Source of the DNA: Candidatus Poribacteria bacterium
GTDB lineage: Bacteria; Poribacteria; WGA-4E; WGA-3G
Direction: 5' to 3'
DNA length: 64,000 nt
Assembly: GCA_965197475.1 (NCBI GenBank)
Contig: CBDANF010000002.1
Span: 864,001 to 928,000 of the forward strand
Of the stretch, positions 1 through 64,000 are shown piece by piece. Position numbers and translations under genes: made by a program. Numbering within the stretch: position 1 is the first letter of the stretch; each line of letters opens with the position of its first letter. Below the pieces are notes generated by a model. That model did not search any database. It was not told the origin of the DNA and worked only from the letters and a program-made list of their open reading frames with translations.

Positions 1-290
1 AACCGAAGGTTGAAGCGAGTATCCAATCGGTATGCAACCTGCAAAAAGCTTACGCAAAGGCATTATTAGTTGATAGAGAAGCGTTGGCAGAAGCACAGGA
101 TGCAGCAGACTTGGTTGAAGCGGAGAGCATCTTACAACGTGCGTCCGAAACAGATGTGAATCCGCTGCTTGAGCAGGTGCGTTTAGAGATGGGACGAGAC
201 CCACACCCATTGACAGCATACCGAAAGAGCGGATACTATGAGAAAATTAGTAAAGCGCGCGTCGGTGGCGAAAGCCAAGGCTGGGCATGA
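1..290 (+). CDS. L-rhamnose isomerase-like sugar isomerase, C-terminal part (runs off window start)
   Basis: Frame is open from position 3 (PKVEASIQSVCNLQKAYAKALLVDREAL...AYRKSGY...GWA); resembles the C-terminus of RhaI-type isomerases; stop overlaps the rpiA start (ATGA). Confidence 0.65.
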   Translation, partial: PKVEASIQSVCNLQKAYAKALLVDREALAEAQDAADLVEAESILQRASETDVNPLLEQVRLEMGRDPHPLTAYRKSGYYEKISKARVGGESQGWA

Positions 291-961
291 ACAAGGAATA
301 CCTGAAAAAAATCGCTGCAGAAAAAGCCACTGATGAGGTCCGAGAGGGTATGGTTCTCGGATTAGGGACCGGCTCTACCGTCTACTACGCGTTATTGAAA
401 CTCGGAGCGATGGTCCGAGAAGGTCTCAATATCATTGGAATCCCAACCTCCGATGGCACAGAGAAAATCGCCATAGAACAAGGTATTCCGCTTTCAACAC
501 TTGCAGTGCATCCCACAATAGAATTAACAATTGATGGTGCCGACGAAGTGGATGCACACCTAAACTTAATTAAGGGCGGCGGTGCAGCACTTGTCAGAGA
601 AAAGATTATTGCTCATGTCTCCAAACGAATCCTGATTGTTGTTGATGAAAGCAAGGTGTCGCAAGTTCTCGGTACTTCATTTGCACTACCGGTGGAAATT
701 GTGCGGTTCGGATGGGAAGCAACACAGCGAGAAGTTGATAAGGTGTGCGAACAATCAGAATTACGCGGAGGAATTGAAAACCCGTTGATTACAGATAATG
801 GAAACTATATTTTGGATTGCCACTTCAATGGAATTCCTGAACCCGAAAAGATTGAGTTGCAACTGAACAACATCCCCGGTGTCGTTGAGAACGGTATTTT
901 TGTGAATCGCGCGGACAAAGTTATAATCGGCACCCCTTCCGGTGTCAGATACATGGAGTAG
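287..961 (+). CDS. rpiA: Ribose-5-phosphate isomerase A
   Basis: Motifs GLGTGST, DGADEVD, LIKGGG, REKI, ITDNGNYILD, IPGVVENG. Confidence 0.96.
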   Translation: MNKEYLKKIAAEKATDEVREGMVLGLGTGSTVYYALLKLGAMVREGLNIIGIPTSDGTEKIAIEQGIPLSTLAVHPTIELTIDGADEVDAHLNLIKGGGAALVREKIIAHVSKRILIVVDESKVSQVLGTSFALPVEIVRFGWEATQREVDKVCEQSELRGGIENPLITDNGNYILDCHFNGIPEPEKIELQLNNIPGVVENGIFVNRADKVIIGTPSGVRYME

Positions 962-1791
962 TGTCAATGGGCCGACATCTAATCTTGTACTCTTTACTAC
1001 TCTCTGTATCCCTCATGCTGTCTACTCCTGTTAGCGGCGAAATTTTTACGGAGAGCGGATTGGTAGATATCCCAACAGGTGAGGTGCTAAAACACGGTAT
1101 ATTCGGGGCAGGTGTATCTGCTATATTCCAGAATTCATCAGATTTCCCGCGCGATGCTGTGATGTTTCGTCTCAACTTCGGGATGTTTGATAGAGTTGAA
1201 GTCGGCTTGTCAAACCTATTGCTTCAGGATAACAACATTCCCCGCTACTTTTTGGCACACTTAAAGGCACAACTTTTAGTAGAATCAGGGTTAATCCCCA
1301 ATGTGGCATTAGGTATTGAGAATCTTGGTGATAAAGTTAACCACAAATGGAATACTTATCAACCGCAATCAGTATTCCTTGTAATCAGTAAGACGTTTAA
1401 CCTACCGAGAATTCACCTTATTTCAGGGCATATTGGTGTCGGCAATCACCGCTTTGCGTCCGATGAACGACCCATCGGACTGTTCGCAGGTATTAGCACA
1501 GAACTCCACCCTGCTTTTGCAAGAGGTGATATTGGTATTAATTTAGAATTTGATGGGGCGAGTATAAACGTTGGTGTACGGCATACTGCCGATAGTGGAC
1601 TTCAGGTTGCACTTGGTGCTGAAACATTGAACAAACCCGAAAAGATTCGTTATCTCGTCTCAATTGCGTGGACAAATGCACAGATGATGGAACAGATAGC
1701 AGGCGCGAAGCGACTTGCGCTACAAGCAGCAAAACTCGCAAGGCAAGCAAAACGCCCATCAACGAAAAAAGAAGAAACGTCAGCACAGTAG
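961..1791 (+). CDS. Secreted, probable outer-membrane beta-barrel protein (YjbH-like)
   Basis: N-terminal signal peptide, GLVDIPT motif, amphipathic beta-strand pattern. Confidence 0.5.
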   Translation: MSMGRHLILYSLLLSVSLMLSTPVSGEIFTESGLVDIPTGEVLKHGIFGAGVSAIFQNSSDFPRDAVMFRLNFGMFDRVEVGLSNLLLQDNNIPRYFLAHLKAQLLVESGLIPNVALGIENLGDKVNHKWNTYQPQSVFLVISKTFNLPRIHLISGHIGVGNHRFASDERPIGLFAGISTELHPAFARGDIGINLEFDGASINVGVRHTADSGLQVALGAETLNKPEKIRYLVSIAWTNAQMMEQIAGAKRLALQAAKLARQAKRPSTKKEETSAQ

Positions 1792-1843
1792 CACAATCCT
1801 CTTGTAGAGGGATTTTCAACCACGATTAGAAATTACTGGTTTA

Positions 1844-2761
1844 CTACTTTGCCTCAATAGATTCCATCACATTCTGAAGCGATTTGAGTAACTCAGGCAA
1901 GAAATCTTGCGGCGGCACAAGGATAATTTCAATCCTGCGATTTTTTGCCTTCGCCTCTGCTGTTTCTGCCGTATCTATCGGTTGGTAAAACGCATATCCC
2001 GTTGCCGCTAAACGTTCTGGAGTGACATTAGCATTTTCTTGCAAATACTTCACTGCAGATATTGCCCTTTGTGTTGAGAGGTCCCAGTTCCGCAGTGCCG
2101 AACCCGCGATCGGGTTGTTGTCCGTATGCCCTTCAATGCGAATTGCGTAATCTGAATAATCTGAGTTTAGCAATATCTCTTCTGCAATTGCATCAAGTAG
2201 TTTTTTCCCCTCTGAACTCAGGACATCGCTGCCTGTTTCAAATAGAATTTTCCCCTTGACATCAAGCGTCAGTCGTCCTGCTTCATCCAACACTGCTCCG
2301 ACTGTATCTTTAAACCGTTCTTGGATAGCTGCAATCGACCGTTGTGATTGATCGCGAATCCGTTGTAATTCCGATTCAATCTTGGTCAACTTTGCACGAA
2401 GATTTTCCTTTTCGCTTTCAAGCGCGCTTTTGTCCTGTTGGAGTTTGTTCCGTTCAGCAGCGATCTTTCGCGCGGCCTCACTTGCATTTTCCAAAATCTC
2501 TTTCGTTCGGCTCAGTTCTGTCTGCGTTCCTTTGAAGGTCTTTTCGGTTTCAGCTAACTGTTTTTCTAACTCGGTTTTCGCAGTCTCAGTCGTTTGCAAT
2601 GTTGTTTTGGTAGTAGTCAAGTCTGCTTGCGTCTGCTTGAGTTCATCAGAAGTTGAATAGAGCAAAACTCCCAAAACGATGGCTGCAATAACAGCAACAA
2701 TTATAGATATGATTGCAACAATTCCTTTTTTACCCATCTGATTTTCCACCTGATTCTCCAT
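1844..2761 (-). CDS. OmpA/MotB-family peptidoglycan-binding membrane protein with coiled coil
   Basis: N-terminal TM helix, long coiled coil, then ILFETGS, IEGHTDN, NWDLSTQRA, NRRIEI; AAGGAG RBS before ATG at 2761. Confidence 0.88.
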   Translation of the reverse strand: MENQVENQMGKKGIVAIISIIVAVIAAIVLGVLLYSTSDELKQTQADLTTTKTTLQTTETAKTELEKQLAETEKTFKGTQTELSRTKEILENASEAARKIAAERNKLQQDKSALESEKENLRAKLTKIESELQRIRDQSQRSIAAIQERFKDTVGAVLDEAGRLTLDVKGKILFETGSDVLSSEGKKLLDAIAEEILLNSDYSDYAIRIEGHTDNNPIAGSALRNWDLSTQRAISAVKYLQENANVTPERLAATGYAFYQPIDTAETAEAKAKNRRIEIILVPPQDFLPELLKSLQNVMESIEAK

Positions 2762-2762
2762 C

Positions 2763-3059
2763 TTATTCTCCTTGTAGGTTAAGTATAACATCAAAACTAT
2801 CGTCTTTTGATGTCTTATTCTTTTTGGTTATACTGCACACGGTGCAACGGTGGATAAGGATATAACCACCCTGTTTCATGGTGAACCCTACCGGTTCCAT
2901 TAAGCCGAAACAGGTCCCAGCGCGATCGCCTGGATTCACATCTACGTGTTGACTCCAGAGACATTCTGGACAGTGATTGGTGTAACCGTTTCCCCTCACA
3001 AATATGCCGCAATTTCCGCATGTAAAATCTTCAATGTGACGTTGAAATTTCTTATTCAC
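2763..3059 (-). CDS. RNHCP-domain zinc-ribbon protein
   Basis: FTCGNCG, YTNHCPECLWSQHVD, PGDR, HRCTVC. Confidence 0.85.
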   Translation of the reverse strand: MNKKFQRHIEDFTCGNCGIFVRGNGYTNHCPECLWSQHVDVNPGDRAGTCFGLMEPVGFTMKQGGYILIHRCTVCSITKKNKTSKDDSFDVILNLQGE

Positions 3060-3668
3060 TATTCAATGCTATCCTTTTCACCTGAGTGATCCGGTCTAAT
3101 GTTCGTTTTAAACTCGGAGATACGTTGGATGCACGTTCTAAATCCCAATGTTCTCGGACAAACTGCCTTAAACGGGTGTTATAACCATAACCTACTGGAA
3201 TTCTTGCTCCTTGTTGCGGAATCAGTTCATCTCGTATTTTTCTTTTTTTACTCATTCGTGCAAGTGAAACAAGGAATTCTTTGGGATTAAGGATCTCATC
3301 CGTGGTTGTCGGAATACGATGGGTAGGAATTGATAGAAAGGCTGCAAATCCTGCCCGATCAGCCATCACCCAAGATTCGACTTCCATCACAGCCGCACGA
3401 AACAAAAATCTTGGGTTGAGAGGACCTTTAATCCATGAGTAACAAGTCCTGGTGGACAACCTCGGGGCGAGTCTAAATCTGTCAACATAAAAATACCACG
3501 TTCTTCATGTGCTGCTTCGTTGAAACTCTGGGCTTTTTGTTGGAGGTAAGAGTTTCCTTTATACCCAGTTTTTCGCGAGATTTCAACATTAAAATGCTCA
3601 AGAATTTTAGTCGCAACTGTATCACTGAGTCTATCCTCAATCGCAAGAATTACGTTTTTTAATCCCAT
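3052..3668 (-). pseudogene. DUF4276-like (TOPRIM-like) partner of AAA ATPase, frameshifted
   Basis: ORF 3387-3668 (LAIED, LTDLD, CPP) continues in another frame as 3052-3459 (AVMEVESWVMADR, PKEFL, SPSL); shift near 3440. Confidence 0.7.
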
Positions 3669-4808
3669 TCCAATAAACTCAATTGTTTGGGGTATCTGGT
3701 TAACACGATTTCACCCACTGTAATCCCATTTTTAAGGAGGACACACACTTCCTCAAAATCGGAGGCGGGTTTAACCACTGTCCCTCCTTTGCCAGGTGTG
3801 AGCATTAGTACTTCTCTACCATCAATGCCAGGTTCAATAAGAAGCACATCACTTTGTGTGCTAATTAAAACTTGGCATCCACTGTTCCTCTGCATCCGAG
3901 AAATCACAGGAGCAAGTTGAGAAACAATTCCGAGATTTAATGAGAGTTCAGGTTCTTCTAACAATACTATTGAATTGTTTTCGAGAAGTGACCACAAGAG
4001 TCCAATAAGCCGAAGCATCCCATCCGAAAATTGATCTTCGCGCTGCTTATTTTCACTTGAATACCAATGCGAATAATGTGCTTGTAAATGTGGATGTCCA
4101 GTGGTTTTATCGCGAATAAATTCCAATTTTTCGAACTGTGGGACTGCGATTTTGAGTGCATGTTCAATTTTTTTTGAGGCGGGAACGACGGGTGCTCGGA
4201 TGCGCACTCGCAACTCTTTCAAGAAATCCCTGTCCAAACGGATCATCTTCAATTATTTTGCCCTGAATCGCATCCGAAAATCGGATAAATTGCGGTACCA
4301 GATGAAGATAGGCGACATTTCTGAGGAATTTGCCAATCTCTCGAAACTTTGCATTAGTAGCACTTTGTTCAAGAGCAGTTTGCGTAAGACGGTCTGAGTC
4401 CTCGTTGTCATCTGAATCAGGTCTATCAACGAGCAGTTCACCTTCTCTCCAGACGCGTTCATGCGTGAGATAGGCTTGGCAATCGTCGCGAGTCTCTTGG
4501 CGAAATCCCACACCATATTGCCAAGTAGCAGGTTCATCTGGTGTTTCCGCGATGTGAATTTCTATAGCAACTTCTGGTTCATGTCCTGCGGACAGACACC
4601 GTATTTTGGAGACACCGCCCCGATCCTTGACTGCTTTCTGGAATCCGCCGCCATCTACTTTGACAATATCACGCAGAAAGCGAAAAATGTCCAGTAGATT
4701 AGATTTACCCGAAGCATTTGGACCAACGATAAACTGCCGCTCTCTAAGGGGAACATTAACCTGTTGAAAACTTCGCCAGTTTTTGGCAATAAGTCGATTG
4801 ATAATCAT
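3659..4808 (-). pseudogene. ABC/AAA_21-type ATPase, frameshifted
   Basis: KNWRSF and Walker A GPNASGKSN in 4164-4808; signature FSDG and Walker B LLEEPE in 3659-4252. An 8-nt homopolymer at 4168-4175 needs 7 nt to read RRSRLKKIEHAL in frame. Confidence 0.8.
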
Positions 4809-4958
4809 AATGACAAGTTCCCTCTACAATAGATATGTCTGCAATGTGATATGAAAATGATAACATATCCGAGACACGGACGCCAACCGAAAATGCGTGA
4901 TGAGCATTCCACTTTCGCAGAGAAAAGACTCAATCAGGAAACCTCGCCTAATGAACCT

Positions 4959-7085
4959 TTAAGAACCGATGAAGGGTTTGACATCCCACAGCAGGATTGT
5001 GCAGTCGTGACTCCCACTTGCGAGAAGCGTGTTGTCTGGCGAAAAGGTGAGTGACTGTACATCCGTTGGATGTCCCCAGAAGGTCGTGATCTCCTCACCG
5101 GTAGCAACATCCCACAACCGGATTGCCATCTTCTCCATCCCTTTCTCCCTTTGCCACCACGTCCCGGATGCGAGATACTTACCACACGGTGAAAAAGCAA
5201 GGGCATACGGCTTTTGTGTCTGCGGTTGCGGTATCTCCAAAAGCGTTGTCAGCGTTTCAGCACACCACAAGCGGAGTTCACCGAACATCCCTGTAGCAAT
5301 TACGCTGCCACACGGTGAAAATGCTAACCCCATAAGTGTCCGAGATTCATCCAAGGGAAACGTCGCAATTTGTTCACCCGATGCAACATCCCACAACTTG
5401 GAGGTTTTATCGCTTGAACTATTGACCAGTCGCTTGCCATCTGGTGCGAAGGACACTGACCAGATGAAATCTGTATGCCCTGTGAGTGATCTCAACCTCT
5501 CATTCCGTTTGAGATCGTATAGATAGATTGTGCCTTCTCTACTTCCGACTGCAAGCCGATCACCTGCCGGTGCGAACGCCATACGCCAAACTAAGTGTGC
5601 CTGTTCGGTAAATTCAGCAATTGGTTCATCAGGTTTCTCAGCATCCCAGACCGCGACATTTTCTTCATCCTGTACAGTAGCAGCCAGCATGTTTCCGCAC
5701 GGCAAAACAGTAAAAGAGGTGATACGCTTATCCCCCAGTAATATTTTCTGTGCCTGCTTACGTTCAACATCCCATAACACAACCCCCATGCGATAGCCCT
5801 TTGCGGCAAGGGTCGATCCATCCGCCGAAAACAGTACAGGATCTGGATAACAGGCAAACTCACGAAGCGTTGAGGATGTATGAATATTACCAACCTTAGT
5901 CTTTTTGTCAGCAATAGCCAACTGTGGGAACTTCTTAAACCATTTGGCATCAATACTCTTCGGGTGCAATTCGAGTGTGTGTAATTTTTCACGGCGTTCC
6001 ATATTCCAAATCTCAATTGTATTTTGCCGATCAACAGCAGCAAGTAACACACCCTCTGGCGAGTAGAATGGCTCTTTCCAAGATTTACCTGAGTCTGTAT
6101 AAACCATCTTTTGTACACCCTTTCGGAGCTCCCATACACGCAGTATTTTTTCTTCACCATCTTCACCGCTTGATGCAGATGATGCCAAGCATAGACCGCA
6201 CGGCGAGAAAACAATACGATGACCCCAATTGCTATGTTCTGTGAGGTAAGCGAAGCGTTCACCCGTCGCGATTTCCCATACCGAGATAAAATTGTAACTA
6301 CTGGCGGCATCCTCAGCTTTGCTTAAGGTTTCATCGGGACACGCACACGCTATCAGACGACTATCTGGAGAAAAGACAAAATTTCTACCTGCAAACTTAA
6401 GGATTGCCTCACCCGTTTCTGGATGCCATACGTAAGTTTGTATTCCTTCTGTGTCTGGATTAACGAGTTTGCGTTCACCGTCTCGGAACGTATAAACTTT
6501 AGGATTTCCCACAGTAGCAGCAAGGAATTTGCTGTCCGCCGAAAACTCAAGATGGGCAACATCATTTGATTGCGTATCACGTTCACCTCTGTCCATCCGT
6601 GCGATGCACACACCTTGGTGAATATCCAATACTTCAATAACGCCCTTCTGATTCGCGGTGGCAATCCACTTGCGATCTGGGGAAAAGACAACATGCGCAT
6701 AGATATTCTGCGCTCCCGTCCGCTTCATCTGCGCGATGCACTCACCTGTCTGAACATCCATTACCTTGAGGATACCATCCCAATTGGCGATAGCGATCCA
6801 CTCGCCATCGGGTGAAAAATCAGCACTGGCGATCAATCCCCGCTCTGTTTCCCACAATGCAATAGGAGGCTTTGACGACATTTCATACCACCAGAGTCCT
6901 ATACGGGTTTGAACGGCGAAATACACACCGTCTGGAGAGAGTGCCAGTTTCGGTCCCCCACCAGACAATACAATTCCTTTTCCCAATCGGGCAATCGCGC
7001 CTTCCGGTAATGCCCACGTTGTTCCTTCGGAGTCACTCGGAACAACGTTAAGCGGTGCTGGTCTGCGGCTTTGCATGGTATTCAC
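4959..7085 (-). CDS. WD40-repeat beta-propeller protein
   Basis: Many GH...FSPDG...LWD repeats; N-terminal WALPEGAIARLGKG signature. Confidence 0.92.
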   Translation of the reverse strand: MNTMQSRRPAPLNVVPSDSEGTTWALPEGAIARLGKGIVLSGGGPKLALSPDGVYFAVQTRIGLWWYEMSSKPPIALWETERGLIASADFSPDGEWIAIANWDGILKVMDVQTGECIAQMKRTGAQNIYAHVVFSPDRKWIATANQKGVIEVLDIHQGVCIARMDRGERDTQSNDVAHLEFSADSKFLAATVGNPKVYTFRDGERKLVNPDTEGIQTYVWHPETGEAILKFAGRNFVFSPDSRLIACACPDETLSKAEDAASSYNFISVWEIATGERFAYLTEHSNWGHRIVFSPCGLCLASSASSGEDGEEKILRVWELRKGVQKMVYTDSGKSWKEPFYSPEGVLLAAVDRQNTIEIWNMERREKLHTLELHPKSIDAKWFKKFPQLAIADKKTKVGNIHTSSTLREFACYPDPVLFSADGSTLAAKGYRMGVVLWDVERKQAQKILLGDKRITSFTVLPCGNMLAATVQDEENVAVWDAEKPDEPIAEFTEQAHLVWRMAFAPAGDRLAVGSREGTIYLYDLKRNERLRSLTGHTDFIWSVSFAPDGKRLVNSSSDKTSKLWDVASGEQIATFPLDESRTLMGLAFSPCGSVIATGMFGELRLWCAETLTTLLEIPQPQTQKPYALAFSPCGKYLASGTWWQREKGMEKMAIRLWDVATGEEITTFWGHPTDVQSLTFSPDNTLLASGSHDCTILLWDVKPFIGS

Positions 7086-7119
7086 TCCTTAACAGATTTG
7101 ACATTCAGTGTCCCACGTT

Positions 7120-9029
7120 TTAAGTATCGATGAAGGGCTTCACATCCCACAGCAGAATTGTGCCATCAAAACCACCACTCGCCAAAAGCGTCCCATCAGG
7201 TGAAAAGGCAAGCGACTGCACATCTGTCGTATGTCCCCAGAAGGTATGGATATTCTCGCCAGTTTCAACATTCCATAAACGGATTGCCATCTTCTCCATT
7301 CCCTTTTGCCACCAGGTCCCAGACGCAAGATATTTGCTACACGGCGAAAAAGCAAGTGCATCATACGTCCGTCGGCTGTTCTCAGGTTGCGGTATCGTGC
7401 GTAACGCCGTCAGTTGCTCAGCACACCACAAGCGAACCTCGTCGCCCATTCCGCCAGCAATTAGCTTGCCACATGGTGAGAATGCTATTGCTGCTCTGTA
7501 TGTGAGAGGTTCATCCAAAGGGAGTGTCGCAATCTGTTCACCAGATTCAACGTCCCATAACCGGACTGTTTTATCCTTTGATCCACTCGCAAGTCCTTTA
7601 CCATCTGGAGAAAATGCCAACGAACAGATGAGATCGGTGTGGCCTGTAAGGCGTTCCAATTTTTCCTTTTGTTTGAAATTCCATACATAAATCGCGTTAT
7701 CTATGCCTCTTCCCGCAAACCGATCACCTGTTGGAGTAAATACTATACACTCTATTGATTCCGTTTGTTGAGCGATTTCAAATTCGGCAATCGGTTCATC
7801 AGGTTTGTCAACATCCCACACGTAGACAGTCCGTTGATTATTGGAGCGATCTCTATAAGAGGAAACAGCCAAGATGTTACCATCAGGGCGAAAAGCGAAC
7901 GATTTGATGAACACTTCCTTCATTAAAGTTTTCCGTGCTTCCTTACTCACAACATCCCATAACACGACACCTCTACCTGAACGTATACATGCGAGTGTCT
8001 GTCCATCCGGTGAAAAACGGATCTGTCCCAGAGGGTAAACAGATTCACCCAATATTGAGGATTTGTGTATGTTTCTACATTTATCCTTTTTATGCGAAGG
8101 GATATCTGCATCTGTGTCGGAGAGAGTTAATTGCGGATATCTTTTTATACATGTAGCTTCAATACTTTCTGGATGTAAGTCCAAAACATGTAGCTTTTCA
8201 CGGCGTTCTACATTCCAGACTTCAATTGTGTCTTGTCGATCCTCAATAGCATGTAGTTCACCTTTTAGTGAGAAAAATGGGTTTCTCCTGACTGTCCCAG
8301 ATTCGTTATATATCATCTTTGGCATATTCTTTCCAAATTCCCACACATTTAGTGTTTTATCTCCTTGTGTGACACACGCCAACTGACGATTGTCCGGTGA
8401 AAAAGCAAAATGTCTTCCCTCAAACTTCATAATCGGTGTTCCAGTTTCTGATGGCCATACATAAGTATTCCAATCTGCTGTAGCGGCGAGGAGTTTTCTA
8501 TCAGGCGAAAAATCGAGTCGAGAAATTCCACCCCTGGTTTCATGTCCACCCCAATCCATCTCCGCGATGCGGACACCGTTTTGGAGATCCAATACTTGAA
8601 CTATGCGCTTAGATTGGGAGGCGGAGGCAATCCAATTGCTCTCTGGAGAAAAGGTAATGTATCTATTTTTCATCCACATTATTTCTGTGATACACTCACC
8701 ACTCTGAACATCTCGTATCTTAATTCTACCATCCCAATTGTGCCAATGGCAATCAACTTACCATCAGACGAAAAATTGACAGCAGAAATAAGACCGCGTT
8801 CCGTTTCCCACAAAGCAATGGGTGACCTTGACGACATTTTGTACCACCAGAGTCCCATACGAGTGCCAATGACGAAATATGTGCCATCTGGAGAAATTCC
8901 TACCTCACTCTCTCTTTGTTGATAATACCCCTTCCCTAATCGCGCGAGTGAACCTTCCGGTAATGCCCATGTTGTACCTGTCGTGTCGTCCGGCACAACA
9001 TTAAATGGTGCAGGTTTTGGGTTTTGCAT
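7120..9029 (-). pseudogene. WD40-repeat protein, paralog of 4959-7085, frameshifted near 8740
   Basis: 8679-9029 matches the paralog N-terminus (WALPEGSLARLGKG); two extra bases before AATTGGGATGG break the IAIG-NWDG reading that continues into 7120-8679. Confidence 0.82.
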
Positions 9030-9087
9030 TGTATTTACTCCTTGTTATGGAAAGCACTGAGGCACGGAGATATCGCGCTACAAATGG

Positions 9088-10326
9088 TTATAGTTCTGCA
9101 CGCGTCATAAAGGTTGCGTAGATAGCAGAAGTCCGTACCAGATCGGGAATATGCACGCGTTCATTTATAGCATGTCCGCCTTCACCGCGCGGTCCATATC
9201 CAATTCCCGGCAATCCTGTATTGACAAAATAGTGTAAATCCGTAAACCCAGCAGTACTCTTAAATTTCGGCTGATTGAAACGCACAGTACGCACTGCATC
9301 AGCAAAACCTTGCGCTAAAGGAGAATCGATATCTGTCAAGCACGGTTCAATTCGTAAGATGGCACGCACCTCAGCCTTCAAATCCGGATAGTACTCACAT
9401 GCCCCAGAGATTGCTTCTCGCAATTCAAGTTCTGCAAACTCAAGCTTTTCATTCGGTGTGACGCGCCGGTCAATTGAAAACGTGAGATGTGCAGGAACAG
9501 TGTTGATTTTATCCCCTTCAGTGCCGCAAAACGTTCCACCAATGTTCAATGTCGGATAACGTTCTGCGCTATCAGGTAGTTTAAATGCACGCTCCTCCGA
9601 TTTCAAATCCCGTTTAACCCGTTGCAATGCCGATACAAGTTCAGCTGTTTTCTCAAAGGCATTTATCCCCTTTTCTGGTTGAGACCCGTGTGCTGCTTTT
9701 CCCTGAACTTCAATTTCCAACCAAAGCACACCGTTATGTCCGTTACCGATGTTCATCTCCGAACCACCTTCACAGTTGACAACGTAGTCAGCGTTGACTA
9801 AACCCTTCTCTACAATATATCCTGCTCCCAACTGTCCACCAGTCTCTTCGTCGCAGGTGAACGAGCATTCAATGTTAAATAACGGTTCAACACCATTCTC
9901 TTGGACAACCTGAATTGCAAACAGAAGCGCAGCGATAGCATCCTTCATATCATCAGCACCGCGCCCGTAAAGCCATTCGCCTTCAATCTTTCCGCTGAAC
10001 GGATCGTTGAAACGCCACTCCCCCGCAACTGGCACGACATCGTAGTGGGCATTGAAATGTACCGTCTTTTCTGCACCAACATCCCAGCGTGCAATCAGGT
10101 TCAACCTTGGATGGCTTGATGCGTTTGAGATAACTTGTTCGGCACGTCGTTTTGGAATCTTAACGATTTTTGTCTTCATCCCCAACGCCTTGCACTTCGC
10201 TTCAAGCAGCGCAACAATCTCAGCATAATTTTCCCCCGGTGGATTTACAGTAGGAATTCTGACAAGTTCTTGTAGCAACCCACACAACGAAGCTTGATTA
10301 TCCTTAATATAGGTTTGTATTGACAT
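9088..10326 (-). CDS. M20 family (ArgE/DapE) metallo-deacylase
   Basis: NAHYDVVP, YGRGADDMK, CDEE, GKAAHGS, H..NERV. Confidence 0.9.
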   Translation of the reverse strand: MSIQTYIKDNQASLCGLLQELVRIPTVNPPGENYAEIVALLEAKCKALGMKTKIVKIPKRRAEQVISNASSHPRLNLIARWDVGAEKTVHFNAHYDVVPVAGEWRFNDPFSGKIEGEWLYGRGADDMKDAIAALLFAIQVVQENGVEPLFNIECSFTCDEETGGQLGAGYIVEKGLVNADYVVNCEGGSEMNIGNGHNGVLWLEIEVQGKAAHGSQPEKGINAFEKTAELVSALQRVKRDLKSEERAFKLPDSAERYPTLNIGGTFCGTEGDKINTVPAHLTFSIDRRVTPNEKLEFAELELREAISGACEYYPDLKAEVRAILRIEPCLTDIDSPLAQGFADAVRTVRFNQPKFKSTAGFTDLHYFVNTGLPGIGYGPRGEGGHAINERVHIPDLVRTSAIYATFMTRAEL

Positions 10327-10355
10327 ATTTAATGTCTCCTTTAGCGGTTCCATGT

Positions 10356-10769
10356 TTACGATACAACCGCTTGGTCACCTGCCGACAGGTGACCAACTGT
10401 TTCGCCGGTCTCCGTAAAGGTGCGGGTTACTTCAACAGAAGCATACGTCCACAAAATCTTCATGGGGGCATCGCTTTCATTCCAAAACCGGTGGGGGATA
10501 CCAGCCGGAACAAACGTTGTGTCGTAGGTATTCATTGTGAAGATTTCACCATCAACTTCACAAGCGGCTTTACCTTCAAGAATTGTCACAGATTCATCGC
10601 AGTTATGGTAATGGCGTGCGATCGCTGCGCCGGGTTCAAACATTGTAATGCCATTTGTGAGCGATGTAGAATCAAGCCATTTACCTGCTAACGGCACTGT
10701 TTGGACACCAGTGCCGCGGTCAATAGGATTCTGTTTGTCAAAATCAATTATATGTGCTTTTGTACTCAT
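10356..10769 (-). CDS. Cupin-domain protein
   Basis: HYHNCDE...LEG and VPAGIPHRFWN cupin motifs. Confidence 0.88.
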   Translation of the reverse strand: MSTKAHIIDFDKQNPIDRGTGVQTVPLAGKWLDSTSLTNGITMFEPGAAIARHYHNCDESVTILEGKAACEVDGEIFTMNTYDTTFVPAGIPHRFWNESDAPMKILWTYASVEVTRTFTETGETVGHLSAGDQAVVS

Positions 10770-10945
10770 TTTTTGTCAATCTCTCTCAGTTTGAATTTGT
10801 CATAGTTTCACACAAATACACAAAAATTTCAACAAGTAATTGGATGTTCGTGGATTCGTTCAATTGAGTTTGTTTCCAGAACTCTGGAGCGAAACATTCT
10901 TGCCGAAGATTTGTACAACCATGATTTATGAAAAGACTATATTTT

Positions 10946-12118
10946 TCACTCACAAGCCAGACGACACACATTTGCAAACCCGTCTATAGCCTGCTGTATC
11001 TCCCCATCTGTGTGTGTTGCCATCACGGTAACGCGTAGACGACTGGTCCCTGATGGCACTGCAGGTGGACGAATTGCGGGCGCGAACACACCCTCCGCAA
11101 GCAGTGCTTCAGCGACATCCGTTGCACGCTTTGGTTCGCCTAATACTACAGGCAAAATCTGTGTTTGGCTTGGCAAGAGGGTATAACCCAAATCCGTTAA
11201 TGCTGTTTTTAAGGTTTCTGCATGTTTTAGTAGACGTTTCCGCAAGTCTGGTGAAGAACGCATTACATTGAGTGCTGCGTCTGCTGCCGCTAACGTCGCC
11301 GGGGGAAGTCCTGTCGTGAAAATAAAGCCGCGCGCACGGTTGATAAGCAACGCAATCAACGCGCGACTCCCCGCGACATAACCTCCTAATCCGCCAATCG
11401 CTTTGCTGAGCGTGCCCATCTGAATAATATCTTCTCCTGCTAATCCGCAATGTGCCACGGTACCGCTTCCATCTTTACCCAATACACCAAATCCGTGTGC
11501 ATCATCTACCAGCAGCATCGCATCATACTCCGTGGCGACTTCGAAAATATCTCGTAGAGGCGCAATATCACCATCCATACTGAAAACACCGTCTGTCACA
11601 ACGAGTCTCCGTTTATAATTAGAAGACTCCGCTAATAGCGTCTTTAGGTGTTCCACATCGCAGTGTCGGTAGATCTTTTTGTCAGCACGACTGAGACGGC
11701 ATCCATCAATGATGCTTGCGTGATTGAGGGTATCGCTTAAAATAAGGTCACCTTCACCTGCAAGCACTGGAATGATGCTGATATTCGCAGCATAACCCGA
11801 GCTGAAGACAAGTGCAGCTTCGGTGCGTTTAGTTTTCGCGAGGTTAGTTTCTAAAGTCTTATAGAGTACACTATTTCCTGAAATCAGACGGGAACCGCTT
11901 GCACCTGTACCATAAACATAAGTTGCTGAAGCTGCTGCGGCAACAACCCTATGGTGTGTACTTAACCCCAAATAGTTGTTTGAGCCAAGGTTCACAACAT
12001 AGTGTCCATCAAGAATTATTACATCTATCGGTGGACTCATCACGGCGCGGAGGTGGCGTAGCAATCCTTCTTGTTCAAGCTCCTCGTATTCTGATTGCAG
12101 CCAGTCGTATTGATTCAT
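10946..12118 (-). CDS. bioF: 8-amino-7-oxononanoate synthase
   Basis: SNNYLGL, GSRLISG, NHASIIDG, DGVFSMDGD, DDAHG, GTLSKA, AIRPPAVP. Confidence 0.9.
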   Translation of the reverse strand: MNQYDWLQSEYEELEQEGLLRHLRAVMSPPIDVIILDGHYVVNLGSNNYLGLSTHHRVVAAAASATYVYGTGASGSRLISGNSVLYKTLETNLAKTKRTEAALVFSSGYAANISIIPVLAGEGDLILSDTLNHASIIDGCRLSRADKKIYRHCDVEHLKTLLAESSNYKRRLVVTDGVFSMDGDIAPLRDIFEVATEYDAMLLVDDAHGFGVLGKDGSGTVAHCGLAGEDIIQMGTLSKAIGGLGGYVAGSRALIALLINRARGFIFTTGLPPATLAAADAALNVMRSSPDLRKRLLKHAETLKTALTDLGYTLLPSQTQILPVVLGEPKRATDVAEALLAEGVFAPAIRPPAVPSGTSRLRVTVMATHTDGEIQQAIDGFANVCRLACE

Positions 12119-12122
12119 TCTG

Positions 12123-13037
12123 CTACCCGACGAATTGTCTGAGGAAGATATGGCTCTGCCTCAAAGCACGTTGCCGTGTATCCAACGTCTTTTCATAAGC
12201 ACGATCCTCAACTTCAACGCAGACTGCCCCATCATAACCAGTGTCGTTCAGAGCAGAGAAAAAACTGCCCCAATTGACATCACCAAGTCCAGGCAGTTTT
12301 GGCGTGTGATATGCAAGGGGTGTTGCGAGGATTCCCACTTGATCAAGTCGTTCCGTATCTAATCGGACATCTTTTGCATGCACATGAAAAATGCGATCAG
12401 TGAAAGTGACAAGCGGTTTCAGGTAATCCATCTGAAGCCATATAAAATGAGACGGATCAAAGTTAAGTCCAAAATTCGGTGAAGGAATCTCTTCAAACAT
12501 CCGTTCCCAAATCGCAGGGGAATAGGCGAGATTTTGTCCGGCGGGCCATTCGTCTTCAGTGAAGAACATAGGGCAATTCTCAATACCGATACGGATACCG
12601 TTATCTTCAGCAAATTGGATTAGCGGTTTCCACACCTGTTTGAACCGTTGCCAATTGTCGTCTATAGTGCGTGTTTGGTCTCTGCCGATGAATGTGTTTA
12701 CGATGTCTACTGATAAACGTTTCGCTGCCAAAATCAGTTGTTTGAGATGTTCGCTATAGATATTCGCTTCTGTTTCATTAGGTGTCAACGGATTCGGATA
12801 GTAGCCTAAGCCGCTAATTGTTATCCCCGCATCCGACGCACATTTGAGAATTCGGTCTACTTCAGCATCCGAAAGTGACGCAACATCAACGTGTGTCACG
12901 CCTGCATAACGCCGTTCCGCTTTTCCCTTGGGCCAACACATCAATTCAACGCAATCGTATCCTGTGTCAGCAGCAAATTGGACAACTTCATCCAATGTCT
13001 GGTCAGGCAAAATTGCACTCACAAATCCGAGTTTCAT
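12123..13037 (-). CDS. Sugar phosphate isomerase/epimerase (AP endonuclease 2 TIM barrel)
   Basis: [30 protein letters not shown]. Confidence 0.88.
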
Positions 13038-13120
13038 ATATAACCTCCATATCGCTTTTCAGGCATTATACTACGTATCCTACAATTTTGCAGGTCTTTT
13101 GTACAACCTACCTCAAAATC

Positions 13121-13440
13121 ATTTGTAGGGCGAGGTCTCTGTGCCTCGCCACTTTTTGGGTAATACCCAATTACCGCGATTTGTCCTGTGAGGTCCCCGT
13201 GCCTCACACTGCTGACTTTATCAGAAGACTTCAAATCAAGCTAATTTGATATTATACCCAATTACCCCGATTTGTAGGGCGAGGTCTCTGTGCCTCGCCA
13301 CTTTTTGGGTAATACCCAATTACCGCGATTTGTCCTGTGAGGTCCCCGTGCCTCACACTGCTGACTTTATCAGAAGACTTCAAATCAAGCTAATTTGGTA
13401 TAAGAAGCAACGGTAGGCACAGAGACCTCACCCTACAATT
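13121..13440. repeat. Composite repeat: ~128 bp direct duplication (149 bp period) of a GTAG REP-like hairpin plus a ~90 bp MITE, closed by an inverted REP copy
   Basis: 13121-13248 is repeated at 13270-13397. GTAGGGCGAGGTCTCTGTGCCTCGCC occurs twice, with a near reverse complement at ~13415-13438. Confidence 0.88.
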
Positions 13441-13579
13441 AGAAGGGATAAGCTTTGGCAAAACCTTTACACTCTATACTTGACAGAGCTATTCAATTTT
13501 TCAAGTTTTCACTATATTTTAACCCAAGTTGCTACCTCCCAAGTTGCTACCTATTGAAATTCCAAAAGTTCTATCCTAA

Positions 13580-14934
13580 CTGATATTTATCAAAATTCTT
13601 CATATGTCAATGTTTATCAATGTTTTCTTGGTATTTGTTCATGAAAATGCTCGCTGAGATCAGACAGCATCTGCCTCTGTCCTGAAAGTTCAAGTTGTCC
13701 TTGATGAAAGGTTTTTCGCACGGAGCGACTGACCTGCTGTATCAAAAGGTAGCTCATCACTTTCACACCTAAGTTCACATACGCGCCATTCCGTCCTTTT
13801 AGGCTATGGATGCGAGGTTTAGGTCTGTTTTTAGATGCCGCCAATACTGTTCTATACCGTGGTGTTGAGACCATATCCGCAGGATTTCACAAGCACGGAG
13901 TGGTTTCCCGAATACGAGCATTGTTCGGACTTTGCCACGGTCTGCAAAGAACAACACCACTACTTTTCCAAAAGTTGGACTTGTGGCTTTAGTCCGATAG
14001 ACCGGTTTATCGCAACCCCATTGATTGGAGAGGAGTTGGATCGACTTTTTATGTTCCGAGAGTTTCGCCCTTTTTTCATCAATCGTCATCACATAGTTGC
14101 TTTTTCCGTGCACAAGGATCGTTTCAAATCCCATTTCTCGCAAGGTGTCAATCAAGTGGCGGCTGCCATACCACGCATCAAAGGTGACCGGATAGTTTCG
14201 GATATCTATTCCGGTCTCTTCAAAGAAGAACACCACTTCCTTGAACATAGTGATGACACAGGAGGGTTTATCCGTATTCCCGCGGCCTTGTTTGCTGATC
14301 AGTCGCATATTCAGGGGAATGATCCGTTTTCCAATCTTTAGGACGATCCCCAATATATTTTGCCCCTTCATCGGCTGTTTTGCTTGAGAAGACCACCAAT
14401 TGGATGTGTAGGCGAGACCCTCTCCATAGCGGAAAACAAAGGTATCATCCACACTGATGACGATACACAGACGCGATAGAGAAGCAGCACTTTTTGATAC
14501 TGCCTCCTGTAGCACCTCTAACGCAATAGAACACCCGATACGCACAAAAAGATGCTGCCAGAGATAAAGACTCATCGTGTTCAGTTCCCGATATAGCCTC
14601 GTTTTCGGAATAGACAACGCATCCGCCACTTGATCCGGGTTAGTGAGCCCAAACAGATGGCAGGTTGACAAAAACACTAAGGTATGAACAAAATGCTGTT
14701 TCAAGGTCCGAAACTGTGAAGATAGAAGTTCTTGAAAAAAAGTGGTAGATTTGATAAGCTGAGTTAGCATGAGATATCCTCCTAATGTTTGTTTATATTC
14801 AAATCTGTAATTAGGATGCTATCTCATGCTATAAAAGTCAAGGAAAATGGACACAGCAAAAACGCATTTTCATGGTGCTATACCTTGTTTCTATTGATTA
14901 TTATTAGGTTCAAGACCATTTTGAAAAATATCAG
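13580..14934 (-). mobile_element. Insertion sequence (DDE transposase, IS701/ISH3/IS4-like)
   Basis: 17-bp TIRs CTGATATTTATCAAAAT / ATTTTGAAAAATATCAG (16/17 match); 5-bp target duplication CCTAA at 13575-13579 and 14935-14939. Confidence 0.88.
13617..14770 (-). pseudogene. DDE transposase, frameshifted near 13805
   Basis: SVDDT, FDAWY, HHGIEQYWRHLK motifs; the C-terminus continues in the frame of ORF 13617-13874 (SLKGRNGAY...). Confidence 0.82.
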
Positions 14935-15598
14935 CCTAATTAGAGTGTTCAATCTTCGCTCCAGCGGAGCGATATGTTTATAGAAAAAAGTTTGTACTTT
15001 CTTCCGCTCCAGCGGAGCGGTATGTCCATAATCTCGAGTCGTTATTATTTGAATGTTATACGTGAATAACGTTTTCCTTGTTTAGGTGGCAACTCGGGTT
15101 ATATTTTAGAGAGGATCGCGATTCGGAGATCGCTCGGACAGATGAGAGACTTGGGCATCAGGTGAGAACTACCAGACAATTGAATGGCTCTGCTATACTT
15201 GATTTTTGTTTCAAAATATAAAAATATATGATACAATTCACAACATAAGCGTAAAAGGAAGAAATTATGACTGACATTTCTCACAATTGTTCGGCTCATG
15301 TAAAAAATAAGTGCAAATGAAACTTTTTACCCCTATGACCATTGACTTCGTGAAAACAAACGCACACACATTTTACATGAGTGAAGTTTTTCTAATTCCT
15401 CTAAACCTAATAACATCAATACGAAATACCTATAAAAAACCCATTTAATGGACAATTTATTCTATTTTGTATTGAAAATAAAGTGCTTTTTTCACATAAT
15501 GGAGGTTTATCAATTAGTATTTTTTAGCATTTTCATAACCGCGTATTGAGAGACCATAGATAGATACTGATTTCTGAGTGCTTTTGAGAAATATCAGT

Positions 15599-16414
15599 AT
15601 GACTCCTAAACAACGATACCTATTTGATTTAACAGGATATCTTCACCTTGAAAATGTCCTCAGTGATGAAGAATTGCAAAAAACTCAGGATACTGTTGAA
15701 CGATGCGTCCAAATGTCTCATGATGAACTCCCACCGGGTATAAGTTATGGCGGTGGAGGTTATTCTAATGGATTTTCGTTCGACAAATCGCTTGAAGCAC
15801 TCACGCTTCATCCAAAAACGTGGGGTATTGTAAAGGAGTTGACCAGCAACAGACCCCGATTTAATCGCGGTACGCTGGCTGCAAAAAGTCCTGAGCATGA
15901 TCAGGTTATCGGCAAGCTGCATTGTGCCCGTGAAGATTGCGGATGGCAGACGCGACGCTATGCTGTCAAAAATGGACAAATTCACAACAACGACTTTGCC
16001 ATCTTTTTCTATTTCACCGATGTTTATCCCGGTGATGGCGGATTAGTTGTGTTGCCGGGTTCTCACAAAGCAGGTTTTGATCGACCTGAAGGCATCTTCT
16101 TTCCAGACCCAGAGAATCCTGCCGATGAACTCCATCCTGCACTCGTTAATGTTAATGCACGCGCAGGCGATGCTATTGTCATGTCTGAACTACTGACACA
16201 CGGTGTTCTCATCTGGAAACCGAAGGAACGGTATCGACGATTTCTCATCTTACGTTACAAAACGCAGTTTTTCCAAGATAGTAGGGGACGCAGAGACGCG
16301 TTTCCACCTGAGGTGATGGAGAGGCTTTCTCCTGAAACGCTTGAACTCGCGCAATCCGCATCTTATACGCATATCAAGGATATTGTTAAACAGGAACATG
16401 TCCAGTTAACCTAA
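15599..16414 (+). CDS. Phytanoyl-CoA dioxygenase (PhyH) family Fe(II)/2OG enzyme
   Basis: YLFDLTGYL, DGGLVVLPGSHK, AGD...ELLTHG, RRF; metal motif LHCARE. Confidence 0.88.
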   Translation: MTPKQRYLFDLTGYLHLENVLSDEELQKTQDTVERCVQMSHDELPPGISYGGGGYSNGFSFDKSLEALTLHPKTWGIVKELTSNRPRFNRGTLAAKSPEHDQVIGKLHCAREDCGWQTRRYAVKNGQIHNNDFAIFFYFTDVYPGDGGLVVLPGSHKAGFDRPEGIFFPDPENPADELHPALVNVNARAGDAIVMSELLTHGVLIWKPKERYRRFLILRYKTQFFQDSRGRRDAFPPEVMERLSPETLELAQSASYTHIKDIVKQEHVQLT

Positions 16415-16427
16415 AAGGAACGGAGAG

Positions 16428-17273
16428 ATGACACCAGAACAACGCTATCTATTTGACGTTACAGGCTACCTACACATTAAAAATGCAGTTACAGGAGATG
16501 CACTGAAAGAGGCACAGGATGCTGTTGATAAGTATATCCACATGCTGCTTGACGAACGTCCAGAGGGTTTTACGACGCGTCCTCGCGATTTAGAACCCGG
16601 TAAAGGCGGTAGATATGAACACGGATTCGCGTTTGACCGATCGCTTGAGGCGATGACGGTGCATCCCGCTACCTGGTCCCTCATCAAAGAATTTACTTTT
16701 GATATGCCGAGATTTGTTACAGGGACGCTTACACTGGAGCAGCACAACCCTGACAGGCAACCGATGGGCATAAATCCGGCAGGTTTGCATTGCGCACGAG
16801 AAGGACGACACTGGCTCACCCGATATGAGATTAAGAATAATCACATCTACTGCAACGATTTTGTAGCATTCTTCTACTTGACAGACGTGCACCCCGGCGA
16901 TGGCGGACTCATTGTCATACCGGGTTCACATAAGAGCCAATTTGATCGACCTGAAGACCTACTGACACCGGGACCGGATGGTATTGACCCGGTTCCAGAC
17001 GATGTATTCACCAATATCACACCGAAAGCAGGTGATTTTGTCGTTATCTCTGAACTTTTGACACACGGTGTTTTGCAATGGAAACCGAAGGATCGGGATA
17101 GACGATTCCTTATTCTTAGGTATCGTCCGCAATATGAAGGTAAATCCGGACTGCCAGAAGCAATCCTCAATCGGTTGTCACCAGAGGTACAGGAACTGAT
17201 AAAACCCGCATCTTATGGACATATAAAGGAAATTGTCAAACAGGATGTTGTCCAATTAACGGCTTATACCTAA
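16428..17273 (+). CDS. PhyH family Fe(II)/2OG enzyme, tandem paralog
   Basis: Same motifs as the upstream paralog (LHCARE, DGGLIVIPGSHK, ELLTHG); stop codon lies inside a MITE. Confidence 0.88.
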   Translation: MTPEQRYLFDVTGYLHIKNAVTGDALKEAQDAVDKYIHMLLDERPEGFTTRPRDLEPGKGGRYEHGFAFDRSLEAMTVHPATWSLIKEFTFDMPRFVTGTLTLEQHNPDRQPMGINPAGLHCAREGRHWLTRYEIKNNHIYCNDFVAFFYLTDVHPGDGGLIVIPGSHKSQFDRPEDLLTPGPDGIDPVPDDVFTNITPKAGDFVVISELLTHGVLQWKPKDRDRRFLILRYRPQYEGKSGLPEAILNRLSPEVQELIKPASYGHIKEIVKQDVVQLTAYT

Positions 17274-17358
17274 TTACCGCGATTTGTCCTGCGAGGTCCC
17301 CGTGCCTCGCAATGCTTGACTTTATCAGAAAACTTTGAATCAAGTTAATGTAGTATTA
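17264..17358. mobile_element. ~90 bp MITE (TWA-flanked family)
   Basis: TTA-TACCTAATTA...TAATGTAGTA-TTA; interior closely matches 13161-13254. Confidence 0.8.
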
Positions 17359-17403
17359 GTGGAAATATTGAGCATCCAAAGCGAAATTTGATGGAGGGAT
17401 CCA

Positions 17404-18447
17404 ATGGAAACAAGGCAATACCGCGCCTGTCTTATTGGCTGTGGACGGATGGGTGGCACAATTGATGAAGAAGTTCAAGGAACACCGCACGGTGCGCTAC
17501 CGTATTCACATGCTGCTGGCTATACCGCATTTGAACGAACAGATCTTGTTGCCGCCGCAGATGTGATCGAAGAAAAGGCACAGTACGTTTGTGACAAATG
17601 GGACATTCCGAAGTATTATCTTGACTATCAAGAGATGATAGCGCAAGAGGAACCGGATATTATCAGCATCGCCACGCGTCCGGGTAACCACGCTGACATT
17701 ACACAATTTGCTGCAGAAAACGGCGTCAAAGGCATCTATTGCGATAAACCGCTTTGTGCCTCTATGGAAGAAGCGGATGCTATGCTTGCGGTTTGCGAGA
17801 AATATAACATCAAATTCAATCTCGGCACGCAGCGGCGGTTTACACCGGGCTACATCAAGATGCGCGAAATCCTTGAGAGTGGAGAATTAGGTGAACGACG
17901 TTCTATCATCGCTTATACGGGTGGTTCCGCTTTATGGGGCTACACACACGCCGCCGACCTAATCCTCTTTTTGGCAAGCGATTCACCGATAGAATACGTC
18001 CAAGGCAACGTCGCTGTTGATGATGCCGACTTTGAGGATAACCGCACCGAATCAGATCCAGGAATTGTAATGGGATACATCCGTTTTCAAAATGGCATCA
18101 ACGGGATAAGCGTTCCCGGCACCGCTTACGAATTTGAAGTGAATTGTAGTGAAGGCACAGTCCGTTCCCTTAACAATGGTCTGGGTTTTCAACTTCGCAA
18201 ACGGCAGGGACAGTTTAATGAAATTTTAGACACACAATTTCCGCCTTTTGAACGGAAAAGCGGCACCGTGGGATGCATTGAAGACATCGTTGAAGCAATT
18301 GACACCGATACTGAGACACAAGGCAACATTCAACTCGCGCATCGTAGCACCGAAATGGTCTTCGCCATAGTAGACTCTCAGCGACAGAAGGGCATGCGGG
18401 TGCCGATGCCGATGGAAAATCGAGGACTCTACCTCGGAAGGTGGTGA
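17404..18447 (+). CDS. Gfo/Idh/MocA oxidoreductase
   Basis: IGCGRMG Rossmann motif; YCDKPL. Confidence 0.88.
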   Translation: METRQYRACLIGCGRMGGTIDEEVQGTPHGALPYSHAAGYTAFERTDLVAAADVIEEKAQYVCDKWDIPKYYLDYQEMIAQEEPDIISIATRPGNHADITQFAAENGVKGIYCDKPLCASMEEADAMLAVCEKYNIKFNLGTQRRFTPGYIKMREILESGELGERRSIIAYTGGSALWGYTHAADLILFLASDSPIEYVQGNVAVDDADFEDNRTESDPGIVMGYIRFQNGINGISVPGTAYEFEVNCSEGTVRSLNNGLGFQLRKRQGQFNEILDTQFPPFERKSGTVGCIEDIVEAIDTDTETQGNIQLAHRSTEMVFAIVDSQRQKGMRVPMPMENRGLYLGRW

Positions 18448-19265
18448 AACCGATGATTAGAAAAATCCAAAATATTTGTAGGAGGGGTTTGAAACCCAGA
18501 AAAACCGCGAAAATTTTTGCAGGCATCGTTGTTAGCATGCTGCTTTTGTTGATCTATGCAACAACTTCACCGAAAGGCGAATCGCAAACAGAAACTGATC
18601 CGACACGACCCGCGAGCACACGCTACGAAGAACGTGCCTCCAGTCGAGATGGTATCGGCAAATTTTACATGGGACGCGAAATATCGCAGGTAATGGGACA
18701 TCTCGCTGCGGGATGGTTAGAACGTCCAGAACGTGAACGCGAAGAGATGCCGAATACCCTCATCAAATTGCTAAAACTAAAAGAGGGTGATGTTGTCGCG
18801 GATATTGGGATCGGGACAGGTTATATTGCTCGACGTATCTCACCTGTAATCGGCAAAACAGGCACTATCTACGGCGTTGAAATCCAGCAGGAAATGCTTG
18901 ACATCCTTGCCGAGAAGATGGCGGAAGAAGGTATTACCAATATAAAAGGGGTCCTAGGCACTATTACCGATCCGAAACTGCCACCGAATTCGGTTGACCT
19001 CGCCATTATGGTGGATGTTTACCATGAATTTTCGCATCCGTATGAGATGATGCAGAATATTTGCAGTGCCCTTAAAGTGGGCGGTAGGGTGGCGTTTGTA
19101 GAATACCGTTTGGAAGATGACAATGTGCCAATTAAACGTTTGCACAAGATGAGCGAATTGCAGGTGATTAAGGAGGCGACACCTCACCCGTTGTCTTGGG
19201 TAGAGACGCTTCATGACCTGCCCTGGCAGCATATTATCATTTTTGAGAAGGTTGCAACAGAATAG
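18441..19265 (+). CDS. Exported class I SAM-dependent methyltransferase (start uncertain)
   Basis: VADIGIGTGY, VDVYHEFSHP; N-terminal hydrophobic segment. Confidence 0.85.
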   Translation: MVKPMIRKIQNICRRGLKPRKTAKIFAGIVVSMLLLLIYATTSPKGESQTETDPTRPASTRYEERASSRDGIGKFYMGREISQVMGHLAAGWLERPEREREEMPNTLIKLLKLKEGDVVADIGIGTGYIARRISPVIGKTGTIYGVEIQQEMLDILAEKMAEEGITNIKGVLGTITDPKLPPNSVDLAIMVDVYHEFSHPYEMMQNICSALKVGGRVAFVEYRLEDDNVPIKRLHKMSELQVIKEATPHPLSWVETLHDLPWQHIIIFEKVATE

Positions 19266-19300
19266 AAAGTTAGGACTTGTTCATAGAAGGGAAGCAACTC

Positions 19301-20398
19301 ATGACTGAAAATCAAGTTAAAACATCGGTGATTGACTACTACAAAAAGGGTAGGGAAAAGTTTGATTTTGGCCAATACGAAGCTGCTATTGTGGATTATA
19401 ATACCGCCATTCGGTTAAAACCTGGTGATGTACTTATTTACTATGATCGAGCGGAAGCAAAATATCATTTAGGTCAATATGAAGCTGCTATTGTGGACTA
19501 TGACACCTTCATTCGGCTAAAACCTGATGATACCCTTAACGCCCTCGCCTACTGGATGCGAGGGATAGCAAAGCATGGTTTAGGTCAATATGAAGCTGCT
19601 ATTGTGGACTATGACACCTTCATTCGGCTAAAACCTGATTACGCAAGTGAACCTGAATACGCGAGTGCTTATCGCTTGCGAGGATTGGCAAAACATGGTC
19701 TCGGTCAATACGAAGATGCTATCGCAGATTATGATAATGCTATACGGTTCAAACCTGATTTTGCTTCTGCCTACTATAATCGCGGATTGGCGAAGGCAAA
19801 ACTCAATCAATACGAAGCTGCTATTACTGACTATGATAACGCCATTCGGCTTGAACCTAACGATGCAGCTGCCTACTACGATAGAGGACTCGCAAAGGAG
19901 AAACTTGGTCAAACTTCGAAGGCGGAACAGGATTGGCGAACTGCATTAAAACTTGCAACGCAAGCAGGCAATGTAAAACTTAAAAACAAAATTGAAAGTG
20001 TCCTACTACAGTTTGAACCTCGAATTAAAGCATCTGAATCCCTCACAGAGAAAAAAGTCAAAGATATTGTTGCTCACTATTTTGAGTCACTTCGCATCTC
20101 TTCGCCAGGCTATAGTGTCAAGCGTGAGTATTTAATCCAAATGGGCAGCTCTCCACGCAGAGCGGACATCGTGTTTTTGAGAAACGGAAAACTTGTAGCA
20201 ATTACGGAATGTAAGAGAACAGGACGTATAGAGAGCGGTCATGAACAGTTAAAGGCTTATCTATGTGCGACTGATACTTTTTTGGGTATATTTGCTAATC
20301 ACAGCGATCCTAATAAGTGGACTTTTTGGGAGAATCATAGACACAACAATTTTGTAGAAATTGATCGCAAAACTTTTGAAAACTATGTTTATTTATAA
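19301..20398 (+). CDS. TPR-repeat protein with C-terminal HsdR-N-like PD-(D/E)XK nuclease domain
   Basis: Five to six TPRs (AYYNRGLAK..LGQYEAAI.DY..AIRLKP), then REY...RADIV...ITECK...QLKAYL. Confidence 0.75.
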   Translation: MTENQVKTSVIDYYKKGREKFDFGQYEAAIVDYNTAIRLKPGDVLIYYDRAEAKYHLGQYEAAIVDYDTFIRLKPDDTLNALAYWMRGIAKHGLGQYEAAIVDYDTFIRLKPDYASEPEYASAYRLRGLAKHGLGQYEDAIADYDNAIRFKPDFASAYYNRGLAKAKLNQYEAAITDYDNAIRLEPNDAAAYYDRGLAKEKLGQTSKAEQDWRTALKLATQAGNVKLKNKIESVLLQFEPRIKASESLTEKKVKDIVAHYFESLRISSPGYSVKREYLIQMGSSPRRADIVFLRNGKLVAITECKRTGRIESGHEQLKAYLCATDTFLGIFANHSDPNKWTFWENHRHNNFVEIDRKTFENYVYL

Positions 20399-20738
20399 TC
20401 ACGATAAGACAATAAAGGATAGAGAAAACAAGATAAAAGAGGAAATCCAAAGAGAAATAGACGCTGAAATTAGAGAACGCGTGCGAAAAAACACTGATGT
20501 TGATGCAGTAAAACGAAACGAAACGGATCGCATAAAACGTGAGATAATAGAAGATATTGACAGAACGGCGGTAATAAATAGCGTGAGATCGCAGATAACA
20601 GAGCAAGCAAAAAGCGGGTTGTTAAACGAAAGGGATAAAGCAAATCGTAAACTTGGACGCGAGCAAGGTTTTCTGTTAACTATCTTTGGTATTATCGGAA
20701 TCGGAATTTTAATTGCACTGCTAATAACGTCAGGGTAA
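20385..20738 (+). CDS. Coiled-coil plus C-terminal TM segment; probably the frameshifted tail of the upstream gene
   Basis: Overlaps the upstream stop; GTTTATTTATAAT looks like a 4-nt duplication whose removal fuses the two frames. Confidence 0.5.
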   Translation: MFIYNHDKTIKDRENKIKEEIQREIDAEIRERVRKNTDVDAVKRNETDRIKREIIEDIDRTAVINSVRSQITEQAKSGLLNERDKANRKLGREQGFLLTIFGIIGIGILIALLITSG

Positions 20739-20795
20739 TTCGGTGCGTATTATTTCTCAGTTTCACAATTGCTGTCAAATCTGTATTAAAAAGGC

Positions 20796-21404
20796 TTACT
20801 GGATGGAGTTTTTTGCCGCTTTGAAAACAGAATCAATAGCACCAAAGAGAATAGGCAAATTATCCACGCTAAAACTCGTTCGATTTTGGGTGAAGGTTTC
20901 ACCGACAAGATGTCCAATTTGCCAGAGTGTTCCGTCGCTGACAATACCGTACACAGGATGTTCCGTATCCTCGTTGATCTTTTGCGCGGCGACTAACTCT
21001 GCTAAACATTGTCCCCAACCTATCTCAAAATCGTTCTTCTTCGCCTCAACTAACATTATCAACGGCGTGCCGACAACGAGTTTACCCAACTCAGATCGTG
21101 TTGAAATAAAATAATCTGGGGTCCCGCTCAGAACATCATCGTAAGCGATTGGCTTTTTTATCCAGAGCGCGTAGTCCTCAGCGTACCCTTTGTAGACTTC
21201 ACGCAAAACAGGAAAGATAATGGCTTCGCACCGCGCACCCTCAGAGGTGAGAATATCAATATATTCGCGGTTAAATTCAAATTCTTGTAGAAATTGTTCC
21301 GAAGGACCCGTACTGTTTTCAGTTTCTATAAAGTCATTTTCCACATGTCGTATCCTAAATCTCTCCTGAACTTCAGGGATTGCTTTGAAATCACTAAATG
21401 CCAT
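20796..21404 (-). CDS. PD-(D/E)XK restriction-endonuclease-like protein
   Basis: LSGTPDY, LVEAKK, GQCLAELVAAQ, YGIVSDG..W. Confidence 0.7.
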   Translation of the reverse strand: MAFSDFKAIPEVQERFRIRHVENDFIETENSTGPSEQFLQEFEFNREYIDILTSEGARCEAIIFPVLREVYKGYAEDYALWIKKPIAYDDVLSGTPDYFISTRSELGKLVVGTPLIMLVEAKKNDFEIGWGQCLAELVAAQKINEDTEHPVYGIVSDGTLWQIGHLVGETFTQNRTSFSVDNLPILFGAIDSVFKAAKNSIQ

Positions 21405-21415
21405 TCTGATGGACC

Positions 21416-21616
21416 TCAATAAAATTGGACCTCAATAAAATTTCCTGCTTGCCATTCGGAACGTTCAGTCTCTGTTTGTTCGTAATGGTCTTTCATCTGT
21501 TCAGCCTGTTGTGATAGAAACTGACGGCGTTCATCGGCAGAAAGACGCAGGAATTTCACTTGAGGTGATTCGCCTTCCGCTAACTTCTGCGCTTTGATAT
21601 GTGTGATTGCCCGCAT
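21416..21616 (-). CDS. Small helical hypothetical protein, coupled to the downstream nuclease-like gene
   Basis: AGGAG RBS; FLRLSADERRQFLSQQAEQMKDHY..EW. Confidence 0.55.
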   Translation of the reverse strand: MRAITHIKAQKLAEGESPQVKFLRLSADERRQFLSQQAEQMKDHYEQTETERSEWQAGNFIEVQFY

Positions 21617-21728
21617 TCTTCTCTCCTGATACAATAATTTTAGAAAAACCACAACAAATTGCTATTAAAGATTATACTACCTTTTTACTACATCTTCAAC
21701 AAAATTACATATCCAAATCAAAAAAGTA

Positions 21729-21758
21729 TTGACAATAAAACCTTCTACACCTTAAAAT
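21729..21758 (+). promoter_or_regulatory. Sigma70-type promoter for the DUF1549/DUF1501 cluster
   Basis: TTGACA-N18-TAAAAT upstream of 21865. Confidence 0.5.
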
Positions 21759-21787
21759 GACATAATCATTTTAAACTTTTTGATTGC

Positions 21788-21799
21788 CGTAACGTTACG
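21788..21799. promoter_or_regulatory. Palindromic candidate operator
   Basis: CGTAACGTTACG perfect palindrome downstream of the promoter. Confidence 0.35.
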
Positions 21800-21864
21800 T
21801 AACATAATATTTGTTATGACAAACTTCAGTTTGCAAGCCATATTGATAAAGGGAGTGAATTCCA

Positions 21865-24800
21865 GTGAAAAGTGCTAAAAGTACAGTCCCACTAACTGTT
21901 GTGTTGGCATGTTTGTGTATCGCAGTGTTAGGGCTGTCCCTCACATCTGCAGAGCATCATGAAACCACACAAGCAACCGTTAATTATAACCAAGACATCC
22001 GCCCTATTTTAGCGGATAACTGTTACGCCTGCCACGGACCAGATGAAAAGAGTCGACAGGCAGACCTACGACTTGACACAAAAGCTGGTGCCTTTTCTGA
22101 TCCGAGTGGGTATCCAATTATTGCCCCTAAAGATCCAAAAGAGAGTGAACTTTACCTCCGCATCACCTCTAAGGACGACAGTTATCGGATGCCACCAGCA
22201 GATTTTAATAAGACGTTAACACCGGAGCAAATTAAAGCCATTGAGCAATGGATTAACGAAGGTGCGAAATGGGAAGAACATTGGGCATTCACGATACCTA
22301 TTCGCCCAACGCTACCCACTGTCAAAAACAAAGATTGGGCGCGGAATCCGATTGATGCGTTTATCTTGGCACGTCTTGAAAAAGAAGGACTGCAACCCGC
22401 CAAAACAGCGGATAAACGCACCCTCATCCGACGCTTAAGTTTCGACCTCACCGGTTTACCACCGACGCTTGAAGAGATACATAACTTCCTTAATGATGAC
22501 TCACCCGATGCTTACGAGAAACTCATTAATTCCTTCATGGCAAAGCCCGAATACGGTGAACACATGGGTCGCTTCTGGTTAGACGTTGCCCGTTATGGCG
22601 ATACTCACGGACTGCATTTAGATAACTACCGTGAAATGTGGCCCTACAGAGATTGGGTTATCAACGCATTCAACAAAAATATGCCTTTCGATAAGTTCAC
22701 GATTGAGCAGTTGGCAGGGGATCTCTTGCCGGAACCGACTCTTGATCAACGTGTTGCCACTGGTTTCAACCGTTGCCACGTTACAACAAGCGAAGGCGGT
22801 TCAATTGCCGACGAATACTACGTCCGATATGCCGTTGATAGAGCCAATACCACTGCCACCGTTTGGATGGGCTTAACCGCCGGTTGTGCGCAGTGCCACG
22901 ACCACAAATACGACCCGATTTCACAGAAAGAATATTATCAACTTTACGCCTATTTCAACAATATCACTGAAAATGCAATGGATGGCAACCGCAAGGATTC
23001 TCCGCCAGTTGTGAAGTTGCCGACACCTGAGCAGGAGGAACAACTCGCAAAATATGATGATCAGATTAAGGAATTAGATGCACAGAGCAAAGGATCACTG
23101 CCGCATATTGATGCTTCGCAAACGGCTTGGGAAAACAGAATGCCGCGGTGGACATCCATCAAGCCAGATGTTGTCCTTTCACAAGGTGGCGCAACGGTTG
23201 AAATTCGTGATGATAATTCTGTTTTGGCAAGTGGCATAAATCCTGATAAAGAGGTCTATGAGGTTATTGCAAAACTACCTCCCGGTAAATGGAGTGCTTT
23301 GCGATTAGAAGGTATTCCAGACAAATCCTTACCGGGAAGTGGTATCGGACGCAGCGACAACAGCAATGTGGTTTTGACAGGAATTTCTGTTGACATTGTC
23401 CCTGCCGCTATGGCAGAACAAATGCTTACTGATGCTCAGGAAGCAGCACAAAAGGCAGTTGAAGTAGCTAACGCTGCCGCAGAGGCAAAAGCGGTAGCAG
23501 AAGCGAAGGCGGCTGAGGAGGCAAAGGCTGCTGAAGAAGAAAAGGCTGCTGAAGAGAAAACTGAAAATGCAGAAGCAACCGATGAAGAGAAAACTGCTGA
23601 TAAACCGGTTGAAGAAGCACCACCTGAAAATACTGATAAACCAGCTGAGGAAGCGGCACCAGAAACTGATGAAGCACCAGAAAATGCGGATAAACCGGCT
23701 GAAGATGCTGTACCAGAAACTGATGAAGCGAAAGCTGCTGAGGAAACGACTGAAGATGCATCAGAACCCGCCGAAGCGAACGACCCGTGGACACCTATTT
23801 CAGTTGTGAAAGCCTGGGCGGACAAGGAGCAGGCAAACGGTGATTTTGCCATTGCTAATGCAATTGACGATAAGCCTGAAACAGGTTGGGGGTTGGAAAG
23901 TAACGATAATCGTGGGAACAGTCGGCAAGCGATCTTTCTTGTCGCGAACCCATTCGGCACGGAAGGTGGTCTGGTAAGGATTCGCGTTAAGCATGAATCT
24001 AAGCATTTCAGGCATCACCTCGGTCAGTTCAGACTTGCTGTTACAGATGCCCCAACGATCTATCCGATCGGTTCAAAAGTATCGCTTGGAAACTGGCATT
24101 CTGCCGGTCCGTTTACCGCAGAACACGGTAACATCGCCTTCTATAATGTTTATGAACCGGAAACCAAACCTTTTAATACGAAGGATAAATTTACTGTTGG
24201 TTCGCAAGAGTTGACGTGGCAACAGCAAACCCACTGGAAAGATGGCGAGGCACATAACGACATCGTCGGTGAAAATAGTGCCACATACCTATATCGGAAC
24301 ATCGCTTCCGAAACCAAGCAGAAAGCAACGCTTTACCTCAGCAGCAATGATGCCTTGAAGGTTTGGGTAAACCAAACGGAAGTGCTTGCCAGCAATATCC
24401 AGCGAGATGTCGCACCTGATACAGACAGACTCCAGATACAACTTAACCCCGGCAACAACGCGCTGCTGCTAAAGGTTGTGAATTATTCCGGTCCATCTGG
24501 CTTCTTCTTCCGCATGGAATCTGAGGCACCGATGGCAACAGCAAACATCGTTGACACTATAGCAGTTGAAAGAGGGAAGCGCAGCGGAGATCAACAGACG
24601 CAAATTCGTGAATACTACCGTCGCAATGTTTCAACGGATGAGGGGTTGAAAAAACTCTACGCGGACATCTCAAATACGCAAAACAAGAGGAATTCCCTGA
24701 ACAATTCGCTTACCACTACGTTGGTGATGCAGGAACGATCTGAACCGCGGGGTGCGTATATTCTGGAACGCGGCGCGTACGAGCACCGAGGTGAACAGGT

Positions 24801-25806
24801 TTATCCACAGACTCCCGCAATATTCCCGTCGATGGTAAAAGGTTCACCGCCAAATCGACTTTCACTGGCAAAATGGTTGGTTTCCGCAAAACATCCACTT
24901 ACCGCCCGCGTCGCGATTAACCGTTTATGGCAAAGTACCTTCGGAACTGGTATCGTGAGAACGTCAGAGGACTTCGGCACACAAGGCACACCGCCTGTGC
25001 ATCCGGAACTTCTCGATTGGCTCGCAACCGAATTTATAGCCTCTGGATGGGATGTGCAAACCATGCTTAAACTGATGCTCACCTCGGCGACATATCAACA
25101 GAGTGCACAGGTTACGCCCGAAAAATTGGAACGTGATGCCGATAATGTGTTGCTCTCCCGCGCACCAAGGTATCGGTTTGATGCTGAAACCGTGCGCGAT
25201 AACGCGCTTGCACTCAGTGGCTTGTTATATAAACGTATCGGCGGACCGAGTGTTAAACCGCCGCAACCGGGTGGACTCTGGAAAGCCGTCGGGTTTACTG
25301 GATCTAATACTGACACCTTTAGGAAAGATTCCGGTGCTGATAAGGTGTATCGTCGGAGTCTTTATACGTTCTGGAAGCGAACCGCACCGCCACCGCAGAT
25401 GAACATCTTGGATGCACCGTCACGTGAGGCTTGCACAATTCGTCGTGAACGCACCAACACGCCCATGCAGGCGTTAATGTTGATGAATGATCCACAGTTC
25501 GTTGAAGCAGCACGTTCTTTGGCAGAACGCACAATTAGAGAAGGTGGCAAAACACCTGAAGAACGGATTGCTTTCATCTTTGAGGTGGCAACCGCCCGCG
25601 AACCGAAACCGAAGGAAGCTTCACTGCTACTCGAAACGTTGCAAGCGCACTCAGAAGAATTGAAAGCTGATCCCGAAGCAGCCAAAGAGTTAATCGCTGT
25701 CGGTGAATCGAAACCTGATGAAAAGTTAGATGCCGTTGAAGTCGCTACATGGACGATGATTGGAAACCTAATCCTCAATCTGGACGAAGTCCTGAATAAG
25801 GGATGA
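21865..25806 (+). CDS. Planctomycete-type cytochrome c + DUF1549 + DUF1553 (PSD1) protein
   Basis: Signal peptide, CYACH, NPIDAFI, RRLSFDLTGLPP, CAQCHDHKYDP, PLTARVAINRLW, HPELLDWLA, TNTPMQAL. Confidence 0.92.
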   Translation: MKSAKSTVPLTVVLACLCIAVLGLSLTSAEHHETTQATVNYNQDIRPILADNCYACHGPDEKSRQADLRLDTKAGAFSDPSGYPIIAPKDPKESELYLRITSKDDSYRMPPADFNKTLTPEQIKAIEQWINEGAKWEEHWAFTIPIRPTLPTVKNKDWARNPIDAFILARLEKEGLQPAKTADKRTLIRRLSFDLTGLPPTLEEIHNFLNDDSPDAYEKLINSFMAKPEYGEHMGRFWLDVARYGDTHGLHLDNYREMWPYRDWVINAFNKNMPFDKFTIEQLAGDLLPEPTLDQRVATGFNRCHVTTSEGGSIADEYYVRYAVDRANTTATVWMGLTAGCAQCHDHKYDPISQKEYYQLYAYFNNITENAMDGNRKDSPPVVKLPTPEQEEQLAKYDDQIKELDAQSKGSLPHIDASQTAWENRMPRWTSIKPDVVLSQGGATVEIRDDNSVLASGINPDKEVYEVIAKLPPGKWSALRLEGIPDKSLPGSGIGRSDNSNVVLTGISVDIVPAAMAEQMLTDAQEAAQKAVEVANAAAEAKAVAEAKAAEEAKAAEEEKAAEEKTENAEATDEEKTADKPVEEAPPENTDKPAEEAAPETDEAPENADKPAEDAVPETDEAKAAEETTEDASEPAEANDPWTPISVVKAWADKEQANGDFAIANAIDDKPETGWGLESNDNRGNSRQAIFLVANPFGTEGGLVRIRVKHESKHFRHHLGQFRLAVTDAPTIYPIGSKVSLGNWHSAGPFTAEHGNIAFYNVYEPETKPFNTKDKFTVGSQELTWQQQTHWKDGEAHNDIVGENSATYLYRNIASETKQKATLYLSSNDALKVWVNQTEVLASNIQRDVAPDTDRLQIQLNPGNNALLLKVVNYSGPSGFFFRMESEAPMATANIVDTIAVERGKRSGDQQTQIREYYRRNVSTDEGLKKLYADISNTQNKRNSLNNSLTTTLVMQERSEPRGAYILERGAYEHRGEQVYPQTPAIFPSMVKGSPPNRLSLAKWLVSAKHPLTARVAINRLWQSTFGTGIVRTSEDFGTQGTPPVHPELLDWLATEFIASGWDVQTMLKLMLTSATYQQSAQVTPEKLERDADNVLLSRAPRYRFDAETVRDNALALSGLLYKRIGGPSVKPPQPGGLWKAVGFTGSNTDTFRKDSGADKVYRRSLYTFWKRTAPPPQMNILDAPSREACTIRRERTNTPMQALMLMNDPQFVEAARSLAERTIREGGKTPEERIAFIFEVATAREPKPKEASLLLETLQAHSEELKADPEAAKELIAVGESKPDEKLDAVEVATWTMIGNLILNLDEVLNKG

Positions 25807-25855
25807 TAAAAGGGATGGGCGCAGACCTTCCGTTCGCGCCCATTTGATAAAGATT

Positions 25856-26791
25856 ATGAAATATTTTTACATGCTGTTTGCAATACTGATAGTTTTCCTC
25901 AGTTGCTCGGTTGGACCAGAAGTGGCGATACCAGATGCAAACTTAGCCGCTGCTGTGCGCGAAGCACTCGGTTTAGGTCCAACCGATCCTATATCACAAA
26001 AGAAATTTGAAGTATTAGAGAGTCTTAATGCTGACAACAGAGATGTAAAAGACTTAACAGGCCTGGAAAAGGCAATAGGATTAATGACTTTAGAACTTCG
26101 CAAGAATCAAATTGAGGACATGACACCTCTCACGGAACTAACCCAATTGACGCACTTATACCTTGGTGATAATCAGATTAGCGACATAACACCTCTGACT
26201 AGCTTGAAGCAGTTAACATGGTTAGACATCGTGGAGAATCAAATCAGTGACATAAAACCACTCGCTAACTTGACACAGTTGGAAGTGTTATGGCTGGATA
26301 AAAATCAAGTCAGCGACATAAAACCACTCACTAATTTGACACAGTTGACAACGTTATACCTTTCTAATAATCAAGTCAGCGACATAAAACCACTCGCTAA
26401 CTTGACACAGTTGGAAGTGTTATGGCTGGACAAAAATCAAATCAGCGACATAAAACTACTTACTAATTTGACACAGTTGACAAAATTAGGAATTGAGTGG
26501 AATCAAGTCAGCGACATAAAACCACTCGCTAACTTGACACAGTTGACAACGTTATACCTTTCTAATAATCAAGCCAGCGACATAAAACCACTCACTAACT
26601 TGACGCAATTGGAAGTGTTGTCGCTAAACCAGAATCAAATCAGCGACATAAAACCACTCACTAATTTGACACAGTTGAAAGAATTATACCTTGCGGACAA
26701 TCCAATTCAGGATATGGAACCACTCAGCAAACTCATAAAACAACTTCCAGATTTGGAGATGAATATTGAAGTTACACACGTAAATAAGTAA
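25856..26791 (+). CDS. Internalin-like leucine-rich-repeat lipoprotein
   Basis: Lipobox-like FLSC, IPDANLAAAVR cap, 22-aa NQISDIKPLANLTQL repeats. Confidence 0.9.
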   Translation: MKYFYMLFAILIVFLSCSVGPEVAIPDANLAAAVREALGLGPTDPISQKKFEVLESLNADNRDVKDLTGLEKAIGLMTLELRKNQIEDMTPLTELTQLTHLYLGDNQISDITPLTSLKQLTWLDIVENQISDIKPLANLTQLEVLWLDKNQVSDIKPLTNLTQLTTLYLSNNQVSDIKPLANLTQLEVLWLDKNQISDIKLLTNLTQLTKLGIEWNQVSDIKPLANLTQLTTLYLSNNQASDIKPLTNLTQLEVLSLNQNQISDIKPLTNLTQLKELYLADNPIQDMEPLSKLIKQLPDLEMNIEVTHVNK

Positions 26792-26879
26792 ATTGCTTCT
26801 GCGGGTGTGTGACAAAAGCAAGGAAGTATCCCAAAAACGAGATAGCACTTGTTCTTTCATTTTGAAGGAATATCACTTT

Positions 26880-27656
26880 ATGGAGAATTCGACTGTAACA
26901 ATACCAGATTCTAACTTAGCTGCCGCTGTGCAAGAAACACTCGATTTAGGTTCAAGCGATCCTATCCCACAAAAGAAACTGGAAGAATTAGAGAAACTAC
27001 ATGCTGAAGAAAAAGGTATAAAAGACTTAACAGGATTGGAGAAGGCAACAGGTTTAAAAGTTTTAGAACTTCAAAAGAATCAAATCAGTGACATCACACC
27101 TATTAGTGGATTGACACAACTGACTTATGTGGAGTTCTGGGACAATCAAATCAGTGATATTACGCCCCTCACCGGATTAACACAAATAACGAAATTAGGA
27201 CTCGGCAAAAATCAAATTACCAACATAAAACCTCTGGCAGAGTTAACACAACTCACAGAATTAGGGCTTTGGGACAATCAAATTACCAACATTAAACCAC
27301 TTGTTAACTTAAAACAGATGCAGTTTTTAAACATGCGGCGAAACCAACTTAGCGACATCAGACCGCTTGCTGACTTGAAACAGATAACACATTTATGGCT
27401 TAGCGGAAATCGAATTGACAACATAACGTCCCTTGATGGATTGGCACAATTGACACATTTATCGTTGGATAAAAATCAAATCAGCGACGTCTGTCCTATA
27501 GAGAACTTTACGAGTCTAACACGTTTACATATCAAAGATAATCCAATTCAGAACATGGAACCACTCCGAAAATTACTTGAAAAACTGCCGGATTTAGAAC
27601 TGGATATCCCAGCACCAGTGGAACTGAAAATTCAACAACCACCTGCAAATAGGTAA
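26880..27656 (+). CDS. Internalin-like LRR protein without signal peptide
   Basis: Same cap and 22-aa LRRs; AAGGA RBS before ATG 26880. Confidence 0.88.
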   Translation: MENSTVTIPDSNLAAAVQETLDLGSSDPIPQKKLEELEKLHAEEKGIKDLTGLEKATGLKVLELQKNQISDITPISGLTQLTYVEFWDNQISDITPLTGLTQITKLGLGKNQITNIKPLAELTQLTELGLWDNQITNIKPLVNLKQMQFLNMRRNQLSDIRPLADLKQITHLWLSGNRIDNITSLDGLAQLTHLSLDKNQISDVCPIENFTSLTRLHIKDNPIQNMEPLRKLLEKLPDLELDIPAPVELKIQQPPANR

Positions 27657-27707
27657 AGCATCGCGACACCTCAACCACAGAATAGGTATCGCGAAAGGAG
27701 TTAAATA

Positions 27708-29186
27708 ATGGACCCGATTAAAGAATATCTGAAACTTGAAACACGCCGCCAATTCTTCGGCAAATGTGCCACAGGACTCGGCGGTGCAGCCCTCGCCTCA
27801 TTGCTACCGAGCAGTATTGTCCACGCTCTTGAACAGCAAGCAGGAACGCGGGTTGGCGGATTGCCAGAACTACCGCACTTTGCACCGAAGGCGAAACGAG
27901 CAATCTATCTATTTATGTCTGGCGCACCCTCACAAATGGACCTGTTTGACTATAAACCGAAGATGGGCGAATGGTTTGATAAAGAACTACCGGAGACCGT
28001 CCGCATGGGGCAACGTCTCACCACAATGACTTCAGGACAATCTCGTTTTCCCATTGCGCCTTCTATCTTTGAGTTTAAGAAGCATGACAACGGCAGCGAT
28101 GGCGCGTGGCTTAGCGAATTGTTACCCCATACTGCCACAATGGTCCAAGATATTGCGATTATCAAATCGGTACATACCGATGCGATCAACCACGATCCAG
28201 CTATTACCTTTGTCTGCACCGGTGATGAAACACCCGGCAAACCGTGCCTCGGTGCGTGGCTCAGCTATGGACTCGGTAGTGAAAACCAAAATCTTCCTTC
28301 TTTCATTGTGATGAATGCTACTTGGAGCGGTCCAAAGGGTGCACAAGCACTCTACAACCGCCTCTGGGGTTCTGGTTTCCTTCCATCTGAGCACCAAGGC
28401 GTGCTACTTCGCAGTCAAGGCGATCCAGTCTTATTCCTCTCAAACCCGAAAGGCATGAGTGAAAAAGCACGGAAACGGATGCTTGATTCGCTGGTCAAAC
28501 TCAACGAAGAACTCTATGAGGAGGTCGGAGATCCAGAAACGCATGCCCGTATCTCTCAATATGAGATGGCGTACCGGATGCAGTCCTCTGTTCCCGAACT
28601 CACGGACCTGAAGCAGGAGTCTGACAAAGTTTTGGAAATGTATGGTCCTGAGGTAAACACTCCCGGCACATTTTCCAACTGCTGTATCCTTGCACGTCGG
28701 ATGATGGAGCGAGATGTTCGCCTCGTTCAAATCTTCCATCGCGGTTGGGACCAGCACGGTGACTTACCCAAGAACATCCGGAATCAAGCTCGCGATATTG
28801 ACCAACCCGCAACCGCGCTCGTTCAAGACCTGAAACAACGTGGTATGCTTGATGAGACCCTCGTTGTTTGGGGTGGTGAATTCGGACGCACTGTTTACTG
28901 CCAAGGCGCGCTTAAGAAGGATAACTACGGACGAGACCATCATCCGAAGTGTTTCACGCTCTGGATGGCTGGCGGTGGCATAAAAGGTGGGATCGTCCAC
29001 GGCGAAACCGATGATTTCAGTTACAACGTCGTCAAAGACCCCGTTTCTGTTCGAGACTTAAACGCTACTATTCTCAACCAACTCGGTATTGATCATGAAA
29101 GGTTAACCTTTAAGTTCCAAGGACTTGATCACAGGTTAACTGGTGTTGAAGAAAAAGCGCGTGTCGTCAATGAGATATTGGCATAA
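27708..29186 (+). CDS. DUF1501 family protein (Tat-like signal)
   Basis: [41 protein letters not shown]. Confidence 0.92.
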
Positions 29187-29283
29187 CCGTAAATATTTAT
29201 CTATAGACGCGTTTTGTAAGCGCGCCTATAGGCAATATCAATAATGGGCTTTACTATAAATTTGTCCACAGAGACATAACTTG

Positions 29284-30109
29284 ATGAAACATTTTTCTAC
29301 CTTTTTTGTTCTTCTTATAGTTTTCTTTGGTTGTTCATCTAACGAAAATGTAACAATACCGGATCCCAACTTAGCTGCTGGCGTGCGCGAAACACTCGGC
29401 TTAAATACAAGTGATCCTATCCCGCGAAAGAAGTTGGAAAAAATTAAAGCATCTGAATGCTGATGGCAGAGGCATAAGGGACTTAACGGGGTTAGAAAAA
29501 GCAACGGGATTAAAGAATTTAGAACTTCGTAGGAATCAGATCAGCAGTATTAAACCGCTCAAGGATCTAACGCAATTAACCCATTTATATCTTGGAGATA
29601 ATCAGATTAGTGACATCAAACCTCTCACTAAATTGAAGCGATTAGTGGCGTTAAATCTTCAAAGGAATCAGATTAGTGACATCAAACCTCTTTCTAAGTT
29701 AACGGAGATGACAGATTTAGCACTCGGTGGAAATCAGATTAGTGACATCACACCACTTGCTGGAATGAAGCAATTGGCTTGGATATGGATTTGGGGGAAC
29801 CAACTTCGCGACATTACGCCGCTCGCTGAGTTGACACAATTAACAATATTGCATCTCAACAAAAACCAAATCAGTGATATTAAACCGCTTGCTGGATTAA
29901 CACAGTTAAATGAGTTAGTCCTCTCTGAAAATCAAATTAGCGATATAAGCCATATTGCGAATTTTTCAAATCTAAAACGTTTATATGTAAGACAAAATCC
30001 AATTCAGGATATGGAACCACTTCGGAAATTGTATGAACGACTTCCGAGTTTAGAAATGGATATCCCAGCACCAGTGGAGCTAAAAATTTCACCCCCTACC
30101 AATAAGTAA
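29284..30109 (+). pseudogene. LRR lipoprotein, frameshifted at an A6 run (29438-29443)
   Basis: Lipobox FFGC and cap in 29281-29463; LRRs in 29411-30109; removing one A joins them. Confidence 0.8.
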
Positions 30110-30159
30110 AAAATTGTAATTCCTCAACCAAGGAGTAGATATAGTAAAGGAGATAAACA

Positions 30160-31638
30160 ATGGACCCTATCAAGGAATATTTGAAACTTGAAACACGCCG
30201 TCAATTTTTTGGAAAGTGTGCCATGGGACTCGGCGGTGCAGCCCTCGCTTCATTGCTGCCGAATAGTATTGTCCGTGCCCTTGAACAGCAACCAGTACCA
30301 CAGACAGGCGGGTTGCCCGAACTACTGCACTTTGCACCGAAGGCGAAACGAGCGATCTACCTATTCATGTCCGGTGCGCCTTCGCAGATGGATATGTACG
30401 ACTATAAACCGAAGATGAGCGAATGGTTTGATAAAGAACTACCGGAAACGGTACGGATGGGGCAACGGCTTACTACGATGACTTCCGGACAAAAACGTTT
30501 CCCGGTTGCCCCTTCTATCTTTGAGTTTAAAAAGCATGACAATGGCGGTGATGGTGCTTGGGTTAGCGAGTTGCTCCCGCATACTGCATCTATGGTAAAA
30601 GACATCGTGATCATCAAATCGGTACACACCGATGCGATTAACCACGACCCTGCTATCACCTTTGTTTGTACCGGCGATGAAACTCCGGGCAAACCGAGTC
30701 TCGGCGCATGGCTCAGCTACGGGTTAGGCACTGAAAACAGAAATCTGCCATCATTTATTGTTATGAATGCGACCTGGACAGGCAGAAAGTCTGCACAAGC
30801 ACTTTATAACCGCCTCTGGGGTGCTGGATTCCTACCTTCCGAGCATCAAGGCGTACTCCTTCGCAGCCAAGGCGATCCAGTCTTATTCCTCTCAAACCCG
30901 AAAGGCATGAGTGAAAAAGCACGGAAACGCATGCTTGACTCGCTGGTCAAACTCAACGAAGAACTCTATGAGGAGGTCGGAGATCCAGAAACGCATGCCC
31001 GTATCTCTCAATATGAGATGGCGTACCGCATGCAGTCCTCTGTACCTGAACTCACGGACCTGAAACAGGAGTCGGACAAAGTCAAGGAGATGTACGGTCC
31101 CGATGTCAACACCCCTGGCACATTCGCCAACTGCTGTATCCTTGCACGTCGGATGATGGAACGTGATGTTCGCCTCGTCCAAATCTTCCATCGCGGTTGG
31201 GATCAGCACGGCAATCTACCGAACGACATCCGAAATCAGTGCCGTGACATTGACCAACCCGCAACAGCACTTGTTCAAGACCTGAAACAGCGTGGCATGC
31301 TTGACGATACGCTTGTTGTGTGGGGTGGTGAATTCGGACGGACTGTCTATTGCCAAGGCGCACTCAAGAAGGATAACTACGGGCGAGATCATCACCCGAA
31401 GTGTTTCACTATGTGGATGGCGGGTGCTGGTATTAAAGGCGGAATCGTCCACGGCGAAACCGATGAGTTTAGTTACAATATTGTCAAGGACCCTGTCTCT
31501 GTCCGAGATTTAAATGCCACGATTCTCAACCAACTCGGCATTGACCATGAAAGGTTGACCTTTAAGTTCCAAGGACTTGACCATCGGTTAACTGGGGTAG
31601 AGGAAAAAGCGCGTGTTGTCAACGAGATATTGGTATGA
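30160..31638 (+). CDS. DUF1501 family protein, second copy
   Basis: Same length (492 aa) and nearly the same sequence as 27708-29186. Confidence 0.92.
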
Positions 31639-31695
31639 TCTGAAACACCTAATGTTCGGCGCGTTTGAAAAGCGCGCCTACTTGTCAAGAAGATA

Positions 31696-32849
31696 ATGAA
31701 AAAATTAAAGGCAGTTGTTGTTGGCGCAGGTTGGTCTGCAGAAGGGCATACAAAGGCGTTTCAACATTATGGCGTTGAAGTGCTTACCATCTGTGCACGT
31801 AAGCCGGATATAGTGCAAAAAGTCGCGTCCGGATTAGGTGTGCCTGATGCGTCAATTGATTGGCGAAAGAGTTTGTTGGAACATAAGCCGGATATCGTTG
31901 CGCTGACAACTCCCGCAATTCTGCGGACAGAGGTCATCGAATTAGCAGTAGAACTCGGCTGCCACATCATCTGCGAAAAACCGTTGGCACTCACAGTGGA
32001 AGCAGCAGGTCATATCTACAACCTCATCAAAGGGACAGGGTTAAAACACGCCTTTGCTGCGACACATCTATACGATCCGAGTGTCGCTTATGTACGTCAA
32101 CTGCTGACGCAGCAGAAAATCATCGGAGATTTGGCAGCCGTTGATATTGGATACACACGCAGAATTCCAGGTCAGCCTTCGGATATGATTAAGCCGTGGA
32201 ATTGGATGAGTTCACTGGCACACGGTGGCGGTGCGTTGAACAATGGCTTACGCACCGACTCGGCATGCTCGAACGGATGACGGGCATGGAAGTTATGTCT
32301 GCAGTGGGTGAGGCAAAAATCTATCCGAGGAAAGCTCCAGTCGTGCCAGAGATTCGAGACTTTCGGGTGTGGCGCAGCAAGATGATCACCTCCGAAGAAG
32401 CATCATAATTGGAGTGGCGTGAGTGTGACGCAGAATGGGATTATTCGGCGTTTTTTAAGTTAGGGCATCCAAACCCAGATGTCGGCAATTCTATACTTGT
32501 GACAATGCACACAAATCCGGGAGTGCCATCACATAAACCCACTGGCGGCTGGTTTTTCTACGGCACACACGGAACGCTGGTCGGCAGAGGCGGACACATT
32601 CTGTCCCATATCACAAAACATATTGGTGAGGAAGTTGAAGAGTTATCTGTTCCACAAGAATTACAAGATGATTTGCCACAAATCGGGGACGAGATCCAAA
32701 ACAAATGGACTGCACTCGTACGTGATTTCCTCGCGGATATTGAGGATCGCCCACACGAACCGTATTTGACGTTTCTTGACGGATGGCGTTACCAAATCGC
32801 TATTGATGCTATACGGGGAAGTAAAGGATGGGCTCAAATGCCTGATTGA
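31696..32849 (+). pseudogene. Gfo/Idh/MocA oxidoreductase with a frameshift (~32250) and an in-frame TAA (32406)
   Basis: VVGAGW and ICEKPL at the N-terminus; coding continues through ORFs 32196-32408 and 32409-32849. Confidence 0.82.
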
Positions 32850-32890
32850 GTGCAAGGGACAAGCGTTTCATATCATAAGGATAAATATCA

Positions 32891-34066
32891 ATGTATGAAA
32901 AGCATGGGGAGACGATTGAAGCGCGAGAATTTCTTGATGTGTTGCAAAGCGATGCTTCACACATCACCTTGAGCAATTGTACGATTAAAGGTGTTGTTGA
33001 CCTCTTTTCTACCGATCTTGAACGCGACGAAAATGACCGAATCTGCATCAATAAAACACTTTCTTGTATCGGATGCACCTTCAAAAATGTTGTCAATTTC
33101 CGGACAGCAGTTTTCCAACAAGGAAATTCCTCCCAAGAAGAAAATTCCTTCCGGCGTTCTGTCTTTGAGGCAGATTTTGACTTTGACGAAGCCACGATGC
33201 AACATCAGTGCAGTTTTCGCGAGACTACGTTCCAAGGTCGTGCCAACTTCCATAGTGCGACCTTCCAGGAAAGCGTTAGTTTTTGGCGTGCGAAATTTCA
33301 CAATGTCGCCGATTTTCACCAGGCACAATTCTACGATAACGCAGTTTTTCATGAAGCACAATTCCAGAAGGAAGCAAACTTTAGCCGTGTACTTTTCCAA
33401 CAGACACTTGATTGCACAGGCACAAGTTTCGCGGGCGTAGCTATCTATAATCGCGCAACATTTCTCGGCACATCTCTTTTCACCGCTGCCAAATTTGCTG
33501 CTGTCGCCTCATTTCGCGATGTTCAATATACCCCCAACACAATCCGACAATCAATTTCCAACAGGTTTACCAAAAATTCAAAAAATCCGACTGAATTCTA
33601 TTTAGATAGCCAACATGTGGACGAGGTGGCAAATCCGTTTTTCAAAAGGTATGTTGCAGACCAGCAGTTTATCCGTGCCTTCAATAAAGCAAATCCGATG
33701 TTGGCACACCTATGGCGATGGAGTTCTGATTATGGACGCAATCTTGGGCTTTGGGCATTCTGGTCACTATTCATCGCGTTTCTGTTTGCGATTGCATACC
33801 TGCCGTATCCATCGTGGATGCCAGAGTGGATGCAGGATTGGTCACCACAATTTCATCAAGCAACCGGTCAGTACAGTGGTGAACCGCTAACATTCTGGAA
33901 TTCATTCTATTTCAGCGTCGTTACCTTTACGACGCTCGGTTTTGGTGATGTCGTTGCGGATAACGCCACTGCACGTCTACTTGTAACGCTGGAAGTGATT
34001 TTTGGATATCTGATGTTAGGTGGGTTAATCAGTATTTTCGCTAATAAATTGGCAAGTCGGAGTTAG
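32891..34066 (+). CDS. Pentapeptide-repeat protein fused to a two-TM potassium-channel-like pore domain
   Basis: A.F..A.F repeats; SDYG, then YFSVVTFTTLGFGD selectivity-filter-like motif between TM helices. Confidence 0.88.
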   Translation: MYEKHGETIEAREFLDVLQSDASHITLSNCTIKGVVDLFSTDLERDENDRICINKTLSCIGCTFKNVVNFRTAVFQQGNSSQEENSFRRSVFEADFDFDEATMQHQCSFRETTFQGRANFHSATFQESVSFWRAKFHNVADFHQAQFYDNAVFHEAQFQKEANFSRVLFQQTLDCTGTSFAGVAIYNRATFLGTSLFTAAKFAAVASFRDVQYTPNTIRQSISNRFTKNSKNPTEFYLDSQHVDEVANPFFKRYVADQQFIRAFNKANPMLAHLWRWSSDYGRNLGLWAFWSLFIAFLFAIAYLPYPSWMPEWMQDWSPQFHQATGQYSGEPLTFWNSFYFSVVTFTTLGFGDVVADNATARLLVTLEVIFGYLMLGGLISIFANKLASRS

Positions 34067-34372
34067 TTTATTTCTGTTAATGCATTCTGAACTTCTTACG
34101 TCAGACTAATCGTGACATTGATTCCCTCCTGCAAGAGTATGTTGCAAGAATAGAAACTCTGAAGATATCTGAAGCCAAAACTTTAGAATTTGACATCAAG
34201 TCCGCAATTTAGCATACCTACCTAAGTTATCCCTAAAAATCATCGAATTTCCTCCCATATGTTGTTGAAGTCACACTTGAATCAATTCTTATATCTTCAA
34301 TGAATTCCCGAAGATGAAAAGTTAGGTGAATAATCATTATTTCGGGTGAATTTGACTTTCTACAGATTTAAT

Positions 34373-34401
34373 TTGACAAAATAAGCCAATTATAATATTA
34401 T
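34373..34401 (+). promoter_or_regulatory. Candidate sigma70 promoter upstream of the Hsp70 cluster
   Basis: TTGACA-N17-TATTAT in an AT-rich intergenic region. Confidence 0.4.
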
Positions 34402-34445
34402 GTTAAGACATAATAAATTAATTAGTATAAATAATAATATAGTGT

Positions 34446-34524
34446 CCTGATATTTATTAAAATTCTTCAAATATCAATGTTTATCAGTGTTTTCTTGGTA
34501 GTTGTTCATGAAAATGTTCGCTGA
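34446..34524. mobile_element. Isolated end fragment of the 13580-14934 IS family
   Basis: CTGATATTTATTAAAATTCTTCAAATATCAATGTTTATCAGTGTTTTCTTGGTAGTTGTTCATGAAAATGTTCGCTGA aligns with 13580-13658, including the TIR. Confidence 0.85.
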
Positions 34525-34778
34525 TAGAACTTATTTTTGACGAAGCCGTTTGGTTCAACGAAGAAATACACGTAAAAATTGAAGTTCAAACCTTAGCGGG
34601 TGATAACATGGGCTGGGAGGAAGAATTCTAGTTGTTAAGTTTTAAGGATAACGAGATCGTTATTGCCCGTTCTGATGGGAAACCGTTTGAGCGTGAAACC
34701 ACTTACGTTGTCGTCGGGACTGTCACAGACCTTGCCAACGAGATAGAATTCAAGCGTACTTTTACTACAGGCGATTAA
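34521..34778 (+). pseudogene. Remnant of an Ig-like (Big_5/SbsA-like) domain gene, absent from the ORF track
   Basis: Reads LIELIFDEAV...MGWEEEF*LLSFKDNEIVI...ETTYVVVGTVTDLANEIEFKRTFTTGD*; one internal TAG; 5' end replaced by the IS fragment. Confidence 0.55.
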
Positions 34779-34790
34779 ATGGAGGATCTT

Positions 34791-37685
34791 ATGAAAAATA
34801 GATTTATTAACCTTACGCTAATTGTTCTAATTTTGATTAGTACGGTAGGTTGCTCAGCTGTGAAGGTTGTGCAAACACAGGCCCGTATTGGTGTTGAGAA
34901 AACTGTAGGTGCTGCAGAGGAACGCCGGACGAAATTGAATCGAAGAGATTTCCGACTTGGGTTCAACGCAACGGAAAACCAACTCGGGGTCCGTCTTGAA
35001 TATCGACCGTATTATAGTCTCGAAAAACAAGAAATAGTAACATACCATCCTACTAAAACAACCGCACTCGAAAAGATCATGATGCTTGCGTACGCAGGAG
35101 GCTTTGTATGGATATTATCTGATGTTCTTGTCGAGACAGGTGAAGTTGCGGTAAATGATGAAGGGAAATTATATAATGTCACTGAATTCGACTGGAGTAG
35201 GACAAATTCAACGCAAAGGGCAATTATGGTTGCGGCTCCACTGGACTTAATTTTATGGGGTTTTGCCCATGGAGATAAGACGGTCCGTGAACCGTGGCGG
35301 AAGACAAGTGAAGTTGCAGGAGAATGGCAATTCTTGGAAAAACATCCCTACCGCTTAGAACTCCCTACCTATAACTTTGGTAAGGATTACCTATCAAATA
35401 CTGGCAATGAAAGTATTCGAATCTACGACTTCCTGTCTGGCGTGGATAATCCACTTCGGTTCAGAGATATAAATTCTGTTTCACTTCGTGCTTCAACTAA
35501 GGTTGATGAGGAAACATACCTAAAAGACCTCAATCTTACCTCACAAGCACAACTAAGACCTTTTCATGACTCAGTCCTTGCCGCTTTGAATATTGATATG
35601 ATTTCAACGGGAAAACCGCGCCTCATGCCGAGGCCTGAAGTCCAAACAGAATGGCATAAAGGGGCTGTTCAAGCCGGTGAGCAGGCAACCCTAATCGTGA
35701 CGGTTAAAAATACAGGTAAAGGCGAACTTTATCGACTCACCGCACGCACAGTCAGTTCGAATAAAGCATTTAACAATAAGGAACTGAAATTTGGCAAAAT
35801 TGATCCAGGTGATTCAAAAATAGCCTCTGTCACTTTCAACATAGACAAATTGATGCACACACAAGAAATCCCTATAAGTGTCAAGTTTGCGGAATTCAAC
35901 GGTCATATTCCCGATAATATTGCTGCGAAACTTCAAGTTAGCGAAATACCGCGTCCGAAGTTTGATTATGCCTATCGTGTCATTGATGGCGGTACTGACA
36001 CCTCAGTTGGAAATGGAGATGGCATTTTCCAACGAGGTGAATCAGCAGATATCCGCGTGATGGTGCGAAACGGTGGCAAAGGAAAAGCGGCAGGGGTCAC
36101 GGCAAAATTGAATCTACTGGACCGCACAGGCGTTGACATCTATGGAGATACACTCGTAAATCTTCAGACACTTGAACCCGGGAAATCTAAGACTGCAACC
36201 TTTAACGTCGGTGTTAAACGTTCGACCTCAATTAGAAACTTACGTGTGAATTTGTCTGTCCAAGAAAATTACTTCGGCTCAGAAACGAGTCTCACGGAGA
36301 CGCTCAATCTGCCAATAGATAGGGTCGCCGCGCCAAAGGTTAAAGACCTTGATTTAGTCGCGACGACAACGTCAAATTCTGTGCAGGTATATAATGGCGC
36401 GTCAAGGATCACACCCATCAGTGCAGAAATTCCAGGAAATGCACAGGTCAAGGTTTCCGGGCAACTTGGGGAATGGTATCGTGTAGAACTTAGTGTCAGC
36501 GACCAAAAGACTACAGGATGGGTTCATCGGGAGCAACTGACAACACTGAGGGTTGCAAGACAACCGAATGCCCAAATAGAACCCCCCGAAGTGGTAGAAG
36601 TGTTCCAAAACACGCCGCCAACATTAGCACTCTTTGAACCGGCACAGCAGCAGGTAGAGGTAGAGGAAAGCACACTTGTCCTCGAAGCAATTGCTGTTGC
36701 GAATAAAGGTGTTAAAAACGTGGCGTTAACTGTCAATGGAAGAGCTACAAGCACTATGAAACAGGGAATGAACAATACTCAGCAGACACACCCGACTGTG
36801 GTTAGAATAAAACAGACCCTATCGCTTCGCTATGGTAAGAACATCATTATGTTGAGTGCTATTGATACAGAGAACCGTTCTTCTGAACCTATCGTGCTTT
36901 CTGTGACCCGCGCACGTGAATTGGTCAGACAGGACTACGCTTTGTTGTTTGGTGTGAACAGTTATGAACACTTTGACCCGTGGCATAAACTCAATAATCC
37001 TATTCCTGACGCGGAAGCTATCCGAGATGAACTAAAAAATAAATACGGATTTGCCGTTGAATTGGTTAGTGACCCATCGCGAGATGAGATTCTTACGAAA
37101 ATCAACGAATATGCTCAGAAAAAGTATAATGAGAACGACCAGATCCTGATATTTTTCGCAGGTCACGGCTATTTTGAGGAAACAAATGATGTCGGCATCG
37201 GCTACCTCGTTGCAAGCGATACAAAGCCGCCAGAGGCTGACCGGGGCAAATCAAGCTATATCTCACACGGAGATCTCCGTGAACGGGTTGAAAATATCGG
37301 GTGTGAACACATTTTTCTGATGATTGATGCCTGTTTTAGTGGTACGTTCGACCCGCTTGTGGCGCAGTTCAATCGAGCGCGAGGTGCAAATAGAATACCC
37401 GATAATGTCTCTCGCTCAAAATATATTAAACAAACGTTAACTTACAAAACTCGGTTGTTTCTTACATCAGGTGGCAAAGAGTATGTATCAGATGGTGTTC
37501 CAAACCGTCATTCGCCATTTACACGTCGGGTGCTTGATGCATTGCGTAGTGGTGGTGGGCAACACGGCATCCTGACGTTAGATGATATTCGGCGTTCCGT
37601 TGAAAAAGCCACACCTCAACCGCGTGCAGGCGAATTTGGCACGAATGCGCCGGGGAGCAACTTCTTGTTCATCCGTGACCAATAA
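34791..37685 (+). CDS. Large putative lipoprotein: Ig-like (CARDB-like) domains, SH3-like domain and C-terminal caspase-like peptidase C14 domain
   Basis: Signal ending TVGC; VTVKNTGKG and VRNGGKG Ig motifs; GEWYRV...GWV; YALLFGVNSY, FFAGHG, IDACFSG, HSPFT. Confidence 0.82.
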   Translation: MKNRFINLTLIVLILISTVGCSAVKVVQTQARIGVEKTVGAAEERRTKLNRRDFRLGFNATENQLGVRLEYRPYYSLEKQEIVTYHPTKTTALEKIMMLAYAGGFVWILSDVLVETGEVAVNDEGKLYNVTEFDWSRTNSTQRAIMVAAPLDLILWGFAHGDKTVREPWRKTSEVAGEWQFLEKHPYRLELPTYNFGKDYLSNTGNESIRIYDFLSGVDNPLRFRDINSVSLRASTKVDEETYLKDLNLTSQAQLRPFHDSVLAALNIDMISTGKPRLMPRPEVQTEWHKGAVQAGEQATLIVTVKNTGKGELYRLTARTVSSNKAFNNKELKFGKIDPGDSKIASVTFNIDKLMHTQEIPISVKFAEFNGHIPDNIAAKLQVSEIPRPKFDYAYRVIDGGTDTSVGNGDGIFQRGESADIRVMVRNGGKGKAAGVTAKLNLLDRTGVDIYGDTLVNLQTLEPGKSKTATFNVGVKRSTSIRNLRVNLSVQENYFGSETSLTETLNLPIDRVAAPKVKDLDLVATTTSNSVQVYNGASRITPISAEIPGNAQVKVSGQLGEWYRVELSVSDQKTTGWVHREQLTTLRVARQPNAQIEPPEVVEVFQNTPPTLALFEPAQQQVEVEESTLVLEAIAVANKGVKNVALTVNGRATSTMKQGMNNTQQTHPTVVRIKQTLSLRYGKNIIMLSAIDTENRSSEPIVLSVTRARELVRQDYALLFGVNSYEHFDPWHKLNNPIPDAEAIRDELKNKYGFAVELVSDPSRDEILTKINEYAQKKYNENDQILIFFAGHGYFEETNDVGIGYLVASDTKPPEADRGKSSYISHGDLRERVENIGCEHIFLMIDACFSGTFDPLVAQFNRARGANRIPDNVSRSKYIKQTLTYKTRLFLTSGGKEYVSDGVPNRHSPFTRRVLDALRSGGGQHGILTLDDIRRSVEKATPQPRAGEFGTNAPGSNFLFIRDQ

Positions 37686-37723
37686 AGCACATTTTAAAAT
37701 AAAAAATTAGGAGGTTACAAATA

Positions 37724-38077
37724 ATGGCTAAAGTTTTTCAAGGTCAAAAGGGTTGGCTTGACGATCCTATTTTGATGGTAGAGAAAGGGGAGGTATTTAC
37801 CTATCCAAAGGGTTGGCTTGACGATCCCATTCTGACTATTGAAGGTAGCACTATCTACAACGGAGAGAAGGGTTGGAATGACGACCCGATTGCCACTGTT
37901 GAAGATAACAAGGTTTACGAGGGAGAGAAGGGTTGGAATGACGACCCGATTGCCACGATTGAAGGTGATGAAGTTTATGAGGGTGAGAAAGGTTGGAGTG
38001 ATGACCCCATCGCAACTATTGAAGAAGGTGGACGTATGTCTGCAGCTGCTGCCGCAGTGTATTTACTTCTCATGTAG
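37724..38077 (+). CDS. Five-repeat (20 aa) protein with C-terminal hydrophobic helix, beta-flower-like
   Basis: KGW(L/N/S)DDPI repeated five times at 60-nt period; ends AAAAAVYLLLM; AGGAGG RBS. Confidence 0.7.
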   Translation: MAKVFQGQKGWLDDPILMVEKGEVFTYPKGWLDDPILTIEGSTIYNGEKGWNDDPIATVEDNKVYEGEKGWNDDPIATIEGDEVYEGEKGWSDDPIATIEEGGRMSAAAAAVYLLLM

Positions 38078-38139
38078 GCAACGCAGCATCCCGAATGGTT
38101 GAAAATCATTCGGATTATATATAGAAAGGAGGAATACAA

Positions 38140-40221
38140 TTGTCTAAAATTGTTGGAATTGATTTAGGAACAACGTTTTCCGCTGTCGCACACATCAACG
38201 AAAACGGGGTTCCCGAACTCATCCCTAATGAAGACGGTAAGCGTCTAACCCCAAGCGTCATCTTCTACAATAATAGCGAATTCATTGTAGGAGAATATGC
38301 GAAACAGAATGCTTTAGCAGAACCTGAAAATACTGTTGAGTTCATCAAACGCGAAATGGGTAAGCCGCTCTCGGAATTCTCCCGCGAATTCGGAGGAAAA
38401 GAATACTCATCAGAAGAACTCTCCGCCGAGATACTTAAAACTCTCAAAAAGGATGCGGAAGCTAAACTTAAAGAACAGGTAACTGACGCTGTTATTACAG
38501 TTCCTGCTTACTTTAATGACCCAGAACGTAAAGCGACTATCCGTGCAGGTGAAATCGCCGGACTGAACGTTCAACGCATCATAAATGAACCTACGGCTGC
38601 CGCGCTATCTTACGGCATGCACCACAGCGGCGATACAGCAACAGTCTTAGTCTTTGACCTCGGCGGTGGCACCTTTGATGTGACGATTATGGAAGTTGAG
38701 GGACAGGAGATGAAAATTTTAGGGACCAACGGCGACCATCGACTCGGTGGGAAGGATTGGGACGATAAAATTATTATCCACGCAGCAGAACGTTTTAAAA
38801 GCGAACACGGCGAAAATCCTTTGACTGACCTTTCTACATACCTGGAAATACAGACAAGAGCAGTTGAAGCAAAGATTCAGTTGTCAACTCTCAACAGAGC
38901 CACTATCATTACCAATTATGCCGGAAAATCCCACCGACTTCAACTCACTCGGCAGGAATATGAGGCGATGACGACTGATCTCGTTGAACGATGCAGAAGT
39001 CTTGTAGAAGTAGTTTTACATGAGGTTAAACTTACTGCTGATCAGATTGATACTGTGCTCCTTGTTGGCGGGTCAACACGACTGCCGATGATTCAAAATA
39101 TGTTAACAGAATACTTCGGAAAGCCACCGGATACCTCAGTTAATCCTGATGAGACTGTTGTGTTTGGCGCGGCGATCATGGGTGAGCTTATTCAATCCGA
39201 AGAAACGAAAAAACGTCCATACCTCGGTGCAGGTCCGAAGCAGAACCTTGGTATCATGCGGATTAGCGATGTTTGTTCTCATAGTCTCGGCATGGTTGCA
39301 CTTGACAATATCGGTGAATTGTGTAATAGCATTATTATCCCCAAGAACACCAATATCCCATGCAATGTAAGCAAAGACAACTATTTGACAACGAGTCCTA
39401 ATCAGACTGAATTTGATATAATTGTTTTACAAGGCGGCGAGGAACTTGCCCCGCGTGAGTGCCCAGTGCGCGATGCTTACGAAGTTTTTGATATTCCACC
39501 ACGCCCTGCCGGAGAGACGCGTCTTAAAGTAACTTTTAAATATAATGCAAGCGGTATTATTGAAGTTGAGGCAGAAGATGTGCAATCTAAAAAAGTGCTC
39601 CCAATTCGAAAAAAAGTAGAGGACATTGATTGGGACGAACTGGAATCACCGACACCTGTTGCCATGCCCATGGACATCGCTCTCGCTATTGACTGTTCTG
39701 GCAGTATGAGTGGAGGTGACATTGACGATGCGAAAGCTGCTTCATCTCGGTTCCTTGATAACATTGATCCAAGTTCACAAGTCGGGCTCGTCAGTTTCGG
39801 GGGCTCTGAGATTGAAATTGAGATGCATCTTACACAAGATTTTGACCAACTCCGGCAGGCAATTGAAAACCTCAGAACAAGAGGCACTACACCTATGACT
39901 GAAGCAATTGCCTTGGTGAGAAAACATGTCCTCATTAACAGCCAAAATACCAATGTGCTTATTCTTTTGACCGACGGCTTTCCTGACGAGAAAAACACCA
40001 CTCTTACAGAGGCTGAGTTTGCTAAACAACAGGGTATCCAAATTATTGCAATAGGTGTCGGCGATGGCGTTGGAAGCGACTATCTTAAGCAGATTGCTTC
40101 AACACCTGAAGATTACTACTTTGTGGAGGAGAGCGTCCAGCTTGAATCCACATTTACGTCGATCGCGAGTCGCCTTGTCACGGAATCCTTAGGGCGCACT
40201 GCCGGAATCTCAAGACGTTAA
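38140..40221 (+). CDS. Hsp70-family protein fused to a C-terminal vWA domain
   Basis: GIDLGTT, AVITVPAYF, INEPTAAA, FDLGGGTFD, VGGSTR; vWA MIDAS DCSGSM, GTTP, LLTDG, IAIGVG. Confidence 0.92.
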   Translation: MSKIVGIDLGTTFSAVAHINENGVPELIPNEDGKRLTPSVIFYNNSEFIVGEYAKQNALAEPENTVEFIKREMGKPLSEFSREFGGKEYSSEELSAEILKTLKKDAEAKLKEQVTDAVITVPAYFNDPERKATIRAGEIAGLNVQRIINEPTAAALSYGMHHSGDTATVLVFDLGGGTFDVTIMEVEGQEMKILGTNGDHRLGGKDWDDKIIIHAAERFKSEHGENPLTDLSTYLEIQTRAVEAKIQLSTLNRATIITNYAGKSHRLQLTRQEYEAMTTDLVERCRSLVEVVLHEVKLTADQIDTVLLVGGSTRLPMIQNMLTEYFGKPPDTSVNPDETVVFGAAIMGELIQSEETKKRPYLGAGPKQNLGIMRISDVCSHSLGMVALDNIGELCNSIIIPKNTNIPCNVSKDNYLTTSPNQTEFDIIVLQGGEELAPRECPVRDAYEVFDIPPRPAGETRLKVTFKYNASGIIEVEAEDVQSKKVLPIRKKVEDIDWDELESPTPVAMPMDIALAIDCSGSMSGGDIDDAKAASSRFLDNIDPSSQVGLVSFGGSEIEIEMHLTQDFDQLRQAIENLRTRGTTPMTEAIALVRKHVLINSQNTNVLILLTDGFPDEKNTTLTEAEFAKQQGIQIIAIGVGDGVGSDYLKQIASTPEDYYFVEESVQLESTFTSIASRLVTESLGRTAGISRR

Positions 40222-40262
40222 CGCATATACAAATTAGATGTTCAACAAAGGAGGTAATAATC

Positions 40263-41177
40263 TTGAATAATGAAGATCAAACAATTAATGATACGACTGA
40301 AGTTACCGATACAGACACGACCGAGAGTCTGCCTGTAGAGGAACAGAACGCTGATACAGAAACAGGTCAGGAATCGGAGACAGAGCCGCCAGATGAAAAT
40401 GGAGATGACTCGCAAACCGAACCAGATCACGATGAAACAGCAGAACCACAAACCTCAAGAACTGAACCTGATCTGGAATACATGAACGTACTCAGATCGG
40501 TGGATCAGCACCTGTCAAGTTTGCAGGAGTTGTTTACAGGACAGATCACACGCAACCAAAACCAAAAGCAGATGTTCGATACGGTCTATCGTGAAATGAA
40601 GGAGTATAAGGAAAACACGCTTCTGGATACGTATCAGAAACCTGTTATCCATAATCTTATTCAATTCTATGATAACTATGTAGAGGTAGAATCCCAACTG
40701 GCCGATATCAATGAAACACTTCAAGTATTTGAGCCCTTGTTTGAGAATACCTCAGATAAAAAACTGAAAAAACTTCTATCCAAAGAAGTGGGTGACGATC
40801 TTGACAAGATTTGGAGGAATCTGAGAAAAACACTGTCTGAATTTAGCAATAATATGGAAAATGTCCGTGTTGAATTGGAAGAGGTGTTATATCGTATGGA
40901 TGTAGAACCTTATGAGCAGCAAGCGGAACAACCAAAGAAACTTGATCGGGCATTACACAAAACCCTTAAAACGACACCGACAGATAACCCCGATCAAGAT
41001 CAAGACGTGGCAGAAGTGCACAAAATCGGTTTCTATTGGCGTGAGAAGGTGTTTCGTCCAGAAGAGGTAACAATTTTCCGATACACGCCTCCCGCTGGTG
41101 AAGTTGAAGTAACACCAAGTGAAGAAACAGTGGGTGAAATCCCTACAGAAGAAAAAGGAGATAAAACAGATGGGTAA
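40263..41177 (+). CDS. GrpE-like nucleotide exchange factor
   Basis: Acidic N-terminal tail, coiled coil, then D...H...VAEVHKIGFYWREKVFRPEEV GrpE head motif. Confidence 0.78.
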   Translation: MNNEDQTINDTTEVTDTDTTESLPVEEQNADTETGQESETEPPDENGDDSQTEPDHDETAEPQTSRTEPDLEYMNVLRSVDQHLSSLQELFTGQITRNQNQKQMFDTVYREMKEYKENTLLDTYQKPVIHNLIQFYDNYVEVESQLADINETLQVFEPLFENTSDKKLKKLLSKEVGDDLDKIWRNLRKTLSEFSNNMENVRVELEEVLYRMDVEPYEQQAEQPKKLDRALHKTLKTTPTDNPDQDQDVAEVHKIGFYWREKVFRPEEVTIFRYTPPAGEVEVTPSEETVGEIPTEEKGDKTDG

Positions 41178-42771
41178 AGTTGTTGGAATAGATTTAGGAA
41201 CGACATTCTCCGCGATTGCGTATGTCAACGACCATGCACAGGAGGAGATTATCCCGAATGCTGAAGGTGACCGCACGACTCCATCAGTGATCATGTTTGA
41301 AGATGAGAACGTTGTCGTTGGGAAAATTGCCAAGCAGAATGCAAGTGCGGTGCCAGAACAGATTGTTGAATTCGTTAAACGCGAGATGGGGAAATCCAAA
41401 GAAGAGTACTCCCGTGAGTATGGCGGCAAGGTGTATTCGGCTGAAGAACTCTCCGCGCTGATTTTACAGAAACTCAAACAGGATGCTGAAGCGGAGCTTA
41501 ATGAAGAAATCACGGATGCGGTCATTACTGTCCCCGCCTATTTCAAGGATGCAGAACGAGAGGCAACACGGAATGCTGGGAAAATCGCGGGATTAAATGT
41601 CTTGCAAGTAGTGAATGAACCGACCGCTGCTGCACTTGCTTACGGGATTGATCAACACGGTAGCGATCAGACTGTGTTTGTGTTTGACCTCGGCGGTGGA
41701 ACGTTCGACGTGGCCATCATGAGGGTTTCTGGGTCCGAGTTAGAGATGATTGCAACAAACGGAGACCACAGACTCGGTGGAAAGGACTGGGACGATAAGA
41801 TTATCACGTTTGTAGCTGATACGTTTCAGAATGAACACCGTGTAAATCCGTTGCTGGACCTTCATGCATATCAGGAAATCCAACTGAGTGCAATTAGTGC
41901 GAAAGAGTCTTTATCGCAACGACAAAAAGCTCGTATCAGATGTAGCCACGATGGCAAAAGTAGCAATGTTGAGGTAACGCGAGAAAAGTTTGAAGAACTC
42001 ACTGCAGATTTGGTCGAAAGATGCAGTTCCCTCTGTGTTATCGTTCTTGATGAAGCTGGGATGACGTGGGAAGATATTGATACGGTGTTAATGGTCGGTG
42101 GTTCAACACGCATGCCGATGGTGCAAGAGATGGTTACAAAGATTAGCGGTAAAGATATCAACCCGCGGGAGGTCAATCCTGATGATGCGGTAGCACTCGG
42201 TGCAGCAATCCAGGGTACACTCCGTCAACTTGAGGAAGTAGTGATTGAAGGCAAAGATGATACAACAAAGGAAGAAGATATTGCAGATGCTGTCATGGAG
42301 CGGTTCATTGCGCCTGACGGAGGTCTCGCAATAACGGTAACCGACCGTGCCACACACAACCTTGGGCTTGTGGTATATACATCCGCAGATAGTGAGGGGT
42401 CCATCCATGTGATGATTGCCAAGATGACATCCGTGCCATGTGAGGTTGAAGATCAGTTTGGAACACTCGTTGAAAAGCAATCTTCACTCCTGGTAGAGGT
42501 CATTCAAGGGCTTGAACAGGGTCAAGAAGAGGATGAAATTATCAAGTTTGAGAATCACAAGTTGGGTGAATGTCTCCTTGAATTGCCTCCTGGTCTACCA
42601 AAGGGAACACCCATTGATGTTACCTATAAGTATAACTTGGACCAAACGCTTGAGGTAACGGCAAAAGGACCGGATGGGCGCACAGCAAATGTGACGATTG
42701 ATCGTCCGACGCTTGACGAGGCTGAAGTTGCTGAAGCGATTACACACCTGCAAAGCCTGGAAGTTGAATAG
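41170..42771 (+). CDS. Second Hsp70-family protein, short and lacking the helical lid
   Basis: Full ATPase-domain motifs, then a beta substrate-binding domain (LPPGLPKGTPIDVTYKYN) and only a short helix. Confidence 0.92.
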   Translation: MGKVVGIDLGTTFSAIAYVNDHAQEEIIPNAEGDRTTPSVIMFEDENVVVGKIAKQNASAVPEQIVEFVKREMGKSKEEYSREYGGKVYSAEELSALILQKLKQDAEAELNEEITDAVITVPAYFKDAEREATRNAGKIAGLNVLQVVNEPTAAALAYGIDQHGSDQTVFVFDLGGGTFDVAIMRVSGSELEMIATNGDHRLGGKDWDDKIITFVADTFQNEHRVNPLLDLHAYQEIQLSAISAKESLSQRQKARIRCSHDGKSSNVEVTREKFEELTADLVERCSSLCVIVLDEAGMTWEDIDTVLMVGGSTRMPMVQEMVTKISGKDINPREVNPDDAVALGAAIQGTLRQLEEVVIEGKDDTTKEEDIADAVMERFIAPDGGLAITVTDRATHNLGLVVYTSADSEGSIHVMIAKMTSVPCEVEDQFGTLVEKQSSLLVEVIQGLEQGQEEDEIIKFENHKLGECLLELPPGLPKGTPIDVTYKYNLDQTLEVTAKGPDGRTANVTIDRPTLDEAEVAEAITHLQSLEVE

Positions 42772-42860
42772 AGAATATGTTTAGTTTTCGGTTAGGCGCG
42801 TCCTAAAAGGATCTGTTTTCACACGCCAAACATTGTGACGCGCCTACAAAGGAGAAAATA

Positions 42861-43439
42861 ATGAAAATCAACCCATCATTCCATATCTTAGTCTTTTTCA
42901 TATCAATACTAACTTGTGTTGTCCCCCTTGCTACCTATGCACAACATAGCTCAACATCTACAAGAGTTAGACCTACTTCAGAAGGGAAGATACCAAGTGA
43001 AGTTTATTATGACGTAGGAATTTTCGCAGGTTTGGTCCCTGACAAGGATTTCATCGGCACCATTGGCTATAGGATTGGTCTGTCCTATGAGACACCATCT
43101 TATGCTATAGAGGTTAAAGGACTGATTTTCGCGACTGATCTTGTCCACTTCGCCGCTTCTTCGCTCGGTGCTCACTACTTCTTGAACAGACAGAATATTT
43201 CATCCTACGTGGGTGGTGGATACACCATATCCAGTACCTCCCATGGCACTTCGTATGGAAGAGGCATGGGTGTGTTTTTGATTACCGGACTACAGATGTT
43301 TCGTTTCAAGAAGCATCGCTTGAAATTCGAATTTCGTGTAGACAGACCTTTTTATACGTTGGATACCCTTAGTCCGACACCTATAACAATTGGCATCTTC
43401 TATTCACGTGATTTGAGAAGCATCTTAAGGTGGCGATAA
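42861..43439 (+). CDS. Secreted, probable small outer-membrane beta-barrel protein
   Basis: Signal peptide ending ATYA; Gly/aromatic alternating strands (SSYVGGG). Confidence 0.5.
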   Translation: MKINPSFHILVFFISILTCVVPLATYAQHSSTSTRVRPTSEGKIPSEVYYDVGIFAGLVPDKDFIGTIGYRIGLSYETPSYAIEVKGLIFATDLVHFAASSLGAHYFLNRQNISSYVGGGYTISSTSHGTSYGRGMGVFLITGLQMFRFKKHRLKFEFRVDRPFYTLDTLSPTPITIGIFYSRDLRSILRWR

Positions 43440-43440
43440 A

Positions 43441-44910
43441 ATGATGAACTATTTTGGCGTGTTTGAACTCTCAATTGACGATATCCAAGGCAAAGATGAG
43501 ACAACTATTCAAAACCTTGTTACCGCCGCACACACAAGACTCTATAAACTAACAACAGGTTCGTATGCCAATGTGCCACGCCCGGATGGAAAAACCCAAG
43601 CACAGTGGCAGAAGATTCTGAATAACGCGAAGACTTCGCTGTTAGACCCGCAGAAGCGACGAGCACACATTGCAGAGTTGAAAGGTATCAGACGAGATGA
43701 ATTCATCAATCTTATCAACACGCTTAAAGCTGCATCGCCGACTATCACCCGTGAACAACATCGTGGATTTCTCCAACAAGCACAAGACGACTACGGACTC
43801 ACATCCCAGGAAGCCGAAGAAATCCTGCAAAATTCAGGATTGATGGTTACGGAGATATTATCGGATGTGAACAAAAAAGACAAAGATGGTTATACACCTT
43901 TGCATCAGACGGCAAATATGGATGATTATGGCGAAGCAGAAATATTAGTCGAAAAAAGTACTGATATTAACGCAGAGAATTATTTGGACTTTAGAAATCA
44001 GCAGCTGCACGATGCAATGTATGGACTTAGTCATAAATACGACATTATAGATGAATCGCTTGAAAACGGTGCTGATATCAACGCAAAGAACGAATATGGC
44101 AAAACACCACTACACATTGCGGTATCGAAAAATGAAGGTCAACGGTGGGATGACGCTTATTACGACCCAGACTACTCAGATCTGGTATTATACTTGCTTA
44201 GAAAAGGTGCAGACGTCAACGTATCTGACAGTTATGGTAATACACCGCTACACATTGTGACAAGGGGAGATACTGTTAATTACACAATAGCATTAGCATT
44301 GTTGGACAAAGGTGCGGACGTCAACGCAAAGAATGAAGATGACGATACACCATTACACAATAGTGCGGCGATGCCTGCGTTGAGTGCAGGCATCGCATCC
44401 ATGTTGCTTGAAAATGGTGCGGATGTCAACGCAAAGAATAAAGATGACAATACACCATTACACAATGCGGCGAAGAACAACGCGGCGAAACCTGCCGTGA
44501 TAGCAAGGATAGCATCCGTATTGCTTGAAAATGGTGCGGATGTTAACGCAAAAAATAAAGAGGGCGACACACCGCTGGACATCGCTTTGGAAATGGATAA
44601 TAAAAAGTTAGTAGCGGTGTTGCGTAAACGTGGTAAGCGAAAACCTATAGCAAATGAAAATAATGCTGATGTTAACACAAAGAACAATACGCGCAAACAA
44701 AGGGAGGATAAACCAAGACACTTAGTTTTGGCTTTGATCCTAAGCAGTTTGTGTTGCGGATTGTTTTGGGGTGGCATTAGTTCTGTAGTTGCTATTCCTT
44801 TTCTTATTTCTATAGGTGTAGGTGCTGCAGGTATTGTATTGTTTCTTGGTGTTATACTTGGGGGAATCTACGGATTCATATCTGTATGGCGTAATAGGGA
44901 CAAGGGATGA
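43441..44910 (+). CDS. J-domain-like module + helical domain + ankyrin repeats + two C-terminal TM helices
   Basis: NYFGVFEL...LLDPQKRRAH; TPLH/GADVNAK repeats; hydrophobic C-terminus. Confidence 0.8.
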   Translation: MMNYFGVFELSIDDIQGKDETTIQNLVTAAHTRLYKLTTGSYANVPRPDGKTQAQWQKILNNAKTSLLDPQKRRAHIAELKGIRRDEFINLINTLKAASPTITREQHRGFLQQAQDDYGLTSQEAEEILQNSGLMVTEILSDVNKKDKDGYTPLHQTANMDDYGEAEILVEKSTDINAENYLDFRNQQLHDAMYGLSHKYDIIDESLENGADINAKNEYGKTPLHIAVSKNEGQRWDDAYYDPDYSDLVLYLLRKGADVNVSDSYGNTPLHIVTRGDTVNYTIALALLDKGADVNAKNEDDDTPLHNSAAMPALSAGIASMLLENGADVNAKNKDDNTPLHNAAKNNAAKPAVIARIASVLLENGADVNAKNKEGDTPLDIALEMDNKKLVAVLRKRGKRKPIANENNADVNTKNNTRKQREDKPRHLVLALILSSLCCGLFWGGISSVVAIPFLISIGVGAAGIVLFLGVILGGIYGFISVWRNRDKG

Positions 44911-47342
44911 ACTATTTTGACGTGCTTGAACTCTCAATTGACAAAATACAAGGTCAAGACGAGGCAACTATTCAAAGCGATGTTACCGCCGCTCACAAGA
45001 GGCTCTATGCGCGCACGGTTGGTGCGTATGCCAACGTGCCACGCCCGGACGGAAAAACTCAAGCACAGTGGCAAGTAATCTTGAATGATGCGCGGGATAC
45101 CTTGTTAGACCCACAGAAGCGACAGGAGCATATTGCGCAGATTATACCAGATCCAGTCCCCGTTCCTAAGCCTGACCCAGACCTCATACCGGGAACACGC
45201 ACGAATGCTCGTCCTTTCTTAAAAGTGTCTATTGCTGCTGTCCTGTTCGCGCTCTCGGTTGTGGGTGGTATTGTTATTTATTCTGAATGGACAGCTGAAA
45301 GTACAAGACGCGCACAGGAACAAACCGAAACACAACGTCAAGGACAAGCAGCATTAGAAAAGCAGCGTCAAGAAAAGGCAGCAACGGAAGCACAACTCGC
45401 AGTAGAGAGAACGATACTCGCGGAGAGGCGCGATAAATTTATTGAGAAAATGGGATTTGCAGGCGCAACCGACCTACATGTTGCAGCAGGACTGAATCTG
45501 CCCCTACTGACTCAATCGTTCCTGGATCGGGGGGCGGATGTTAACGTGAATGATTACAATGGTGCAACTCCGCTGCACTATGCTGCAATTGAAAATGCAA
45601 ATGAAACAGCAACAGTTTTACTTAAAAACGGTGCTAAAGTAAATGAGCCTGCTCTCGCGGGATCTACCTACGTCATCACGCCGCTACACGAAGCGGCGGA
45701 ACACAATGCTGCTGAGACAGCAGAGGCGTTGCTGAATTACGGTGCAAATGTTAACGAAATGAACAAATATATTACATCACCGTTGCACTGGGCAGCAGAG
45801 GAGAACGCTTATGAGGTGGCAAAAGTGTTGCTGCAAAACGGCGCAAAGGTCAATGCTGAAACCGAATATGGTGAAACACCGCTGCATATGACAGCATGGA
45901 ACAATGCATATGAAACAGCGGAGGTACTTCTAAAAAACGGTGCACAAGCCAACGTAAGGGATGGAGAAAGTAAGACACCGCTTCACATGGCGGCAGAGAA
46001 AAATGCTCATGAAGTAGCGGGACTTCTATTGAAAAGTGGTGCACACGTCAACGCAAAGGATTACAAAAACAGAACACCACTATACTTTGCAGCAGAGCGC
46101 AATGCGCGGGAAATGGTAACCCTCCTACTAAATGCTTATCCAGCCACACCACTACATTTTGCTGCCAGAGACAATGACCATAAGACTGTAGAAACTTTAC
46201 TGGAAAACGGGGCAGATATCAATGAGAAGATAGAAGATGGTTTTACACCGCTGCACTTCGCGGTAAGAGCGAATGCTACTGCGACCGTGGAACTTCTGTT
46301 GATAAATAATACAGATGTTAACGCTAAAACCGTATACGGTGGCACACCACTACATGATGCAGCGATATACGATGTTTATGCAATAACGGAATTCTTGGTG
46401 CAAAACGGTGCTGATATAAACGCAAGGAACTCTTTTGGTAATACACCCCTACACGATGCAGCGTGGAATAGTGCATATAAGACAGCAGATATCCTACTCA
46501 ATTATGATGCTAATGTGAATGCAAAGAATGATACAGAAGAGGAATCTTTATATCTGAATTGGGGGAAAATGAGGAATGGCGAAACACCGCTACATATTGC
46601 AGCACTAAACAATGATGATAGGATGACAAAACTTTTACTAAAAAGTGGCGCGGAGGTAAACACAAAAGACAAGGATGGTGACATACCCCTGCACTATGCA
46701 GCTAAGAGAAACGGACATAAAACTGTGGAATTGCTAATCAATCACGGTGCAAGTGTCAACGAAAAAGGTGATTCATATTACGGTTATACTGCACTGCACT
46801 GGGCAGCGGAGAAAAACGCGTATGATACAATACAAATCCTACTAAGATACGGTGCTAAGGTCAACGCAAAGTGCAAACGTGGCAATACTCCGCTGCATTC
46901 GGCAGCAGATGGAAATGCTCGTGAAACATCGGAGTTATTACTAAAAAATGGCGCAGATGTCAACGCAAAGAATGAATCTAACGAGACACCGCTACATACC
47001 ATCACTACTCCGGAGTATCGTGATGATCCAAAGGGGTTTGTTGAGACAGTGGAGTTATTGCTCAACAATGGTGCGGCTGTCAACGCAAAGAATGAATCTA
47101 ACGAGACACCGCTACATAGGGTTTTAACTCCATTCGGTGTTGTTCATCATGACAGAAAGGGGTTTGTTGAGACAGTGGAGTTATTGCTCAACAATGGTGC
47201 GGCTGTCAACACAAAGGATAAAGATGGTAAGACACCGTTGCACAAGGCAACGGACTTGTACGAGAAAACGGTCGACACTGGACCACAAAAGGCTTATAAG
47301 AGAGTAGTAGATCTGCTGCACCAGCACGGTGGCATAAAATAA
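44907..47342 (+). CDS. J-domain-like module + TM helix + coiled coil + long ankyrin array
   Basis: Same N-terminal module; TM VSIAAVLFALSVVGGIVIY; roughly 18 ankyrin repeats. Confidence 0.85.
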   Translation: MNYFDVLELSIDKIQGQDEATIQSDVTAAHKRLYARTVGAYANVPRPDGKTQAQWQVILNDARDTLLDPQKRQEHIAQIIPDPVPVPKPDPDLIPGTRTNARPFLKVSIAAVLFALSVVGGIVIYSEWTAESTRRAQEQTETQRQGQAALEKQRQEKAATEAQLAVERTILAERRDKFIEKMGFAGATDLHVAAGLNLPLLTQSFLDRGADVNVNDYNGATPLHYAAIENANETATVLLKNGAKVNEPALAGSTYVITPLHEAAEHNAAETAEALLNYGANVNEMNKYITSPLHWAAEENAYEVAKVLLQNGAKVNAETEYGETPLHMTAWNNAYETAEVLLKNGAQANVRDGESKTPLHMAAEKNAHEVAGLLLKSGAHVNAKDYKNRTPLYFAAERNAREMVTLLLNAYPATPLHFAARDNDHKTVETLLENGADINEKIEDGFTPLHFAVRANATATVELLLINNTDVNAKTVYGGTPLHDAAIYDVYAITEFLVQNGADINARNSFGNTPLHDAAWNSAYKTADILLNYDANVNAKNDTEEESLYLNWGKMRNGETPLHIAALNNDDRMTKLLLKSGAEVNTKDKDGDIPLHYAAKRNGHKTVELLINHGASVNEKGDSYYGYTALHWAAEKNAYDTIQILLRYGAKVNAKCKRGNTPLHSAADGNARETSELLLKNGADVNAKNESNETPLHTITTPEYRDDPKGFVETVELLLNNGAAVNAKNESNETPLHRVLTPFGVVHHDRKGFVETVELLLNNGAAVNTKDKDGKTPLHKATDLYEKTVDTGPQKAYKRVVDLLHQHGGIK

Positions 47343-47358
47343 GGAGGATTGACATAGA

Positions 47359-48711
47359 ATGGAAAACTATTTTGATGTACTTGAACTCTCAATTGATGAT
47401 ATTCAAGGCAAAGATGAGACAACTATTCAAAACCTTGTTAACGCCGCTCACAAAAGACTCTATGCGTTCACGATTGGTTCGTATGCCCCAGTGCCACGCC
47501 CGGACGGAAAAACCCAAGCCCAGTGGCAGGTAATCTTGAATAATGCGCTAAAAACCCTGTTAGACCCGCAGAAGCGGCAAGACCATATTGCGCAGCTGCA
47601 ACCGGATCCAGTCCCTGTTCCCTCGCGAACCATCATCAGGTTCCGAAACGGAGATGAAGCCACCAGCATACCTCAGTTGATAACCTTAATGGAAAAGAAC
47701 GCCAGTGAAGCTACCGATATACTCTATCAAGGTTATCTGGAACAAGGTCTGGCAGGAGCTGGAGAAACTCCCTTTGCCATTGCGGCGAAGGCGGTCGTCA
47801 GTCAATTTTCAAGTAATCGTTCCATAGGATTGATGGCGATGGTGGCAATTCTTCGCGGTAAAGTAAAAATGCACAGAGGTGGTGAAGCAAGCAACCCAAA
47901 ACAGCTGGCAAGTCTGATAGACCAGAATTGGGAAGATGCAAAAACACTTCTCTATAACGGATTTTTTGAGTTCTGGTTCGAATATACTAACCAAACACAA
48001 CTTGCGGGTACAACGAAAAAAATAACGAGCACCTTTAGGAACGAGCAAGACATCGGTTTAGAAGAACTTATTCAAAGACTTGACCCACAAATTGGGAAGC
48101 CGGAACCTGAGGTAAGTCACACCAAGTTGGACTTCGGGAGTATGATCAAAAAAAGTGAAAAAACGATCCGTTTAAAAATTAAGAATATTGGTCGGGGTTT
48201 TCTCTCTGGCGACGTCCAGATAGAAAGCGGGCTACCGGGTCTGCAGATTTCAGAGACTGAAATCATTGGGGACGGTGTTATCACTGTTAAATTAGATGCC
48301 AGTGCCCTAAAAGCCAAACAAACGCATAAAACGTCCCTTATTATTGACACCAATGCTGGAAATATAATAGTCCCGATTTCTTGCTACATTGATGATCCAA
48401 AGCAACAAGCTGTCCAACGCATCGCTATCAGTGGTTTCTCTGTGGCAGCGATAGCACTTGTTGCGCGCCTGATCGTTCAGCAATTCGTGAGTTCTGGGTG
48501 GTTAGCAACCGGTTTGACAGGGGCAGGTTTCACAGACTGGGCACAACATTGGAACTGGGTCAAATGGTTTGAATGGCCAGGTTTTGAATGGCAAGTCTAT
48601 ACACTTGGAGCATCCAGAGCTGATTTAGGATTTGTAATTGCGCTCACATCCCTCGGAGCAGGCGTATTTGTCTACTGGAAATATGTCTTCAAGAAAAATA
48701 GAGTTAGCTGA
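47359..48711 (+). CDS. J-domain-like module + duplicated helical unit + Ig-like domain + TM helices
   Basis: Same N-terminal module; two G.EA....QL..L...N...A...LY.G..E units; LDFG...IKNIGRGFLSG Ig-like domain; hydrophobic C-terminus. Confidence 0.75.
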   Translation: MENYFDVLELSIDDIQGKDETTIQNLVNAAHKRLYAFTIGSYAPVPRPDGKTQAQWQVILNNALKTLLDPQKRQDHIAQLQPDPVPVPSRTIIRFRNGDEATSIPQLITLMEKNASEATDILYQGYLEQGLAGAGETPFAIAAKAVVSQFSSNRSIGLMAMVAILRGKVKMHRGGEASNPKQLASLIDQNWEDAKTLLYNGFFEFWFEYTNQTQLAGTTKKITSTFRNEQDIGLEELIQRLDPQIGKPEPEVSHTKLDFGSMIKKSEKTIRLKIKNIGRGFLSGDVQIESGLPGLQISETEIIGDGVITVKLDASALKAKQTHKTSLIIDTNAGNIIVPISCYIDDPKQQAVQRIAISGFSVAAIALVARLIVQQFVSSGWLATGLTGAGFTDWAQHWNWVKWFEWPGFEWQVYTLGASRADLGFVIALTSLGAGVFVYWKYVFKKNRVS

Positions 48712-48738
48712 TGATTTGGGATGTTCCTATCAATCCGG

Positions 48739-48819
48739 CAATTGAATGGCTCTGGGTCAGGGGAACTTCGGTTCTCGACTATCAGTGTGTTCGTCGCGAT
48801 TCGGAGATCGCTCCTACAG
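48739..48819. repeat. Dispersed repeat pieces shared with 15112-15192
   Basis: CAATTGAATGGCTCTG and TCGCGATTCGGAGATCGCTC occur at both sites; here the latter ends in CTAC (reverse GTAG). Confidence 0.6.
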
Positions 48820-48894
48820 CAGAGTAAATTGAATAAACCGCCAAAAAAATGGAAAACTAAATGGTTCTGACTATTCATAGCAAGGAGTTGCTAA

Positions 48895-50409
48895 ATGTTA
48901 GAAGAACTAATTATCCGTATCATGGGGCACGCCGTTGCGCAACGGATTTTCGGTCGCCGCTCAACCAATACGACTACAAATACACAACAACGTCGCGGTT
49001 GTTGGGATAGGTGGGGTAGATGGGGTTGTGCAATTGTTCTTGGTATTGTCGTTACTATTATTGCAGCGTTTTGGGCAATTGCTTTCGGGATTGTTGTTGC
49101 TGTCACATACACAGGGCTCAGTTTATATACCGGTTTGAAGTTCCTTGCTACGAATGCTTTTATTGCGCTGGATAAACTGTTTTATCCCGGATTTGAAGCA
49201 CCAACTGTTGTGGTTTGGGGGCTGTGGGGACTTGTCGGTGGTGCAGCGATCCAGGGATGCCGTGAATTGTTAAACTATGGACGAAAGGGAATGGGGATAT
49301 TGGTGGTGGTGCTTGCTCCCGTGATTTTATTTGTTCTTACAGGAATAGTTAAAAACAACATCAGTGTGCCGAATACATCAGATATAAAACCCATAACGAC
49401 AGTAGAACAAAAAACATCCAGACCAGAAACGGAACCTATAAAGACAACGAAACCGACACCATCTGCAACAGAGCAGACCACAACTGAACCTGAGAAGAAA
49501 CCTGTCAAGACGACAACACGTAGGGAACCGGTCCAAACTACCAAACGAAAAGACACCGCTCCAGTCAAACCTACGGAGCCGACACGGGTTACCACAAAGC
49601 AGAATACGGTTACGACACCGCCTGTAGCACCAAAACCCTCAACGCTTTCAGTACCTGTCGGTATGGTGTTGATTCCTGCTGGCGAGTTTCAGATGGGCAG
49701 CACCGACAACGCAGACGAGAAACCGGTGCACACTGTCTACACAGACGCTTTTTATATGGACAAATATGAGGTAACAAACGCGCAATATAAGGTGTTTATT
49801 GATGCGAACCCACAGTGGCGGAAAGACCGGATACCGACCAAATATCACGATGGCGATTACCTAAAACATTGGAATGGAAACAACTACCCAAGCGGAAAAG
49901 GCAACCATCCGGTGAACTATGTGAGTTGGTATGGCGCAATGGCTTATGCGAAATGGGCAGGCAAGCGGTTGCCAACAGAGGCTGAATGGGAGAAAGCCGC
50001 ACGCGGTGGATTAGTCAGCAAGAAATACCCATGGGGTAATGATATTGATCCCACAAAAGCAAATTATGATAAGAACGTTGGCAATACGAGGTTTGTAGGG
50101 TGGTATGGCGCCAATGATTATGGCTTGTATGACATGGCGGGGAACGTGCTTGAATGGTGTCTTGATAGGTATGATGAAAATTTCTATGGCACCGCCTCGC
50201 GACAGAATCCGATTGCAGGTGGAAACATAAAGGGTATTACAGGAAACTTTCTTAATAGTACAGCAACTCGTGTGTTGCGCGGTGGTTCATGGAGTGTCCT
50301 TGCACAAAACGTGCGTGTCGCTGATCGGACGAAGGGAAATCCTACGCTCTCTTACTTTGGGCTGGGGTTTCGGTGTGTGAGAGCAGTCCCACAGTCGGAT
50401 AGAGATTAG
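48895..50409 (+). CDS. Membrane protein with Thr/Pro linker and FGE-sulfatase (SUMF1-like) domain
   Basis: Three to four TM helices, then IPAGEFQMG, YEVTNAQY, RLPTEAEWEKAARGG, DMAGNVLEW, RGGSW, GFRC. Confidence 0.9.
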   Translation: MLEELIIRIMGHAVAQRIFGRRSTNTTTNTQQRRGCWDRWGRWGCAIVLGIVVTIIAAFWAIAFGIVVAVTYTGLSLYTGLKFLATNAFIALDKLFYPGFEAPTVVVWGLWGLVGGAAIQGCRELLNYGRKGMGILVVVLAPVILFVLTGIVKNNISVPNTSDIKPITTVEQKTSRPETEPIKTTKPTPSATEQTTTEPEKKPVKTTTRREPVQTTKRKDTAPVKPTEPTRVTTKQNTVTTPPVAPKPSTLSVPVGMVLIPAGEFQMGSTDNADEKPVHTVYTDAFYMDKYEVTNAQYKVFIDANPQWRKDRIPTKYHDGDYLKHWNGNNYPSGKGNHPVNYVSWYGAMAYAKWAGKRLPTEAEWEKAARGGLVSKKYPWGNDIDPTKANYDKNVGNTRFVGWYGANDYGLYDMAGNVLEWCLDRYDENFYGTASRQNPIAGGNIKGITGNFLNSTATRVLRGGSWSVLAQNVRVADRTKGNPTLSYFGLGFRCVRAVPQSDRD

Positions 50410-50452
50410 ATCCTTCTATATGCCAACTAATGAATTCAAAGGAGATTAATTA

Positions 50453-51751
50453 ATGATTCCTATGAAAAATCTGATTATTTCAAGCCTATTGCTTTTGGTG
50501 TTTACGTCACTGTGTTTAACAGGTTGTGGCGGTCAACACAGCCAATTCATGGAGAGCGCACAAGCAAATTATCGAGTTAAAGATTATGATGCTGCCTTAC
50601 GCGATACAGTAATGGCGTTGCAGTATAAGCCAAATTATGAGAAAGCACAGATTTACGTCAAAGCATTTTTCGACACCGCAGTGCAAGTTCATCAAGGCAG
50701 AATAAAAGCTCTTGAAACCACTTCGGACAAATTCAGGTGGGACCAGATCGTGGCAGAGTATGATGGTCTTATCGAAATCAACAGACTGGTGAGCAGTTTA
50801 CCGCCCTTGAAGCGTAAAAAGACCTCGGAACCAATTATTTTTGACATAAAAGATTATACTGCTCAATTTAATGAGGCATTAGAAGAAGCTGCAGCGGCAC
50901 ACTACCAGGAAGGTATTCGCTTGGCTGATTTATCTGATGATCCCGATACTCAGAAGCGCGCGGCGAAAGAATTCAAAATGGTTGAAGAATTCGTTATTGG
51001 CTATAAGGATACACAAACTCGGTATGAACAAGCCAGAAGTGCAGGCGTTAAGAGAATCGCAATTTTGACGTTTGAGGACAAAAGTGGGAGAAGACGTGCT
51101 TATGGTGCGATTTCAGAGACAATCACCGACAATATCATTGGTAGTCTCCTGAACGACCCAGAATCGACTGAATTCCTGACAATTGTCTCTCGAAATCACC
51201 TTGAACAGGTTATTGCGGAACAAGACTTAAATTTTGCAGGCCTGCTTGATAGGCGCACAGTTGCAAGTTTAGGCAAGGTACTCGGTGTACACGAAATAGT
51301 GGTCGGACAAATTACCCAAATTATCTACATACCTCCAGATATCAAAAGGACAACATTAAATCGTGAAAGAACAGAAAATAAGAAGACAGGAACAGTAAAA
51401 TACGTTGGTAAAAATGGCAAAACCAAAACCAGACCGAAGTATTCTGATGTGACTGTCACTGCGAAACTCCTACATTATGAACTGAAATCTTCTGTCTCAA
51501 TTATCGGTTCCTACAAAATCCTTGACGCGCAAACCGCTGAACTTAAGAAAGCAGATAACTTTACCACAAAGCATGAATTCATATCGGAGTGGGCGAGTTT
51601 TATAGGGAACGAAGACGCGTTAACCAGAAATGACCTGATTCTTGTTGACCGCGATAAAGAAAATGCACCTATTGAAAAGGTTATGGTGCTTGAAGCGTCA
51701 AATAAACTGTCTCATGAACTTGCAGAAGCACTAAAAACGTACGTGCGATAA
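50453..51751 (+). CDS. Lipoprotein with TPR-like helices and a CsgG/TolB_N-like domain
   Basis: Lipobox LTGC; RIAILTF...IVSRNHLEQVIAEQ...LGKVLGVHEIVVGQI. Confidence 0.7.
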   Translation: MIPMKNLIISSLLLLVFTSLCLTGCGGQHSQFMESAQANYRVKDYDAALRDTVMALQYKPNYEKAQIYVKAFFDTAVQVHQGRIKALETTSDKFRWDQIVAEYDGLIEINRLVSSLPPLKRKKTSEPIIFDIKDYTAQFNEALEEAAAAHYQEGIRLADLSDDPDTQKRAAKEFKMVEEFVIGYKDTQTRYEQARSAGVKRIAILTFEDKSGRRRAYGAISETITDNIIGSLLNDPESTEFLTIVSRNHLEQVIAEQDLNFAGLLDRRTVASLGKVLGVHEIVVGQITQIIYIPPDIKRTTLNRERTENKKTGTVKYVGKNGKTKTRPKYSDVTVTAKLLHYELKSSVSIIGSYKILDAQTAELKKADNFTTKHEFISEWASFIGNEDALTRNDLILVDRDKENAPIEKVMVLEASNKLSHELAEALKTYVR

Positions 51752-52045
51752 TTCCAGGCAATCTTATGCCATGTTGCAGGCGATTGTTTCGTGAGTTTTG
51801 TAAATGTCAAATCATGCCGATTGTGAAGCGCATATTCGGTGGTGATTCGTTCAATAAAAGTCCTTGACATCCCAATACTGAATGCCTCAGGTAACACTTC
51901 AATTCGAACTTTTTCCAAAAACTTTACCCACCCACACCAAAAATCAATTGTTGACAAAATATATGAATAAAAATATAATTGACATTGAAAGTGCCTTACA
52001 TAGTCCAGCAAGCCACGACTCATCATTTGCTCAAGGAATTTCTTT

Positions 52046-54469
52046 ATGTCAATCAGGATATTACTCGTTCTTCTCGTTATCACTCTCATCTCCATAACAC
52101 CTGTAACAGCACAGGAGTCTTCTGACAACGGAACAGCCACGCTCCCTGCCTCCGATTATTTCGATCACATCACCGTATTCTCTGATGGCAGAATCACCCG
52201 CTTTACACAGACGCCGATCAAGGTGTATATTTCGCCAGTAATAAAAGAGAGTCCGTACTTACCAGAACTTCGCCACGCGATGCGCGAATGGGAAACTGCA
52301 GTTGAAGGACTGATCCGATTTCAGGAAACTGATATACCTGTGAACGCAGACATCCGTGTTAGTTGGGGATACAGTAGCCTAATGGATATTCATGACACTC
52401 GACTCGGTAGCGCGCGGTTAAGACGTTTACAGGACAAAACGAAATCATTTCCCTATCCAACCGAATATGCCAGCACAGATGAACAGACTCAGCAGGATTC
52501 AATCAATGACAAACAGACAGCAGCTAACACTAATAACATTAGAGTAGAAATAATCCTTATGCTGGAAGGTGATAAAACCATCACAGAACTATCCCAAAAG
52601 GAGATGCGGACGGTGTGCCTACACGAGTTTGGACATGCACTTGGGTTGTGGGGGCACAGTCCGCACCCTGGTGATATCTGTTATCCCACTGCAACAACAC
52701 AACGTCTGACACAGCGCGATATCAACACACTACGTAAGCTCTATGATACACCGGTTGACACACCACAACACAATATCGCTATCAATGCTTTGAAAACCGA
52801 GATTTCGCTGGAACCGAGAGAGCATTATCCCCACTACTTACTGGGTGCTGTCTACTTTGACAAAGGCGATATGGAAGCCGCAATTGGTAGTTTTAAGGAT
52901 TGCCTCCAATTAAATGAAAATTTCCAACCCGCCATTGAAAAACTTCTACTGGCTTATGAAGAAACCGGACAGTTAGGGACAGCGATTAATCTGCTTGAAA
53001 GGAGGGTCAGCGAAAAACCCTCGGCCGCAGACTATAACACCCTCGGCATTCACTACTACCGTCAAGGCGAAGTCAATAGAGCCATAGATGTGTTTAAAAG
53101 TGCCGTTCAACTTGGACCTTATCACAAAGCCGCAAAACATAACCTACACCAACTTTTCAGAGAAAAGGCACTCCAAGCTTTGAATGCTAAAGACTTCGAA
53201 TCGGCAATGGCAACTTTTGAAAAAATAATAAAACTTAACCCGTTGGATTCAACGACATATATGTTGATGGGAGATGGGTTTTTACGTGCCGAACGCTACA
53301 CAACAGCCATCCAACACTATCAAAATGCACTTGAATTGAATCCTGTTAGCAGATTAGCCAAACGAGGTCTTGCTCGATGTTATAATAACTATGGGGTTAC
53401 TCTCAGAAATAGTGAACAATGGGATGACGCAATCACCATCTACCGCAAGGCTTTGGAAATACAACCGACATTCCATATTGCACGTGCAAATTTGAGCGAC
53501 GCGTTTTGGCAGAGAGCAAACGCCTATCGAAAATCGGGCCAAGTGGATAAGGCTATCAACGCTTATCTTGAATTGCAAAAACTTCAGCCAAAAGACAATC
53601 AAATCTCCAGTTTGCTTGGCGAATTATACCTCAAGAAACGTAATTTTTCAGCTGCTGTATCTGCTTTTCAAAAGGTTTACATGACAGAACCTGATGCGCC
53701 TCAAGCGCAACATAACCTGATAGCAGCGTATCATCAATCCGCGCAGCACCTCATAGACAGGAAAGATTACCAATCCGCTATTGAATTACTTCAGAAGGCA
53801 GTGGAATTTGTCCCGACTGCATCTAATCTCCGTGTAAGTTTAGCACAGGCATATCAAAACATAGGAAATTATCAGCGCGCCGAAGCTGAGCTTGCACATG
53901 TTTTAAAGGGCGAACCCGACAATCACCCAGCAACAACGGAACAGATTAACCTCTACATTCGTCGCGGAAACACTTTTGTGCAGCAGAAGAATTATCCTGC
54001 CGCGCTCACACAATTCACCGTAATTCCTGACAGTGAAAGAGATATCGTTATTGACAACATCATCGGTTACCTATATCTTGTTCAGGGAAAATTTCCAGAA
54101 GCTTTGACAGCATTTGAAAAAGTTGTTGCTCAAAATCCGCGCAATATATCTACATACTTAAATCTGGTTTCGCTTGAATCGCAACTTGCCAACCGCCTTT
54201 TTGAAAAGAACAAAACGGATAAACTGATCCGAACGCGATGTGTTCTTGCTATCTGCTTACTGCACCAGAATCAATATGACGTTGCGCTTTCTAAATACAA
54301 ACAAGCAAAAGATAGCAAATCAGAAAAACATCAGCAGATTCTATTTAACACGGGAATAAAATTGGCACGAGGTTTTGAAGCACAGAACGATACGGAGCGA
54401 AGTGCTACAATTCTCCGTTGGCTTAGAGAAATAAACCAAAACTTCAATGGGGTGCTTGATGACCGTTAG
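52046..54469 (+). CDS. Secreted matrixin-like zinc metalloprotease with TPR array
   Basis: Signal peptide; HEFGHALGLWGHS; many TPRs. Confidence 0.88.
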   Translation: MSIRILLVLLVITLISITPVTAQESSDNGTATLPASDYFDHITVFSDGRITRFTQTPIKVYISPVIKESPYLPELRHAMREWETAVEGLIRFQETDIPVNADIRVSWGYSSLMDIHDTRLGSARLRRLQDKTKSFPYPTEYASTDEQTQQDSINDKQTAANTNNIRVEIILMLEGDKTITELSQKEMRTVCLHEFGHALGLWGHSPHPGDICYPTATTQRLTQRDINTLRKLYDTPVDTPQHNIAINALKTEISLEPREHYPHYLLGAVYFDKGDMEAAIGSFKDCLQLNENFQPAIEKLLLAYEETGQLGTAINLLERRVSEKPSAADYNTLGIHYYRQGEVNRAIDVFKSAVQLGPYHKAAKHNLHQLFREKALQALNAKDFESAMATFEKIIKLNPLDSTTYMLMGDGFLRAERYTTAIQHYQNALELNPVSRLAKRGLARCYNNYGVTLRNSEQWDDAITIYRKALEIQPTFHIARANLSDAFWQRANAYRKSGQVDKAINAYLELQKLQPKDNQISSLLGELYLKKRNFSAAVSAFQKVYMTEPDAPQAQHNLIAAYHQSAQHLIDRKDYQSAIELLQKAVEFVPTASNLRVSLAQAYQNIGNYQRAEAELAHVLKGEPDNHPATTEQINLYIRRGNTFVQQKNYPAALTQFTVIPDSERDIVIDNIIGYLYLVQGKFPEALTAFEKVVAQNPRNISTYLNLVSLESQLANRLFEKNKTDKLIRTRCVLAICLLHQNQYDVALSKYKQAKDSKSEKHQQILFNTGIKLARGFEAQNDTERSATILRWLREINQNFNGVLDDR

Positions 54470-54532
54470 AGGGCAATTTCTTGTGGGAAGGATTTCAAAT
54501 TTGCGAAGATTTTGAACCTAAATAATTGTCAC

Positions 54533-54561
54533 AAAAAAGGTCGGGTGTGTTCACCCGACCT
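54533..54561 (-). terminator. Rho-independent terminator
   Basis: AGGTCGGGTG-TGTT-CACCCGACCT stem followed by a T-run on the minus strand, just after the stop at 54582. Confidence 0.8.
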
Positions 54562-54581
54562 GATTTACTGTCTTCAAAACA

Positions 54582-55115
54582 TTATTGCGTGGGACGCTGA
54601 CCGCGTTGTCCGCCTTGTCCTTGGCCGCCACGAAATCTGTTTCGGCGTTCCTGTTCGGCTGCAGTACGTTTCTTCATCAACTCAGTCAGTTTCGTCAACT
54701 CCTCTTTAGTCAATACCTCTTTGAGCCCCAAATGAAGTTCTTTGATGGCAGCTGTGGAAAAAGTTTGTATCTCTGTCCTAGCTGCTCGCATATCACCGGA
54801 TGCCATAATCTCTTTCATTTTCATTTCAATTTTATCGCGAGTGGCCTGATGGATAGATCGTGCTTTCACGAGTGTTTCATCATTAACTTTCACTTGAAAC
54901 GTCAAATCGAGCCATGAATTATCAACAAAGGAAGCTGGATTAAACATCCTCATCATGTCTCTTGCGCGGTCACCGCCAGGGCGTTCACCACGTTGACCTT
55001 GTTCGGGCTGTGCGTCACGATCAGGGCGTTGTGCCGAAGTTGCATGTTCAAAAACTAAAAGACTAACGACTGCGATAAGTGCGATTGCGCTGAGTACGAA
55101 AAATTTATGTTTCAT
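54582..55115 (-). CDS. Secreted helical hypothetical protein with Gly/Arg/Gln-rich tails
   Basis: AAGGAG RBS, signal peptide, LKEVLTKEEL (Spy/CpxP-like feel). Confidence 0.65.
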   Translation of the reverse strand: MKHKFFVLSAIALIAVVSLLVFEHATSAQRPDRDAQPEQGQRGERPGGDRARDMMRMFNPASFVDNSWLDLTFQVKVNDETLVKARSIHQATRDKIEMKMKEIMASGDMRAARTEIQTFSTAAIKELHLGLKEVLTKEELTKLTELMKKRTAAEQERRNRFRGGQGQGGQRGQRPTQ

Positions 55116-55295
55116 TTCTTTCTCCTTAAAATGCATAATACATTATTGAACATCAACAATTCGTTTCCGAATGAATGTTCCTATTGGTTTCATTTGTTTA
55201 GTCAAACCTACTCAAAAAAGGTTCGTTTTTAATTTACCATTAACCGAAATCCCGATGTTTAAAGCAGGTTCCTGCCCTTATTCAAAATGAATTTG

Positions 55296-55517
55296 TTATT
55301 CATCTTTCTGATCTGCGTTCTCCACATTTAGCAGTGGGTCTTCTTTTGTAAGCTCACCATTTGGGAGTTCATAGTAGAGATGTCCGTTAAAATCATACAC
55401 ATTCGGAATGCCTTTTTTGCGGTTTTCTTCTTGCGCTCGTTTAGCAGCACGATTACCAATCCGTAAGAGTTCCCTTACTTGTTTGTAGTTTTCAAGGTTT
55501 AGTTCGTCTTGATGCAT
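55296..55517 (-). CDS. Small protein, putative partner or antitoxin of the zeta-like ATPase
   Basis: GNRAAKRAQEENRKKGIPNVY; TAATG coupling to the upstream gene. Confidence 0.65.
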   Translation of the reverse strand: MHQDELNLENYKQVRELLRIGNRAAKRAQEENRKKGIPNVYDFNGHLYYELPNGELTKEDPLLNVENADQKDE

Positions 55518-56206
55518 TATGTGCCTCCATTGTTAATGTTTTCCATAAATAGGTCAAAGAAAACCTCATTTGCTACCGTGAACCGGTTGCCTTTACCAGA
55601 AGCAGCTTCCTGAAAATGCTCTCCAGAATTATAAAACAGATACCATCGGTCAACCTGATTTTTGTAGATGTGCCAGAAGTTATACTTGCTCCGATAGAAT
55701 CGTCTCACAATGTCCTCCGTTGGCACATCGTGTCCGCCTGCCCTTACCCTATTTCGCACGCGAGCAATACACGTTTCTGGTGACTTAAGAAAAAGAAATA
55801 TAATTGTAACTGTATACCCGGCGCGCCTCAATTGAGAGATAATTTTCTGAAACCCTCTACCTGCGAGTGTTACTTCAACGACAAAATCCTTTTCTGTTTG
55901 GATGAGGCGGTAGATTTCGTCAAAAAATTGGCGACCCGCTTGGATCTTGACTTTGTTGAACGCCTTTGGTGTAGACACAAGCCTTTCCGCTATAGCGTCG
56001 GCACTGAGATATTCAAAATTCTCTGAGTCATGAAGAAATTCAGACGCAAATGTTGTTTTACCAGATCCGTTTGGACCAGCGATGATCATGACATTTTTTA
56101 ACAAGAGTTCCTCCAGTTTCCCGATATTAATCCTGCTTTCTGTAAGAGCAGTGCTTCTTTGAAATGTAAGTGACATAAATTTTCGCTGATCGTTTATCTT
56201 TTGCAT
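55517..56206 (-). CDS. Zeta-toxin-like P-loop kinase/ATPase (start uncertain)
   Basis: IIAGPNGSGKTT, SADAIA, EVTLAG, RVRAGGHDVP...RRF. Confidence 0.8.
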   Translation of the reverse strand: MQKINDQRKFMSLTFQRSTALTESRINIGKLEELLLKNVMIIAGPNGSGKTTFASEFLHDSENFEYLSADAIAERLVSTPKAFNKVKIQAGRQFFDEIYRLIQTEKDFVVEVTLAGRGFQKIISQLRRAGYTVTIIFLFLKSPETCIARVRNRVRAGGHDVPTEDIVRRFYRSKYNFWHIYKNQVDRWYLFYNSGEHFQEAASGKGNRFTVANEVFFDLFMENINNGGT

Positions 56207-56287
56207 TATACCAAGTTAACTTATTCCTGCCAATTAAATTCTTAAAGAGTGAAAAACATGACGAACGACCTCAGTAAGATCCGCTTC

Positions 56288-56316
56288 TTGATACTGCACA
56301 TTTTATATGCTATAAT
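56288..56316 (+). promoter_or_regulatory. Sigma70 promoter of murB
   Basis: TTGATA-N17-TATAAT with extended -10 TG. Confidence 0.65.
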
Positions 56317-56337
56317 TGAGAGGAAAGGAAGGACATA

Positions 56338-57246
56338 ATGGATTGGAAAGACGCACTATCGCAAATTGTCACGCAACCCGGCACACGACTCCGGTTTGAT
56401 GAACCACTTGCAAAGCATACCTACTTCGGCATCGGTGGAGAAGCAATTGCTTACATAGAAGTCAGTACCATAGACGAATTAGCAGCATTAGCACGTTTTC
56501 ATCGCAAATGGGAAGTTCCCGTTGCAATTATAGGCAGAGGCGCGAATCTATTGGTGAGCGATAAAGGTTTCAAAGGAATCGGGGTCGGGTTAGTTGGAGA
56601 ATTAGCAACACTGGAGGTAGACGGGAACGTTGTTACCGTTGGTGCGGGGCATCCACTGCCGAGTCTCTCCAAAGTAATGTCAAAAAGTGGATTAAGCGGT
56701 GTTGAATTTGCGCTCGGTATCCCTGGTACTGTCGGTGGCGCGCTTATTATGAACGCAGGTGCATGGGGGAGTAGTTTCGGAGATGTTGTCACGGATGTTA
56801 CCGTAATGCGTGATACCGGTGAACTCGTGACGTTAACCCATGACGAAGCAAACTTTGAATATCGGCACAGCGGACTGGATGCCTATTTCTGCGTTGTAGG
56901 TGCTACACTCAAGCTTCAACCTGGGAATGTAGACACAATTACAGCACGGATGAATACCTTCTTCAAACAGAAAATCGCAACACAACCCTTCGCTGAAGAG
57001 AATGCAGGATGTATGTTTAAAAATCCGCCTGGCGATTCTGCCGGACGACTCATAGATGTCAGTGGTTTGAAGGGGTATCGTATCGGTGGGGCAGAGGTAT
57101 CCACGGTACACGGCAATTTTATCCTAAATATTGACAACGCTACGGCGGCAGATGTTTTAAACTTAATAGCGCATATCCAAAAGCAGGTCCGCAAAAAGAC
57201 AGGAATCTCGCTCCAAACAGAGGTAAAACGTTTAGGTTTTGACTAA
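56338..57246 (+). CDS. murB: UDP-N-acetylenolpyruvoylglucosamine reductase
   Basis: HTYFGIGG, GRGANLL, GIPGTVGGALIMNAGA, FEYRHS, AGCMFKNP, HGNFILN, EV. Confidence 0.96.
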   Translation: MDWKDALSQIVTQPGTRLRFDEPLAKHTYFGIGGEAIAYIEVSTIDELAALARFHRKWEVPVAIIGRGANLLVSDKGFKGIGVGLVGELATLEVDGNVVTVGAGHPLPSLSKVMSKSGLSGVEFALGIPGTVGGALIMNAGAWGSSFGDVVTDVTVMRDTGELVTLTHDEANFEYRHSGLDAYFCVVGATLKLQPGNVDTITARMNTFFKQKIATQPFAEENAGCMFKNPPGDSAGRLIDVSGLKGYRIGGAEVSTVHGNFILNIDNATAADVLNLIAHIQKQVRKKTGISLQTEVKRLGFD

Positions 57247-57297
57247 GGGAGTTGAGATGCTTCATCAGATAACTGATTCACGACAAGAATGAGAACT

Positions 57298-57485
57298 CAT
57301 ACTAAATTAACTCGATTCGTAGCGCGAAGTCTCTGGGTTCTCCTCACACTGCTGACTTTATCAGAAAACTTCAAATCCCGTTAATTTGGTATAATCCCGA
57401 ATTAGTTTGAATTGTAGTGCGAGGTCCCCGTGCCTCGCAATGCTAACTTTATCGGAAAACTTTGAATCCCGTTAATTTGGTATTA
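57298..57485. mobile_element. Two tandem ~90 bp MITEs
   Basis: Each ends GTTAATTTGGTA; interiors resemble 13161-13254. Confidence 0.78.
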
Positions 57486-57560
57486 TTGGTGGGTATGTGG
57501 ATCATGGATGGAATAGTTAATGAGCGGCAACCAATTGCCAATCTATTTCAGGAGGATATC

Positions 57561-57848
57561 ATGCAAGAATCAACTGTTTACCAAAATATAATCAGAAAAG
57601 GCAGAGTAGAAGGTTTTGAGCAAGGCATAAGACAAGGTCTTGAACAAGGAGAGCGGAAAAACACCATTGAAAGCATTCTGGAACTCCTTAACATTCGTTT
57701 TCAAGACAGCACAACAGAAACCTTAGAGACTACGATTGAAGGTATTGACGATCTGACACGTCTCAAACAGTTGCGTCGCGCGGCAGCACAGGTGCAAACT
57801 TTGGCAGCATTCATACGTACACTTGAAAACGGTGACGAATCAGTCTAA
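57561..57848 (+). CDS. Stand-alone C-terminal domain of an Rpn/DUF4351-like protein (remnant or small expressed protein)
   Basis: AGGAGG RBS then MQESTVYQNIIRKGRVEGFEQG...LLNIRF...IDDLTRLKQL; upstream in-frame residues are cut by a MITE. Confidence 0.6.
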   Translation: MQESTVYQNIIRKGRVEGFEQGIRQGLEQGERKNTIESILELLNIRFQDSTTETLETTIEGIDDLTRLKQLRRAAAQVQTLAAFIRTLENGDESV

Positions 57849-58035
57849 TACCAAATTAACTTGATCCCACTCGGTAGGCGCGCTTTGTAAGCACGCAGTC
57901 TGCCCAGAAAAATAAGACTAATCCCATTAATTTGGTATAATACCCAATTAACCCGATTTGTAGCGCGAGGTCTCTGGGTCCTCGTCGCAATGTCGACTTT
58001 ATCTGAAGACATCGAATCAGGTTAATTTGGTATAA
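57846..58035. mobile_element. Two tandem ~90 bp MITEs sharing a TAA
   Basis: TAA-TACCAAATTAA...TTAATTTGGTA-TAA-TACCCAATTAA...TTAATTTGGTA-TAA. Confidence 0.82.
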
Positions 58036-58062
58036 CCTGGATAAGCAGATTTTCTGTACAGC

Positions 58063-59256
58063 TTAAGGCCGGATAACCGTACCGTCCATCCTCCGCACTG
58101 GTGCCCAACCGCCGTTGAGTGGATGTTCTGGAAACGGGAATCGTGCCGCGAGTTCCTCGTTGACATCAATGCCGAGTCCCGGTGCTTCATTCGCCCAATA
58201 ACAACCATCCCTAATTTCTGGACAACCCGGGAAAACCTCTTTTGTGTTTTCACCGAAGACATGCTGCTCCTGAATCCCGAAGTTATAACACGCTAAATCC
58301 AAAGCGACGTTGGCGGCATGCCCAATGGGTGAAACATCACCTGGTCCGTGCCATGCGGTACGCACGCCGAAGAATTCACAGAGTGAAGCAAGTTTCCGCG
58401 CGGGACTAATACCACCAATCTGTGAAATATGCACCCGAATAAAATCTATAAGACGGTCTTTGATAAGATGAACATACTCATTTGGATTGTTAAACAGTTC
58501 TCCCATTGCAATTGGGATGCTTGTCTGTTGGCGCATCAGTTGGAAATAATCAACATCCTCCGGTGCAAACGGATCTTCAAGGAAAAAGAGATTATACGGT
58601 TCCAACCCTTTGGCAAGATTAATCGCTTGGATCGGCGGTATCCGTTCATGCACATCGTGCAGAAGTTCTACCTCATCACCTAACTTCGTCCGTAGATGAT
58701 CAAAAAGTTTAATGACCGTGTTGACATACGGTGTCGGTTCAAAAGCAGGGGAACTCCGCTTTCCGCCCCCTGCACCATAAGTAGAATAGCCGGAAATTGC
58801 AACTTGCGCGCGCACATAGCGATACCCTTGTTCCATATACCGCCTGACGCTGTTCTCTACATCCTCAAAACTTCCACCGCCTGCGTGTGCATAAAGCGTT
58901 GCTGCCTCACGACACTTACCGCCAAGCAGTTGGTAGACAGGCATGTTCGCTCTTTTGCCCATGATGTCCCACAGCGCAATATCCACACCGCTCAATGCGT
59001 TGTTCAGCACCGGTCCGTTTCGCCAATATGAACTGACAAAACTGGTCTGGAAAATATCCTCTATGTTGGTAGGGTCTTTTCCTATCAGAAAGGGTTTTAG
59101 GTATTCATCAACAGCGGTTGCCACGGCAAGCGGACGCTGGGTAAACGTAGCGCAACCCACTCCGTATAAACCGGGATCACTTGTTTCAATCTTCACAACG
59201 ACAAGACGTATCCCATCGGGTGCTGTTAGTATGGTTTTGACATCTGTTATTTTCAA
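58063..59256 (-). CDS. Enolase-superfamily sugar-acid dehydratase (mannonate dehydratase/RspA-like)
   Basis: YWRNGPV, DIALWDI, LLHDVHER, FLEDP, AMGELF, TAWHGPGD. Confidence 0.88.
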   Translation of the reverse strand: MKITDVKTILTAPDGIRLVVVKIETSDPGLYGVGCATFTQRPLAVATAVDEYLKPFLIGKDPTNIEDIFQTSFVSSYWRNGPVLNNALSGVDIALWDIMGKRANMPVYQLLGGKCREAATLYAHAGGGSFEDVENSVRRYMEQGYRYVRAQVAISGYSTYGAGGGKRSSPAFEPTPYVNTVIKLFDHLRTKLGDEVELLHDVHERIPPIQAINLAKGLEPYNLFFLEDPFAPEDVDYFQLMRQQTSIPIAMGELFNNPNEYVHLIKDRLIDFIRVHISQIGGISPARKLASLCEFFGVRTAWHGPGDVSPIGHAANVALDLACYNFGIQEQHVFGENTKEVFPGCPEIRDGCYWANEAPGLGIDVNEELAARFPFPEHPLNGGWAPVRRMDGTVIRP

Positions 59257-59494
59257 AGTGGAGGCTCTCCTATTTTCTTGATAGTGAAAGTTCTATGTTC
59301 AGCAGCATTACCATCTTTTGAAACTTCATTGATAAATTTACCAAACTGAACATGACTTGTCAAGCGAAACCTTTTGCTTGACCTTTTTTGGGCAAATATG
59401 GTACTATTTTGATAAGCAAATTGTAGTGGTTCTGTTGAAGGTTTTTTCCGGACACTGTAATGGCATTTATTGATAGCATAAGGTATATCGCACA

Positions 59495-60347
59495 ATGACA
59501 GAAATAAACACAAACCTCTATCTTGGGGATTGCATAGAGGTACTTGCCGATTTTGACACCGAATTCATTTGACCTGATTGTGACCTCTCCTCCGTATGCG
59601 GACCACCGATCTAAAACTTATGGAGGAATCAAACCCAATGAATATGTGGATTGGTTTATGCCTCGCGCTGAACAATTTTTAAGGGTCCTCAAGCCATCCG
59701 GCACATTCATCTTCAACATTAAAGAGAAAGCCGTTAACGGAGAACGACATACTTATGTTATTGAATTGATCCTTGAAATGAAAAAACAGGGATGGCTGTG
59801 GACAGAGGAGTTTATCTGGCACAAGAAAAACAGTTATCCGGGCAAATGGCCAAACAGATTCAGAGATGCTTGGGAAAGATGTCTACAGTTCAACAAAACG
59901 AAAAAGTTCAATATGTATCAAGAGGCTGTTATGGTGCCAATGGGAGATTGGGCAGAGAAAAGGTTGAAAAATATGAGCAAGACAGATAAAAGTCGGGACA
60001 CGTCGAAAGTGGGTAGCGGGTTCGGTAAAAATGTTTCAAATTGGTTAGACCGAAAAATGGCGTATCCGACGAATGTTTTGCATCTCGCAACGGAGACGGG
60101 AAATCGAAAACATAGTGCTGTTTTTCCAAAGACGTTACCTGAATGGTTTATTAAGCTGTTTACGAAAGAAAATGATTGGGTGCTTGATCCTTTTGCGGGT
60201 TCCGGAACAACATGTCAGGTCGCTCAGAAATTACTAAGAAATTCCGCAGGCATTGAAATTTTGCCACAGTATTATCAGGTCGCAAAGGAAAACATCAAAT
60301 CGACACAATATAAGATTGAATGCCAACAAATAAGGGCAACTATTTGA
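59495..60347 (+). pseudogene. Beta-class amino-DNA methyltransferase (SPPY, probably m4C), frameshifted near 59560
   Basis: MTEINTNLYLGDCIEVL from ATG 59495 stops early; the other frame has IVTSPPY, HSAVFP, VLDPFAGSGTT. Confidence 0.78.
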
Positions 60348-60579
60348 AAATGTGCGGACAAAATTTGGCAGTTTATTCTGGTGACGGTAACGTGCTTTGG
60401 GAAGAAATCGTCAAATTTAATTCAGCAGAGAACATATCTTGAAAGTCAATTTCAAATCGGAGTACTTTTAAAACCGCTGCTAAGCGAAGGAATCAAAATC
60501 TGCTATACACTAACCCATCCTTCAGCAGCAGACGTGACACAAATCCCTCATCAGTGCTTCCCTCCCACAGAAAAATCAG

Positions 60580-60608
60580 TTGAATTTTCTGCGTAAATCT
60601 TGTATAAT
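60580..60608 (+). promoter_or_regulatory. Sigma70 promoter
   Basis: TTGAAT-N17-TATAAT upstream of 60673. Confidence 0.55.
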
Positions 60609-60672
60609 TTCATAATCTAATACACACTAATGCGCTCACAAACTGATATAACAAAACTTGGAGGTATTCATC

Positions 60673-61371
60673 ATGTGGTTTGGTTGGTTTGATCCAATGT
60701 ATTTCGTATTTCTCGCCCCTGGTCTTGCTTTATCGCTATATGCGACATGGAAGACAAAATCAACATTCTCTAAATATTCAAAAATCGGTTCGCAAAAGCG
60801 GATGACAGGCGCGCAAGCAGCAGCACTCATGTTGCAAAGAAGCGGCATTGATAATATCAAAATTGAACACACAGGTGGGTGGTTGAGTGACCACTACGAC
60901 CCCCGCAAAAAAGTCCTACGGTTGTCGAACGATGTGTACTCAAGTCATTCACTATCCGCAATTGGAGTTGCATGTCATGAAGCAGGGCATGCGATGCAGG
61001 ACGCAAACGGCTACGCAATGTTAAACCTCCGTAGTGCGCTTGTTCCAGTAACTAACTTTAGTTCTATTTTTTCGTATATCGTAATGATAGGCGGATTTCT
61101 TCTCCAGTTTAGAGGTTTAATATTGGTAGGTGTATGTCTATTTTCAGTGGGTGTAGTGTTTACACTGGTAACACTTCCAGTGGAATGGGATGCGAGTCGG
61201 CGAGCCAAAATTGCCATTGACGAGGTAGGGATGTTATCACCCGAAGAAAGTCGTCATGCAAGCAAAGTGCTTAATGCTGCATTTTTAACATATCTCGCAG
61301 CAGCAATTACAAGCCTGCTTACGCTTCTTTACTATCTGTTCCGGTTAGGGATTTTGGGTGGTGATGAATAA
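60673..61371 (+). CDS. Membrane zinc metallopeptidase (YugP-like)
   Basis: LSDHYDP, HEAGHA, TLPVEWDASRRA, VLNAAFLTY. Confidence 0.9.
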   Translation: MWFGWFDPMYFVFLAPGLALSLYATWKTKSTFSKYSKIGSQKRMTGAQAAALMLQRSGIDNIKIEHTGGWLSDHYDPRKKVLRLSNDVYSSHSLSAIGVACHEAGHAMQDANGYAMLNLRSALVPVTNFSSIFSYIVMIGGFLLQFRGLILVGVCLFSVGVVFTLVTLPVEWDASRRAKIAIDEVGMLSPEESRHASKVLNAAFLTYLAAAITSLLTLLYYLFRLGILGGDE

Positions 61372-61422
61372 ATTATGTAGATGGCGCGGCGTGGAACCGC
61401 GCCTTTTAAGAATGTAAACGAT

Positions 61423-61851
61423 TCAACCCTTGCTCTCAATATCAACACCGGGCCACTGATCGTTCCGTTCGGTAATATCAACGACAATGCCGTCAGGGTC
61501 TTCAACTTTGAAAGCTTCAGAGGGCAACTCATTAGAGTTCGGGTTGTAAGGTTTGGTGCCATCTAAACCTTCCCAAGTAATTTCAAAGCCGAGGTCCTCA
61601 CACCGCTTTGCTGCTTCTCGCAAATCCGGAACGCGCACGCCGATGTGAAGATAGTCTAACATTCCACCGGCATGTTCGGGACGTTCTGGACCATTGTGCT
61701 GAAACACGCGAAAATTGTGATAACCGTCTGTCAGATCGTAGCATCCGTTTTTAGTTGAGGAAACGCTCAAACCGAGCGCATCGCGCCAGAAACGGATACT
61801 TTTTTCTAAATTCGTTGTGCGAACACCGATATGTACAAGTGTTGTTGACAT
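61423..61851 (-). CDS. VOC/glyoxalase family protein
   Basis: HIGVRTTNLEKSIRFW, HIGVRV, DPDG. Confidence 0.85.
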   Translation of the reverse strand: MSTTLVHIGVRTTNLEKSIRFWRDALGLSVSSTKNGCYDLTDGYHNFRVFQHNGPERPEHAGGMLDYLHIGVRVPDLREAAKRCEDLGFEITWEGLDGTKPYNPNSNELPSEAFKVEDPDGIVVDITERNDQWPGVDIESKG

Positions 61852-61902
61852 GAATGATTCTCCTTTTTGGTAATGTAAGGAAGCACGAAATTTGTTTATC
61901 GC

Positions 61903-62694
61903 TTAGACCCATACAGTTGGTTCCCGATCTTCAGCGCGGTGTTCAAATAGCAGTTTGACACCATCCGGGAACTGGTCAAACGTTTCACCAGGGACCGTAG
62001 CGGTATTGACACCGAAGAGTTCCAAATTCAACCACCACGGAGCATACCTGACAACAACCGCAGTGCGGCGACCATCGCTTGGATTTTCTGCATTGGAATG
62101 CCAAATTCGGCTGTCCATGATAAGCACACTGCCCGCGCCACCGACGGCTTGCATTTCACCCTCAAGCGGGTTGCGATCACCGATGCCGTCCTCTTTGCCT
62201 CGCGGATTCCGGAGGTCAACATGTGACTTTGGTACAATCCAAGTGCCACCGTTTTCTGTCGTAAAATCGGTGAGCATCCACAGTGTCGTGATACCGATTA
62301 CAGCAGTCGGAAACGGTTGAGTGATATGCCATTTCTGGTTCAAATCATACGGAAAGTCAGAGTGATATGCACGCATCAATTTGTAATGTGGCGGTCGAAT
62401 CTTATACTCTGCTTGGGAGATACGCACCTGCGGTCCCAATAATTCGCGGATGACTGCAAGGAGACGTTCGTTCGCCAGATGTTCGGCAAAATGCGGCATA
62501 AAACTTATAACGTTGCGTTCCCATCTACCGTTTTCTTTGCTGAATTGGTTGTAGTCTTCTGATGAGGTTTCTACCTCTTCTCGAATTGAATCAACAACAT
62601 CTGTGGGAATAACATTCTCAAGCACACACCAACCTTCTTCACGCAGCTGCGTAATATAAGGATTGAGGGTTTCTGATAAATTATCAGTAGTCAT
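61903..62694 (-). CDS. PhyH family dioxygenase with canonical HxD motif
   Basis: YHSD, DFTTENGGT.IVPKSH, DSRIWH, R. Confidence 0.88.
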   Translation of the reverse strand: MTTDNLSETLNPYITQLREEGWCVLENVIPTDVVDSIREEVETSSEDYNQFSKENGRWERNVISFMPHFAEHLANERLLAVIRELLGPQVRISQAEYKIRPPHYKLMRAYHSDFPYDLNQKWHITQPFPTAVIGITTLWMLTDFTTENGGTWIVPKSHVDLRNPRGKEDGIGDRNPLEGEMQAVGGAGSVLIMDSRIWHSNAENPSDGRRTAVVVRYAPWWLNLELFGVNTATVPGETFDQFPDGVKLLFEHRAEDREPTVWV

Positions 62695-62751
62695 TCTGTC
62701 CTCCTTTGGAATACTGAAATTGGAAAGGATAATACAGTTCTACAGTCTAAC

Positions 62752-62846
62752 TAATACCAAATTGACTTGATCCCACTCGGTAGGTGCGGTTTCTAACCGC
62801 ACCTAATACCAAGAAAAATGAGATAAATCCGGTTAATTTGGTATAA
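62752..62846. mobile_element. ~90 bp MITE with a GTAG hairpin
   Basis: TAA-TACCAAATTG...GTAGGTGCGGTTTCTAACCGCACCTA...TTAATTTGGTA-TAA; interior type matches 57846-57940. Confidence 0.8.
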
Positions 62847-62889
62847 TAAATCGTGTGAGGGGTTATAAACCCGAATTTCAACGTTCTAC

Positions 62890-63276
62890 TTAATCATCAC
62901 GCTCTTTGTTATGGCTAATTGCGACCTTAATAAGCGGTGTGAGACGCATAATTTTGCCGAGTGAACCGGTGATACCGATTTCGCGCGTTGTAATCGCACC
63001 CATGACGTTGAGTTCACCTGTCCAAAATTTGTATGCAACATCCCCTGTCATTGTCAGTTCCACATCGGGAGTAGCATCACTACGGACATCTCTGGAGATG
63101 GTATATTCACCATTCGCTGCAGTTAACGTCATTACACAATCTGGCATCGTATAATTAAATCTAACGCACAACGTCAGTGATTTGATAGTCTCTTGCGCTT
63201 CTGGTAAGGTGGCAATTTCTTCAAACAGTTCGCTGATATAACAATAAAGTTGATCTGGAGTTTCAAATATAGCCAT
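62890..63276 (-). CDS. SCP2 sterol-carrier-domain protein
   Basis: PDVELTM...FWTGELN...AIT...I.ITG. Confidence 0.75.
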   Translation of the reverse strand: MAIFETPDQLYCYISELFEEIATLPEAQETIKSLTLCVRFNYTMPDCVMTLTAANGEYTISRDVRSDATPDVELTMTGDVAYKFWTGELNVMGAITTREIGITGSLGKIMRLTPLIKVAISHNKERDD

Positions 63277-63379
63277 AGTTTGTGGTATAGCATACCTTAA
63301 TAACACATTGAAGGTCAAATTAAAAATGAAAAAAAACCCTTTTCACTATTTTGTCAAAGGTTTTGAAAAAATAACGGAT

Positions 63380-63937
63380 ATGGATCCTTACAATAAGGAA
63401 GGAATTGTAGAAACATTCCAAGAATTTTATGGTCAGGACAATCTCCGATACAAATCACCTGCAGGTTATATAGACATAGTACAAACCCGTTTCCATATTT
63501 CACATTTATTTTTTAACGATAATTCCACTTTTTACGCGCCGCTATCAACACCAGAAACCGAATTGCTTAAGCGTACAAAAGATATATTGGATAAATATTT
63601 TTGTGGCGATCCAGTAGACTTCCGAGAAATTCCTGTTGCAGTAGAGATGGGAACTGCTTTTCAGGATGCGGTTTGGGATACTATTTATCAGATTCCGTAT
63701 GGCGAGGTACGCAGCTACAAATGGATAGCAGAACAGATTGGTAAACCGAAAGCTGTTCGCGCTGTAGGAAATGCTACTGGGAGCAATCCGATTTCAATTA
63801 TCATTCCGTGCCATCGTGTAATTGGGAGTAATGGCAATTTAGGCGGTTATGGTGGTGGTATTGAACGGAAACGTCAATTGCTAACGTTTGAAGGATATCC
63901 GATTGAGGTGTTAAAAAAACCGCGTGGGGGTTTTTGA
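63380..63937 (+). CDS. ogt: Methylated-DNA--protein-cysteine methyltransferase (start uncertain)
   Basis: GTAFQ..VW, IPYGEVRSY, RAVG, IPCHRV, GYGGG. Confidence 0.9.
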   Translation: MDPYNKEGIVETFQEFYGQDNLRYKSPAGYIDIVQTRFHISHLFFNDNSTFYAPLSTPETELLKRTKDILDKYFCGDPVDFREIPVAVEMGTAFQDAVWDTIYQIPYGEVRSYKWIAEQIGKPKAVRAVGNATGSNPISIIIPCHRVIGSNGNLGGYGGGIERKRQLLTFEGYPIEVLKKPRGGF

Positions 63938-63939
63938 TT

Positions 63940-64000
63940 GTGGAAAATAAGAAGTATAAAGGCAAATCAACCGAAGCTATTCATGCGGGAGAAGGGTTAC
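63940..64000 (+). CDS. Start of a probable Cys/Met metabolism PLP-dependent enzyme (runs off window end)
   Basis: GTG start, MENKKYKGKSTEAIHAGE; T..IHAG is typical of cystathionine gamma-synthase/lyase N-termini; only 20 codons visible. Confidence 0.5.
   Translation, partial: MENKKYKGKSTEAIHAGEGL

Follow-up and report, generated by a model that had tools for sequence, protein, structure and literature searches.

A conserved four-gene Hsp70 module within an eleven-gene cluster of a sponge-symbiont-type member of Candidatus Poribacteria

Introduction

A closely packed gene cluster of a sponge-symbiont-type bacterium (Candidatus Poribacteria) encodes two Hsp70s, a GrpE-like factor, three proteins with a J-like domain and several proteins of envelope type. 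Do these genes form one chaperone system, and what might it do? A first-pass annotation of the window (the whole stretch of 64,000 nucleotides that was analysed) had proposed a self-contained chaperone machine that is recruited to the membrane by variable adaptors. This interpretation is partly supported; the envelope, host or defence role that came with it is putative. The locus is best read as a specialised Hsp70 module of four conserved genes that has been elaborated in this lineage; the module recurs in distant microbes and is without a described function in the literature searched.

Results

Organization of the gene cluster

ORF calls on the plus strand place eleven tightly spaced, co-oriented genes at 34779-51751 (table 1), in agreement with the earlier description of the cluster. 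The intergenic gaps range from -8 to 183 nt. The GrpE-like and Hsp70b genes overlap if Hsp70b starts at the ATG, which is likely, and a second overlap (44907-44910) joins the two J-like ankyrin genes. The unit may be transcribed from the promoter-like site that precedes the first gene, but this site is weak evidence because it is a consensus match only and 39 such sites were observed where 34.2 are expected in shuffled sequences. Promoter-like sites also occur inside the cluster, and a terminator-like hairpin (38091-38113) lies 3' of the beta-flower gene. The matrixin-like gene downstream of the cluster is probably outside the unit: the gap before it contains a promoter-like site (51951-51979, 12/12 consensus), and the gene was not found beside the cluster in two related loci (L041 and L042). 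As the first-pass annotation had noted, the cluster contains no canonical J domain (Pfam) and the window no CIRCE-like site (up to three mismatches to the consensus).

Table 1. Features of the cluster and its flanks (window positions).
Feature	Position	Strand	Details
Caspase-like protein gene	34779-37685	+	968 aa ORF
Beta-flower gene	37724-38077	+	117 aa ORF
Hsp70-vWA gene	38140-40221	+	693 aa ORF
GrpE-like gene	40263-41177	+	304 aa ORF
Hsp70b gene	41119/41170-42771	+	550/533 aa ORF; GTG 41119 opens ORF
Small exported protein gene	42861-43439	+	192 aa ORF
First J-like ankyrin gene	43441-44910	+	489 aa ORF
Second J-like ankyrin gene	44907-47342	+	811 aa ORF
Core J-protein gene	47359-48711	+	450 aa ORF
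Membrane FGE-sulfatase-domain gene	48895-50409	+	504 aa ORF
CsgG-like lipoprotein gene	50453-51751	+	432 aa ORF
Promoter-like site	34373..34401	+	11/12 consensus matches; in 712-nt gap 5' of first gene
Exported matrixin-like Zn-peptidase + TPR protein gene	52046..54469	+	Neighbour after 294-nt gap

Conservation of the four-gene core

The order Hsp70-vWA, GrpE-like, lid-less Hsp70b and J-protein defines a core. Within the phylum, Hsp70-vWA is followed by Hsp70b in 6/6 loci (L040 stops inside Hsp70b), and the GrpE-like gene lies between the two at every analysed locus except G129, where it is apparently fused. Orthologues of the core J-protein stand directly 3' of Hsp70b in L041, L042, L045 and L079, the last being a Latescibacteria locus (one genome) with the same core order. 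The order also recurs in all nine metagenome loci analysed, at about 45% identity. In these distant loci the fourth gene matches Pfam DnaJ above the cut-off (40-54 bits) in six out of six cases where it is present; none of these J domains carries HPD, its place being taken by KY..[AS]R[DNE]K. Because the core order is kept in other genomes, the gene arrangement is more than chance.

The conserved unit is four genes and not the eleven that had been proposed. The caspase, beta-flower, FGE and CsgG-like genes are accessory: close relatives have them and a Latescibacteria locus has some of them, but they are missing from two other families of the phylum (L043 and L044), where the core stands with no lipoprotein or caspase gene nearby. 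Around the metagenome modules, the upstream side has a HerA-like ATPase gene in L092 and L093 and rhomboid genes in L086 and L090. On the downstream side, L086 has a PEGA-TM protein, two CsgG/LpoB/FlgO-like lipoproteins and an LPP20-like lipoprotein, and L093 a glycine-zipper lipoprotein. Hsp70-vWA occurs in 7/176 genomes of the phylum. No description of the module was found in the literature searched and no matching system in PADLOC, in line with the earlier view of the cluster as a candidate undescribed system.

The Hsp70s and the GrpE-like factor

Hsp70-vWA (Pfam HSP70 451 bits, profile positions 1-494 of 599; VWA 97 bits) consists of a nucleotide-binding domain, a beta-sandwich substrate domain and a vWA domain (512-671) that occupies the position of the helical lid. 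Hsp70b (Pfam HSP70 416 bits), 49% identical to it in a pairwise comparison, had been annotated as the one lid-less Hsp70; it does lack the lid, but so does Hsp70-vWA. The MIDAS motif DxSxS...T...D is present in Hsp70-vWA and its columns are invariant in the alignments (A4/A5), and fusions of Hsp70 and vWA make up 92 of the 119 database matches to the vWA part. A residue check found that Hsp70-vWA retains the ATPase residues and the equivalent of DnaK R167. The eight aligned Hsp70b sequences also retain the catalytic residues; at the R167 position seven of them, including that of the window, carry Q and one carries H. Hsp70b further has an insert of 25-33 aa ahead of the interdomain linker. The GrpE-like protein, acidic and of low complexity at its N-terminus, matches PF01025 at residues 141-271 (36.8 bits, cut-off 25.8) and has 210 database relatives, the named ones being "nucleotide exchange factor GrpE [Candidatus Poribacteria]".

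Both Hsp70s score below the NCBIfam DnaK cut-off of 648 (448 for Hsp70-vWA, 431 for Hsp70b). In a sparsely sampled, midpoint-rooted tree the two module Hsp70 groups form one clade (98/98) outside DnaK and HscA, with Hsp70b as a clade of its own (100/100) and HscC, on a long branch, as the sister of the clade with both window Hsp70s (98/95). Elsewhere the genome encodes a canonical DnaK (891 bits) as well as three J-proteins with HPD, which bears out the expectation of dnaK and dnaJ genes separate from the cluster. It is strongly indicated that the cluster encodes a self-contained, non-housekeeping Hsp70/NEF/J-like set, apart from DnaK/DnaJ/GrpE, in which both Hsp70s keep their ATPase residues and have their own exchange factor.

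The J-like domain and its carriers

The J-like domains of the window give no match to PF00226 and lack HPD. Their profile nevertheless matches HscB (4it5, E 7e-6) and Jac1 (E 7.6e-4), nearly all listed Foldseek matches to the AF2 model (pLDDT 93) are J-domains (TMq 0.5-0.68, E 0.06-1), and a relative in L044 matches PF00226 at 22.5 bits. These results strongly indicate a true derivative of the J fold, more diverged in the window than in distant relatives. In the genome the domain is present at three places only, at two of which a gene of Hsp70b type is its neighbour, and its adjacency to module-type Hsp70s is strongly indicated.

A predicted complex of the J-like domain and Hsp70b scored 0.62 against 0.00 for the best control, a figure that expresses model confidence. 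Among solved complexes 116 of 157 attain this mark, and among mismatched pairs 2 of 215 do. At least 95% of the contacts agree between runs, and partner pLDDT is at least 88. The modelled contacts link a family-specific loop (residues 36-49) of the J-like domain with residues conserved across the Hsp70s of the module (DnaK 62-68, 84 and 230-259), and this predicted interface differs from the canonical J-domain site.

All three J-like proteins of the window have TM segments, as had been seen, but the ankyrin nature of two (Pfam Ank 116 and 376 bits) had been missed. The first has a J-like domain (1-80), a small helical domain (about 84-137) that is shared with the consensus of the J-FGE paralogs, ankyrin repeats and two C-terminal TM segments (428-446 and 455-473). 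In the second, the J-like domain (1-80) and a TM segment (107-125) precede about 13 ankyrin repeats (13 Pfam stretches), which a cytoplasmic J-like domain would place outside the cytoplasm. The core J-protein (AF2 pLDDT 73) combines the J-like domain (1-80), two helical repeats (about 93-241), a PapD/ASH-like Ig domain (about 250-345; Foldseek match to the HYDIN PapD-like domain 2e6j, E 2.5e-6) and C-terminal TM segments.

The domain is present in 61 of the 176 genomes of the phylum, a single genome giving up to 13 matches. No J-like relative was found in viral contigs. In this Poribacteria family the domain is carried by ankyrin, HEAT and non-catalytic FGE/lectin-like proteins. The last stand in tandem arrays (130 J-like-FGE paralogs), vary most in the linker and the C-terminal FGE part, and include some broken copies. 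The paralogs of 400-480 aa scanned in three loci have no signal peptide or TM segment. The label of membrane adaptor therefore fits the three window proteins but not most members of the family.

Accessory genes

The earlier calls of caspase-like, Hsp70-vWA, GrpE-like, Hsp70, FGE-domain and CsgG-like proteins all stand on Pfam matches. The caspase-like protein (Peptidase_C14 68 bits, CARDB 41 bits) has a conserved N-terminal domain (about 15-245), CARDB/Ig-like repeats (about 284-530) and, at its C-terminus, a caspase-like C14 domain (720-944) that by eye retains His (AGHG) and Cys (DACFSG); its score for the NCBIfam "caspase, EACC1-associated type" (72.8 bits) is below the cut-off of 140. It is probably a lipoprotein or exported protein, judging by eye from a signal/lipobox-like N-terminus. 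Its N-terminal domain has a homologue in a stand-alone lipoprotein of 288 aa adjoining the Latescibacteria module (23% identity over 234 aa, E 7e-9), and orthologues of the caspase-like protein are present in L040, L041, L042 and L045. The supposed five-repeat protein is actually a six-fold beta-flower (PF21786, Bflower_3, 53.2 bits, cut-off 34; fold described in PMC10584680) that ends in a hydrophobic helix; its position directly 5' of Hsp70-vWA is kept in L040, L042, L045 and L079.

The small exported protein, earlier called barrel-like, has an N-terminal hydrophobic segment (9-27), no Pfam or NCBIfam match and a 37% identical orthologue in L042/L046; its nearest Atlas clusters are small OMP-barrel-like (score 0.97, a lead only), so it is possibly an outer-membrane beta-barrel. 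The FGE-domain protein (PF03781, 206 bits) has a C-type-lectin fold and TM segments and lacks the catalytic Cys pair of active FGE: aligned to the enzymes 6s07 and 6muj, it reads GGSWSV---LAQNVR where they read GGSFLCHESYCNRYR. The CsgG-like protein carries an LTGC lipobox and matches PF03783 in part (35.7 bits, cut-off 20.8; profile positions 7-100 of 210), and its orthologues in L041, L042, L046 and L047 are 75-84% identical. Ankyrin, TPR, LRR and WD40 genes are frequent across the whole window, and the presence of such repeats in the cluster is weak evidence for this reason.

Discussion

Proposed mechanism and role

It is probable that the module is an orthogonal Hsp70 machine that uses J-like domains as tags. 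The J-like domain would act as a private docking tag that brings the Hsp70(s) of the module to its carrier, be it an ankyrin, HEAT, Ig-TM or non-catalytic FGE/lectin-like binder. Two losses, that of HPD from the J domain and that of the R167 equivalent from Hsp70b, would keep the pair insulated from DnaK/DnaJ; hydrolysis of ATP and exchange driven by GrpE would then clamp, remodel or release the catch of the tagged binder, with the MIDAS domain at the lid position as a second, metal-dependent grip. Arrays of diversifying binders may provide the input to this Hsp70 switch, and at the window locus the caspase-like lipoprotein, the CsgG-like lipoprotein and the small barrel may be envelope outputs to which the switch is coupled.

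That such a machine serves ATP-gated sensing and response of the conflict or surveillance type is a tentative proposal with somewhat less than even chances. The patchy spread, the variable tandem J-like-FGE paralogs and the HerA-like ATPase near the module count for it, and the set of vWA, caspase, FGE ("FGS") and ankyrin/HEAT domains matches that of predicted NTP-dependent conflict systems, as far as the descriptions drawn from PMC7159879 and PMC8195603 go. Against it, PADLOC gave no system-level match, viral contigs yielded no J-like relative, the window does not stand out as a defence island or mobile element, no toxic effector is obvious among the four core genes, and the genome (92.7% complete) contains no reverse transcriptase and therefore no DGR. 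The caspase-like domain is predicted to be extracytoplasmic and the Hsp70s cytoplasmic, so that a direct link between them would need a transmembrane step. The lipoprotein, PEGA and rhomboid genes that neighbour the module in distant relatives are equally suggestive of envelope biology.

Alternative explanations

A machine for envelope assembly, secretion or envelope signalling with no conflict role is somewhat less likely than the conflict role and is a serious rival. A membrane J-protein would recruit the cytoplasmic Hsp70 pair to the inner membrane, where clients that end in the envelope (the lipoprotein-caspase, the CsgG-like ring lipoprotein, the small barrel and perhaps the external ankyrin array) would be held, unfolded or handed over. 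The core J-protein of the window and those of distant relatives alike have TM segments and an Ig-like domain, the CsgG-like lipoprotein is kept beside the cluster in close relatives, the Latescibacteria module adjoins the lipoprotein homologue, and the envelope-type neighbours in L086, L090 and L093 fit as well. Membrane J-proteins are known from E. coli (DjlA, DjlB and DjlC), and Myxococcus SglK/GrpS control extracellular fibrils. By analogy both would be precedents (references in PMC11019930). Yet the commonest carriers, the J-like-FGE paralogs, have no signal peptide or TM segment where scanned, the L043 and L044 families manage with the core alone as far as lipoprotein and caspase genes are concerned, and a distribution over 7/176 genomes is unusual for a basic envelope function.

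Client-specific proteostasis for sulfatases is improbable. Here the non-catalytic FGE-like domains would still bind the CxPxR segment of unfolded sulfatases, the J or J-like domain would recruit Hsp70 so that the clients stay competent for formylglycine modification and export, and the paralog arrays would mirror a large sulfatase repertoire. Active FGE does bind unfolded sulfatase peptides; the genome has at least 41 sulfatase-domain matches and 23 FGE-domain loci, and a protein that joins a canonical HPD J-domain to a non-catalytic FGE domain (L008:1459-2508) makes J plus FGE a recurring architecture in it. Peptide binding by FGE-like domains that miss the Cys pair is putative, however, and the FGE fold serves unrelated roles in many non-catalytic proteins, with PDB matches that include PorK/GldK, PvdO and kinase-linked domains. 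The cluster has no sulfatase gene (Pfam), and the vWA fusion, the caspase, the ankyrin/HEAT carriers and the other C-terminal domains of the distant J-proteins stay unexplained. Least credible is a chance run of co-oriented genes, in which spare Hsp70 paralogs sit beside unrelated envelope and repeat proteins. The hairpin, the internal promoter-like sites, the putative nature of co-transcription and the differences in accessory genes between loci would suit it, but several junctions overlap or lie within a few bases, promoter-like sites are not above the shuffled count, and the J-like domain is confined to its three genomic places. For the core, this reading is already contradicted by synteny in two phyla and in distant metagenome loci.

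Comparison with known systems

The orthogonal machine favoured here shares its three protein families and conserved ATPase residues with housekeeping DnaK-DnaJ-GrpE, from which it differs in its lid-less Hsp70s below the DnaK cut-off and in lacking HPD and CIRCE. HscB, which has HPD, and Jac1 are the best PDB profile matches of the J-like domain, but unlike HscA-HscB the cluster has no isc genes and its Hsp70s are apart from HscA in the tree. Pam18/Pam16 with mtHsp70 and Mge1 form the mitochondrial import motor. The analogy would lie in membrane-anchored J and HPD-less J-like proteins that place an Hsp70 and a GrpE-type factor at the membrane; in the cluster, no translocon component and no HPD-bearing partner J-protein were found.

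Kaur, Burroughs, Iyer and Aravind (PMC7159879) predicted MoxR-vWA ternary conflict systems and GAP1-N2 GTPase conflict systems, the latter with HSP70, GrpE and DnaJ-fused proteins. One theme described there unites HSP70 and GrpE with a DnaJ fusion and a second HSP70 that has no peptide-binding domain. Both those systems and the window combine an NTPase chaperone and vWA with caspase, FGE ("FGS") and repeat proteins. Going by these text descriptions, the cluster is set apart by the absence of a MoxR AAA+ or GTPase gene (Pfam), by a vWA fused to Hsp70, by a beta substrate domain in both Hsp70s and by an adaptor with a non-HPD J-like domain. Compared with HscC-DjlB/DjlC, the window has two Hsp70s, one of them vWA-fused, and a dedicated GrpE-like gene; its J motif is neither HPD nor the HPE that PMC10410713 gives for DjlB/DjlC, the R167 equivalent is lost in Hsp70b, and caspase, beta-flower, FGE and CsgG-like genes are added where DUF1266 genes are missing. 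The two nevertheless share a specialised Hsp70 with a shortened lid, an Hsp70 gene that adjoins paralogous membrane-associated J-proteins with a non-standard motif, and repeat-protein neighbours, which in E. coli are the Sel1 proteins YbeQ/YbeT.

Gene content and organization of the cluster

The cluster consists of eleven + strand open reading frames (34779-51751) with a spacing of -8 to 183 nt between them. It is preceded by a gap of 712 nt and parted from the next co-oriented gene (matrixin/TPR) by a 294-nt gap that contains a perfect promoter-like site; that gene, a candidate for a twelfth member, was rejected. Genes were assigned from Pfam, NCBIfam, and sequence inspection. The gene list of the first-pass annotation was correct in outline and the absence of CIRCE that it reported was borne out (no site in the window), with two amendments: both Hsp70s are without a lid, where only one had been named lid-less, and ankyrin repeats had been overlooked in two of the three J-like proteins.

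Features of the cluster, the window and related loci (positions are those of the window unless a contig or locus is named)
Feature	Position (strand)	Length (aa)	Description
Gene 1		968	Probable lipoprotein, CARDB/Ig-like repeats, C-terminal caspase-like C14 domain
Gene 2		117	Six-fold beta-flower, PF21786
Gene 3, Hsp70-vWA	38140-40221 (+)	693	vWA domain in place of the helical lid, MIDAS motif complete
Gene 4, GrpE-like	40263-41177 (+)	304	GrpE-like protein
Gene 5, Hsp70b	41170-42771 (+)		Second lid-less Hsp70, 49% identity to Hsp70-vWA
Gene 6		192	Exported protein; may be a small outer-membrane barrel (Atlas lead only)
Gene 7	43441-44910 (+)		J-like N-terminal domain, ankyrin repeats, predicted TM segments
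Gene 8	44907-47342 (+)		Paralog of gene 7: J-like N-terminal domain, ankyrin repeats, one predicted TM segment
Gene 9	47359-48711 (+)		Third paralog: J-like N-terminal domain, Ig, predicted TM segments
Gene 10			Membrane-anchored FGE-sulfatase-fold protein
Gene 11			CsgG-like lipoprotein
Hairpin	38091-38113		Terminator-like, 10 pairs, between the beta-flower and Hsp70-vWA genes
Hsp70-vWA tail	40180-40218		C-terminal tail of gene 3
Matrixin/TPR gene	52046-54469 (+)		Exported protein, N-terminal matrixin-like Zn-peptidase motif (HEFGHALGLWGH), then a long TPR array
Channel gene	32891-34066 (+)		Fusion of a pentapeptide-repeat domain with an ion-channel domain of two TM segments
AAA_21 ORFs	3659-4808 (-)		Two overlapping ORFs, each a partial AAA_21 (AbiEii-type ATPase)
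Kinase gene	55517-56206 (-)		Zeta-toxin/AAA_33-like kinase
Methylase gene	59544-60347 (+)		Stand-alone N6/N4 DNA methylase
Repeat and DUF genes	4959-8679 (-), 25844-27656 (+), 29411-30109 (+), 21865-25806, 27708-31638 (+)		WD40/LRR "eukaryote-like" repeat genes; one PSCyt/DUF1549/DUF1553 and two DUF1501 genes
J-FGE locus, own genome	C2:1400637-1407024		GrpE-like, Hsp70b-type gene, three J-FGE genes
J-FGE pair, own genome	C3:1371266-1374041		Two J-FGE genes without an adjoining Hsp70
HPD J-FGE protein, own genome	L008:1459-2508 (contig C3)	349	Fusion of canonical HPD J-domain and non-catalytic FGE-sulfatase domain
Joined ORF, genome G129	L045/L081:4331-6313	660	GrpE-like part and Hsp70b
HerA-like loci, metagenomes	L092:1139-7618, L093:1-5571		HerA-like (DUF87) ATPase and a third Hsp70 (717 aa)

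The C14 domain of the lipoprotein scores 68 bits in Pfam, and visual inspection shows the motifs of its His/Cys dyad (AGHG and DACFSG); a phmmer search of the PDB gave no solved homologue and the dyad is therefore assigned by sequence alone. The beta-flower match (53.2 bits, cut-off 34) covers profile positions 1-99 of 125, and the hairpin downstream of its gene may attenuate or divide transcription. The CsgG-like protein has a partial Pfam match (35.7 bits, profile positions 7-100 of 210) without an NCBIfam match, and no csgE/F-like genes were found among the Pfam results. The protein encoded by gene 10 has the FGE-sulfatase fold (206 bits) and is missing both catalytic Cys in alignments to 6s07 and 6muj, which rules out an active formylglycine-generating enzyme.

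Two lid-less Hsp70s and their GrpE-like protein

Hsp70-vWA and Hsp70b match PF00012 with 451 and 416 bits, respectively, and score 448 and 431 bits with the NCBIfam DnaK models (NF001413 / TIGR02350, cut-off 648). The Pfam match of Hsp70-vWA stops at profile position 494 of 599 and Hsp70b terminates about 30 residues past the beta domain. These sub-cut-off scores and the missing helical lid rule out a canonical DnaK for both proteins. The first-pass annotation had envisaged a separate dnaK-dnaJ locus in this genome; genes for a full-length DnaK (891 bits) and for three J-proteins with an HPD motif do lie elsewhere in it.

A maximum-likelihood tree was calculated from 23 hand-picked rows (five Hsp70s of the window's own genome, DnaK, HscA, and HscC of E. 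coli, and orthologues from other loci and the database). The Hsp70-vWA and Hsp70b groups form one clade (support 98/98) that leaves DnaK and HscA outside under an arbitrary root. Overall, the window Hsp70s are not housekeeping DnaK. E. coli HscC is the sister of the clade (98/95) on a branch of length 2.3, and because of this long branch and the arbitrary root the label "HscC-like" is a mere lead.

All six residues that we took as the Hsp70 ATPase residues to check (D8, K70, E171, D194, T199, and D201 in DnaK numbering) are kept in both Hsp70s. The GrpE-like protein matches PF01025 above the cut-off (36.8 vs 25.8 bits, profile positions 33-163 of 165) and stays far below the cut-off of the NCBIfam GrpE equivalog (22.9 vs 176). 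The tail of Hsp70-vWA resembles the C-termini of distant Hsp70-vWA proteins (P0072-P0094), which are Gly-rich followed by L/I-S/T-K/R-L/F/R; as a speculation, this tail might dock in an Hsp70 substrate pocket.

A J-like domain without HPD

The N-terminal stretch of the three paralogs is 59% identical and its first 80 residues form a near-identical domain. None of the three proteins matches the DnaJ family of Pfam (PF00226) at E up to 0.01, nor are they recovered by a genome-wide PF00226 search; a relative from another family of the phylum (locus L044) reaches 22.5 bits, which is below the cut-off. Only 91 relatives came out of an exhaustive search through 1.84 billion representative proteins, and the J-like domain is thus a small, distinct family. 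The best solved relatives of a profile built from 23 members are HscB (4it5, E 7e-6) and Jac1 (E 7.6e-4). The AlphaFold (AF2) model of the domain has a pLDDT of 93, and nearly all rows listed by Foldseek for this model are J-domains, though with weak E-values (0.06-1). The model, the Foldseek result, and the HscB profile match all point to a four-helix J fold, and the domain common to the three paralogs is a diverged J domain.

The HPD motif between helices II and III is absent from the window domain and from all 91 family representatives. The helix II-III loop is longer and has a conserved ...G.YANVPR.DG... motif (...YANVPRPDG... in the window, PR.DG or close variants among the 91 representatives), and more distant relatives display KY..[AS]R[DNE]K. 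The window's J-like domain is the most diverged form within the four-gene module described below. In DnaK, the aspartate of HPD is contacted by R167. The equivalent residue is R in the Hsp70-vWA proteins of Poribacteria and Latescibacteria, and Q (7/8) or H (1/8) in the Hsp70b proteins; the loss of HPD from the J-like domain is thereby matched by a lost usual contact in Hsp70b.

A complex of Hsp70b and the J-like domain was predicted with a score of 0.62 (own alignments; best control 0.00), a value attained by 116 of 157 solved complexes and by 2 of 215 mismatched pairs. At least 95% of the contacts agree between runs and the partner pLDDT is at least 88. The J-like domain is predicted to make contact through its family-specific loop (residues 36-49) and Hsp70b through the equivalents of DnaK 62-68, 84, and 230-259, which belong to lobes IB and IIB and lie away from the canonical J-domain site. 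Many Hsp70 residues in the predicted interface are conserved in both module Hsp70 groups and different in DnaK. The prediction supports the view that the J-like domain binds Hsp70b.

Conservation of a four-gene core

True Hsp70-vWA orthologues are present in 7 out of 176 genomes of the phylum, including the window's genome. Hsp70-vWA and Hsp70b follow each other in the same order in all six other loci, with the GrpE-like gene between them and a J-like protein after them, apart from two exceptions. One locus stops at a contig edge within Hsp70b, and in genome G129 a GrpE-like part and Hsp70b appear as a single ORF that is either a fusion or an ORF-calling artefact. The caspase lipoprotein is kept in three genomes (G112, G095, and G088, the latter two within the window's genus), the beta-flower in G112 and G088, and the FGE and CsgG-like genes in G095 and G088; the G112 contig ends short of that point. 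Two other families of the phylum contain only the core, with J-like proteins that carry HEAT repeats.

Outside the phylum, a Latescibacteria chromosome contains the beta-flower, a stand-alone homologue of the N-terminal domain of the caspase lipoprotein, Hsp70-vWA, GrpE-like, and Hsp70b genes, a J-like/Ig/TM protein, an ankyrin protein, and a PPC/Sel1-repeat protein that also has a BLASTP match to the window FGE protein. A metagenome scan identified 14 loci with about 45% identity in the vWA part, nine of which (L086-L094) were analyzed after exclusion of short or partial matches (L085 and L095-L098). All nine display the order Hsp70-vWA, GrpE-like, Hsp70b. The next gene, where present (six loci), matches Pfam DnaJ above the cut-off in every case (40-54 bits) and none of these six J-proteins contains HPD; most have predicted TM segments, and their C-terminal parts are variable (e.g., an Ig-like match in L086 and Lcl_C in L087). 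The co-occurrence of Hsp70-vWA, GrpE-like, Hsp70b, and J genes, on which the first-pass annotation had staked its proposal, was thus found in the phylum, in Latescibacteria, and in metagenomes, and because the order of the core recurs in all three the conserved unit is a four-gene module. In the Atlas, clusters of Hsp70+vWA fusions (about 690 aa) are most commonly recorded from Bacillota, Myxococcota, Actinomycetota, and Thermoplasmatota; a further cluster from Planctomycetota is shorter (356 aa) with a lower score. Two of the metagenome loci carry the HerA-like ATPase and third Hsp70 genes immediately upstream of the Hsp70-vWA gene.

Arrays of J-FGE paralogs

The J-like domain was identified in 61 out of 176 genomes of the phylum, nearly all within one family. 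Of the 39 further genomes in the window's genus, 33 have it, and a single genome can hold as many as 13 matches. A scan of public genomes gave 36 loci (32 with Poribacteria titles, three "uncultured bacterium", and one Latescibacteria). Within the stretch fetched, an Hsp70b-type gene lies upstream in 27 of them, and in the remaining nine the flank is taken up by the array or a contig end. The typical locus consists of Hsp70b, often with GrpE-like, followed by a tandem array of up to nine or more paralogs of 400-480 aa in which the J-like domain is fused to an FGE-sulfatase domain (J-FGE).

The 130 J-FGE paralogs gathered from these loci each combine a helical domain (58 aa) and the J-like domain with a variable, Pro-rich linker and the FGE-sulfatase domain; variability is highest in the linker and the C-terminal part of the FGE fold, and the catalytic Cys pair is missing from their consensus. 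Scans of the 400-480 aa paralogs in L054, L063, and L074 detected no TM segments. The window's genome contains the J-like domain at only three places, the cluster and the two J-FGE loci on contigs C2 and C3; two of the three J-FGE genes on C2 are broken by stops or frameshifts. A DGR behind the FGE arrays was rejected for the window's genome (92.7% complete) because no reverse transcriptase (RVT_1) match was found in it. The HPD J-FGE protein encoded on C3 shares the architecture of the J-FGE proteins except that its J domain is of the standard kind; they may have evolved from it.

Comparison with known systems

Among characterized systems the closest is HscC of E. coli with DjlB/DjlC, where Sel1-repeat genes are also part of the locus. 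The HscC type has an HPE motif in its J-proteins (DjlB/DjlC; available text of PMC10410713) and no dedicated exchange factor, whereas the window combines a non-HPE J motif with a GrpE-like gene. The closest predicted systems are GAP1-N2 GTPase neighborhoods with HSP70, GrpE, and DnaJ fusions (described in the accessible part of PMC7159879); Pfam identified neither a MoxR nor a GTPase gene in the cluster. A MoxR-vWA ternary conflict system was rejected, since no AAA+/MoxR family was found among 12 cluster proteins (Pfam, NCBIfam) and the vWA domain is fused to Hsp70.

No cluster protein matches a defence system in PADLOC-DB v2, where only generic models respond: caspase (45.5 bits), PDC-M72A (up to 298 bits on ankyrin repeats), Ankyrin, and MzaA, with PDC-M61B (14-15 bits) as the sole match of both Hsp70s. 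Viral contigs contained no relative of the J-like domain, PHROGs nothing beyond generic Hsp70, ankyrin, and FGE-like families, and plasmids (tblastn with the SBD-vWA part) no module, just two haloarchaeal vWA proteins. Integrase or transposase domains were absent from the Pfam matches of the window.

Full-text searches for this architecture and of the Poribacteria literature (subscription journals lie outside their coverage) retrieved, in the text they reach, neither an Hsp70-vWA fusion nor J-like/FGE arrays. The terms vWA, Willebrand, FGE, and sulfatase do not occur in the available portions of two Hsp70 reviews (PMC8215388, PMC13580251), a J-protein survey (PMC10410713), and a DnaK-paralog study (PMC11019930). 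The locus is a real, conserved specialized Hsp70 module, for which no published description was found in the literature searched, and it is unusually elaborate here. Dedicated Hsp70/J/NEF systems are already known and the module belongs among them; its notable features are the exchange of the lid for a vWA domain, the pairing of HPD-less J domains with an Hsp70 that lacks R167, and a J-like tag that has spread to arrays of lectin-fold proteins.

Proposed function

That the cluster encodes an orthogonal Hsp70 machine, equipped with a dedicated exchange factor and a dedicated J-type docking domain, is well supported. The function of the module overall is one that we infer. The J-like tag would recruit the module Hsp70s to proteins that bear variable binding domains, the ATP cycle would then clamp or remodel whatever these domains hold, and the vWA domain could supply a second grip. 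A distribution that is patchy, paralog arrays that diversify and decay, and the domain vocabulary make a role in conflict or surveillance plausible, if somewhat short of probable; vWA, caspase, FGE/"FGS", and repeat proteins, and in some relatives the HerA-like ATPase, are common to predicted NTP-dependent conflict systems (available text of PMC7159879 and PMC8195603). A more specific, immune-like version is possible and distinctly tentative: an HPD-less J-like adaptor, associated with effectors or sensors, would connect diversifying arrays of lectin-fold (FGE/"FGS"), ankyrin, and HEAT binders to an ATP switch made of two orthogonal Hsp70s, with the vWA domain as built-in co-chaperone, and this switch would drive envelope outputs such as the caspase-like lipoprotein. 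Such a system, with its four-gene core across several phyla, would parallel MoxR-vWA ternary and STAND-type systems, with Hsp70s at its centre.

The main rival to the conflict or surveillance role, envelope assembly or signaling, draws support from the J-proteins in the membrane and from CsgG/LpoB/FlgO/LPP20-type lipoproteins, which recur in the window and in one distant relative; we hold this role to be possible but rather doubtful. The J-FGE proteins could alternatively be sulfatase-specific co-chaperones, as suggested by the number of sulfatase matches (at least 41) and FGE loci (23) in the genome; this would leave the rest of the cluster unexplained and is improbable. That the cluster genes are adjacent by chance is contradicted for the core genes and very improbable as a whole.

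Specialized bacterial Hsp70s apart from HscA are largely unexplored, and this locus is a compact, testable module of two lid-less Hsp70s (one with vWA), a private exchange factor, and HPD-less J domains. The otherwise near-universal HPD motif has been given up here, as has the R167 equivalent in the Hsp70 partner. If the module is orthogonal to DnaK/DnaJ, it represents a natural case of rewired Hsp70-J specificity and a possible insulated chaperone pair for engineering. Furthermore, the J-like tag on tandem non-catalytic lectin-fold arrays suggests a new coupling of ligand recognition to the Hsp70 cycle in bacteria of the sponge-symbiont type; immunity, host interaction, or client-specific folding are conceivable uses of it.

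Surrounding genes

The remainder of the window contains metabolic genes and many WD40, LRR, and TPR genes. The repeat genes are dense, and the PSCyt/DUF1549/DUF1553 and DUF1501 genes are typical of Planctomycetes-like genomes. The channel gene lies immediately 5' of the cluster, the kinase and methylase genes lie a few kb 3' of it, and the two AAA_21 ORFs look like one frameshift-split gene.
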